Of a stretch of 64,000 nt of DNA, positions 1-64,000 are shown in pieces. Within the stretch, counting starts at the first letter, position 1. Every line of letters begins with the position of its first letter. The notes under the pieces are model-generated. The model saw nothing but the letters and a program-made list of their open reading frames with translations. It was not told the DNA's origin and ran no database searches. Position numbers and translations under genes: made by a program. Origin of the DNA: Phoronis australis (Eukaryota > Animalia > Phoronida); NCBI GenBank assembly GCA_002633005.1, contig NMRA01000299.1:186001-250000 (forward strand), written 5' to 3'.

Positions 1-59
1 TTTAAAAGCACATGATTGACAGCGAGGCTAAGGTATCCACAAGGAATTACATTACATAC

Positions 60-126
60 CCTTGCATCTTTGATGGCCAATGTGAGAGCAACGTCAGGAA
101 CCTCCTTAATGTTGTCTGACCACCAT
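60..126 (-). CDS. ROCO exon, TIR-like domain (WWSDNIKEVPDVALTLAIKDAR)
   Basis: tttag acceptor, gtatgt donor; its first base completes a Val codon with the previous exon. Confidence 0.8.
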
Positions 127-3100
127 CTAAACAGAACAACAGTTGATGCAAAATGACCATGAGACCCTGCACTACTGTAGCATATCAACTTGCAAGCGAT
201 AAGATTGGATCATTAAAGGCAAAAAAATTCAAAGGATCGTCTTCTGTCAAAGAAATTTTAGTGCTAAATTAACTCAGTGAAATAAGAAATTCCACAGTGT
301 TACTACTCCACAGGGTGTGTTGTCAACAGCCATCAAAGGCGACTGAATGATCTCTCCATCATTACACACATTAAACATTAATTTTCAGGGATTCAAAAGG
401 GCATTGTTGACTTGAAATGAAAACACATTGACCAGAGAACACAATAGTATAAATTTCATCAAACCTCATTTTCAGATTCTATGATTTATGCACTGATCTA
501 CAAAACGCTGTTGTGTTATTTTTTAAAATGATCCACTTTTGCAAGAAGGGCTATGAAAAAAATAAGAACTTTATGATTTTATACAAAAACCTCCTAAGCT
601 GCATAAAAATAAAAGAGGATTTAATAGAAAAATTAATAAATCCATTACTGGACTTACGGTTACATAGAGATGGCTACGTTACATCCTCCTCTCCAGGACT
701 TCATCAGGCCACTGAGTTGTCACGTGACTGGTCATGTGATCTGTCGTACAGTTTTTGCAGGATAGGGCGTTGAAGAGGATCCCGCAAAAACTGTGCGGCA
801 GATCACATGACAAGTCACGTGACAACTCAGTGGCCTGATGAAGTCCTCGAGAGGAGGACGTACCGTAGCCATCTCTATGTAACCGTAAGTGTGAGATTTC
901 TTAATTTTTCTACCTTATTACTCAACTGGATGACTGAAAACATTCATCGTAAACTCATAAGTGTTTACAACATTTAATCTTGAACAATTAAATTTGATGA
1001 TGCCATTCATGCCAAGTGTTTTGATAACGATGTACCTTAGTTTCTGGTTTACTCAATTTCCTAAAAAGCCATGGTGACTTGACTCAATCAATGACAGATC
1101 AAAATCAAATTCCACAAAATGAAGTTCTTCTTTCAGAAAATATAGAATTTTAACAAATAAATTTTATAGTTTTGTAGATAATTGGCTGATAAAGCCCTAT
1201 GTATCCTTAAATCTCATAAAATGGTCTATTCAAATACTAAAGTTTGAACACAATTTGACAAAAAGTGCCAACTTTTACCCATTTTTGAAAATAAGCCATA
1301 TATCTCAAAAACCCTGTAAAAATTTTGTCACTCTTTGTTGAGTAGTCAAGAGTGTTCCTCTGAGAATTCAAAAGCAATGCATTTTGGAGGAACTCGAATG
1401 AAAAAATAAATAATATGGCTGCCATAGACACCATCTTGAAAGTAAAGTTGAGCTGAAATGCAACAAATTTGAGTACCTAACAAGAAAAAAAAATTCATGG
1501 AAGAAATTAAAGCCACAATAATCTGTGCCTTTAGTCAAAAACTAGTTTTGTTTTACCCCACACCATTATTCACAGATTGGACCCGATTTCAAGGCTTGAG
1601 AAGAAATGACAGACAATCACTGCTACAGACTGAGCGTAATCGTTCCTCGTCATAATGGGATAGTCTCGACTACTAAAGCAGTGTGGTACTCACATGAATT
1701 CCAAAAGTTTCATTGCAACATAGTTCAAACAAAGTAAAAGAATTGAACAGCATTGTTTTGGAATGTCATAATTATACACTTGTGAATGTTGTATCTGATA
1801 TCACAATACGGTGGCATAAAGATCAAACTGAGTACCTCGACAAAATGGCGTAAATATCCACTAACTTGATACAGAGGTTGATGGTAACATGCGCAAATCT
1901 ATTTTGCCTGGATTAAGCTAGCCTGGTACTTACACCTTATGACCCAATTCCTCCAAGTCGGTCTTTAATCTTCGAGGATCGATGTGCGTGATAAGTTCTC
2001 CATTAGGCAAATCCTCGCCACAGTAAAGCATAAAGAAGTCTGTTGACATGTCGAGACGCAGATTCTTAAGATTGTTCACAGTTCGCTCAATCTGGGTATC
2101 AAAATCCTGACTATTGTCCGGGGGCATCACAGCTGTATAAATGAAATGCAACATCTTTCTTGAAATTTCAGAATTATGCTGGAATATGCAAATGGCAGTA
2201 AGAAAACCAGTTCGTGATTCATGAGTAGCCTACTAGTCGTTAGTTAAAGATACACAATCAACAGGTTGAAGAACTTAATCATGGTTCATTGATGGTTGAG
2301 ATTCTCTTAATCAACTTCCTTCATCTTAGTTGCAATAGAAACACAGGAATAAAACGCGTAAAATACAACAAAATAAAGCAATGTAATTTATATCAAACAG
2401 GGCCAATTATTTTCTTATATGCTATCAAAACACAAGCTTAAACACAATTTGCTCCTTGAATGTAATCCAAAATTGTTGATTTTTCTCATGTTTAATATTT
2501 ATTCCTCAATCAATACCTGACAGTTCAGAAACCAATACTTTTTATGGTTAGAGGACGGATATTATTCTTCATCCAGGTGAATATTAAATAGAGGCAAAAA
2601 TTATAAAGCATGACAACTGGAATTACCATGAAACAAACTTCCCGACATTGCGGGGCCACCTGGCTCATTCTACTTTGAATTGATGACTGTCTGTTTACAG
2701 TGAAAATTTCATCGCCCTCTGCAGGTGCTCATCAACAACAACTGGAAGGCTCTACATGATGAGTCAGATAGACGCTTAAATTTGACACCTCAGTGCCTTT
2801 TCAGAGAGGGCCTCTGGGCTTTAACCCAGGCAGGCTCTCTGACAACAAGAACCCTTCTCTGAGCAGACACAGAAGTGTTAAATTTAAACTAAGTGACTCA
2901 TTGTCAAGGCCTTGTAGGTGTTGTCGATGCCGTGAATAGTCACGATTTTCAATTTTTTTGCATTTTCATGCACTCATGTTGTCTTTGTACACATATTGAT
3001 ATCAAGAAAGTGTCATTGTCACAGATTTTTTATAGTTTATTCCAAGTGCTTGACCATTTTGTAAATCATGCTTGGTATTTGAAACTTTGACAATTAAACA

Positions 3101-6100
3101 GTTCAGATTGGGCAACTTGACTGGTTTGCACACCACAGATTCTGCCAGTTTAGATCAAAGACACCATGCTGTTGTGGTTAATTAAACTGCTTAAGGCTGC
3201 TAATGTTATACTTCTCTAGATAATGAGATCCACCATAAACATAATGAGACCCACCATAAACATAATGAGACCCACTACAAACATGAAACCCACCACAAAC
3301 ATAATGAGACCCACCACAAACATAATGAGACCCACCATAAACATAATGAGACCCACCATAAACATAATGAGACCCACCATAAACATAATGAGACCCACCA
3401 CAAACATAATGAGACCCACCATAAACATAATGAGACTCACCATAAACATAATGGAGGCAACAACAGTTTTTTTAAATTTTGTTTTGAAAGTTTGTAAATA
3501 GCATAATTTTTTAATAGTTTGTGAAAAGTACATTCAAGTGATTAGGTTTTGAATTTTGACAAGAAATGTGACTTTTACAACCTAAAATGTTAACTTTGTT
3601 TAAAGTTGCAATATCTCCTTGATTAATTGTGCTGGGTTTGCAACATAATTGGGCCAATTACCAAATCACCAGGCAGCAGTTGGATTTTGAGGTGATCCAA
3701 GTGAATGTCATCGGACACTAGACACGATCATACTGAAATGCATCACATATAGCTATGTCTCCAACATCGGCCAACGTCAAAAAATAGCTATGGTTATGGT
3801 ATGGGCAAAAAAGGAGAAAATAACTTAAAGCAAATAACTGAAAAGCCCGAAAACATACAAAGTAAACACCCATCTGTTATCATGATCTTGCCACCTATGT
3901 AACTATCACTGTGTCAAAAAGCAGGACAGTTTGATGCAGTGGCAGGACGAAGGAGGGTCTCACCAAAAGCGAGAGACAGATGGCAACTAATTATGTAATA
4001 ACCCTTAACTAATACACAAAATTGACTGGAAAAGTTACATACCATGAAGCTCAGGTAAGGACAGGGTATGGAAATAGCTGTCGCACTGCAGAAAGGTTGC
4101 CTTCAACTCAGAGGCACGTCGTATCTTACTGGCAGCTATCATGCAGGGCTCCATGTAAGATGACTGTAAACAAGACCACACACAGATAGACTAACTCGAA
4201 CTCACAATGAATGGCAAACAATCTTGAGATTCATTGCCTATAACTGGCACTAACGCTGTGAGTGAATGTGAAATCAACAATTTTCACATCACATTTAAAC
4301 GATTTTAAATATTATAGCTGGAGCTCAAACACCACAATCCTAAGGTACTGGGTAAGGGAATTTCAGAACAAAAATAACTTGTCAGAAATTTTACGTTCTT
4401 GTTTTTAGCATACGACTAAATGGTATAGCTGTCATCAAACATTTATGCCCCTTACGTAACTTACTGTACTTGGGTAGCATGTTTTTGGTTATATGGATAA
4501 TTTGTTTAAGACACAACACTGGTCGTTGTTAAATATCTTTATTCCATTCCATTCGTATCCTCAGAACAATGTTCAAAACTCAACAGAGCATTTGGTATAG
4601 TTGCTGACCAAGAGACACAATTGACTAACACACAATATTTCCAATGTATCAAACTGAAGTGTTTTCCACAATTTCTTGACGGATGGTTTACCTTCATGAC
4701 ATATTGTTGTTAGACAGCACCATTCTGAAGATGCACAGATAACCAATGGGAACGATTGCATACCATTCGACTAACGTAACATTGCTTGACATGTGGACGC
4801 AGACATTCGTTGATAAGGCATACAAACTCATAATCAACGACATACTGGGCAACAGGGTGGACCTTCGCTTTATGTTATTTTTCATAATGAACTTGGGAGG
4901 TCTTCATATTCGGATAATAAATAATGACATCGAGGTAATCATTGGATTTACAAACTTTAACAATATCCCAGATACAAAGAGCACGAAAAGTATTGGAGTC
5001 CCTTCTGATTGCATTCGAAAAATCTATTTTGAATGAGCAGCAAACAGTGTCACGCCGCACGCTACACTTGTTTGAGTGTCTTTCCTGTCATTTTTTTCAG
5101 TATTTCACACTTACCGTGTCCCACTTTGTACGTTTACTAGCTTTTGCTCTGTAGTAGCAGTGCCTCATTTTATTTCCACTTCAGAATGAAACATTTCAAA
5201 GTAGTGTTTTTTAATCATGACTCTCAGTCATTTACATTACCAAAGAATGTCGAACTTTGCTCCAAGGACACAAAAAAAATAGAATAAACATAGTCAACAA
5301 TGGCAAGTGTCATGTCATTACCAAGTTTTGCATAACCTTTTGATATGTAAAATCTCTTCATAAGTGGCTGCGGGGATTTTTGTGCGAGACAACGGCGATT
5401 ACATTGGGGAAACATAAGAATGTTGATAATGATAAGAAGCAGATGACTGAAACACGCAAGTTTAAGACTTGACTCGCGATAGCATCCAGCACAGGTGTAT
5501 GACAACAGGTTGACCGGAAATGAAAAAAATCAAGCAAAGACAGCCTGTGCATTTGACTTGAACTACATAAATTTTAACTTACGGTTTTCAAGCAATCCAG
5601 GCATGGTATTTGGTAGTCATAATGAACACCATGGAATGACTCTTTGACAAGCGTTGCGAATACATCATAAATCAAGTAAAGCATGTTATCTGGATGGGAT
5701 CCTTGAACTTTGACCTCTAATTGATTAGCTGAATCTCTACAACAGGTCAAAGGTCACAATCAAACATCTGGGCCTGATAGCATAAGTTTTATCACAAACC
5801 ATTCTTTCAGCACAACTAGTTTTGCCCACATTTTTCAGGCACAGCTTCTATTTTGAGTGAGATATATGATAATAGAACTATTATACTTCCCAATGCCTAG
5901 GGTTTTGTTAGCAAAATCCCTAATACAATTTTGAAAATTTAAAAACTCACATAGTTACCCTAATTTTTACTCCTCCAGACAGATTTAATGGTTTCCATCG
6001 GTTTTAATGAACAGAAGTTTTAACTCAACATTTTCTACTAAATCCTCATCCAAAATTTAGCATTGATTAGGTAATACATACTTTGTTTGCTTGATAAGAG

Positions 6101-9100
6101 CAATCTGTCCTCCTTTTTTCAAGATGGCTCCAGTTTTCCAGATCAAGGAACTGTTATCAGAGAAATGATACAGACGTACCTGAAAATTGGAATCGGCATT
6201 AAAAGTTACACAGAGTATGTGTAGCACAAAGTTTGAAAATCAAGAGCATTAAACTGACAGGTAAAAAGTCACTGATAAAATAAGAATCAAGGAGTTTATG
6301 ATAATTAAAGGAAAAATTACACTCAAATAGTTCCACTTGCCTCATTTCATGTTCCTTATGCCGTGTTGCAAAATTCAAATCAAAACAACCGAAACTTGCC
6401 ATTGTGTGGAAAATAGTCTCCCAACTTGAAGGTAATGCTTTTATTACCAAAGCGGCACTCAGCAGATCTAGGCTCAAATTTATATGATTTTAACATCAAT
6501 CCAAGACCACAAACTGACATGTCTCAAAACATTGACGTGCCAATGTTAGTGTGACTTCTGGTGGTTTGGAAATAGTACTATGCACATAATAGGTTTGATT
6601 TAATTAAACTGTCACAAAACGACTAATTAATGTATGCATGTTCCCTGTAAATGAATCAAAATCAAAAGTGCATGTTTGCTTGTCTTGCTAGCCAAAAAGC
6701 TCCATACCTGGGCTCTGTTGAACAAACCAGACGGCAGATAGTCAAACAAAAATATCATTTTTGTTTCCCTGATGTTACCAGATAAGTCCTCAATTTCAGG
6801 CCATTGGAACTGCAAATCAAATGCAAAGAGTCTTATCAGTATTAGTACAAACACTAATTATGTTTTACTTACAATGAAAAGTGTCGTGCATTTAACAAAT
6901 TTAACAAATAGATTAAAGCAAACTTTCTTGCCAGGGAGTCTCTACCCACTCGAGAGTAAAATAAAAACGGTGATGCATTTGTAAGGAGCTTCCTTGAAAA
7001 AGTCACGCTGTAGCAGGGTTTTGTTCTTGAAACACAACCTTTTGTAGGAGTTAATTTCGCAAATTAACACAACCCATTCATTCAGTGAAATTCTAGGATA
7101 GCTGACCTTTGACGTATTAAGTCATAATGAGGAAAGGACTTAAAGATAGAGATAAATGTAAAAACTTTAAAAAATTGCCACTAGGAGGCACACCGGTAGT
7201 CGGATCTGCCAGAAAGTTTGCTCAAGCTGTCCCATTCATGAAAGGAACACAATCATGTTCAAAATTTTATGAACATACATCAAAGGGTGTTGGAGATAAA
7301 GCAGCAGACGCCAGACAGACCGGGATTATGCCATAAAACTGTAATAGTTCCAGTTTGAAAAAGACACCCATCATAATTCTAAATGCCACATCCCATATAT
7401 CTCTCAGTCTATAGTATTACTTCTGCACTTTTGAGTGTGTTAAAAAGGCCTGTTGCGCTATGCAGTTAGGACAGTGTACAACATGCGCTTCATCAATCAA
7501 GAGAATTTGAACCCAGTGCAAAAGTCATGCTAAGCTAATGACAACACTAAAAAACACTGGATTAGCACGTGGGAGAGTCATTCTGGTTATGTAAGCAGAA
7601 TGCCATGACTGGCGTGTTATCGTAAACTTTGTGAATTTCTGGACAAAATTGCCAATGGTCTGCCTCTCAGTGGTGTTTGTTTGCACTTCTGGATTTTACA
7701 TCAATTTGCAACCAAGATACAAATTAGAGACTATTACAGTACTGAAAACTTAAATATAAAATTAACAAATACAATAAAAAGGTAATGTTCAAATGGCCAA
7801 CGGTAAACAAACAATTTTTGATTTGAATGCTAAGAAACCCGATACATTGTAATCAAATAGGTGCTGGAATGCTGTGCAGTTACCGACAGATAAAAATACA
7901 AAATAGTAAAACCACTAAAAACTAAAACGATGAGAGTCAGTATTAAACAAGAGCAACGCAGAGCATTGAAATGCGCCCACGAATGCATCGCAAATGGTGT
8001 GCTTTAGGGGTTGCTTATTTGTGTCATAAAAATGAATACTAGATGGCACAAAAACATCCAAAAACGGGAACATGTCATTGCTTCTTTAATAGAAAGCTAG
8101 ACACCAAATTTCATACAAATCCATCACGGAACTTCCGTGAAACAAAGAAAAACAGAATAAAATGAAATTGCCACAAGGGTACACAGTGTTCATTGGGTCC
8201 GCCTGAAAGTCATCATTGTCTGTTGTTAGCTTCATACAAATGCACTTACAAAATTTAAAAAAGATCCTGCTGTGGGTTTAGGCAGGCTTTCAAGCAGTTT
8301 TAGGCCAAAAAGTAGGGAAAAAGTAGGACACATTTTCAAAAAAAATTAGGAAAAAGTAGGAACTGTGGAGTGAAAAGTAGGAAAAAGTAGGAACAAGAGC
8401 AGGCGTTCAGGAATAGTTTTCAACAATATTTACCAAATGAATGACGTTCACCTCATGTCAGAGGCAGTAATCACCATTAGTTGGAGAGCTAGCAAGACTT
8501 TATTCACAATTTTGAGTGTAAAAAGTTTGACTGCGTAATTTTATTGAACATCACGTACCATTGACGGAAAGGAGCATCTCAAGTGGCACAGTCCTTGGGT
8601 TTTAATCCCTGGGGGGTCCAATAGAGGACCCAAATGTCCATTTAATTAAAATTTCGAGTACAACATCCCTTACAAGTGCATTTCATGCAAATTACCACTC
8701 AAATAAAAATCATACAACTTAAAACGTGAAAATGCTTGGGGTGATTAAGACACTTACTAATTAACAACCAATTAATGATATATTTAAACTTTTAAGTGCA
8801 ACGAAAAATTCTTTTACCAAAAAACAGCAATTTTATTACTACTATGCGTAAATCATATTATTTCAAATGCACAAAAATACATTTGAAGATATGAACAATT
8901 TACTATCAAATACAACAAAAATGAAACAAAAACATATTAAGTTGGGATACATCTGAAACTAAATATTACATGTAGCTAGCTTCAAATTAGAGCTAAACTG
9001 CTTGAAGCATAATTTTATCTCGTGGCAACAAGTGAAAGTACATGGGATTGTGATGCATGGCACAGTCTATAAAACCGGAATCCAAAAGGTAATAATTATT

Positions 9101-12100
9101 CACTCTGCTGTAATTTAACTGCAAACATTAAGTCGTGATCATCCCCACTCTCTTCATCAGATGTTTCCATTTCTCTTGTTATAGGATCATGATCTTCGTC
9201 TACATCACTGTTGATACCGTCACCTCTATCAGCATCGCCACCATTGCCATCTAGCTATGTTTTGACTTGAACCTCTGGAATGAGCGCAGGGTGCATCTGT
9301 TCTCCACTGAATTAAATGATTCAAAATTCGCCGTCAACACTTTCCCATCCATTGGTGGGTATTATGTCCAGGATTTGGAGATGAGCGGTACCCCATACTC
9401 TAGTGACAAATGCACTTCTATCCATGTGAAGTGCTAGCTCAACTTCACATGGTGGAATACTGCTGACCTCAACGCTTTTAAGCTTCTGAAATGGGTTTTG
9501 TCAACCACACTGAACCGGTGCTTGCTTAGTTGAACAAGTTTCTGTGCTGCGTACAACACACAAAACAAAATCATGCAAGATTTTGAGTACTTTTTCTGTT
9601 GGAACATCGCGGTTCAATGAAGTAAAAGCTCTCTGGAACTTATCACTCTTTGCCTGCTCTTTCAGGTATAGTCACATCCAATGAACGTGTGTAGGCCGAG
9701 GTATTAGTTACATTTAAATAACATAGATTGCCTTGTCCTCTAGGCCTAACCTCCATCCACCCCATGGATGTAACTCAATGGACATGGTGTAGGAGCAACA
9801 CTAGAGAATGTCGGTGTCAGAACCTCTTATGACGATGTCGCCAGGTGTGGGTTTGTTCGCCTCAATTATATGAAGGATGACTCTGATGTCGGCTTCAAAG
9901 TAATTCCAGTTTAGAGATGGAACAGATTCTGTGCATACTTCTCCATCTTCAACAAAATACCAAGTACACTCTCCCATCACTCTCCAATATACTTCCCTTC
10001 CATAGAGAAGTGGACTGTAGAAGTTGCTCAACCAATCCTTGGCGAGAAAGAATGATAGCTCTTGTTTGAACGACTCCCACTCGAGTTCTTTCGTGAACCA
10101 GGTCTCTTTTCTTTTCAGATCGTTTTCTAATAAGTTCGCCTCTTACAGAAGGTCTTATTGTCCCTCGGGGTCCAAACAACCCTGTGTCATTTATAAACCC
10201 CAAGAAAAGCTGCGTCTTAAGTTGTGGATATGGTGTCCAAATTTGCTAATCTATCTTTTGGAATTTTTTTTGTTGCATTTACAAGTTTAAATAAATTATT
10301 AACCAGTCGTTAATTAAAAAGTGTTTAAGTTGATACACAAGGAATTTTTGTCTTAAATCGTATTTTTGTTCATTTCAAATAACGTTTTATCTATACCTGA
10401 AATCAGAATTGTCGTATTTCCTCTTTTGTACAAGTCAAGTTCATTTTTGGGGGTCTTATTATACCCCAGGAAAAATGAATTCTTAAGTTGTGATTATGTT
10501 GTCTACAGTTACTAAGCTATCTTTTGAAAAGAGAACTTTTGTCCCCACTTAAAAGTTGAAATAAATTGTTAAATGGCTGCTAATTAATAGGCATCTTAAT
10601 TAATAAACCCCAAGAATTCTCACATCTTAACTAGCATCATTTTAATAAATAAAATGGATTTTTGGGGCCCCTTTTGGACCACATCAGGGACCAAAGCACA
10701 GGATTGTGCAATGAAGACGCCCGTTTCCTTCAATGGAAGGTGATTTACAATAGAATTATGCACTCAAACCTTTTGCACTCAAAAGTGTGAATAAAGTCTT
10801 GCTGGCTGGTCTTTTGGTTAGCATCACTTGTGCTGGAGTAAGTACTTTGTGTGCTACTCCTGATAACCTAAAACGACTACTCACTACTCCTAAAACATAA
10901 TTTTGATAGAAATTTTAAAGCTGTGAGAAAAAAGTAGGAAAAAGTAGGAAAAGTAGGAACGCTTGAAAGCCTGGTTTAGGAGATACAGCTATGGGCGCTA
11001 AACAAAACAAAACTACCACTAGGTGGCGCCAGAGTAGTCAAAGTCGTCATCATCAACTGTCCTCTTCACACTGAGCACACTATAATGCCAATTTTCAAAA
11101 CATGTTTAGAATGATTTGGATGATAGAGAGGTAGACGCCAAAAAACACACTCGAAAACAGCAAAAATGGCCACTAGCTGCTGCAAAGTACCTTCATTCCA
11201 TCCGAAAATGGGAGGATAGCGTCATCTCAACAATAGATGCCCGTATTCAAAATTTTATGAAAATCTGTAGAGGAAATTTGAAGATACAGAGGTAAACGTA
11301 AAACTAAAATTGCCACCAGGGGGCATACCAGTAGTCAGATCCATCCCAAAATCATTGTCGTCTGTTGTCAACATCATATAAACACGTCGAATCCATCTGA
11401 AAACCAGAGGAAAGCATCATCTTGCTAGTGGGTACTATATACCAAATTTTATGAAAATCTGTTCAGGACTTTTGAAGAAAAAGAGTTAAACATAAAAAAC
11501 TAAAATTGCCACTAGAGGGCACATTTGTAGTCTGATCCCTTCGAAAGTTCGCTCATGTCGCCCCATCCACGAAAGAAACACATGTGCTAAATTTCATGAA
11601 CATACAACAAGGCGTTTTGTAGATAGAGCAGCGGACGCAGAATGTCGGACGGATGGACAGAGATGACGGCATAATGCGTCCACATATAAATACGTGAACG
11701 CATAAATATATTAAAATAGTCCCCACGTTTCGAGCAATGCACTCTTTGTTGAGGTTATGATACAAACTGCTGAATACATGTAGATGGATATAAATAAAAT
11801 GGTAATACATTGTCTCATACAGTAGTTTAATATTGAACTATTTACAGATTTTACTATTTTCAAAACAATTACAGCCTCAAAGTAGGTCAGTGGTAGTACT
11901 AATTGCACCCAAGCTCATCATTGTACAAACCTCAGGTTCAGAGTCTGACAGCAGACAGGGAACCAGGTTAGCATTCTGTCCTTTCAGCGGGAAGGTAAGA
12001 TCAAACGCTTCCGTCAGTCGAAGTAGCCACTGATGCTGATCAGATGGATATTTTTTCCAAACAGCACCAATGTCTGCATGGAAGAATCGGCCATCCTGAA

Positions 12101-15100
12101 ATACATTTTGCAATCAGAATTGTAATGGCTGCCTTAAAGCACACAGAAAGACATAAAGAGTACATCTACAATGAAGAGCACGGTTTGCAGTGGACTACTT
12201 GTAATAATGTTGAGAGAGCTGGTCAGATTGCCAAGTAAAAAACGGCAAAGTCAGCTGGGAATAGTAGCAAGAATGCTGAAAACAACACCAACTAAATGTC
12301 ACAATGTCTTACTCATCTAAGTTCAACATCACATTCAATCAAACATTTTGCATTTTGCATGAGTGACTATTCTAGAGGAGCTAGGAGGAGGGTGTTTCAA
12401 ATGCAGGTATTAATCTAGTCTGGCGTTTGCCTGCCAGCTAGCCTTTTGTCAGGTTGTTCCAAGACCCCACAACCGCTGACCCCCTCGACCCACGGCCCCT
12501 CGACCCACAACCCCCTCCACCCACAACCTAAAACCCCCTCAACCCACCACTTACAATACCCAATAGCTAAAACTAGGTTTGGTATCCTCTTAAATGAAGT
12601 GAAGGTATCCTACTTATCAATCTTCATTGTTTACCGTTATTGGACTCTCAAACACATTAACAACGCAGGCCATCACATCAACTATCCATTGTGGGTTGAC
12701 AACAACTTTAGATTTGAGGAACTGATTGGAAAATCGTTGAATTGTTCCAAGGTCATTCAGGAAGGTCACCGCATTTTTGAACTGCAACAAATTAAACACA
12801 TTAAATGAAACGGTGAAAACAGCAAATCAGTTGTGTAGGATTAGTTAACAAAAATAATAAGCAGTAATTACAGTAATTTAAACCCTTTACATGTTCACCG
12901 TATTCGCCTAAGTAAGCACCAATACCTCTATAAGCGCCCCCCAATGCGTTTTCAGACTTCGCTAAAATAACCGCCCTTCAGTACTAAAATTCTACAGAAA
13001 CATCTTCAATTTATCAATAATATCCGACAGTCATGAAAAACTCATTGTGCTCAGAATTTCTAGACCACGAGCCTTATCGCTACGGCAGTATTTGGCTGTG
13101 ACTGTACACTTCAAACTTACACAGTGCTTCAAAAAGAACGCAAAAGTCGAAATCAAACTTTTATTCAAGAAATCAATTGACTATCCTGAGACAGCGACGC
13201 ATCAGTCAGCAAGTTTTTTCCAAAAAAGGATCGTACTTTTAACGATGACGTTTGATAGCAATGCAAAACAACTATGTGAAAAGCTTACAGATACGTCACA
13301 GCATGTAAAGTTCATGAATCCTAGCTTCCGATTTCACCCGTTTCGAAGACCGGGTTTCAACTGCCTTAGGCTACAATAAGCGCCCCTCTTCCGAAACCAA
13401 TTTTTCTAAGCACCCTGGGCGCTTATTAGGGCGAATATGGTATTATAGAAAACATAACGTGCATTATATGAGTTAAGGCCAGAAAACGCTAGAAAGCACC
13501 TCTTGGCGTAATATTAACCTGAGGAATAAAAAATAAAAATACCAATGATAATTTCTCAACAAAGTAAAAAAGGAGGCCTACCTTCCATTTCAGTCAAAGT
13601 TTAAAAATAATACAGCAATGAACATACAGTATCTTTCTCGCTAAATATTCAAAAGATTTAAATTGAAATATTCGAAAATCAGGGGAAACGGGGTATTAAG
13701 CCAAGCCCTGTATGCTTATAAACAAAATGTTTTCAAGTTAAGGATGCACGTTTGTTTGAAAGGTCAATTTGCTCACACATATGACTTCACCATTTTTGCA
13801 TACAAATACCATACATGCAAAAGACAAAACAACTGTTTCACTCCTTTAGTAAAAATGAGTACCTCAATATGGTAAAAGTGCCAATAAAACTAACTGTTCA
13901 TCACCCGAATGATTGTGTTATATGTTTTGGGAGCAAAAAACTCTCAAGACTGGGTGTTCACTGCCTCTTCAAGAGAACTTGGAAGAGGGTGCTAAATTTG
14001 GTTGCTAGCTAAGGTAAGACACAGGAACCTTACTTACCTCGGTTTCATCGATAATTCCCACTTCACTTGCCAAATTTTTCATGTCAGTGATGTCAATCAA
14101 GTTCAGTTTCTTCTGTTCACGCTCCCTGTCATTTAAAGTTTAAAGCTGATTATGAACCTGTCTTTGGTTAAAACATAACATTTGATTTAGACAACTAACG
14201 GTTTTAAAACTGAAAATACTATGTTAAGATACTTTTTGGAACCAAATAATTGCACATTCAGTTGATGTCTGATGTGACTGTGTGTTTATCATTATCATTT
14301 ACCCTTTTTAGCCACCCGCAATAATTTTTTCTGGTAGTGGCCCACTTCAGCCGGAACAATATTCTTTCCAAATGTGTCTGAAAAATCTACAAAGTAATTG
14401 ACTGACGGCCCAGGGAATGTGAGTTGGCGTAAGGCTGTACGAAAAGAAAAGTATGTTTGCTAACCACAATTTTTTGACTTGACTACCCATTTTTTTGCAA
14501 TAGCTGGCTATGGTCATGGAACATCAGGCCTAGGGAAAATCGACCAGTGGAAACATCGGAACAGGACAATATCGGTTCTGGGGAACATCAGGTCATCACC
14601 ACTGTGTCCATCTCTGGCGCCGTGCTCTCTTTGATCCAACTTAAACATCCATTACAGACCTTCGTTGCGCCCGTTTCAGCACCTCCTTGGTCCTATGTAT
14701 TGCACCGGCCCCCTATTTGGATTCAAGGTGTCCTATTTTTTCTTGCGGGCCGTTTTTTCGTGTATGCGGAGGGAGGGTGGCCTGTTTTGTAGTGGCCTTG
14801 GTGCGAGGTCAAGTTGGTCGACTCAACGGCCTGGGTGACATCACTCCGTTGGCTTAATTTCACTCCCTCCAGCTTCTGTCGCGTATAACGGGCCTGTCGC
14901 CGCCAAACTTAATGATGCCTCATTAAAATTTGTTTACTCTTCCTTGAGTCACCTACTGGCCACTTTCCATGTTCTTCAATCAACTGTGAGGTTGCGTACA
15001 AGTTTTTACTATTCTAAAAGCGGAAAACACAACTTCAGAAGAAACTCTCAAGAGATATCGCAAAATTTAGGAAATGGCGCGTACGCGCGTTTCACGAGTA

Positions 15101-18100
15101 TACACTGTTTTCAAAACGACAACAGATTTTCCTTTGTTAGCATTTATAGCTTTTTTTACTTCTATGAATGGCTGTAATGGGCAAAGTAAATGTCGATTCA
15201 TTCCCAGATTCTGATTGCACCACTGCATTTTGTTAGCTCTAAGTTTCACGATGAGGTGATTAGCTGAGCACCCGGTTTGTGTGAAATTACGGTGTTTAAC
15301 GGAGCTCTACACACGGTTAACTAGCTGCAGTGTGGGTTGACGATAGTCTTCATACAGCTAGCTGGCTTTCTACCTCAGTATGTACATTTAAGAGAATCCC
15401 GCAGCTGCTTGAAGCTTTCATCACGGTCTCTTCAAGTAGTATTCCTGTCTCTTGCGATGAACAATCAGTTCACTCTTAGCTGCTATGGCTAGTAACGTAG
15501 AGCTGCCGTGAGAACTTAACAGGGACCTCAGGGGTCTCACGCTCCCCTGGTTTATTTACAAGAGATAATGATACCTGCAGCAAGTAGAACTACTTTCGTT
15601 ATCAAATTGGTGTAGACTTGCAGTAGAACTGTTTTTTTTTCTGTTGAGCCCAGACCGTTCGGAATTGCACCTTATACCAACTCCGGACGGTCTCTCACAA
15701 TTTAGCATTATGGCTGCTCAGAATAAGCTTGAGCGAGCAGCGGTCAAAATTCCTGGCTAGTGCATACCTTTAAAAATGCATGTTTTCCTTGTAAGCGAAA
15801 TATTCACGGCATTTTGTACAAGCTGTTAGAAAAATGACTATGCATTGTTTTGATATAAGGTGACTTTTAGAAGGCAACTTAGCTTCAGCCAGAGAAGTTT
15901 CAACTGCCATTCACTGTGGCGTTTTCTCGTTGATCCCACCTTGATTGATTCTATAGCCCAACAAGTTTGGAAGATGACCCCCGTAGCCAATATCTTATAC
16001 GAATAATTAACTACAGGCTGGCATTTACGGTTGGAGGGCCAGCTCTATTTTGTTCGTTAATTGCTCTAATCTTCAACAAGAGCAACGCGGAGCGTTGAAA
16101 TGCGCCCACAATTGCACCGCATATGGTATCCTTCTAGGGTTGTTTATTGGTACCATAAAGTGGCCAGTAGAGGGCATACTTTGCAAAATGGAAAGGCATG
16201 GTCCTTGTCTCCTCAATAGGCTAGGGGCAAAATGTGAGTAATCTTCATAATACAAGCACATCCTATACACCAGTTGCTNNNNNNNNNNNNNNNNNNNNNN
16301 NNNNNNNNNNNNNNNNNNNNNNNNNNNNNNNNNNNNNNNNNNNNNNNNNNNNNNNNNNNNNNNNNNNNNNNNNNNNNNNNNNNNNNNNNNNNNNNNNNNN
16401 NNNNNNNNNNNNNNNNNNNNNNNNNNNNNNNNNNNNNNNNNNNNNNNNNNNNNNNNNNNNNNNNNNNNNNNNNNNNNNNNNNNNNNNNNNNNNNNNNNNN
16501 NNNNNNNNNNNNNNNNNNNNNNNNNNNNNNNNNNNNNNNNNNNNNNNNNNNNNNNNNNNNNNNNNNNNNNNNNNNNNNNNNNNNNNNNNNNNNNNNNNNN
16601 NNNNNNNNNNNNNNNNNNNNNNNNNNNNNNNNNNNNNNNNNNNNNNNNNNNNNNNNNNNNNNNNNNNNNNNNNNNNNNNNNNNNNNNNNNNNNNNNNNNN
16701 NNNNNNNNNNNNNNNNNNNNNNNNNNNNNNNNNNNNNNNNNNNNNNNNNNNNNNNNNNNNNNNNNNNNNNNNNNNNNNNNNNNNNNNNNNNNNNNNNNNN
16801 NNNNNNNNNNNNNNNNNNNNNNNNNNNNNNNNNNNNNNNNNNNNNNNNNNNNNNNNNNNNNNNNNNNNNNNNNNNNNNNNNNNNNNNNNNNNNNNNNNNN
16901 NNNNNNNNNNNNNNNNNNNNNNNNNNNNNNNNNNNNNNNNNNNNNNNNNNNNNNNNNNNNNNNNNNNNNNNNNNNNNNNNNNNNNNNNNNNNNNNNNNNN
17001 NNNNNNNNNNNNNNNNNNNNNNNNNNNNNNNNNNNNNNNNNNNNNNNNNNNNNNNNNNNNNNNNNNNNNNNNNNNNNNNNNNNNNNNNNNNNNNNNNNNN
17101 NNNNNNNNNNNNNNNNNNNNNNNNNNNNNNNNNNNNNNNNNNNNNNNNNCTACTAGGTGCCTACATACCAAATTTCATGAAAATCCGTTCAGGACTTTTG
17201 AAGATACAAAGGTAAGCGTAAAAAACTAAAATTGCCACTAGGGGGCACACCGGTAGTCGGATCCGTCCGAAAGTTCGCACATGCCGTCCCATTCATGAAT
17301 GGAACATATGTGCCAAATTTCATGAACGTATGTCAAAGGGTTTTGGAGATAGAGCCGCGGACGCCGGACGGACGGACGGACGGACGGACGGACAGAGATG
17401 ACGGCATAATGCGTCCACATATAAATATGTGGGCGCATAATAAGATCATATCCTGCCTGAATGGACTGTGCTATTAAAAATAAAAGTTGTCATTACATAT
17501 CTGAACATAAACCAATGGCATTTCTGAATTTCTTGTCAAATGCTGGTCATGTTTAGTTTTTGTATAGCCAAAATCGTCCAACTACAACTGACGTTATGAC
17601 AATCTATTCTTTCCGAACATACAAATTCGCTCTAGGTTCGACTGTGTACACACAGTCTGTAATAAGCCTGGTAGATAATTGGCCTGCGTGTTGTCATACC
17701 ATACAAAACAGGTAACAAAGGAGCTAGATGTTGTCACATGCGCACAACCCTCTACGTGTGGTAAAGTCACTGAACGGGAGAACGCCATCATGAACAAGCT
17801 AGCAAGACGCTGATAAGCGCTCACCATGTGCATCTCAACAACTATAGAAGAGGCAGTCATTTTTTCAAATATTTCCACTAGGAGTGAGCAGCACAGTCAA
17901 GAAAATTGCATCTATAGTAAATTATACCAGTAGTCAGATTTGTCCGAAGATCAACGCCAGCCATGCTCTTCTTACTAGAATCAAAACTGGCAGAGCACAA
18001 TAATGAAAATTTTTTCACTAGGAGGCGTGCAGGTATTTAGATCTGTCCAAGCTCTAGTTCACTAAAATTGTGTGATGATAATCCTTTCTTCACTCGAACA

Positions 18101-21100
18101 TATTTGCCAAGATTCTTAAAGATCTGTCAGTGGGATATACTGCAACAGACACCTCACACCTGGACAATATACAGTTTACAAAAACTTGTGTTTGTCAACT
18201 TACTCAATGACTTTGTTGCGTAATTTCACCCAGACAGCAGGTATTTGTTCACCCATGTAGGGCTGCTGTAGAGCCGTTTGAATCACATGTTCTTGAAGCT
18301 CATCTATATTCTGAGAAGGTAAGAAAACTAATGAAAGTCATGCGAGTATATAAGATGTCAAGCCATTATAAAATAAATTTAGGATAGCATATCTTGCCAA
18401 AGAAATGTAACTGCGCTCAGCTCATAAACTTCCAATACCTTAAATCCTATAATGTTCTATGCAAGCCACTGACAGATGGATCAACGACAACACTTGACAG
18501 TGCCACTCAACTAACAAATTAACTGTGACATTCTACAAAACAACATAAATATTTGCTGACCTGAAATTCTGCCAATCCACAAGTTATATCACTGAAAGTA
18601 TCTCAGACTATCTCTATGTTATTCAAAAGTCAAAGTCGTGACATCCCATCTCATTTGTTATCACTTGTCTGTGATAGTAACATTATTACAAAGACATGCC
18701 TCATCTGATAATTTTGAGATGCCTTAACGCACACCTACATTGTTTAGCAAACATTTTGTGGTTGAATCTGTCAGGAAATGGAACCTTTTGACAGAGAAAA
18801 TCGAGCAGACTGGGTGTTTTAGAACATTCAAAATACCCTTCATATCATATCACACTTTTCAAACTAGCCTCTTTACATCCTCATCTGTATAATTCAGTCA
18901 TTACTGATGTTTAATAATCTAAATTGCATTTGTATTATTTTATTAATATTTCGTATTTCTTGTATTAAGTTACTTGCTTGAAAAGTATTATGTGATAGAT
19001 AAGTTTTACACTTAACATATGACGTGTTTATCCTCTATCAAATAAAGTTGTCAAAAAGCACTAGAAGGTTAAAATCACGACTGACTGTGTTTTTTGTTGG
19101 ATAACTTCACAGTGCATACTTGCTTATATTTTATGCTTTTTGAGCATCAAGTGTACAGTTATGAAGTAAATTGCTAATAGGCACGACAGACAAATGAACA
19201 AGTTCAACTTACTAGTCCAGTGAAGCAGCTGACATAGTGAAATCCAGCAATTTGAGGGAAACGCTTCTTCAGCTGTTTGACAGGCAAATCTGAACGAACA
19301 ACCTGGTGAAGCAAAGATCATTCAATATCAACATTGTACAGTCTGGCATTTTCTCATGTAGATTACACTTAATTAAGCGGATTCTGTAGTTTACAAACAA
19401 TGTCAAACCAGTGACAATCTGCTCAGGTTCAACCTTCTATTTTTCTGGTCTTAAAGGGGAACGCAGTCGATCTTGATGTTTGCTTGGAGATACATTTTTC
19501 TGAGTTAATTATTGTTGCCTGGATGTGTATTTTCTCACCATCCAATAATCACAACTAACACGAAACGCCAAAATGTTTGCATCTTAGATCTGCATTCACT
19601 TCTATTACGAAAACATGAAAAACCACCACAAAATGTATTAAACACTCAGCGAGTACCACATTGTGTTTACTCAATGGAATTAGAACCAAGATGAGGCCTC
19701 AAATGTAACATTCTGTTCTTCCATGGATAGAATATAGCCTCCAGAGGAACCGTAATCAACAAGAATTAAAATGGATCTCCAAGATGACCAGGGATTTTTG
19801 CTTTTCCTATACGCAGCATTGAAAATGGTTGACTTCCCTTTAACTTAACCCCACTGTTGATGCACTATTTTTGTTTCGGACTGCGTAGGGTTGCGTATTG
19901 TAACATTAATTTCTAAATGTTTCTTTCTACGTTCCAGTACAATCCGGGCTTATTCTCATGAACTGCTACATGTATACTAATGCTTATAACGCTAACAGTG
20001 ACTTCATGGAGCATAGAGCCAATATCATTGTAAGTTTATACTGTCTATTTTTTACATATTACGTAGAGTTCACTATATTCAGTGTGTGTCATATTGTACA
20101 AGACTGTTCAAGACATGTTGTATTACCGCGTATCTTTACTGTAATATGAACGTATTTCTCGAGATTTATTATAATTCCATTATATTTGTTTCAGAGAAAC
20201 CGACCTTGTCAGATTGACAGTACAACGTTTTCTTAGATTGTGAATAAATGTAATATATCCGATCACCCGTGTGTTCGAAGCCCATGGCTCCTACACCCAC
20301 TTCCAGTTTTCAGTGCATAAAAGTTTAACCTTTCACTTTTCAAGACATATGGACACCTGCAGTGTTGGCAGCTCTATGCTTTTATCTGCAGTTGTTTTGC
20401 CAACAGAGAATTCATCATGAGATTGCAATCTGACCAGTCAAGTCAATAAACAACTGCATTAATTTCTCTGCATAGGAAACTATGGATATTCAAGTGTTGA
20501 CAACATCAGGGGCTTACAAACAGGTTTAACATAACAACTACTGTAAGCATGCAGCTATGCTGGTAACTAATCTAGTCACATGTCTGCATCTGACCACCAT
20601 TCTCCTCGATATAGGGCAAAACAACAATCGGGTTCGTATTGTACTGCTTGTCACTGAGAGTACCTTGTTCACTGATAGAGTTGTAAACGAGTCACACAAA
20701 TTTCATATCATTTTGAAACAAGAGAGGATTGGAACACAACAGTCATTCTGACGACTTGGATTTAAAGAGCTTTCACTTAGGACAAACGTTGCCAAGAGAA
20801 CAAAATACGCAAAGATAAAGAGACATTTTCAAATAACTAATTTCAAGTGTTCCATTGTCATCTGCCAAAAATGATAGTAATGGTGAGGACAGTTTAGTCA
20901 CAAAAGAAATTGTCCACAGCCAGAAGGCAGATCCGCCATGTAATCCGGCATTACACATGCAGTAGATGAGATTATGGCCCAGAGTGATGAATAATTGTTA
21001 ACTTTTAATCAACAAGGTATAAAATTATCATTTGCAGTAATATTGCCATTCAAGCTTCTTGAATGGCAGTCCACCTTGTAAGAAATTATGGCCCCTGTTC

Positions 21101-24100
21101 AACCACAATTTATGCCCCATGATTCAACCATGAACATCCGTCCTCAGTCAAGCATGCTGTTTTATGCAAGTGCAAAAATGAACACAGAAAATTTCTTTTT
21201 TCAAGTTTTGAATGCACTCAAATTCTTGAAATTACAGGGCTCTCGACGTCTATCTTTTCAGGTACGCTTGCTGACCAGTTCACCCACAACAATGACCCGA
21301 CATTTGCACAGTCAGGCACCTTTGACAATTAGAAAGTAACTCACCTGGTCAGCATGTGTACCCACAACCAGAATGGGTGCCTTGGGAGCATGACTGTTTA
21401 TGGAGCTAAGCCAGAAGTCCAGACCAGCATGTTCAAAACCCAGTCGCATATTCCAGACAAGAAGGTAAACAGCTCGATCAGACAGAAAAAACTACAAAAT
21501 TTACAAACAGTCATGACAAGTACCATAATGTAGTTAATGTAAGACGGAAGCTTATCAGTACACTTACGTTTTTTAACCCAGAAGTTGTAAATTTAATTTA
21601 ATGGAAACGTTATGTTATCTCTGAAATATCCAACAAACTGCAAAAACAGTCTTGCAACCACAATTATCATCTTTTTGAACTAGACTTAGTTTTATCTTTA
21701 GCAACATTAATAACGAATGGCACACCCAAAATGCAGTTAAAACGCAAGTTAAAATGCTACAAAATTTTATTCAAGTTAAAACCACAATTGATCATATCTT
21801 GACAAAAGCATCGAGGAAGGATGTGACTGTTCATATGATAGACCTGAAACATTTTAATGTAGCTCTACAACTCATGGTTTCTATTGCACGCGAAATGTTA
21901 CATACTATATAATTCCAAATTTAAAAAGAATGCCATAACTTCAAATTATTTGAAAATAAATTTTACTGCTGAGAAATATATTTTAAAGTTGAAAAATCCA
22001 AAATCCAAATGAAATAAAAAATTCTGGACACCGTGGGAATCAATCTTTGCTGACTAAGTTATCAATTTCCTGATACATGTACATACTGCACACTTAAATT
22101 AATCTGAGTTGGTCCTGCACTGAGTGAGTGACGGTGTGTATAATATGTAGAACTTAATCAACACTATGGTTAATAATTTTGTAATGTTACATTTGAATGT
22201 CATTAACGCAACATTGTTGTTAACTAACTACCTGTAATATTATGTTTGAAGAATAAATGGTAAATAAATAATCTTATGGCATTTTTCTATAAACAAATTA
22301 AGGCTTACTTTTACATATCTTTAAGACCTTAACTAAATCTGATGATTATCACAAGAAAATATAACTCTGTAGAAAATACCTGATGAGTATTATAGTACAC
22401 AGTTTGTCCTGCAAAATCCCATACACTATAGGTAAGCTGTCCCTCTTCACCGTATGAGTCCAATCGAACAGACCATGTAGCAATGTCAATGCCATCTGTT
22501 ACCCGAGGGACATCGTAATTTGTTCTTCGTCCAGTCAACTGGTCCACCAAGCTAAAATGTGAAGAGCAGCAGAGTATTTTTCACGATGCCATAATGCAAT
22601 GCCTCACTAAAATCTTAGCACTAAAATTTTTACAAATTTTTTAAAATCAAATTTAATGATGCTCCTTTAAACCATATAGCAGATGCAGGCAGGTACCAAA
22701 ACTCCCAAAAACACTAAAGGTGCAACCACAGTACACAAAACATGCCGAAGTCATCCAAAAATGGCCAGATGCTGTTTTCTCCTAACCTTCCTGAAATTTT
22801 AGGGTTTTGGCTTCTTCACAAAAACTTATTTCGGTACGTAACTTTTTCTCTTACAATGTCCATGTTTTCTATGAAAGAAGCAGGGGGGGGGTCATCAACT
22901 TCGGTTTTGAGCTTTTTAAACTCAAACACCTTCACATAAAAATGCACGTCAAGTTGATGTCAAAACCGTGCCAATTTCGAGATCATGATTATTCGTTGCA
23001 TTTCACTGGATGGTAATTATATGTAGTTGGGACTGTGAAATAAGTTTAGTTGATGGGAACAATCTAAGACAAAAATAAATAAAATNTTTTTCACGATGCC
23101 GTAATGCAATGCCTCACTAAAATCTTAGCACTAAAATTTTTACAATTTTTTTAAAATCAAATTTAATGATGCTCCTTTAAACCATATAGCAGATGGAGGC
23201 AAGCACCAAAACCCCCAAAAACACTAAAAGTGCAACTACGGTACACAAAACATTCCAAAGTCATCCAAAAATGGCCAAATGCTGTTTTCTCCTAACCTTC
23301 CTGAAATTTTAGGGTTTTGGCTTCTACACAAAAACTTATTTCGGTACGTAACTTTTTCTCTTACAATGTCCATGTTTTCTATGAAAGAAGCAGAGGGGGG
23401 GTCATCAACTTCGGTTTTGAGCTTTTTAAACTCAAACACCTTCACATAAAAATGCACGTCAAGTTGATGTCAAAACCGTGCCAATTTCGAGATCATGATT
23501 ATTCGTTGCATTTCACTGGATGGTAATTATATGTAGTTGGGACTGTGAAATAAGTTTAGTTGATGGGAACAATCTAAGACAAAAATAAATAAAATGTAAT
23601 TCAAAAAGTTGCCTTTTGAATTAAGTCACACCAAAAGCCTACAGTAGGGTTTACCTATTGTTTAGTATGATGTCAGTGTAAAATTAGATATTGCGCAGGA
23701 ATAACAAAACTCAAACCCAAATCAAAATTTTTTAATTAAATGATCTGTTACTTAAAATAAAAATGTTTTTAATATTAGTTAATCCAAGTTGTAAAACAAC
23801 AGCCTGATTTATACCTTTTTGGCAATGTGTGTCGAACCCCCTTAAGGTTTATTGCTCTTTTCTATCTCTGACCATGACATTATAGCTGCCATGTGCTCAA
23901 CTACATGAAATAGCCCGAGGCAGATATCACGGCACGTGCATCATACCTAGTCTTGCCAGCACCACCCAGTCCAACCATCATCAGTTTGGTCTCCTTGCAC
24001 ATCAGCGAGCCAGTCAGTAGACGTCGCAAGTATCCCATGATCGTTGGAAGGCCTCGGTTGACGATCTCTCGTGGAGGTGTCTTTAAGGATGGACAGTTCC

Positions 24101-27100
24101 TTAAGGTCATAGCTACAGGGTAACAAAACAGTGTCTGGTAATGTAATGAGTAAACTAAACACAAAAAGGAGAATCAAGTACAACTGGGACAAAAACTGGA
24201 CGAAAAAGGTTTAAAAACAATAGAGATACGGCCTACATGTGGATTATTCTAAAACTCCCCCCACAACCCTCGACACCCTCATTCCACCACTTACAATATC
24301 CAAAGCTGGGCTTGGCTCAGTCAGGTTATTGACTCACCTTTGGCTTTGCTGGGTTTGGCTGGTATTAGTAATACATGTATTACCTGTCACGGACAGGATC
24401 ACTGGGGATACACTGGTACATTAATCTCCTCCCCAAACCATTCCCGTGACAATAGAAGGCGCAGAATTTCAGGGCTGACGCTGCCTGTACGCATTTGATT
24501 GGACAATACTAGGTTTGATCACATGGCTACTATTATAAAACTCAGCAAGATGGTACGAATTCTGCTTGAAGGTGCATCGATGAACAACCAGCTTAACATC
24601 AGTATAAGCAGAGACGGATTGGTTGGTGGTGCATGAGTCAGCGATGTAATCAGCACGTCGACGTGGCCATGCATGACAAACGACCAGATCATTGTATGAG
24701 GGTGGCGTGATCGGAAGACACCCCAGTTGGCTGGGAGATTTCCAGACTGAAATTTCATGAACACTGTCATAGAATCGGTGACAAAGATTATGGTGGGGTT
24801 CTCTACGACTAGTCTAGGTGTGATAGCTTGTTGTATGTCATGTAGTCCCATATTCTAACCATGTACTATTTGTGTGCACACGGTGGCAGTCACTGCCTCC
24901 AGCAATGACATTGTCAGCAAAAATTATTTAGTAGCCCATCCAACACGGTTAGTTGCAGCATCGAAAGATTCATCTGTTGCTACTGTGATGGCATCACCAT
25001 GCACCGTCAAGGTCACATCATAATTGACAGCACAATGCCTGGGCTACTCCAAGGGACCATCCCGAGCTTTTCTGTTGAAACCAATGGTGACATTCAGTCT
25101 CTCACCAAGTTCTTGTACGGTACTTGCAGTCATCCAGCACCTTGTGAGATTATGTGTCCCCCGATGAGGTCCATGGTTGCCTTTACAGCAATGGCAGTCC
25201 ACAAGCATCTGCTAAGTCGTTGGTAAGATGCATCTTCAATTGCAGTCTTCACTTGGCTGTGTAGAGGATGGATGGGGCTTTGAAGAGCCTTGGCTACACT
25301 AACACCTTGTAGAACAAACTGTCAGTCTGCAATACTGAGAACACCGACAAGGTAGCGTTACAGCTGAGACTGAAGTCAGTCTCATACATCCGATGTTTTG
25401 GAGTCTCTCAAGTTTGTTGATTTTTACTGGTGTTGATCATGGGGAGAGCAGAGCTGAAATCTAAAGTGATGAGGGCTTTAAAAAGCATGAAGATGTGCTT
25501 TTCCTCTGCCTTCCAACTGGCTGCAGCCCTAAGGGTGTTGATTCCTTTGTTAGCATGGCTGTTCATACTGTTCACTCGAGCTGTGAAGTTGAGGCTGCAG
25601 TCAAGTTGTACACCCAAGTGAGGCATCTAGTCAGTTGTAATCATCTGAGGGCTCCCATGGAAAGCAGTGTGAACTGATGGGGCTACCCTCATTGTAAATA
25701 TTACATTAATATTAAAAAAATTAAAATTAAAAAATCAGGGTTCGATGAACCTAGTGATTCTATGCGCCATGACATTTTCAGGGATTTTCCCAATGACGTC
25801 CTGCATCACTATGATGCGATATCCCTTGAGAGTGTGATGGTCCTTTCTAGGTTTGGGTACAGGACTTAAGAATGTATCTGCGAGGGATAATTCCACAAGC
25901 CAAACTGATATTGCCATACTTCACAAGATTGGCTAACAGGAAGACTTGAGTGTCAGAACTGTCAAGCCATTGGAGTCAGGGGCACCCTCTTTGCAAGTTT
26001 TGATAGCCTCCACAACGTTTATTACACAGAATTTACACTCATGTTCAGCAGTCCTGCAGAGTCCATCAGGTTGTTGGATGACGCGGTCTCTTTCAGATTG
26101 ATCACTGTGGTCACTTTGCTGGATGAAACGCATGGGAAAAGCCTCACCCTGTTCCCTGTCACTCCTCAGAATGATGTCATTTGCATTCAGTTGGATGGAT
26201 TTGGGAGGAGCGTGTCTCATGTCCATGTTACCATCAAAGTGGCAGAAATCTGTAGCTGTCAAACTGATCGATGGTAGACAGTCTCAGATGCCAAACATTT
26301 GAACAGGGCAGTGGCCCAATTCTGGCTATTCTGACGACTTTCAGCTCTTTGGCATGCACGGTCAAAAGCCCGCTCTTTGGAGCGCTCGTTAGCCCAGGTA
26401 GTGTCAACATCTTTATTCCACCAAGTAGGAGCATTCTGCCGCCTGTGGTATGGTATGTGCTTATGTAGGCTTTTGGTATGTCAGCAAGCTGATTTCCAGA
26501 TTTCATCCCCTTCGGTTTGATTGTAGGGGCATTTAACTGTTGTTGCTGGAGCCTTTAGTTGGTGGTGTAGCTGAACCTCACACAAGTAGTGATTACTTCT
26601 AACTTGACATCTCCTAAGCCACTCAGTATGGTCATGAAGACTATCGCTGCTCAGAGCAAGGTCAGTGCACGAGTCTTCGTCATCCGGTCTCACAGCCATT
26701 CTTGTGGGTTAACCAAAGTTGAGAGTATATAAATCTATTTCAGGAAGGCATTCAGCAAGACCATTATCATTCAGCTTCTCACCGTAGACATAACAGCTGG
26801 TGTGCCAAGCACTGAAATCCCCAACAACAAGAATGTCAGGATATATGTGAAAGTACATTGTGGAAAAAATTCCAATGGCCACATCTAGGAGAGGAGTTTC
26901 CCCAGATATACAGACTGACTTTAAGAGTAAATGGGTCACAGAGACTACGATCAGTGATGCTTATAACCTGCAATTGCCTGTCGGTGGTTAATGAAACTAT
27001 CCACAAGCTCTACTATGGCGTAGCTGTCTTTACTGATTGCGTACGCCAGGCCAATAGCAATGCCCTCTCTGGAAAGATGAAACCATAGACATATCAATAC

Positions 27101-30100
27101 TATAGACTGGGCGCACGCGCTACTGCAGCTAACAACTTGACGCCATATTGGAGAGTGTTACTAGTCATGTGACACGGTGAATTGTCATGTAAACAAATGG
27201 GGTAAATAGCTCTTTTCAAAGCGCGATATCTAACAAATAAATTGATGTGGAGGAAGAGTGTGATTTTTTCCAGACATAAAAAACATGTGATGTCCCTCGT
27301 AAATGCATTTTATAAGTGTAAATCAGTCGATAGGGAAAATATCAAACTAATAGAAGATAGCAACCAGTGGCAGATTCTCGAATAGTCTGAGCGGCTGCAC
27401 GCTTGTTATCCACTGTGAGCGTTTTATTTTTTTCGTTTTTTCAAGAGAAACCAGTAAGATCGTGCAAAATTATCACTTAATTCGTGTCACTTGATGCAAA
27501 TACATTATATATAGATGTGCAGCTCACTTGGAACATACTTTTGTTGTTATCCAATAAGCCTTAGTTTTCAGTATTGTAAATGACCCCGTGAAAGTACATA
27601 AAATAAAAATACGACCCAGGTCACATTTAATGGGGGGTCTAAATCTAATGTGAACTACTGAGAAAAATTATCTCACTAGAGTCATGTAGATAAATGACAG
27701 GATTTTAAAGTTCATTAGGGCGTTCTCCCGTACCGTGACTTTACCAGACCCACAGCGGTTGTGAGCGTGTGATAGTCTTAACTTCGATTGTATAGTTGGG
27801 CCGCTTTGGTGATTCAAAAACCTTAACTAATATTTCATGGGGAATTCAGAAATGCCATTGGTTTATGTTCAAACATTTTATAACTTATCGGTAACTTATT
27901 TTTAACACCACAGCCCAGTGAGTCAATAAGATATGATTTTATTGGAGATTAGAGCAACTATCAAACAAAAGAGAGCTGAACCTCCAACCCTAATTGCCAG
28001 AATGGACTTAATCAGTGGTCGGTGTAAGATATTGGCTACAGCAGTCATCCGCCCAACTTGTGCTATACAACCTAACAAGTTAGACTAAACGCGAGAATTC
28101 CAGAATGTAAAAAGCAAAGAACACAGACTCAATTCCTCTCCTGTGCATCGCTCGGGATTGCCAATGGACAAATACTTTTCTCTCACGCATGGTATTCCTC
28201 TCTCAAGGATCTGAAGTCACCCTCGATCAAGCACCAGGCACTTGTTGGTGTTTTGTAGAATCCCCACACCGTGTAATTATGTGCTCACAAAGAGATCAGT
28301 CCCACTCCCACACATTATTTCGAACCGTTCCTATCCAACCCCGCCCTTAATTTGATATACGTACTGCGTGTCCCTCAGCCGCTGAGAAATTTAAAAACAA
28401 ATTCTTCTCCCACGCATGCTTGGCCTCAGTTCTAACGGTTCCAAATTTGACTTTTATAGTAAGAAAACTTGGCTGCGAGAGGAAGATTCTTAACATGTGG
28501 CCAAGTATTTTGGATTAGTATTCATGCAGTTCAGTAGTCAGATATTATATCCTGGCACAAGCAGTGTAAAAATGGCCATTTGCCAAGTTGGGCAACTGAA
28601 CGAAGGACAGTTCGAAACATTGTGATAGTTTTCACTTCAGCCATGAGCTTCCCCACATCATATTCCTGGTCTGCATGCTGTTCAGTACTTTCACTCCCTA
28701 ATTGCGGCATTCAAGTAAGATTTCCCTTCTCGCATGTCACACAGATGACCCCCAGACCTAAACATCCGCGTATCGAACATTGTTGAACGATTGCCAATTG
28801 CGGGTACCGCATCTGCTTATCCCAATCCCCTGTTGCAGAGGGACCCAATGGCGGATTTAGAGGGGGGCCAAGAACCTGCCCTAAAATTCTCCCAGATTCC
28901 ATTTGGCAGTTCGGAGGTGCGAAAGTCCGACGGGCAAAATCCTGGCTAACACATGAGCGCACCCAGGGGGGCTCAGGGGGCTTTTAGAGAAACAAAAAGT
29001 CCGAGGAAACGAGACAAAACAAAAGTCCACAGGAATTCATCGCGAATGCACAATGCACGGGGTTGAACCTAGTACCCCGTTTTTTTAGTACTCGTCTTCT
29101 TGTTCCAATAAAAGGTCCACGTTACTGCGAAATTTGAGCCCCCCTCTATATATTAGACTGGGTGCGCGCATGTGATCCTCTGCCTTAGTCCCCCTAAATC
29201 ATAATTCTGGATCCGCCCCTGGAACTGTTGAATAATGATGGGACGGGTTTTCACGGATGTGAGGTCATTTTTTCATGGGCTAAAAATTCTTCACATTAAA
29301 TTTAGACCCTGTGAAAAAACTAGCCGGAGTCATTTTTCATGGGGTAATCATTTAATGCTACAAAGTGGCTCGGTTGGGTATATTTCCACTCGGTTTCTAG
29401 TGGGAAATTCTGTATTTTGGGTATAGGTCGGATGCGCAATTCAGTCGTACAGGTTTGATATTTTGATTACTGTGTTCTTTACTTTTTTGCGTAAGTTTTG
29501 AGTAACAAAACAAAGAGCTTGTAAGCAAGCAGTGCAAATTCACAAAATTTCCAATATCAACTTTAACAAATTTTGCAGGGATATGTTTGCTTTAATATAA
29601 CAGAAGAAATTTGTTTTTGGAATACTTAAGAAATGACTTTTTTAAGCAGTATATATTTCAACAGAGAATACATTATTCACTTAGGTGTACTGATTTTGAT
29701 GGGTAGCGAGTAGCTTAGGGGATGTTATTTTTCAGAACAAGTAAAAATACATATGATGGTCATTGATACAAAATAATTATTTACTTAAGTATAATTAACA
29801 AACAGCATCATCATTGGATAAAAGGATATGCTGGTCAATAATTATCTTATAATTGTTCTTATATGGTCTCAATCACCAAGACTGATGTGGAAACAACGCA
29901 TGATCGCTCCGCTTAAACTACCGTGGTAGAACATAAAAACCTAGTGTCAGCACTTCTAAACTCCATGGCCGAACCAAAAAACCCATGACTCAAAGGCAGG
30001 ACCAAAAAACTTAACTTTTTGGCTGCAAGCATAACACTGCGAGCCCGGAGATTTTCTGACTGATGCCATAGGGCTCCCAGTGTTTTCCGCCATTTTTGTC

Positions 30101-33100
30101 CTGTGTAACACTCTCCAATATGGTGTCATATTGACAATTGACAACGCGAGCTGCATATATCTGAGTGGCGCGCGCCTGGTCTATGTGATGTCTATGGATG
30201 AAACACTTGAGCTTTAAGTCCATAAGGTCCTTGACTTTGGTTTCTTGAAATAGGCGAATATTGAAGCCCGCAGATTGGTATTAAGAACACTGTATGTAAA
30301 TGCAGACAGCACATGTAGTGTTTCTCTAATTATTCCATAGATGGCGTTCTTAATTTCCTACTGCCTCAGTTATATTTTAGGGCATTGTCTTGAAGTAATT
30401 CATGATTTAATCAACCAACTTTTGATGGTATTGTTTTGATTGCTTGTGCTGAGTTGGTACTGTCTGGGCCAATCAGCTTTCTAGGTTTTCAAGGAGTATT
30501 TAAACGTCTGTACCGGCAAGCATCAGTTGGCACTTCACTCCTGGGTTTTCGTATGTATTGTGTGTTGAGTACCGGGCTGGGTTTTTGAGGCAAACGCTTT
30601 TATTTGGTTACCGTTCAACGTTAGATGCCGATTTTGGATAGCTGTGCATTTATAGTTTGTATTCTGTCAGCGTTGCTGTAGACTGAACTATTATTTGTGT
30701 TGACCTAGATATGCTGTTATTTTGCAGCAACTGTGCTTTTTCTGGTAGTCAATTGTTATATTTACGGATTTCTTGTTGTATGGATATTTCCATTTTATGA
30801 ACTAGTTTTGCGGAGTGCTACAGTAGTCTAAGAGTTGTCTAGTCTCTGAACTTTAGTGGTTTATTTTGTCATGTTTCTCCCGAGTTTCTATTTCCTCAGG
30901 TACCGCTTCCATTAGAAATTAATTAAACATTACGTAGAAGGTGCAATGATATCATGGTGGTTGCTTAACGCTAATGGCATAGTTTAGTTAGTCAACGTAA
31001 GACTCTTTTTTGTAACGTTTCAGATAAACGATATCAAAAGAACACCGATGCTATGCGATATATCAACAATAAAAAATGAACGTAATAAAGTGTATCGAAT
31101 TGTAGACGCCTCTTTCTCTATTGCAGCAACATTTGGGCAGCAATACTGTACGCATTTTTTTGCAATAAGAGTGAAATAAATAAGTGGGAGCATAAATACT
31201 CAATACCCATTTACAAGGCTATAATCGGACATGGGTTTCGTGACACCCTTTAGTATGACCTCCTGTTGTGTGCTGAAAGCAGCAAATCAAATGCTGGAGT
31301 GTTAACTCTTAATTCAGACTTCGAAATATTACTTCCAACAAATATAACATAAAAACAAACTTTGGCTCACCAATGAAATATTGCACTTCTTTGATTAATA
31401 GTAGCATTACCTGTGCACACACAATCCCACTTCATATCATTTTATCAAATTTTTTAAACCAACAGATTGTCAACATACAAGAAAAGTCTAACTATTAGTA
31501 ACTGAGTTTAAAATTCACCTTTAATAGGTAACTGTGACACTTCACCAGGTATCGTCACCAGCAATGGATTGTGACGTAGATATAACTCCGCCAATTTGGT
31601 CATCGTAGACAACTGGATTGGAATCTCCGCGATGGCATGATAAGACAGGAAGAGAGTAGCGAGATTCTTCAAAGCAAGTATCTGAGATGGAAACCCAGGC
31701 TCTACAAAGATGGAGTTACACGTGTCTAACAAAATCCTTAATGTTGATTTCCTCAAAGCTGTGTTTCCCTTTGTTTAGAGATCAACAAAAACAGAATCAA
31801 AACCAAGTCACTCAACCCTACAGAATCAGCCTGGAAATTTTGTTTCACAATAGGACTTGAACTGTATTGCACATCGAGACCAATTACACAAAGTCAAATT
31901 GAATTGCAGGCTATCTCTCAATTCCACCCGAATGTTGAGAAAATATTTGAACATTGTTGTTTATTTACGATATTTATTGAAAGTGGGTAGACCAAAACTT
32001 AATACCACTGTTCTTCATCAGGGACCATGGGAAATAGTCCATCAAGACACAAGGTAAACAATAAAAAGAAGAGACTACTAACTGCAAATTATCTTTAAAA
32101 TTTAAATTGTCAGCCTCTAAGAGTTGAGCACTAAGGAAATCAGACATCACAGTAGCAGAGCAGAAAGATTGCTGATTAAAAGTTGGTACCAGCACATTTA
32201 ATATACAGATCAATTTCAGTCTGCACATTATGTGCAAAAACTACCTTAACACAGAGTCACTGATACAAAACTCCTAAAACACATAGTTCGGCTAAATAGA
32301 CATGAGTCATTGCATTTTTGAAAAATGTTTTCCGGGAAAGCAACCAACTGAGTGTCATTCCACATGCAACTCAAACACAATAAGATGAACAAGAAATAGC
32401 AGCTATCTAACTAGCCCTTTCAAAGCACAAAGTTGATACAATACAACTGAATTGACAACAGATGTCTCTACCTGAATCATTCTTCCCAAATCGTGGACAT
32501 AGGTTGAACAGCTTCATATTCAACAGGTGAATTTCATCAGTACTCAGAATCTGTTTATGGTTCACATCACATTGTTGAAAGATTTCTGTTATGAACTGAA
32601 AATGAAATCAGGTGATATTAAAAACAATCACCACCTTCAAATTTTAAATATCAAAAATAAGACATCCATAGTTGAGTCAAATGATTGAAAACAGGAACAC
32701 AAAAATCTCAAAAACGCTAAAAAATTGATGGCTTTTGTTAAGTAAGTAAATCTTTTTGATATCTTTTATCAAGAAATTGTTTAGAGTTGCTTAACGGGAA
32801 AATTTAATCATTCCTGTTTTGAGCAACAACACTTCTTACAATAAATCTTCCCAAGGTAAATTAACCAACCTGCTGTTAAACAGAGTGACAGTAAAATTAA
32901 CAAATTTAGGCTTTGTTCATTTAGTGTCTGAGAAAATTGCACCAACAGTTTGTTTTCGACACCTTATTCATGGATGATAATCGTTGAAATGAGATTTAAT
33001 TATAGGTGCAGATACAGTGGTTCTCAGATGTTCCCAGTTGCTATGCACCTCTCTTACATTGGCCTACTATTGATAAGCCATTTGATACTATGCTGGCTCT

Positions 33101-36100
33101 ACTGGGCTGTTCTGCATATATCGGATGGCCCAAAAACGCCTCGATTTTTGACTTGCAATATTGCAATGACTTATTAACTGACACCCAGGAATTTCGCAGA
33201 AAGTAACTCATCTTTTCCAATCGCAGAGCACACAATCAGCAATATTGTAATTTATTTGCCAAGTCAGTTTTAAATTTCCTGCAGCAAAACATACCAGAGT
33301 GTACTCTGTTATTGGCATGTATCAAATGTCAAATTATAACAATTAAAGTTCCAGTTGCACAACAAATGAAAGCTTACCACATTTAATGTTTACTAAAAGT
33401 ACTTGAAAATTATTACTGTTTCCATGATTCTTGGATTGTTGAAATTTGCATTCTTGATGAAAATGCATAAGTTTGCTGCACCATCAACTTAATTGATTTC
33501 TGTCCATTAATCAAAGAGATACTGAAAGCACACACGCACACACACTCGAAAAAATAAAATTATGAAGCAATTCTTGCAATGATTCATATATAGGTCATAC
33601 AACACCATGCAGTACGGTATTGCATCGGACAAACTAGAGATTCATAGAAGCAAGAATCTTGCTAAGGAAGCCAGGTATGATCAATGTGCTTTGCTTGTAA
33701 TACATGGTGACATCATGTGAAGTTTTGCGTGACATTGCATTTTCACGAGATTCTTGCGTCTGCAGAATGCATGCCAGGCAAGGCATATGCTAACACATAA
33801 AATCCATTGATGCAGTATTAAATTTGTTGTCTGAAAAACAGTAATGAAATTGATAGCAGTCATATTAAATTATAACACATCCTTAAATAAAATGTAAACA
33901 AGTATGGAAACTACTGCAGGTGAAGTTACATTGAATTTCAAATAAAATGCATGATGAACAAATCCTAAATCTGCCTGTTTATCAACAATTAAGAAAGATT
34001 CACAATAGCAAATAGTATTCAGTTCCATGGTTTGAACAAGAACTAGTACAGAGCATTACACCACATGACCAGTCTTCTGTGATTTCTGCACGAAACATTT
34101 ATCAGCACCACAAGCAACAGGTTCAGCAATTTCTATCTTACCTTTTCTGAGCCATCACTGCTTCTCTCGGCAATCCTTCTATAAGCATAATTGTCCATGA
34201 AGAAGTTTTTCAAGGCATCAAGAGACAATACCGTAGATTCATCAGCCTTATCGAGCCAAATTGCGCCACTAACTCCCAGCATTTCTAAGTTGGTTAGCTT
34301 TGTGATACCTGCATGAATGTGCCATTACCTGGTTAACAATGACACGACTATTCGGAACAAGACAATCAAATAAAATTGGCTAAATTTTAATTCGTAGTAA
34401 TGTTGTATTAAGCATGAAATGCAATATGAATATCATCTTTTCCTGTTTTGTTCTATTTACACCAACCTCTAACCTATTTACTTAGGTACGATGTTTCAGA
34501 CGATAATTTATCCACCCATCATCAGGTGTTACGACATTCAAACAAGGTACAGTCATGGTAGCCAACGATGAGCACTTTATTGGAATTTTTCGTAGATTTG
34601 GATAACAGAACATCATATCTTAGAAATGGTTGATTGGATTCACATGAAACTTTCAAGTACTGTGCTCTATACACCGTTCTTCAAAACACTGTTAGTTAGC
34701 ACCTTAAAAATGTTCTAATTTTGCACGAGGGACTACCAAAATAGGACTTTCAAAACTTTTTATCAGAGAAAAAAGATATCAAAAATAGCATCAAATGAAA
34801 ATGAATCCCTTAGAAAACTGTAAAATTAAAAGTATTTTGAAACTTCATCTTGAAAACTTATATCAAACCAAATTTGTTGTTTTGCTATGAAATTCAATGT
34901 ACATTTATATTTTCCTAAACTTTACTAAAAGACATGACCCAAATGATTTCAGATTGGTATAAAGTGAAAAATCAAATTCTAATAACACTTTTATTGACAG
35001 AATTAAAATCTGTAGTTTAGTAGATACTTTGCTAAATACCCAAACGGCATAACTCACTTTGTGGCAGTGTTGACAGGCTGTTGTTGTTCAGTTCCAAATT
35101 TTGCAGGGAGCCAGCAAGGTTGCCAACATCCTCACTCAGGGTCTCTAGTCCAATATTGGATGCAGTCAAGGTCTTTATAGCTGTCAGACTGAACACATCA
35201 GCTGGAAGTTCGTACAGAGGATTGTTTGAAATTGTAAGCTCCTTCAGAGTACTGCGGCATGCATCAAGGCCCGGCAGAGACTTAAGATTGAGATGGGGAA
35301 TTGAGAGTACTTCCAGACGACCGCAGTATGCAATGTTAGGCAAATATTGAATGTCAAGTATCTCATCCTGGCTTCTGACCTCGAGTACGCGAAGGGCTGT
35401 GCAGGTAGACAAAAGGTCATCAGGGACAGTCTCTTTTGGCAACAAAATGACCTCTTGCAACACATTCCCATAGGCTTGGAAATTTTCCTTCAGAGAGTCA
35501 TATGGAATATCGGTGTTTTGGTGGTAACCACATATATGTGGTTTTTCCTTGTCCTTTTCTTTCTTGGATTCATGCTGAAAATAGTAAAAGACAATAAGAA
35601 AGCATAGAAATAACTCCAAATTGCATCAAAACAGTCTTTAACAAACCATTAATGCCTGAAGTTAAATTTCTACACTTTCAACACACTTTTAATAAAATTT
35701 TTTTAGTATCCAAGTGTCTAGCCTGTTTGAAAATTATATAAAAAATTGGTACAGAAATGTGACAGACAAGTGAAACCCCTTTTTGTCTAATTTCTCACAA
35801 AAATAAAATTTTGCAGTACTTTTCGGGGAATTTTGCTATAGCACGATCTGTATCACACAGTGCCACCAGAAATGTTTCATTGGTAAATTTTTGGAACTTA
35901 TAGTGATGAGGAAAGCTTCCGAAAACTATGTTCGTTCACGTACAAATGAGGATTCAATATGGATATCTTGTTGAAAACTAAAATGGCTAACAGGGGGTGC
36001 TGTGGTTGTTGAGACCTTCTAAGAATCAATTGGTGCCAACACATCCCCAATATACACCTCTGTATCAAGGTTTGTCAAAGGAACAAAATCCACAGGCAAG

Positions 36101-39100
36101 TGTGACAGACGAGCAACATATTGCTAAAAAATGATGTTATGGAGCTCCAATCAATCTGAGAATCAACATGTGCAGGTGCAAACCAACCATAAACCCTTGC
36201 GTCAAGCTCCGCAATATTATGGTCAGCCAGTTAGATAAAATCAATATTAAATCAAAAACTAAGACGAAGAACTGAGGAGGTGTAGAACCAAGACACTTAG
36301 TAGCAATTTTGCAAACATGTTTTGTTACATTTAAAGCTGTCTGCAGGTGCTCATTCAGAAGTAATCTAAGGAGCACTTGGACATTTAATGCAAGAAATCT
36401 TACAAAATAAACCCAGCACAGCCGATATCATATATTAAGAATTACCTGGCCAGCTAATTCGTAGACATGCATAATAAACATTTGGCGTTTCAACAGCTTA
36501 CACATGTCCTGCAATGAATAAAACAAATCAACTAGAAAATCAATCTGAAAATTTCATCACAATGAAGTCATTACTTAATTTTAACTTCTTAGCTATTCTA
36601 TTTGAAAGTGCGAGAAAATGCTTGCATTAAAGATATCTCAAAACATTAACAAAAAATGACCGTTTTTACAATAATTCACATACCTCTAGTAAGATGCCCT
36701 CTCTTAGTTCTTGTGTAATTTCAAATACAAAATACATAACACGTAGCAACAAAAAAAGATTTAACAGACCCACATGGAAACCACCTTCAACCGCGTGGCT
36801 AATTGTTTACTTTGTATCTAAGGTCAAAGGTTACAAACCTGTCACTCAAATTGAATCTACCGCTTGCCATGTGCACTTCCCACAATTCACAGTCCTTTCA
36901 TTCACAGAGTACCAAAAGAATGAGTTAACAAGGTGTATATACTATGGAAAGATGTCGTGGAAAATAAAGACATAACGTATTTTTGATGCTGAGTGAGTTG
37001 CACGTATGCGCGCATACGACAGTAGATAACATTATGACGAATGCACTGAGTTGCTGCACGACCTCCGGCATATCACAAACACAGAAGTTGTGTAAATAGA
37101 TCCTCACACAAATTCATTCATTATATCGGTAATCTGGCATTTTGCTGTTTCAATCTCATGTTCACGGCCAACTTTAACCACAGAAACTGTATTTCTAACC
37201 AGCATTTCACACTTGATTTCTTTCAGTTTCCCCGGCATGTGCTTCAGGTGTTGTTTATAACAATGTACTGTTGACCTATATTTAATAGGTCAAGAGGTAA
37301 ACTCCTCCCCTAACCAAGTTTCCCTTGATTCATTGTCAACCGACTCAACAAAATTAATGATAATTATGTTAACTGTGCACAGCCAATTCAATTGACATTA
37401 TGAGTGTATGTTCAAAGAGCTAACAAGGTAAGAATGTTTAGGATATATTGACTAAAAGCAAGTTTTCACTGAACAATTAACTACAGACCTTGACATTTTC
37501 ACCTCTCCCAACATAATCGGCATTTTCTCGGCTTCAGAAATTCAACAAAATTTAAACTTAGGAACACAAGATCTTGAAAATGGCTAGGTGGAATTCGCAG
37601 AAACTTTCCAAACTTAATAAACATATTTTTATAATCCCTGATCTTTTTTCTTTAAGAAAAATATATACTTTTACTGATTGACAAAGCTTGTTTGATACAC
37701 GAGTTAGAGTGGAGGTCACTAAATAAGGTTTGAGATAAGCTTAATAGGCAGAAATGGTATACCAACAATGTAAGGTTGTCTATCTGCAATAGTTAAAATT
37801 GGAAAATAATCTTTCGTTACATTAGGTATTAATAGTACCACGCATAAACTATTACCAAACCAAAACTTTTGTTGAAACCTTTCGTCAATTGGTACAGATT
37901 GAAGAGTGCCCCATTGCTAGTCATCACACAATTAATTGGTATCATACTTTTCTTGTTACAATATAGCTTTGGTTAAAGCTATATATAGCTTTGGTACTTT
38001 AAATAGTTTATCCCATCAAACAATCCCAAAAATTTGTTTTCTGTCACAAAAACGATTACGTCTCTTTAATTGTTATTAAGGATTTGAAATGTTCCTAGTG
38101 AATGTCAAAAACGAGTACCAAAAATGAGGACTGTGAGAACAGTGAAGCAGGCCTTCATCTAGTAGGTGGCCAGTCACCTGTATTGAATTCACTAATGAGG
38201 TGAGCGAACAACACTTCCGACAACATGAAACAAATGTGAAAAGCAAGTAATATCCATAGAGTTTGTTACATTTTACCCTACAGCCAAGCTTTTACCTCAA
38301 TTGACCAATGGTCTCACCTCATGAAGCTGCTCCAAACTGTAGTCTGCTTCACGTTCCATTGCTGGTTTCCACAATGTTGGCAAAAATTGCTACAACAGAA
38401 TATCGTTAAAGACACAAAATTTCAGAAAGAAAATTAATGTGCATTTGTGAGTTTTCCAAAAACTCTGCTTCTTATAGTTCATACCTCAGGAGAAAGGCAT
38501 CTTTAATAGATAGATAGAAAGTATGAGACTAAGAACGCAGAAATAAACACATCTTCTATTAATTGGCTTGACCGAATGTGTATTGGATCAGATAATTATG
38601 TTCTCAGTCGTAATCCCCCTTATTTAAAGCTCAAGAGGATTTTGTAACATTATCGCTCACGGGGCTCACACCCCTCGGACGATAATTCCCCAAAATCGTT
38701 TTGGGCTCTAGCTCTAGATTACGGNGGGGGGGGGGGTCCCGGCTTTGCCATGTAATAAACAAAATCTATATTTAGCACGTGTAGTCTTGAACAGTCTTCG
38801 CAGATCTCATGGGACACTAAAATCTTTGTGTTTTAAAAAATTGAATCCATACATCTAAGTCCATTTTCATAAGAAGGCAAACATCTACTATGAAAAGTAA
38901 ACTTTTTAAATGAGAGAATCCTTGTCAATCTAAATTATGCGTGAATTTTTAGAGAACACAAATTCCATAATCAACTTACTGTTTTTGAACTTTTAAATAG
39001 ATAATAGAGGTAGATTGCAGTTGACAGTGATTGTTCCAGCAAATTCAAAGCCTCTTTCTGGTCATTCACTTCAGTGAGCACATCACGAGAGGCATGCACA

Positions 39101-40252
39101 GTATGATACTGGGAGACCGCTGGTAAAGAAAGGATTATAAAGTGATGGAGTACCATTAACAAGAGTTAACAATACCAACTAAACAACAAGCTGACTAATA
39201 GCAACCTCAGATTCACCAAAAACAAATTTTTAAGCAGTTTCATAATACCACACTCAACAAGCTTTCTTTAAATTCCTTACGAAATGGAAAAACAACCACA
39301 AGATGAAAAGATTATATCACTTCAGTAAAGTGTTTGAAATGCTTTCAGTCAGCTACAATAACCAGTGATTAAAGAATTACTCTAGTCTAGCCCAGTCAAT
39401 CTACACCCAAAGTGAACATGAGGTTAGAATTAAACATCAGCTTCCTTTAATGACAGAAAGCAGACGGCTATTTGCCAAACATAATTTTTTAAAAAATGAA
39501 TGATTATAGCAGATAAAATATTCACCAAGTGTATACACCCATATTCAGCCATGATTCCTAATTTATATGGTCGAGACAATAGTTGTTTGACAAGAGTACA
39601 GAATAATGATATGCAGCCACCATGTGCATTGCTCACTGTTTTGAAATATACTCATTACGGCGTTTCCCCATTGCTCTCAACTTGTTCACTAATTCTATAG
39701 CCTAACAACAAGTTGGGAAGAACACCCCTGTAGCCAATGTCTTACACGACTGATTAACTCCATTCTGGCATTGATGGTTGGAGGGCCAGCTCTCTTTTGT
39801 TCGATAATTGCTCTAATCTCCAATAAGGTCAAATCTAACCTGACTGGGATGTGCCATTAAAAATAAAATTTAAGTTTTAACATATTTGAACATAAACCAA
39901 TTATAGCATTTCTGAATATTTCGTCAAATGCTGATCACGTTTAGTTTTTGAATACCTACAATCACCCAACTACAACCGAAGTTACGACTATCTAGTCTTT
40001 CTGAACGAACCAATTCGCTCTGAGTTTGATTGTGTTAACACGTGGTCTGTAATAAGCCTGGTAGATAATTGGCCTGCCTGTTGTCATACCAGACAAAATA
40101 CTGTGCTTGGCAGTTAAAAAAGAAGCTAGATGCTAACACACGCTCAGAACCCTTTACGTCTGGTAAAGTCACTGAACGGGAGAACGAGGTCATGTTCACT
40201 GCAGTTGGATCCATCTGAAAATCAACATCAGTCCCCTCTGTTGGTTTGGCAG

Positions 40253-40295
<43 letters not shown>

Positions 40296-42757
40296 TAGAC
40301 AGACAGACAGAGAGATACAGTGAGAGAGAGAGAGAGAGANGGGGGAGAAGGGGAGGGAGATGGAGAGAGAGAGTAGACCTCAAAAACAGAGACAATGAGA
40401 ACACAAGAAGCACAAGATGACTTCATGACTTTCACTAAGAAACTGTCACTTACTAAGAGAACTGCAGCAGACTGGTAGGCGCCATTTTGCCAAATGAAGC
40501 TCCGATAGGGAAATGCATGCTAAAGTCTCCCTGGTGAACTTAGCACAGGGCAGTATGAGAAACGATGCACTCTGGGAAATTTTCGCATATATGCCGGTGG
40601 TCAGGGTAGGATCATCAAACCCCAGGCGAGATTCTTCAAACAATTTTGTCATGACTGAAAAGAATTAATTTAAAGAATATCAAACAGGAGCAATGCAAAC
40701 CACTGAAATGTGCCACAAATGGTGAACTTTCTGAAAATGGGATACACTACCAAACATGTTTCAATTACACAGTTTCTATTGCAAGTCACTTACCTTCAAT
40801 CTGGTTTCTGTTTCGCTTGCAGACATTTTGAGTGCTACGTCCACTACCGTAAGTGAAGCTAGTCAACAGAGGGTGCACTGGACAGTCCAAGTGTTGAGAC
40901 TATAATTAAAAGGATGCAAAGGAATTTGTTAACTGCAGACATGGAAATCTCAGGGCAAGACGGTTGCAAATATTCCACCATTTGGAGCAAAAGTCAAACA
41001 GACAGTAATTAAATACCTTCATAAACATCGTCAAAATAGTGGACTTGCAGCACTAAATTACAACGCCAGTAAAGTAATACTGTGCTACCTGCAGTTAAAT
41101 ATTACATCAAAACTGAAAATAGAATAAGTGACTTATTCTAGAGCACGGCCAACAATGGCATGATTTCTCTTTCCAATTTGATTAAACTAAAGTTTCAGAA
41201 GCGGAAAACATTGCTTTCCTTTCAAATTTACAGATCTGTGCCAAATTTTATCAAACACAATCAAACAGCTTGGCAGAGTTTGTCAGCAAATGTTCGACAG
41301 AGTTTGAAAAATGTACACTGGTTGTCCAAACTCACCAAAACATGAGATTCTGAAAATTCAGCATTTGGTCGTGTTTGCAAACAGAAATAAGCAGAGTTTC
41401 CCTGATTGTAGACCATACTTAGTACCGTAGTAAAGAGACAGTCTTGACGCAGGAACATACCTCCTTGAAGAAACTGTATGGTATTGGCTCAGCATTTACT
41501 TCCTTCAAGTATGACTCCCACGTAAAAGGCTTTTTATCTATAAATTCATTCTTGAAGAATTAATCTATTGAAAGTTGACATAACAGCCCAAATCATTCTA
41601 TGCACCAAGTGCTACATGGCTGGCTAAATAGGCTGGACTCGAGATCAAACGCTAGACGGAGTTCTTGTTGGTACATTGGCCATGATGCTGTTGGCACACA
41701 AAATGACTGAGTGAGTTATGCTAATCCTCTACCTATTTTGAACAAAACATAATAGCTAAAACAATCATTTTGATACTTTTCAAATATCAACTACACATGC
41801 CATTATTCAAGATAGAACAGTTTTACCAGTTCTAAAGACATACCAGTTGACTTGTCTAGTAAAACTTTGAATTAAAATGAAACACTTTTAATACTTATGA
41901 AATTAATAATTTCATCAAAAGAGTTTACAAACAACAAGTACATTTATTAGGAGGTTGCAGCTCTTTGGTGAGTCTCTTTTGTTTCTTGTATTCTATGGTC
42001 ATAGAATCTATCCAACCAATAGGGTGAAGGTCGACATCGTCGAACGTGGTCCAGTAAGTGTAGGTGTCTGTCCATCCATCAAAATATATCTGGATCTTCT
42101 CTTCCTCATGATTGATGTCCTCTGAAATTCAGACATTACAAACATGAACTTTAATTTGTAATTGTTTTTTACAAAAAATGTAATTAATAAAAGTATAGCC
42201 CAACAAGCACCAAGAAGCTAGAATTATACCTGGGTGCAAAAAATATTACAAGGATAAGAATTTGATAGATTGAAAGATTGCAATTTCAGAAATATGAATG
42301 CACATTTTTTAATGTTCATTACGAAATAGTCAATACAATTACAGACCCAGAAAGCGCCAAGAGGCATTGTATCCGGGCTAAACAGTACAATACAAAGAAA
42401 TCTATATACAATAAAACACACATATATAAATTAACAAACTAGAATGTATTAAATATAAAATATGATTATGAATATAAATAAATTATTGTCATACACAATA
42501 AGTGACTTTACAGTCAAGCTGATGATTCGAAAATAATCAAGTGTAAATTACGATGATATCAACTCACCCAAAGAGATTTAATATTAAAAAGAAAATTTGA
42601 AACTATTTTGAATAAAACCTTATTTTCATTTAAGACAAGTTCTTTAAAACCATTTTGTAAAAAATTGAATATTCATTCAAATACTAATGTGTGATACAAG
42701 TGCACAAAGCCTTGGTGAAGTGACAGAGACAAAGAATTATCATATGTTACACACTGA

Positions 42758-42812
<55 letters not shown>

Positions 42813-45800
42813 CATTTTTTTCTTTCATTCTCAAGTCAATAAGTAAAATAACACACAAGATGCACACTCCTTTTCACAAACTATTGCATTTAGTTCAAAA
42901 ATATTTCGACACCAAATAGAAAATAGCTACTTTCACTGCAGTTATGTATGGTAACCCATCCACATCACTTAAGAGAGATAACTTGAGGCATTCTCATGTA
43001 AAAATGGGCAATTTGAAACCCCATGTGGAGAATTTCTCACTTGCACTGGTAACTGCTCTGGTTCCCTAAGCCCCAAACAACTTTGATGGATATTCAACAC
43101 CCCCTTAGTATTGATGTAGATCTGATCTAATGAAGTGGAAGGTAATAACTAGCACTACTTTCTTAACAATGGTGGTCCTTATTACACCCAAATTGGTTTT
43201 CCCTGGCATTTGCACAGAGTTAATGCTTGCAATGTGGAGAGTAGTTTTAACTTAGTACATTTTAAATAATTATTACAAAAAGACTAAAAAATTAATTAAC
43301 GTTGATCTTGACAAAGGACGACTTCGATCCCAGCGGAACATTGGTTTTAAATATGTTTCATACCTGTTTTCAGTACTTTATTTTTAATACTCCTGTTTGC
43401 TTGTTTTTTTTCTAACTGGTTAGGGTTGCTACCTTTTTATTTTGTCTTTAAATGAAGTATCTAAACAACTCAGAAGTCAGTATAATTGTGAACCCATCCC
43501 TGAATTTTCCAGATTACAGCTCCATCAAACATGTCACAGCAAACAAAACTACACGTGTCATTAGTTCAAGTTGAATATTTATTAGTACTCATATCATAAA
43601 ATATATACAAAAGCGCAAATATGGTGATAGCCAAACTGAGGAATTGGAACCTCTGGACGAATTTTGGTTGCAGTAACTACATAACTATTCTAGCTTTTCC
43701 TCAGTCATAAAAATGAAATCACAGCTCTTGCCCACCGGCCAACCTCATCCACTGTTTGTACTCTCCCATTGACTACAAAGCTATCCACCTTTTCTTTCCT
43801 CGTGTTCCATTCCAACTACAAGTTAATTATCGAAACTGACACATTTCCGCGAATATCAGTTGTCTGGTTAGTGTATTACTTCTTTAGTAAAATAGTTCAG
43901 CATGCTCTGGACCACAAGCGAAGTTTTAAAAGTTATTGACATCTAATTTAGTCACTGTGTGTTGTTTATAGATGTTTTAATGTAGCTTAGTTGTATATTA
44001 AAAGAATAATCCATGTGATATTGTTAACTCTGATCAGCGTTTCGTAAATCCACCGAGTATGTCAATACGCACAGTGTCTTCAATCGTACCCAATGTTCGT
44101 AGTTTTTAGCTTAATAATTGTTCATCGATTTTTAAAAATTGAAAACCAAACTTGGTTGTTTTTTTCCATCTTAATACCGCTTTGGTATTCGTTTTTAACA
44201 AAAACTGTTGCTTAATGCATTTTGAAAATTCGCCAGCATGTACAGGCAGAGATGTTTACTACAGTTTATGGTCGGGTAATTACCCTTAATTGGGTCTTGC
44301 TCGCACCGGACAATGCAGTCATCGCAACTGAGTCTGGCTTTGGCACCGCCCTCTCTTTGATCCTGGCAACAGCCGCTCAGAAGGACGAGCGGTGAAAAGT
44401 CACGCATATCTTTAGAAATGCGTGACTTCCGTGTAAGCGTATTATTCACGGCATGATGGTATTGTCAGTAATAATCTGAGCTAACATACATGGGTCAGGT
44501 TAGCCTATCTCTGCCAACTGCAAAAAAACTGAAAATCTCAGGTGTAAATAATTCCGATGTTTCCATCTGGCATATAGAAGATCGCCGACCAAAAAAAGGT
44601 CGAACGGCTGAAGCACCACACACTCCTCTGATTTCCCACGTAAAAGTGAATGCAAGTACCTTCATTCTCTAAGTCAAATCCTCCACATAGAACGCAGACA
44701 ACCACACAAACTGTTGCATGCACGCACCCAGGGGGGGGGGTTCGGGGGCTCGAATGAGCCCCCCATGTGGCAAAGTGGGCAAAATGGTCTGCCTCTGAGA
44801 AACAAAAAGTCCGAGAAAATGAGACAAAAGTCCACGAAACAAGCACAAACGCGCATTTTATAGTGGTATCCCCGTTTTTTTTACTCCGCCCGCTTTTTTG
44901 TTACCGAAAGGTCCACAACGTCAGGAATTCGAGCCCCCCCTATTGAAGGCTGGGTGTGCGCATGTGTTGGTACAAATTTCGCCGATCTTGCCCCATTTTT
45001 ACCGAACAATTCCAACTTCAGTCTCTTTATTTTCTGTTCTAGCATGGTGGCAAATGTGTGATTTCATGAAATCAACGGAACATTGTGAATCAAAGGTAAT
45101 AAATCTAGCCAAAGTGTTAGTAATTTAAAGTTTGAAAGTCAAACCAAACTTTGAAATGGATTTAGAGAGAATTATTGTCACTTTGATACTCACAGTGGTG
45201 ACATGAAATTTTTCCAAGGTTGCCAAACTCAATCTGAGGTCGCATTGATGACCTGAAGGTTGTCAAATCGAGCTCTGTACAAAATGGAAAATTAACCAAA
45301 GACCAAAATGGGTATAGTACATACTGACAGTAGCTACGCAAATCAGACTCGGTGTTTTCTTATCTCTTGCCTCCAGCCGCATCCCCTTTTCAACAGGAAT
45401 ATTAATCTCAGACTGAAAAAGATATTACCAATAATTAGCCACTTTTGTCATCAAAGTTACAGAGTCCAGTAATACTATTTGAGAAAGATAGAGACCAGTT
45501 CAACACCAATGAAGTGCTGCGGGAAAATTAGAGTGTATATATCACAAGGAAATGACAACATGTTGACCTCAGGAGAGAAATGTTTGCCCCAAGTGCAGAA
45601 ACAATAGACCACACCAGACATACATGGACAATCTTCACTAGAAGTAAATCTTATTACACCAGCTTCTTTGTACATTAAATGTCATTAATGACATTCTGAT
45701 ATTACCAAATTAATTTATTTATCAAGATATGATTTGCAATTCCAAGACATTCAATGTTTCATCAAATGTCTAAAGCATGAATTTAATTGTTTTTTTTTCT

Positions 45801-48800
45801 TAATTCTTAGCCATGTTTTCTCAAATCTCTCATTTTCCCTGGCAAAAGAACTTTCAATAACTTATAAATGAAAGCCTTTAGTTACTGTCAATGTCCAGCA
45901 AAATTTCCAAGTGACAAATGAAAGACATGTGACGTAATTTCTTCATCTATAATTATCAACTCTTCATTGTTTAGCAAGAAATGTTTTTTATAAATGCATC
46001 AAAGGAATGCAAATTGACATTTCGTCTATCTTGTCTATATAATAATTTTGTACCTATCCAATAGATTTAAATTTACAACCTTGAAAAATGTATTAAACAA
46101 AACATTTGTTTACTAACCCTTCCATGGGTGTGCTTCCAAAAGAGTGCACTCTTGTCTTCCAGAGTTGAGAAGACTTTGACTTCGAATGTGACGGAACTTC
46201 CCTCGCAGTTGTCTGTGGCAACCACAGAGCCATTTCTGAACAATATAATGTTGGCCTGAGAAGAGAAAAAATATAATGATTTAAAATTAGTAATAAAAGG
46301 GGGCATAAAAAAAAGGAAAGAGAAGTTTTAAGGTCACATAAATTGTAAATGCGCCCACAAATGCATCACAAATGGTGTGCTTTTAGAGTTATTTTTATGA
46401 TAAAAATAGCCACTAGATGGCACAAAAAACATACAATCCATTCAAAAACGGGAACATGCCATATTTCATAAAAATCTGTCAAGGAACTTCAGAGAAACAA
46501 AGGAAAACAGAATAAAATGAAATTGCCACTTAATTGTGGGCACAGCGTCCATTCCATCTGCCTGAAAGTCGTCGTCTGTTACCTTCATATGAAATCATTT
46601 ACTAAATTTAATAAAGATCCTGTAGTGGGTTTTGAAGATACAGCTATGGGCGCAAAACAAATCAAAACTACCTCTAGGAGGCGCCACAGTAGTCAGTCAC
46701 CATCATCAAACGTCCTCTTCACACTGAAAACATGTACGCCAATTTTCAAAACCATCCCTACATGATTTTGTTAATCAAGGGGTGGACGTCAAAAACAAGA
46801 TTTGAAAACAGCAAAAATGGCCACCAGGTGGCGCAATATACCTCGATTCCATCCAAAAACAGGATGATAGTGTCATGTCACCAATAGATGCCTATAATCA
46901 AAATTTTATGAAAATCTATTGAGGACCTTTGAAGATACAGACTGGTAAACATAAAAAACTAAAATTGCCACTAGGGGGCACATCAAAAGCCAGATCCGTC
47001 CGAAAGTCGTCGTCGTCCATTGTCAACATCATATAAATACACTGGCTAAATTAAGTAAAGATCCTGCAAACGGTTTAATAGATACAGCCATGAGCGCAAA
47101 AACAACAAAACTGCCACTAGGAGGTGCCACAGTAGTTGAACTCGTCGGAAAATCGTCGTCAGCCATCCACTTCATAGTAAAAACATACCTTCAATTTTCC
47201 ACAATTACCCTTAAAGACGTTTGGTTGATAGATGAGTGGACGCCAAAAAAACAGACTCCAAATCAGTAAAAATGGCCACTAGGTGGCGCAAACTAGGTCG
47301 AATCCATCTGAAAACGAAGAGGTGGCATCACCTCATTAACAGATGCCTGTATGCCAAATTTTATGAAAATAGGTTGAAGACCTTGGAACATCAGAGGTAA
47401 ACGAAAAAAAAAATAAATTGCCACTAAGTGGCACACCAGTAGTCAGATCCGTCTGAAAGTCGGCGTCCTCCGTTGTTAACATCATATCAATACACTAACT
47501 AAATTTAGTAAAGATCGTACGAATGGTTTAGGGGATACAACCATAGGTGCAAAAAAAACAAAACTGCTACTAGGAGGCGCCACAGTAGTCGAAGTCATCA
47601 GAAAATCATCGTCAGCCGTCTTCCTTATAGTAAGAATACATGCCAATTTTCACAATCGTCCTTTGAGCGGTTTGGTTGGTAGCGGGGTGGACGCAAAAAA
47701 ACAGAATCAAAAACAGTAAAAATGACCACTAGGTGACGCAAGCTACGTCAAATCCATCCGAAAACGGGAGGAAAGCGTCATCTCCCTAATAGGTGCCTAT
47801 ATACCAAATTTTATGAAAATCCGTTTAGAACTTTTGTAGATGGTAAAGGTAAAAAACTAAAATTGCCACTAGGGGGCACACCGGTAGTCGGATCCGTCTG
47901 AAAGTTCGCTCATGCCGTCCCATCTACAGAAGGAACACATGTGAAATATTTTATGAACATACGTTAAGGCGTTTTGGAGATAGAGCAGTGGACGCCGGAC
48001 GGACGGACGGAAATGACGGCATAATAATAATTATCTTTTTGCTGAACAACTTAACGTGACTGTCTAAATCTTTCAACCACATGAGGCAACTTCTGAAAAA
48101 TCAGTTACTTTTTATTAATAGCTTTATTTTAAACTTTACAATTATTCAGCTTTCGTAACAAATGTTCAAGCTAGAATTTAATTAATAGTCATTGAAGTTG
48201 TAAATGTTTATAAATAGCAAAGTCAGCAGGGTTTTCTCATGCATGAGCACTGAATTGACCTTGAGACAGCACAAATAGACAGCCTCACAGTGCTTCTTGA
48301 GTTGAGATTCGTCTCCATTTGAATGAACGTAGATATGGAATTTGCCACTGTAGACCGGTCTGTTTAAGAAGTTGTTTGCAGCTCCTTCCAACTGGGAGTA
48401 AGTACAGTTGCGACACTTGATTGGTCAATCACAGCCTTGTCAACTTCATGGAATTTAGGTATTGTTTGGTTGGCGTGCGTTTGGTTGTAGGTATTGGTGA
48501 TTTGCAGACAATGCAATGTAAGGTGTATGGATTTCTATTCTACTTTGCACTACTTTGTGATTCGCCCGTGTAATATCAAAAAATTATGTATTTGGTGTCA
48601 TTAACCAGTCGTGTCATAACACATTCTAGGTCATGTGAGAAATAGCACTAAGTTACGCCATGTTAAGGGGTTTGCAGAGCACTAGAGTTCAGTGGATTGT
48701 TTCTCACAAACCTGCTCTACTCCTTGGGTATGCACTACTTCAAAATGGCCCTGACCATCCATGATTTCACACATTTTATCTTTTTCCCCGCTCCTGTAAA

Positions 48801-51800
48801 AAAAGGAACAACACATTATGCTAGGCAGCTGATCCCAGCCATCGTGACGATGTGCCAATCGATATTTCATCAGCGAAACCCGACCAACTCCACCACAACT
48901 CAGCTTACATATGCCACTGACTGGCAACATCGGAATTGCCCTTAGTTCTCTGGATTAAACACCAAATGGCGTATGGATTTGAGATTAATAAAAATCTACC
49001 GCCATTACAATGAGTACCATACTCGTCTGGGTTACCGCCATGCTCGGCTTACTGCCCACCCCTGAAATTTTCCATTTTTCATTTTAAGCGCCCATGCTTG
49101 GCTTACTGCCCACCCCCCATTTTTTACGATCGAGACCTCCTTAAAAGGGTGTGTGCTTTTGTGAACGTTCGTCTTGCAAAACTAAGATTCTAAAACGTGC
49201 GTAACTCGCTTACCTTTCACGACAATCAATCAGTTTTAGCAGAACCGGGAACTTGCCTTACTACAGCGGTAAAATACCCATATTCTCACGCTAGATTAAG
49301 CACAGAACTTCGTGTCAGCATGTACTGATTACTGAGACAGCACTTGTCGAATGTATTTCATTGCCGTGGAAGAACCAACAAAGCGGTACCGTATGTCTTT
49401 ATGAGCAAGAACAGTGTTAACAGCCTGAGAAGGTTTAAGAGTGTAAACGTCACACTTGTTACCTTAATGTCGTAGACACAGTAATGTCCACTTTGTTATC
49501 CAGATAGAACTCCAGAGATTGGAATTGCCTGTGTGTTAGCAGCATTTTTGTGCTGACGGCCATTTCCACAGATGACTTAATCTCCAAGATGTTACCACGT
49601 AGATCTTTTTGACGTGGCATCACATTGTACACAACATCAACAAAAGGCGCGGGATGCAACTCTCTCCACATATTCTGAAAAAGACATTCTTTTTTATAAA
49701 TCTAAAAGCAAGACCAACAAACCTGGACAACAGGTTACAAGGAGGTTTTACAAACAGTTATTTCAATCTCATTGCCATCTTACAATGACTTGTCCTATGA
49801 ACAGCAAGATCAACAGCCACACAAAGCACCACAACCCTACCCTGATTCAATAGTATTTACCTACAATGCTAAATCTCCATCAAAAACAAAATCTTACTAC
49901 TGCTATGCGATGATCCCCAAGACACATCAAAACTTGCTAAGCTCAACATTCAACATTCTGATGCCAGTCAAAGGAACACAATTGGTTTTAAATTAAGGAC
50001 TGCAAACAGTATTGTTCGGATAGTTGTTGTTTTGTAAGATAGAATTTTTAAAGTCATTAGCTTTAACCAGAGTCATGAAACAGAAAAATTTATTGTATTT
50101 TTGTAATTCCGGTTTTGGGTTAACAACTCTTAATATTAAGTCAACTTGAAATTGAATCTATGGGGTGCTATGCCACTCATTTGGTAAATGAAATTCTGGT
50201 GGATATTGAGACTGTTCAACAGAGATTGTGGCACTCACAGTGAGGCCACTATGTAATGTTTTACATACATTGCAGGCCATTGTTGGCACTGCTTCTAAAA
50301 AACACTACAACAATTAACAAAAGCTGTACAGCAAACCCTTTTCAAACAGAAACATGTCCCTGAAGGTTCTAATGAAATGCCAACGGGTTCATTTCTTTCT
50401 GTTATTTGGTTCTAAGACCTAAACAAGACAGTGTGTTTGCATGAATTCACTTCAAAATGACAATGTTCTGAAAGCAAGACATTCAATGAAATAGTTTTGG
50501 CCAGGAGCCGTTATCGTCACAACAAGCCTAAATGCTGTTTGTACTTTTATTCTCTGTTATGTCAGCTGTTTCTATTGACTTGTTTTTGTCAAAGACGATA
50601 ATTCCCCACCACCAAATGGAATTTTGAAACTGGAACCCTAACAATGTATTTCTGGATTCTCTGTTAAAGAAGTTGTAGCTGGAATCTGAAGGCAAGTTTG
50701 TGATTTAAAGTTCCACGTTCTGGTTTATGAAACCAATGAGACTCAATCTCTTACAAGACGATTTCAGCACAAAAAGTTGCTACAATCATCTGGGGGCACA
50801 TTTTGGAATTTCGGGCCATGAATTTTGTCCGCAATGGTCACAATTGAGTCACTGAGCAGGCAAACATTAGTATTACTAAGCTATGCAGTGAATAGAGTAC
50901 ACTCTCCTGATGATGTGTCATCAAATCTGTATTAGCTACAACAGCAAAACTTCATGTTCACGCAAACAATGGAAGACATTGCAGGCAGGATATTTTTGGC
51001 ATCAAGAAAAAAAATTAGTGTAGACCAATAATTGAGGAACTAGTCACAAATTTTATATTTCCAACTTCACTACAATTTGGCTATCTTTCTCTGAGCTTAA
51101 AAATCAACTAAAATGATCTTAAATGTGTTACTCAACACCATTTTTGAGTATAAAATGAGACTTGGGATCAACATTTTAAACCATACTGAAATTCTGGAAG
51201 GTGCTGCTGCCATAATCTAATTAGCCACTGGCTTTTTATTGGATATCCCACGTGACACAGCAGAGGGAACAATGAAAAGCGCATGCTTTGTTTTTCCATC
51301 GTGTGAACATTATTCTGTTGTCTGTGCTCCACAACTTTACATTATACTATGGTGAGGCATGGTGTTTGCGATGGGGAGGCATGGTGTTTGCGATGGTGAG
51401 GCATTGTGTTTGCAAGGTGAGGCATGGTGTTTGTGATGGTGAGGCATGGTGTTTGCGATGGTGAGTCATGGTGTTTGTGATGGTGAGGCATGGTGTTTGT
51501 GATGGTGAGATATGGTGTTTGTGGTGCATCCAACAACACTGCTGTCAATAATGCTGTGGTACAAAGAAATGGCACAAATTTGTGAATGAGACCAGAGTAT
51601 GAGACAAGTCAAAGGCTTAATTGCCAGGCTTGTGAATCCCTTGACATGTTACAATCACTTTGTCAAGTGTTGCTTTGATGAGAGAATTGTAGTAATTACT
51701 GAGATCACTGAATTCGGGAATCAAACCACAGGCTCCTGATAAAACCGGCAAATGTCCTAACCATATAACTGTTTAGCGCAATAGGCCCATCCATGAGGCC

Positions 51801-54800
51801 TGCGCACGTCTGATGCATCGCAAACGACACCAGACCACCTACACTCTTTTTTTTAACCATATAGCTAATAAGCAAATGCCCATTAGTAGGTGGCAAACAG
51901 AGGATCATTCTACAATTCACCCAAAAAAGTAGTTCACAATTTTGAGCATGCTGCTGCACCACTAGCAGGTTCAATTATTATTTTAATCAAAAAGTACAAA
52001 TATCATTATTTTTTAGTTATGGTCTATTTTATTCAACATTGGGAACTGTAAACGGACATCAAGCAAAACAGTATACAGGGGTCTTATCACTACTCTAACA
52101 TTTTGAAAGTATGAAAATGGTGTTATTAAACATCTTATACCTACCTTAAACAGAGAGTTCTCCAAGGAATTTTGGCCACAGTGAATACAAGCTGGGTTGT
52201 CTTCATGGTCATAATCATGTTCTTCGACAAATTTGATGATTGGATCTGAAATTTTGTCCATTATTTATAGCATGTATCATATTACACATATATGCAATGT
52301 GTACCTTTCACAAAAACATGAAATTTTTCTGTATGCCTAATTCATGTGGTTACTTTGTGCCTAAAGGCAATATATTTCCACAAAATAAAAGAACACACAA
52401 ATGACATGGTGTTATGTTCCTCTACTGGCATCAAATTACAAGGTATGCAAATTGGCAGAATTTTGCAAATCATGGGGCATGCAAGTGAACTTGAAGAAAA
52501 CCAAGGTGATCGTTTTCAGAAATAGCAGTCCCCCTAGACAAAATTATATGAGAAATAGTTCTACAATGGAACTATGCATACGTCGATGTGGTGTCTCATT
52601 ACAAACACCTTGTGCTGTTTATGACCCCAAGAGTTTCGTGGACCAAAGCCATTAAAGCGTTATCTAGTTACAAGAAAAATAAAGCTGCCTCAGCAATTTT
52701 TAAATTAAAGTGAAGATGTCATGATCTACCTCCATTGATAGCCTTTCACCTGTTCCATAAAATAGTTTACCACTCCTTGTGTTATGGCACTGAGATATGG
52801 GGCTTAAAGGAGTATGAACAATTGGTAAATGTATATATTTTTCATTTATCAAGTTCAATTTGTAAACACATGTTGGAAGTATGGAGTTGTTCTAACTTAG
52901 CAGTTAGGGGAGAATGCGATCGATTCTGACTGTTTCCTAAATATTTTGTATCATGTACAAAATATTGGTTCAAAATACTGGGGATGCCTAACAATAGCTG
53001 CATATGATATGCTTTTTCGGTCAGACCTGATTGGAAGATCTTCTTATAATTGGGCAAGTTATTAAGTACACTTCCGTCTGTATATGGTTTTTCAGATGTA
53101 TGGATTAATCAATCACATTTTAACAGTTTTTTCCCAGCATGTCAGTGACTGTTATTTGCAAGGCTGGGAATCTGATATGGAATGTAATGCAAAACTGTCT
53201 TGCTATGTGGGGTTTAAAACAACGTATTGTCTAGAGAATTATTTAAAAATAATTAGCGAGATCCCACATGTTTTTATCCAGTCTCTGATTCAATTGCGAT
53301 GCTCAAATCATTCATAACTTGTGGAAAGAGATCGCCACACAAATATTCCCTGTGAAAATAGGTTGTGTTAGTTATGTAATTCGGGATTTGTAAAGGATAA
53401 ATATCGTCTGGTGTTAGTTTGCAGTGCGTACCAAGGCCTTCAGGGATTAAGTACTTCAGCGGTCATTTTTGTCATTCTTCCACAACATCTAAATTTGAAT
53501 CTCTCATGAGAACTCCGCATGCCCTACTTCTACCCTACATCCACCATGCTCTCAAGCGTCACAATTTATGATCCAGTTTGTAACGCACCTGACAATGTAC
53601 TGTCCTGCACATGTTATATTTTGGGCCTATGGCCATATGTCAACATTTCAATAAGATCTTAAAACATGGTAAGAACTGGTTGTACCATTTAATTAGGCCA
53701 AACCTCCCAGGATTGAATAGACTTGCATGCGATTGGATGAATTAAAGTGCACTTAGAAAATAGACCAATCATTACAGGACTACTGTCATGACATAGCTTG
53801 TGAGTTAACTGTTCCAATATGGCTGAGTGCCTATTAGATAGTAAATAGCCGGCACCATAATCATGATGCTTTAATCAGCTGTGTGAATTTATGTATTATT
53901 CACTTTACAAGCTATAAGGACACACTCAGATGAAATGAATGAATTCAATGTGAATATGTCCCTATAGGTTGTAAACTTAAATTACTACGACCTATCAGGC
54001 CACACCCACAGCACAAGTGATGATGTGATTGGCGCTACATTCTGTAGACAAAAGACGCGCGTAAAAAACTTACAGAACAGAACAGAAACAATGAGTTCTA
54101 TCCCAAAATTCAACATTCCAAGGTGGCCCACCAATCACTTCAAATGTGCGGTCACCATTTCATTGGGGTATGGACACCAAACATACTCCCGAAAACACTT
54201 AAAATATTCTACATGTTCTTGCATCATCTTGCTTTTACAAGTTAGCCTAGTTCCTCGTTTCTACAGAATGCAGTCCTAAAGTTATCAGTGAGCTGCATTT
54301 CTGTAATCGACCGGTGGTCCCAATAGCCCACTTGGACTAAAGCAACTGCATGGTTAGCAGAAAGTTCCAGGTACGATCCCCACTTAGGACAGAGATCTTT
54401 CAGACTACTGTAACAGTGACTTGACCAACATAGTTACATTTATTAATGCCTGCACATCAACAACATCTTTAACTTTTAAGTTAGTGTTTAAGAAATATAC
54501 CTCCTCCATTATGGGTTTGATTGAAGTACACTCCTTCTTTGTACAGCACAAACTCCACAACAGTGTTAACACGTGTCATGAAAAGCCAATAGGACTCCTT
54601 TAGGTCATTCCTCTTGTCTTCCGCACCAGGTGGCAGCACAAAACGGTATGTGACATGAAGTGTGCTGTCAGTGCCTGAAATGTCCAAACATGTGTACCAC
54701 GTAACATGATTGTATATTGAACTTAATTTAATTATAAATAATTGATAGTCTCTACTTTTATATTTTTACAATGTAGATAGATAAAAAAACCTATCAGTAT

Positions 54801-57152
54801 CTGCATCTAAATTTGAAGCACGTTCCAATACCTGAAGCAATTTAGTAAAACTATTTTACTCATTACCAATACCTGCATCCCAATGTATTCTAAAAGCACA
54901 GAAACTTTTACAAGAACTGAATCTTTTTGCACTTATTGATTATGTCTCCCAGTGATTAAGAATTCCAATCAAATAGATGTTGGAATGCCGTGCAGTTACC
55001 GACGAATAAAAATATAAAATAGTAAAACTAGTAAAACTAAAACGACGAGCATCGGTACTAAAATATATTAAAATATCCCCACGTTTCGAGCGATGCGCTT
55101 TTTGTCAAGGGCGTGCTAGACTGCTGAGTACATGAAAATAGATCTAAAATAAAATGGCACAGGAGATGCGAATTTCTGTAGAGAAATTAGACTGTTGTCC
55201 ACTAGGTTCCCTGATAGGGGTTATGAACCACGCTTGGTATCTGACACTCTATCCAAGGTACAATCTATTTCTAGGGAGGAACTCCTGGTCCCTAAGGACC
55301 AGATGAATAAGCAAGATAAGAACATGTTCATTCCATTTGTCACTACCTTTCTTCCCAGTGTGAATAGAACTCTGAATAGGATTTTTGATGAACTCAGTCC
55401 GCTGTAAGACAATGAGTACTTAACTAGGGTTTTCCCCTTGAGGCCCCGTCTGGTCTATAGACATCCTCGCAATCTTAGGAATATGCTAGTTAAAGCAGGT
55501 TTACTAAGTTAAACATAGATCACCAAGAGGCTGGCTCTGTGAGATGTGACAAACCCAGGTGCCTGACCTGCACTCACATATCAGGGGAGTCAGTTGTAAG
55601 TCGCCATGGTGTCTCATATGAGATCAGAGACAAATTCTCATGCTCGAGTGCGGGCATTGTTTATCTTATTAGATGTGGTAAATGTCCCCACGCGTGGTAT
55701 TTTGGGGAGACAGGTAACTCGTCACGCACGAGAATGAACGGCCACGGGCAGACGATCCTTCACAATAATAGGGCAGTCCCCGTTGGGGAACATTTCAACC
55801 TCCCAGGCCATACTACCAGAGACGCCGACGTACTGCTAGTCAAAGGTCGGCTGTCTGACATTTACGCACGTAGAAAATGCGAGGCCGAATTCATCGCAAA
55901 ATTTAACAATCATACCAGAGGCCTAAACAGAGACATAGGGGTTCTGTCTCACTACAAATCTGTAGTGATAGACTCCAGTAGCTACATATGTCTCTGTTTG
56001 GGTCTCTCTCTCATCATACGTAGGCCTACCCCACTGGTAGTTGCTATGTCCTGTAGTGTTCATATTATGTGATCTCCTGTGCCTTTTTATTTTAGATCCA
56101 TCTAAATGTACTCAACAGTCTGTAGCACACCCTTGACAAAGAGCGCATTGCTCAAAACGTGGGGATATTTTAATACATTTTAGTACCGACGCTCGTCGTT
56201 TTAGTTTTACTAGACAAAAGTTTTACTATTTTATACTTTAAGAATTCCTGCAAGTTCTGTAGCCCATATTAGCCGGCCTTGAAGATGCCCTTGTCAGACA
56301 TCTGCGAGACTGCTACGGTAACATCTGTTAGTTGAATTTATAACCATCAGAGCATGTGTTGCAATATTGCCATTGACCAAGAGCAGTGCGACTTAGAATT
56401 TTAATTCATTAAACAAATCGGTAACTCTTGAATAAGTTTCCCCAAAATTGATCCCACGAAATTTGATTGAACTCGGAATCCTGGAAAAATTTGTGTCCAA
56501 TGCAAAAAAAAAATATTAGTAAAAAATAGTCTCAATAAATACTGCAATAATTTCAGGCAATTTTTACTTGGAAATGGCACTTTTGTGTAGAACAGAATAG
56601 AATAGAATGTGCTTCATTCCAGACTTACATTTGTCCGTAATAGCTATACAGTAATGAACTATCCTAACAGCTAAGAGAATTAAACTCTAGAAACCAAATG
56701 AGAAAAAATAAGCTTAAGATAGCATGAATAAAATGAATAAAATATAAAATGATTGAAATCAATACAAATGAATGCAGGATTCTAAACAAATATCGGAGAC
56801 AGTGTACTCATCTCTCATGTGACAATGAATATCAATCAAGAGAGAATAAAACAAACATTAGATGCTTTCAACTTTCTATGGACACCAAGAATGTGTTTGC
56901 AAACTATATGAATTTATTAAAACAGTTCATATTTGTCCACATATAATTACCAAAATCGCCTGTGTCCAGCTGCAGAAGTGCAGTTATGGCTCCATATTCC
57001 AAAATGGCAACTTTGTCATAGGTCATCAACACAATGGAGCGGAGATACGTGCTAACTCGAGACAAAATGGTTGTGGGTACACTGTGAGCTAACTTGTATG
57101 TAAACTTCACCTCTGTTTCATTCAAAGCAGGATTTGCTGGCCAAAATTTTGT
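60..57152 (-). CDS. Multi-exon ROCO protein (MBT-LRR-Roc-COR-TIR, with an N-terminal COR-B-like/UPA-like region); partial at both ends
   Basis: 33 exons with canonical GT-AG boundaries and compatible phases give 4806 nt without a stop. Roc motifs: GLGGAGKTS, WDFAGQ, GTHAD. Also COR, LRR, MBT and TIR-like motifs. Exons upstream of the MBT are less certain. Confidence 0.9.
652..890. repeat. Fold-back inverted repeat (arms of about 112 bp) with a hammerhead-like motif in each arm
   Basis: 652-763 is the reverse complement of 779-890 with few mismatches; 15 bp spacer. Confidence 0.92.
829..875 (+). ncRNA. Minimal type I hammerhead-ribozyme-like motif (variant core)
   Basis: GGC-CTGATGA-A-GTCC..GGAC-GTAC-CGTA-GCC. 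Stems I and II are present but GAAA is altered; the mirror copy reads GTAA. Confidence 0.45.
1934..2132 (-). CDS. ROCO exon, start of TIR-like domain (DFFMLYCGED...IDPRRLKTDLEELGHKV)
   Basis: Lies within ORF 1930..2154; cag acceptor, gtaagt donor; phases match. Confidence 0.85.
3220..3453. repeat. 21-bp minisatellite (ATAATGAGACCCACCAYAAAC), about 11 copies
   Basis: Direct tandem repeat visible in the sequence. Confidence 0.95.
4043..4163 (-). CDS. ROCO exon, post-COR (SSYMEPCMIAASKIRRASELKATFLQCDSYFHTLSLPELH)
   Basis: cag acceptor, gtatgt donor; phase 0 to 1. Confidence 0.85.
5583..5736 (-). CDS. ROCO exon, COR-B (LEVKVQGSHPDNMLYLIYDVFATLVKESFHGVHYDYQIPCLDC)
   Basis: tag acceptor, gtaagt donor; COR C-terminal CxxC motif. 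Confidence 0.9.
6082..6179 (-). CDS. ROCO exon, COR-B (VRLYHFSDNSSLIWKTGAILKKGGQIALIKQT)
   Basis: cag acceptor, gtatgt donor; WxxG COR motif. Confidence 0.9.
6708..6809 (-). CDS. ROCO exon, COR (FQWPEIEDLSGNIRETKMIFLFDYLPSGLFNRAQ)
   Basis: cag acceptor, gtatgg donor; LPxGLFxR motif. Confidence 0.9.
7145..7335 (+). mobile_element. 3' fragment of the pearl/Helentron-like repeat
   Basis: Similar to 17200-17410 and 11480-11680. Confidence 0.7.
8283..10973. mobile_element. Non-autonomous TIR DNA transposon (P-element-like), 7-bp TSD
   Basis: TIR CAGGCTTTCAAGC/GCTTGAAAGCCTG; TSD GTTTAGG at 8276-8282 and 10974-10980; subterminal AAAAGTAGG repeats. Confidence 0.85.
8487..10807 (-). mobile_element. 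Degenerate Academ-like DNA transposon (XPG/FEN1-like nuclease remnant)
   Basis: Imperfect TIRs of about 250-290 bp (AGCAAGACTTTATTCAC...). Minus-strand remnants EADIRVILH...SDTDIL, GLHTFIGCDY and IPPCEVELALHMDRS..W...GW. Confidence 0.72.
11931..12095 (-). CDS. ROCO exon, COR-A (DGRFFHADIGAVW...LVPCLLSDSEPE)
   Basis: Lies within ORF 11877..12113; cag acceptor, gtttgt donor. Confidence 0.9.
12635..12781 (-). CDS. ROCO exon, COR-A (AVTFLNDLGTI...VVVNPQWIVDVM)
   Basis: Typical COR FLxDLG and PQW motifs; cag acceptor, gtaaac donor. Confidence 0.92.
12898..13440. mobile_element. pogo/Tigger-like MITE
   Basis: Imperfect TIR CCGTATTCGCC(C)TAA / TTAGGGCGAATATGG followed by TA; subterminal TAAGCGCCC repeats. 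Confidence 0.7.
14038..14125 (-). CDS. ROCO exon, COR-A (EREQKKLNLIDITDMKNLASEVGIIDETE)
   Basis: cag acceptor, gtaagt donor; phase 2 to 0. Confidence 0.88.
16077..17440 (+). mobile_element. Pearl/HINE (Helentron-like) element spanning the assembly gap
   Basis: Subterminal inverted repeat ATGCGCCCACA/TGTGGGCGCAT, (GGAC)n, 3' hairpin GCGTCCACATATAAATATGTGGGCGC. Confidence 0.85.
16279..17149. other. Assembly gap (871 N)
   Basis: Run of N. Confidence 1.
18204..18310 (-). CDS. ROCO exon, Roc-COR junction (NIDELQEHVIQTALQQPYMGEQIPAVW)
   Basis: MGEQIPxxW linker motif; cag acceptor, gtaagt donor. Confidence 0.92.
19213..19302 (-). CDS. ROCO exon, Roc G5 region (KRFPQIAGFHYVSCFTGL)
   Basis: cag acceptor, gtaagt donor; VSCxTG motif. 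Confidence 0.92.
21345..21491 (-). CDS. ROCO exon, Roc (FFLSDRAVYLLVWN...APILVVGTHADQ)
   Basis: G4 GTHAD motif; tag acceptor, gtgagt donor. Confidence 0.95.
22380..22551 (-). CDS. ROCO exon, Roc switch I/II (VTDGIDI...WDFAGQTVYYNTHQ)
   Basis: G2 and G3 motifs; tag acceptor, gtattt donor. Confidence 0.95.
22577..23595. repeat. 509-bp direct duplication joined by a single N at 23086
   Basis: 22577-23085 versus 23087-23595, few substitutions. Confidence 0.95.
23947..24112 (-). CDS. ROCO exon, LRR cap and Roc P-loop (LKTPPREIV...KLMMVGLGGAGKTS)
   Basis: PPxEI motif and Walker A; tag acceptor, gtatga donor. Confidence 0.95.
27084..30196. mobile_element. Non-autonomous hAT-like DNA transposon, 8-bp TSD
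   Basis: Termini CATAGAC...GTCTATG; subterminal inverted CCATATTGGAGAGTGTTAC; TSD GATGAAAC at 27076-27083 and 30197-30204. Confidence 0.85.
28846..29221. mobile_element. GC-rich MITE(s) nested in the hAT-like element
   Basis: Outer CAATGGCGGATTTAG / CTGGATCCGCCCCTG; inner CATGAGCGCACCCAG / CTGGGTGCGCGCATG (about 28952-29172). Confidence 0.65.
31519..31725 (-). CDS. ROCO exon, LRRs (LKNLATLFLSYHAIAEIP...LAELYLRHNPLLVTIP)
   Basis: LxxLxLxxN repeats; tag acceptor, gtgaat donor. Confidence 0.92.
32472..32595 (-). CDS. ROCO exon, EF-hand-like insert (FITEIFQQCDVNHKQILSTDEIHLLN)
   Basis: cag acceptor, gtagag donor; supplies the phase 0 to 1 bridge needed between the flanking LRR exons. Confidence 0.82.
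34142..34308 (-). CDS. ROCO exon, LRR and helical insert (ITKLTNLEMLGVSG...)
   Basis: cag acceptor, gtaaga donor; phase 1 to 0. Confidence 0.88.
35058..35574 (-). CDS. ROCO exon, LRR array
   Basis: Lies within ORF 35032..35619; several LxxLxLxxNxLxxLP repeats; cag acceptor, gtgagt donor. Confidence 0.95.
36446..36508 (-). CDS. ROCO exon (DMCKLLKRQMFIMHVYELAGQ)
   Basis: cag acceptor, gtaatt donor; symmetric phase 0; no motif support. Confidence 0.6.
38318..38389 (-). CDS. ROCO exon (QFLPTLWKPAMEREADYSLEQLHE)
   Basis: tag acceptor, gtgaga donor; symmetric phase 0. Confidence 0.65.
38980..39119 (-). CDS. ROCO exon (VSQYHTVHASRDVL...YLFKSSKT)
   Basis: cag acceptor, gtaagt donor; phase 1 to 0. 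Confidence 0.75.
39630..40190 (+). repeat. Dispersed repeat, uninterrupted copy
   Basis: Matches 15905-16076 plus 17441-17810. Confidence 0.75.
40250..40372. repeat. (GACA)n/(GA)n microsatellite
   Basis: Visible directly. Confidence 0.95.
40454..40654 (-). CDS. ROCO exon (MTKLFEESRLGF...SELHLAKWRLPVCCSSL)
   Basis: ORF 40446..40652; cag acceptor, gtaagt donor; phase 1 to 1. Confidence 0.8.
40794..40899 (-). CDS. ROCO exon (SQHLDCPVHPLLTSFTYG...NQIE)
   Basis: tag acceptor, gtaagt donor; phase 0 to 1. Confidence 0.72.
41461..41537 (-). CDS. ROCO exon, MBT arm (KKPFTWESYLKEVNAEPIPYSFFKE)
   Basis: FxWxxYL...A..P..F MBT motif; tag acceptor, gtatgt donor. Confidence 0.9.
41942..42121 (-). CDS. 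ROCO exon, MBT core (IQIYFDGWTDTYTYW...DLHPIGW...LQPP)
   Basis: FDGW, HPIGW and LQPP MBT motifs. Confidence 0.92.
42761..42814. repeat. (CA)n microsatellite
   Basis: Visible directly. Confidence 0.97.
44717..44964. mobile_element. MITE with CATGCRCGCACCCAG TIRs
   Basis: TIR CATGCACGCACCCAG / CTGGGTGTGCGCATG; internal sequence shared with 28952-29172. Confidence 0.8.
45325..45412 (-). CDS. ROCO exon, MBT start (GMRLEARDKKTPSLICVATV)
   Basis: Matches the GMKLEAxD..P..ICVATV MBT consensus; cag acceptor, gtatgt donor. Confidence 0.92.
46118..46255 (-). CDS. ROCO exon (ANIILFRNGSVVATDNCEGSSVTFEVKVF...)
   Basis: cag acceptor, gttagt donor; phase 0; a second frame is also open. Confidence 0.7.
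46347..48026 (+). mobile_element. Pearl/HINE-like element with an expanded internal repeat array
   Basis: ~150 bp subunits in a ~450 bp higher-order period (46961, 47415, 47860); GGAC repeats; 3' hairpin missing. Confidence 0.82.
48260..48391 (-). CDS. ROCO exon (LEGAANNFLNRPVYSGKFHIYV...YLCCLK)
   Basis: cag acceptor, weak gtcaat donor; ORF 48182..48391. Confidence 0.68.
48712..48793 (-). CDS. ROCO exon (SGEKDKMCEIMDGQGHFEVVHTQGVEQ)
   Basis: ttttacag acceptor, gtttgt donor; phase 2 to 0. Confidence 0.75.
49463..49674 (-). CDS. ROCO exon (NMWRELHPAPFVDVVYNV...VDITVSTTLR)
   Basis: ORF 49459..49671; cag acceptor, gtaaca donor. Confidence 0.78.
51349..51523. repeat. 22-bp minisatellite (GATGGTGAGGCATGGTGTTTGY), about 8 copies
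   Basis: Direct tandem repeat. Confidence 0.93.
52145..52245 (-). CDS. ROCO exon (PIIKFVEEHDYDHEDNPACIHCGQNSLENSLFK)
   Basis: cag acceptor, gtaggt donor; phase 1 to 0; CxxC. Confidence 0.72.
52440..53650 (+). mobile_element. Degenerate 5'-truncated LINE (RT C-terminal part and Cys/His knuckle)
   Basis: LAEFCKSWGMQVNLKKTKVIVF, LCYGTEIWG and LRCSNH...ENRLC remnants with stops; partially duplicated at 59868-60590. Confidence 0.8.
54501..54674 (-). CDS. ROCO exon, COR-B-like (TDSTLHVTYRFVLPPG...GVYFNQTHNGG)
   Basis: cag acceptor, gtatat donor; phase 1 to 1. Confidence 0.78.
54967..56237 (+). mobile_element. 5'-truncated Penelope-like retroelement (GIY-YIG endonuclease) with inverted terminal repeats
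   Basis: CDKPRCLTC...IVYLIRCGKC...YFGET...RMNGH...VGEHFN. 54967-55166 is inverted relative to 56072-56237. TSD TTAAGAATTCC at 54956-54966 and 56238-56248. In-frame stops present. Confidence 0.92.
56951..57152 (-). CDS. ROCO exon, COR-B-like (TKFWPANPALNETEVKFTYKLAHSVPTTILSRV...ALLQLD)
   Basis: cag acceptor, gtaatt donor; resembles the W...Y.F..LP.G.F.R COR pattern. Confidence 0.75.
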
Positions 57153-57635
57153 CTGGAAATTAATAAATATCAAAAATCCTTGTACAATAGAAACATTAAC
57201 TTGATATGAATACTTGAAGGCCTGTTCTAAGTCCATTCTAAGGCTTCAAAACCAAATCATAAAAAAGTTACATTTTGACTCAGACAGATTTACGCAGCAA
57301 ACACACAACACTAAGGTAACTCTTTTGCCCAGTCCACATAACTCTGTTCTCATGTTTTGAAAAAAAAAATAATCACTCTCTTCTGTCCACGTATCCACTG
57401 AATTCGAAAACCACTGAAAAAAAACTTTTTGAAAATGCAAAGGATACAATTTCTGTTCACACGAAAGTATCTACTGAATTCGAAAATGAAAAATCCAAAC
57501 TTCTGAAAATGCTCTACAGAGTGGGATTTGTAATCTTTTCTTTTACACATATAACTTCTACCCACAAACAAAAATGCACATTTAGTGGAATCGCTGACAC
57601 GTTGGTTCTACTAGTATATCTTTGTGAACTGGCAA

Positions 57636-58933
57636 CAAGAGTAACGCAGAGCATTGAAATGCGCCCATGAATGCACCGCAAATAAAGTGCTTCAGAATCT
57701 AGAGTTGTTCATTTCTATCATAAAATGGCCACTAGATGGTGCAAAACGTCCAATCCATCTGAAAATGGTACACGCCACCCCTTCTTTAATAGAACGTTAT
57801 TCCCCAAATTTCATAAAAATCTGTCAACAAACTTCCGAGAAACAAAGGAAAGCGGAAAAAATGAAATTCCCACAAGTGGACACTGCGTCTGCCTCAAAGT
57901 CGTCGTCTATTGTTAGCTTCATACAAATACACTTACAAAATTAAATAAAGATCCTGCAGTGGGTTCAGGAGATATAGCTATGGCCACAAAACCACCACTA
58001 GGAGGTGCCACAGTAACCGAAGTTATCAGCGTAACCGTCCTCTTCACACTGAGTACATGCCAATTTTCAAAATCATCCTTACAATGGTTTGGTTGATAGA
58101 GGGGTGGACTCGAAAACAGTATACATGACAACTAGGTGGCACAAAATACCTCAAATTCATATGAAAATGGGAGGATAGCGTAACCGCAACAATACATGCC
58201 TATATTCCAAACTTTATGAAATTCCGTTGAGGACCTTTGAATATACAGAGGTAAACATAAAAAACTAAAATTGCCACTAGTGGGGGACACTGGTGGTCAG
58301 ATCCCTGCTAAAGTCATCGTCGTTCATTGTCAAAACCATATAAATTAAAATATACTTGCTAAATTTAGTAAAGATCATTCAAACTGTTTAGGAGATACAG
58401 CCATGGCCACAAAAAGACACAAAACTGCCACTAGGAGGCGCCATAGTAGTCGAAGTCGTCGGAAAATCATTGTCAGCCATCCTCTTCATGGTTAGAACAT
58501 ACAAGTCAATTTTCACAATCATCCTTAGAGCAGTTTGGTTGATAGAGGGGTGGACGCCAAAAAACAGACTCGAAAACAGTAAAAATGGCCACTGGGTGGC
58601 GCAAACCACGTCGAATCCATCCGAAAACGAGAGGATAATTTCATCTCACTAATAGATGCCTATGGCTATATTCCAAATTTTATGAAACTACGTTGAGGAC
58701 TTCCAGAAATACAGAGGTAAGCCTAAAAAAATAAAATTGCCACTAGGGGGCACACCAGTAGTTAGAGAGGTCCGAAATTCCTCGTCATCTGTTGTCAGCT
58801 TCATAGGACCACAAGTGCCAAATCTCATCAAGATCCTGTTAGTGGTTTAGGAGATACAGCTGCGGACGCCGGACGCCCGGACAGACAGAGATGACGGCAA
58901 TATGTGACCACATATAAATATGTGGGCGCATAA
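57636..58933 (+). mobile_element. Complete pearl/HINE-like element
   Basis: AA|CAAGAG...ATGCGCCCA 5' end; tandem core; 3' CCACATATAAATATGTGG hairpin and GCGCAT|AA. Confidence 0.85.
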
Positions 58934-59310
58934 AAACACAACTTCTTCACTATTCTGACATCACCTTTGTACGACCAAATTTGTGAGGATGGAAAACTTT
59001 GAATCCCTTTTACATTGTATTGGCATATTCATGTGGGTGGAGAATTTAACAAAAGTCATAAAAAAACAGAGAACTTGTGTTCAAAACATGAAACAAAAGT
59101 TACATTTTCAAATGAGTTATGTGGACAGAGCCTTAGAGACGGCACTAAAACATTTAAAAATAGCCAAAACCATTTTTCAGGATCTGGGTGTAACTTTCAT
59201 GAAACACCATGAAAAATTGGAATGCTTACCATAGCGATAAAACTCAATGGTACCTAGTAAAGTCTTTTAGAGGTCAAATAGTTGAATTTCGTATCTAGTA
59301 TGTAGCTAAC

Positions 59311-59825
59311 TTTTACAAACTAATGAAAGTATGGAAAGCTAAGAAACTCTCGCTGAAAACAAAATTGAGATTGTTCAACTCAAACGTGAAATCAGTACTG
59401 TTATATGGATCAGAGACCTGGACAAACACAAAAACAAACTTCAAGAGACTGAAAACTTTTGTCAATTCATGCCCGAGAAAAAATTTGAGGATACAGTGAC
59501 CAGAAAAGATAAGAAATGAAGAATTGTGGGAAAGAACAGGACAGACACCAGTGGAAGAGGAGATCGGCCGAAGGAAATGGCGCTGGATTGGACATACACT
59601 AAGAAGACCAACAAGTAGCACTTCCAGACACGCATTAAAGTGGAACCCACAGGGTAAACGAAATAGAGGCAGACCACGAATGACCTGGAGAAGATGCATC
59701 ATCGATGACATGGAGAGGTTAGGATACTCGTGGAGACAGCTAGAAAGATTCGCCCAGCACAGAGCAGAATGGAAATCTCTGATTCGTGGCCTATACCCTG
59801 GTAGGGGTGACGGGCACTGATGATG
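59311..59825 (+). mobile_element. 5'-truncated RTE-type LINE 3' end
   Basis: RRKWRWIGHTLRR...WNPQGKRNRGRPRMTWRR; (TGA)n tail; TSD ATGTAGCTAAC at 59300-59310 and 59826-59836. Confidence 0.9.
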
Positions 59826-61443
59826 ATGTAGCTAACCCATTACAAACAATACAAATGAAGTCATGGNTCTGACTGTTTCCTAAATATTTTGTATCATGTA
59901 CAAAATATTGGTCCAAATTACTGGGGATGCCTAGCAATAGCAGCATATGATATGCTTTTTCGGTCAGACCTGATTGGAAGATCTTCTTATAATTGGGCAA
60001 GTTATTAAGTACACTTCCGTCTGCATATGGTTTTTCAGATGTATGGATTAATCAAGCATATTTTAACAGTTTTTCCCAGCATGCCATTGATTGTTATTTG
60101 CAAGGCTGGGAATCTGATATAGAATGTAATGCAAAACTGTCTTGCTATGTGTGTGGGGTTTAAAACAACGTATTGTCTAGAGAATTATTTAAAAATAGTT
60201 AGTGAGATCCCACATGTTTTTATCCAGTCTCTGATTCAATTGCGATGCTCAAATCATTCATAACTTGTGGAAAGAGATCGCCACACAAATATTCCCTATG
60301 AAAATAGGTTGTGTTAGTTATGTAATTCGGGATTTGTAAAGGACAAATATCGCCTGGTGTTAGTTTGCAGTGCGTACCAAGGCCTTCAGGGATTAAGTAC
60401 TTCAGCGGTCATTTTCGTCATTCTTCCACAACATCTAAATTAACTCTCATGAGAACTCCGGATGCCCTACTTCTACCCCACGTCCACCATGCTCTCAAGC
60501 GTCACAATTTATGATCCAGTTTGTAACGCACCTGACAATGTACTGTCCTGCACATGTTATATTTTGGGCCTATGGCCATATGTCAATATTTCAATAAGAT
60601 CTTAAAACATGGTATGAACTGGTTGTACCATTTAATTAGGCCAAACCTCCCAGGATTGAATAGACTTGCAAGCGATTGGATGAATTAAAGTGCACTTAGA
60701 AAATAGACCAATCATTACAGGACTACTGTCATGACATAGCTTGTGAGTTAACTGTTCTAATATGGCTGAGTGCCTATTAAATAGTAAATAGCCGGCACCA
60801 TAATCACGATGCTTTAATCAGCTGTCTGAATTTATGTATTACTCACTTTACAACCTATATGGACACACTCAGATGCAATGAATGAATTCAATGTGAATAT
60901 GTCCCTATAGGTTGTAAACTTAAGTTACTACGACCTATCAAGCTACACCCACACCACAAGTGATGATGTGATTGGCGCTACATTCTGTAGACAAAAGACA
61001 CGCGTAAAAAACGTACAGAATGGAAACAATGAGTTCTATCCCATAATTCAACATTCCAAGATGGCTCACCAATCACTTCACATGTGCGGTCACCATTTCG
61101 TTCGGGTATGGGCACCAAACATACTCCCGAAAACACTTAAAATATTCTACATGTTCTTGCATTATCTTGCTTTTACAAGTTAGAGTTCCTCGTTTCTACA
61201 GAATGCAGTCCTAAAGTTATCAGTGAGCTGCATTTCTGTAATCGACCGGTGGTCCCAATAGCCCAGTTGGACTAAAGCAACTGCATGGTTAGCAGAAAGT
61301 TCCAGGTACGATCCCCACTTAGGACAGAGATCTTTCAGACTACTGTAACAGATAATGTGACTTGACCAACATAGTTACATTATTATTAATGCCTGCACAT
61401 CAACAACATCTTTAACTTTTAAGTTAGTGTTTAAGAAATATAC

Positions 61444-61617
61444 CTCCTCCATTATGGGTTTGATTGAAGTACACTCCTTCTTCGTACAGCACAAACTCCA
61501 CAACAGTGTTAACACGTGTCATGAAAAGCCAATAGGACTCCTTTAGGTCATTCCTCTTGTCTTCCGCACCAGGTGGCAACACAAAACGGTATGTGACATG
61601 AAGTGTGCTGTCAGTGC
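61444..61617 (-). CDS. Duplicate or allelic copy of exon 54501..54674
   Basis: Near-identical sequence and splice sites; one K/E difference. Confidence 0.7.
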
Positions 61618-61920
61618 CTGAAATGTCCAAACATGTGCACCACGTAACATGATTGTATATTGAACTTAATTTCATTATAAGTAATTGATAGTCTCTACTT
61701 TTATATTTTTACAATGTAGACAGATAAAAAAACCTATCTGTATCTGCATCTAAATTTGAAGCACGTTCCAATACCTGAAGCAATTTAGTAAAACCTTGTG
61801 CAACTATTTTACTCATTACCAATACCTGCATCCCAATGTATTCTAAACGCACAGAAACTTTTACAAGAACTGAATCTTTTTGCACTTATTGATTATGTCT
61901 CCCAGTGATTAAGAATTCCT

Positions 61921-63186
61921 ATCAAATAGATGTTGGAATGCCGTGCAGTTACCGACGAATAAAAATATAAAATAGTAAAACTAGTAAAACTAAAACGACG
62001 AGCGTCGGTACTAAAATATATTAAAATATCCCCACGTTTCGAGCGATGCGCTTTTTGTCAAGGGCGTGCTAGACTGCTGAGTACATGTAAATAGATCTAA
62101 AATAAAATGGCACAGGAGATGCGGATTTCTGTAGAGAAATTAGACTGTTGTCCACTAGGTTCCCTGATAGAGGTTATGAACCACGCTTGGTATCTGACAC
62201 TCTATCCAAGGTACAATCTATTTCTAGGGAGGAACTCCTGGTCCCTAAGGACCAGATGAATAAGCAAGATAAGAACATGTTCATTCCATTTGTCTCTACC
62301 TTTCTTCCCAGTGTGAATAGAACTCTGAATAGGATTTTTGATGAACTCAGTCCGCTGTTAGACAATGAGTACTTAACTAGGGTTTTCCCCTTGAGGCCCC
62401 GTCTGGTCTATAGACATCCTCGCAATCTTAGGAATATGCTAGTTAAAGCAGGTTTACTAAGTTAAACATAGATCACCAAGAGGCTGGCTGTATTAGATGT
62501 GACAAACCCAGGTGCCTGACCTGCACTCACATATCAGGGGAGTCAGTTGTAAGTCGCCATGGTGTCTCATATGAGATCAGAGACAAATTCTCATGCTCGA
62601 GTGCGGGAATTGTTTATCTTATTAGATGTGGTAAATGTCCCCATGCGTGGTTTTTTAGGGAGACAGGTAACTCGTTATGCACGAGAATGAACGGCCACGG
62701 GCAGACGATCCTTCACAATAATAGGGCAATCCCCATTGGGGAACATTTCAACCTCCCAGGCCATAGTACCAGTGACGTCGACGTACTGCTAGTCAAAGGC
62801 GGGCTGTCTGACATTTACGCACGAAGAAAATGCGAGGCCGAATTCATCGCAAAATTTAACAATCATGCCAGAGGCCTAAACAGAGACAGGGGTTCTGTCT
62901 CACTACAAATCTGTAGTGATAGACTCCAGTAGCTACATGTCTCTGTTTGAGTCTCTCTCTCATCATACGTAGGCCTACCCCACTGGTAGTTGCTGTGTCC
63001 TGTAGTGTTCATATTATGTGGTCTCCTGTGCCTTTTTATTTTAGATCCACCTAAATGTACTCAACAGTCTGTAGCACACCCTTGACAAAGAGTGCATTGC
63101 TCAAAACATGGGGATATTTTAATACATTTTAGTACCGATGCTCGTCGTTTTAGTTTTACTAGACAAAAGTTTTACTATTCTATATT
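61921..63186 (+). mobile_element. Second copy of the Penelope-like element (inside the duplicated block)
   Basis: Same structure; TSD TTAAGAATTCCT; GIY-YIG region frameshifted. Confidence 0.9.
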
Positions 63187-63899
63187 TTAAGAATTCCTGC
63201 AAGTTCTGTAGCCCATATTAGCCGGCCTTGAAGATGCCCTTGTCAGACATCTGCAAGACTGCTACGGTAACATCTGTTAGTTGAATTTATAACCATCAGA
63301 GCATGGGTTGCAATATTGCCATTGACCAAGAGCAGTGTGACTTAGAATTTTAATTCATTAAACAAATCGGTAACTCTTGAATAAGTTTCCCCAAAATTAA
63401 TCCCACGAAATTTGATTGAACTCGGAATCCTGGAAAAATTTGTGTCCAATGCAAAAAAAATTATTAGTAAAAAAATAGTCTCAATAAATACTGCAATAAT
63501 TTCAGACAATTTTCACATGGAAATGGCACTTTTGTGTAGAACAGAATAGAATAGAATGTGCTTCATTCCAGACTTACATTTGTCCCTAATAGCTATACAA
63601 TAATGAACTATCCTAACAGCTAAGAGAATAAAACTCTAGAAACCAAACATCTGAGAAAAAATAAGCTTAAGATAGCATGAATAAAATGAATAAAGTATAA
63701 AATGATTGAAATCAATACAAATGAATGCAGGATTCTAAACAAATATCATAGTGTAATCATCTCTCATGTGACAATGAATATCAATCAAAAGAGAATAAAA
63801 CAAACATTAGATGCTTTCAACTTTCTATGGACACCAAGAGTGTGTTTGCAAACTATATGAATTTATTAAAACAGTTTATATTTGTCCACATATAATTAC

Positions 63900-64000
63900 C
63901 AAAGTCGCCCGTGTCCAGCTGCAGAAGTGCAGTTATGGCTCCATATTCCAAAATGGCAGCTTTGACGTAGGTCATCACCACAATGGAGCGGAGATACGTG
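63900..64000 (-). CDS. Duplicate or allelic copy (partial) of exon 56951..57152
   Basis: Same donor; runs off the window end; IVVMTYVKAAI versus IVLMTYDKVAI. Confidence 0.7.

Follow-up and report, generated by a model that had tools for sequence, protein, structure and literature searches.

The minus strand of the window, a 64,000-nt stretch of AT-rich eukaryotic DNA with repeats, carries the middle part of a real ROCO gene that runs from 57152 to 60 and is open at both ends. It belongs, as an orthologue, to an invertebrate ROCO-TIR family that is still uncharacterised and has full-length members of 2700-3300 aa. The full anatomy of this family (double Roc-COR, double TIR, swappable domain slot and CaaX tail) was not found described, while its domain list is already in print. 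The sequence-only reading of the window had named MBT, LRR, Roc, COR and TIR domains, and it missed the second Roc-COR, a SPRY-like domain, an EF-hand-like insert, the second TIR and the CaaX tail. By analogy with characterised TIR enzymes, the full protein may be a TIR enzyme anchored to the membrane and gated by GTP, which on triggering would cleave NAD+ to messengers of the cADPR type; we put this reading slightly short of an even chance. The features of the locus, in the direction of the gene, were as follows.

59868..64000, minus strand: duplicate segment, 96% identical to 52925-57051 by self-BLAST.
54501..57152, minus strand: predicted COR-B of an N-terminal degenerate (pseudo) Roc-COR; exons 57152-56951, 54674-54501; aa 1-125; the gene extends upstream of the window.
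46118..52245, minus strand: CxxC (CIHCG) and SPRY-like domain; exons 52245-52145, 49674-49463, 48793-48712, 46255-46118; aa 126-303.
41461..45412, minus strand: single MBT module (core and following arm); exons 45412-45325, 42121-41942, 41537-41461; aa 304-418.
36446..40899, minus strand: conserved alpha/beta linker domain; exons 40899-40794, 40654-40454, 39119-38980, 38389-38318, 36508-36446; aa 419-612.
23947..35574, minus strand: LRR array with EF-hand-like insert; exons 35574-35058, 34308-34142, 32595-32472, 31758-31519 and the 5' part of 24112-23947; aa 613-~995.
Exon 32595-32472, minus strand: EF-hand-like insert in the LRR array, DVNHKQILSTDE.
18204..24112, minus strand: canonical Roc GTPase; exons 24112-23947, 22551-22380, 21491-21345, 19302-19213, 18310-18204.
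4043..14125, minus strand: COR-A, COR-B and a Cys/His motif (CLDC ... CDSYFH); exons 14125-14038, 12781-12635, 12095-11931, 6809-6708, 6179-6082, 5736-5583, 4163-4043.
60..2132, minus strand: first half of TIR1; exons 2132-1934, 126-60, with a phase-0 GT donor at the end.

Using homologues as guides, we assembled a 30-exon model with AG/GT at all junctions and no stop codons, encoding 1524 aa. The addition of two phase-0 linker exons (38389-38318 and 36508-36446), which are less certain than the other linker exons, lifted the score of the linker profile from 12.1 bits to 20.5; two further linker candidates, 36271 and 36123, lowered the score and were dropped. The final model of 32 stop-free GT-AG exons encodes 1569 aa (1581 aa if an alternative acceptor is used), which comes near the continuous phase-compatible chain of about 1602 aa with open ends that had been claimed. 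An 871-base run of Ns (16279-17149) lies within a COR-A intron; the COR profile was unbroken across it, and no exon appears to have been lost there.

A Pfam scan of 23 exon-bearing frames returned two matches each to MBT, LRR, Roc and COR-A and one to COR-B, with single-exon E-values of 5e-6 and 1e-7 for MBT, 5e-7 and 6e-5 for Roc, 1e-7 and 5e-9 for COR-A, and 2e-8 for COR-B. The other domains were scored with family profiles built from a 62-protein alignment (39 proteins for the C-terminal profile). The Roc-COR profile ran over positions 2-487 of 488 on the window chain with 751 bits, Roc and COR followed one another on successive exons, and the Roc exons were also joined by collinear tblastn matches from homologues. 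The Roc motifs cited earlier as intact were all recovered (G1 GLGGAGKTS, G3 WDFAGQ and G4 VGTHAD), together with G2 TDGID and a G5-like VSCFTG, so that G1-G4 are complete. On the minus strand GLGGAGKT was located at 23972, WDFAG at 22421 and THAD at 21359, with the full G1 straddling the splice 23947/22551. Among the domains for which profile matches had been sought as a check, MBT, LRR, Roc and COR were thus found in Pfam, and TIR was found only through the family profile: the exons at the end of the window scored 48 bits (best of 200 shuffles, 1.3) over positions 2-76 of 162, with no Pfam TIR match on the window exons scanned. The "TIR-like" call therefore stands for the 76 of 162 positions that the window covers. 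With the TIR1-start exon as query, HMMER returned 65 matches, mostly short unnamed fragments, and these were uninformative.

To place the gene, we collected homologues. A search with the Roc exon returned 63 proteins from 64 candidates, and one with the abalone Roc-COR-TIR region found 152 proteins, of which 120 were listed. The listed proteins span molluscs, annelids, a brachiopod, nemerteans, rotifers, a flatworm, the nematode Plectus, Trichoplax, hemichordates and amphioxus; names from vertebrates or arthropods and kinase Pfam families were both absent from these 120. In the databases many homologues are called serine/threonine kinase, LRRK1, MFHAS1, pats1 or L(3)MBT-like, and we rejected names of this sort because no kinase domain was listed for these proteins. 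MBT was present in 34 of the 120 listed homologues, and MBT, LRR, Roc, COR and TIR_2 occurred together in 30 of the 120 listed (152 found), from molluscs, an annelid, rotifers, a nematode, a placozoan, a hemichordate and amphioxus. The architecture that the sequence-only reading had suggested looking for in other proteomes therefore exists, and its guess that similar automated predictions might be found elsewhere was right, as the MBT-LRR-Roc-COR-TIR list is printed for Aplysia LOC101848126 and for Trichoplax.

In a FastTree tree of 59 chosen Roc-COR sequences, that of the window grouped with Aplysia LOC101848126 in a spiralian clade of 18 members (support 0.987; best identity 62%), in which its nearest neighbours were poorly resolved (0.675). 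The window gene shares both the Roc-COR grouping and the domain order of the LOC101848126 orthologue group. Canonical G1 was kept in 124 of 126 relatives and G3 in 125 of 126. Across phyla Roc-COR identity is approximately 57-62%, and the MBT-bearing clade roughly tracks host taxonomy, as is seen in conserved genes, and known ROCOs work in trafficking and chemotaxis according to the available text of PMC6337361 and PMC4104024. These points would suit a protein of the same anatomy, and probably the same enzyme output, that served as a housekeeping regulator of membrane or stress processes (trafficking, cytoskeleton or SARM1-like self-destruction of cells or axons) and not as an immune receptor. 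We consider this alternative unlikely, if a serious one: each species has several paralogues with exchanged slot domains, and this, the exon duplication and the divergent transcripts described below fit a fast-changing, immune-type family. We infer an immune role for the gene.

The N-terminal region of the relatives is predicted, from profile comparison and structural modelling, to be a second Roc-COR that has lost its P-loop. When the N-terminal ~500 aa of the long members were compared with the canonical Roc-COR, hhalign gave a probability of 98.6 (E 6.7e-16, 408 columns), while six unrelated control pairs gave 0.1-2.0. An AF2 model of the Ptychodera unit, built from 29 sequences, reached a pLDDT of 79 and a pTM of 0.79, and Foldseek with this unit retrieved LRRK1 (E 3e-17, TM 0.62), LRRK2 and the Chlorobium RocCOR (E 5e-15). 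A canonical Roc-COR HMM at E<1e-3 detected the unit in 0 of 62 proteins. It was found with the family profile in 71 of 74 relatives with at least 1300 aa before Roc, a count that is partly circular because the profile was built from 58 family members. The relatives also have an N-terminal LRR, which would be expected in the window gene as well. By the same family profile the first two exons in the window probably encode the COR-B of this pseudo-Roc-COR, scoring 33 bits where the best of 200 shuffles reached 5.2. The N-terminal P-loop was kept in 1 of 58 units, that of Trichoplax 57945 (P0138), which is also the only member with a Glu in TIR1; P0138 possibly stands near an ancestral state in which both pairs were active.

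The region that follows, with its CxxC motif, matched the family profile with 21 bits, compared with 3.0 for shuffles. Its SPRY-like character comes from relatives: Pfam SPRY matched the region in P0133 and P0146, and the Trichoplax stretch matched Atlas SPRY clusters at 0.95; Pfam gave no direct match on the two window exons tried. The linker domain scored 15.6 bits against 7.8 for shuffles and was well modelled in a relative. It had no Atlas match, and in structural searches filled by MBT matches its only listed match was a weak Bcl-2-like one (Z 3.7). The LRR array was matched by Pfam LRR, and the family LRR profile ordered all five of its exons correctly. At the site of the EF-hand-like insert, relatives gave weak Pfam EF-hand matches.

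Between the SPRY-like domain and the linker lies the MBT module. An initial protein search with the MBT exon gave no match. The first MBT exon was best matched by repeat 2 of L3MBTL3 and L3MBTL1, and database entries for D355 mutants scored 30.6 and 29.2 bits compared with 32.9, which fits an Asp at that position. The EARD and FDGWTDTY of the window align with EAVD and FDNWDESY of L3MBTL3, and its pocket residues are Asp, Phe, Trp and Tyr. Both pocket motifs were kept in 38 of 45 family MBT matches, most of the misses being partial alignments. The abalone module was modelled as one core-plus-arm unit with pLDDT >90 over most of its length, and superposed on L3MBTL1 with Z 15.3 and rmsd 1.6 over 102 residues. 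As described in the accessible part of PMC3229088, the MBT pocket consists of Tyr, Phe and Trp plus D355, is nearly blind to sequence and also binds non-histone targets. Since the pocket residues are kept, a methyl-ammonium or methyl-lysine input is plausible.

The earlier MBT call thus holds for the fold, which Pfam matched, and the window has one module, not the tandem of two to four repeats reported for human MBT proteins in the same partial source (PMC3229088). Amphioxus relatives have two MBT modules, separated from one another. Occupancy of the slot varied. Among 86 relatives with a scorable linker, MBT was strong in 35, weak in 1 and absent from 50; in paralogues the slot holds PLAT (abalone) or C2 (oyster) or is empty, and in Trichoplax 57945 it holds SH3/Tudor-like domains. 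C2 and PLAT are lipid-binding folds. From these comparisons the MBT appears to be an exchangeable module and not the defining input of the family. Its fold and its L3MBTL1/3-like pocket residues would also be expected of a nuclear chromatin reader that bound methylated histones and coupled them to the GTPase and TIR parts. We regard this as very improbable, given the single repeat in place of two to four, the filling of the slot by C2 or PLAT in paralogues, and the presence of a CaaX motif in 27 of 38 MBT-bearing relatives. In the reading we prefer, the MBT would be a swappable input that likely binds mono- or dimethyl-ammonium on a cytosolic or membrane target, and not chromatin.

The window ends before alphaC of TIR1, and the rest of the protein is predicted from its relatives. 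These have two homologous TIRs (hhalign probability 99.8). In the column that we take to be catalytic, picked by an SxxCxxEF pattern, TIR2 carries Glu in 113 of 117 relatives and TIR1 in 1 of 118. The TIR that the sequence-only reading saw as the output is therefore a real TIR, but in 117 of 118 relatives this TIR has no catalytic Glu. Cys was found at position -4 in 93 of 126 relatives of at least 1000 aa, and in 91 of the 101 with a complete-looking end, compared with 2.2% Cys overall; such CaaX ends are typically SKACSVM-like and preceded by basic residues. The CaaX and TIR counts are not independent, because the sequences are related, and the CaaX motif still spans phyla. Beyond the window, the gene itself would be expected to encode a Glu-bearing TIR2, a C-terminal domain and a CaaX end.

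We considered whether the C-terminal domain was a third COR and rejected this (hhalign probability 0.1-0.2). The domain, which follows TIR2, matched the end of a 945-aa LRR-Roc-COR protein that has no TIR (E 3e-13; P0064, P0062), and the TIR pair may therefore be an insertion that separated COR from an older ROCO C-terminal domain.

Animal TIRs with the catalytic Glu make cADPR, according to the available part of 10.64898/2026.04.20.719644. A figure legend in that part, for active TIRs, includes LRR, Roc and COR among its domain abbreviations, and a member of the family may already have been assayed there. The protein could instead be a non-enzymatic TIR adaptor or an intracellular TLR-like receptor, signalling through TIR-TIR contacts to MyD88/NF-kB. 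In the available text of PMC9334734 the Aplysia orthologue is grouped with putative TLRs and a GTPase TLR cascade is suggested, and the TIR1, Glu-less in 117 of 118 relatives, could serve as an adaptor surface. We find this distinctly unlikely. An adaptor would not need a Glu, and that of TIR2 was kept in 113 of 117 relatives from placozoans to amphioxus; the legend in PMC9334734 has the two Aplysia ROCO TIRs falling outside their orthogroups.

A TIR output switched by the GTPase is common to our reading and the sequence-only one. If the protein is the gated TIR enzyme that we favour, prenylation at the CaaX would keep it on the membrane. According to the accessible text of PMC6337361, ROCOs alternate between monomeric and dimeric states with GTP, and their activation takes place at membranes. 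At rest the pseudo-Roc-COR would likely pair with the active Roc-COR within one chain, replacing the usual ROCO dimer; this intramolecular pairing is the least supported step of the mechanism. The Glu-less TIR1 would space or cap TIR2 at rest. A ligand at the SPRY/MBT/LRR end, together with the GTP cycle, would bring about release, clustering of TIR2 and the start of NAD+ cleavage, and Ca2+ may feed back via the EF-hand-like insert. The family would then likely be one of prenylated, GTP-gated TIR NADases/cADPR synthases, possibly restrained by their own pseudo-modules.

That the MBT and LRR-Roc parts belong to one gene rests on phase compatibility and on homologues, and by homology the answer is yes: single proteins of abalone, Ptychodera, Owenia and amphioxus match the MBT, LRR, Roc, COR and TIR1 exons of the window in order, and the earlier domain calls and one-gene claim hold on that ground. 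We also mapped RNA from three stranded raw runs (X1-X3) carrying the same species label, using approximately 18-19% of each and, in the first mapping, one contig set. The mapping left out the 5' exons and everything below 23850, and depth was low. Coverage of the MBT exon bins came almost wholly from first mates on the plus strand, which in most stranded libraries indicates minus-strand RNA, and the MBT exons are transcribed and spliced. The joint from 41461 to 40899, which carries the frame on into the linker, was supported by 6+7 reads; of nine joints listed in 34000-41700 it was the sole gene joint and the sole one with at least 3 reads. Among the joints listed, no RNA bridge from MBT to LRR was seen in 34000-41700 at this low depth; the list from the first mapping was eight joints short of complete. 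The LRR exon was covered mainly by X2 (depth 6.1 in one bin, where X1 and X3 were 0).

The reads were not uniform around the third MBT exon. Within 41400-41567 there were alternative acceptors, intron run-on and many substitutions: an acceptor at 41463 (1+5+1 reads) led to a stop directly after the MBT core, 17 X2 reads continued into the intron below 41461 (41400-41447), and 10-11 reads per run (X1, X2) entered upstream of the 41537 acceptor with several differences, about half of them with a 1-base insertion. Reads also had a 6-base insertion at 40832, in the exon after the third MBT exon. The reads as a whole differed from the window by several percent with small insertions and likely derive from divergent alleles or copies, and short MBT-terminal transcript forms likely exist.

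It is conceivable, then, that in P. australis the MBT exons and the LRR-Roc-COR-TIR exons mostly end up in different transcripts, or that the locus is one of several recent duplicates and is in decay. RNA depth was greater over the MBT region than over most downstream exon bins and no read bridged MBT and LRR; the stop-containing acceptor, the intron run-on, the read divergence and two duplicated upstream exons point the same way. We judge this quite improbable, as all 32 exons are open, ordered and phase-compatible, the best-supported joint in 34000-41700 (13 reads) leads in frame into the linker, and the relatives are annotated as single proteins; the roughly 18-19% of each run sampled and the low depth weaken the weight of a missing bridge. 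The RNA check that had been proposed thus gave spliced MBT exons and an in-frame joint into the linker, along with MBT-terminal reads and no MBT-LRR bridge, and the reads neither established nor excluded separate-gene transcripts for the MBT and LRR-Roc exons. We retain the one-gene reading.

The duplicated upstream exons lie in the 4.1-kb duplicate, which holds second open copies of the pseudo-COR-B exons (64000-63900, clipped by the window end, and 61617-61444) and is either a recent tandem duplication or an uncollapsed haplotype. Two smaller repeats were found in introns. One is a head-to-tail 509-base duplication inside Roc (22577-23085 and 23087-23595, 97% identical), and the other a 21-base tandem repeat of 11.3 copies at 3220-3453, before the TIR1 exon. 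Broken frames at 55153-56069 and 62106-62929 on the plus strand, within the duplicated segment, resemble what are presumably Penelope-like GIY-YIG elements, and frames at 59500-59817 (plus), 25100-26960 (minus) and 9100-10250 (minus) resemble what we take to be decayed LINE and DNA-transposon remnants. Pfam gave no match on the Penelope-like or the LINE/DNA-transposon-like frames.

Taken further, the family could be an ancient one, spread from placozoans to amphioxus, in which a prenylated chain with a built-in pseudo-dimer (a dead and a live Roc-COR) gates a pair of pseudo- and catalytic TIRs behind a swappable sensor slot (MBT, C2, PLAT or Tudor). As a whole we hold this wider proposal to be possible but doubtful. 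If true, invertebrates would have a conserved class of intracellular TIR-enzyme receptor, a counterpart, driven by GTP, of the plant TIR-NLRs that carry integrated domains. The member in the window would then read methyl-lysine on a cytosolic or microbial target and answer with cADPR. For LRRK2 there is still debate over the way in which the GTP cycle of Roc-COR controls an output domain, and a natural asymmetric Roc-COR chain with its own anchor and an NAD+/cADPR readout would make that type of question directly testable.

Several members or possible relatives of the family have been reported before. Aplysia californica LOC101848126 (P0070) and its spiralian orthologues have MBT, LRR, Roc, COR and TIR in the same order as the window gene. 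In the available text of PMC9334734, LOC101848126 appears with ROC, COR and Mbt among putative TLRs, as a domain list that mentions neither a pseudo-Roc-COR, a difference between TIR1 and TIR2, a CaaX nor a function. The window gene adds one more orthologue to that printed list, and its value lies in the family anatomy. The Trichoplax proteins TRIADDRAFT_57945 and 58269 (available parts of PMC4104024 and PMC5094078) belong to the same family. MBT, SH3 and TIR are listed for Trichoplax ROCOs in PMC4104024, where a Ras-like domain N-terminal of ROC was noted in 57945 and two GTPase modules were proposed; in our analysis that domain corresponds to a whole Roc-COR fold present across the family, with a P-loop only in 57945. 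Sea-anemone NG1 has LRR, Roc/Miro, COR and TIR_2, with variants carrying C2 in oyster and MBT in Trichoplax; unlike the window gene, NG1 itself has no MBT reported in the accessible text of PMC5094078. Our literature search, in which subscription journals were thinly covered, found within the available texts no tandem pseudo-Roc-COR, TIR1/TIR2 split or CaaX for this family and, when directed at Roco with CaaX or prenylation, no prenylated ROCO; the available part of PMC11378527 held nothing on the ROCO-TIR family.

Among better-known proteins, LRRK1, LRRK2 and the Chlorobium tepidum Roco share the LRR-Roc-COR core and were the best structural matches to the pseudo unit. They have one Roc-COR per chain and form intermolecular dimers, and the LRRKs carry a kinase in place of the TIRs; in the window COR is followed directly by TIR1 and not by an LRRK-type kinase. 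MFHAS1-type proteins consist of LRR-Roc-COR only, to which the window chain adds MBT, a SPRY-like domain, the predicted pseudo-COR-B and TIR1. L3MBTL1 and L3MBTL3 share with the window MBT the fold and the pocket Asp, Phe, Trp and Tyr of their repeat 2, but have two to four repeats in a chromatin repressor, whereas the window has a single core-plus-arm module in a GTPase protein. Toll-like receptors have an extracellular LRR, one TM helix and then TIR, compared with LRR, Roc-COR and TIR in the window gene. SARM1 and other catalytic TIR proteins have a Glu-bearing TIR downstream of regulatory domains, as do the relatives of the window gene. SARM1 is gated by its ARM and SAM domains, whereas the gate in the present family would be formed by Roc-COR and a Glu-less TIR.
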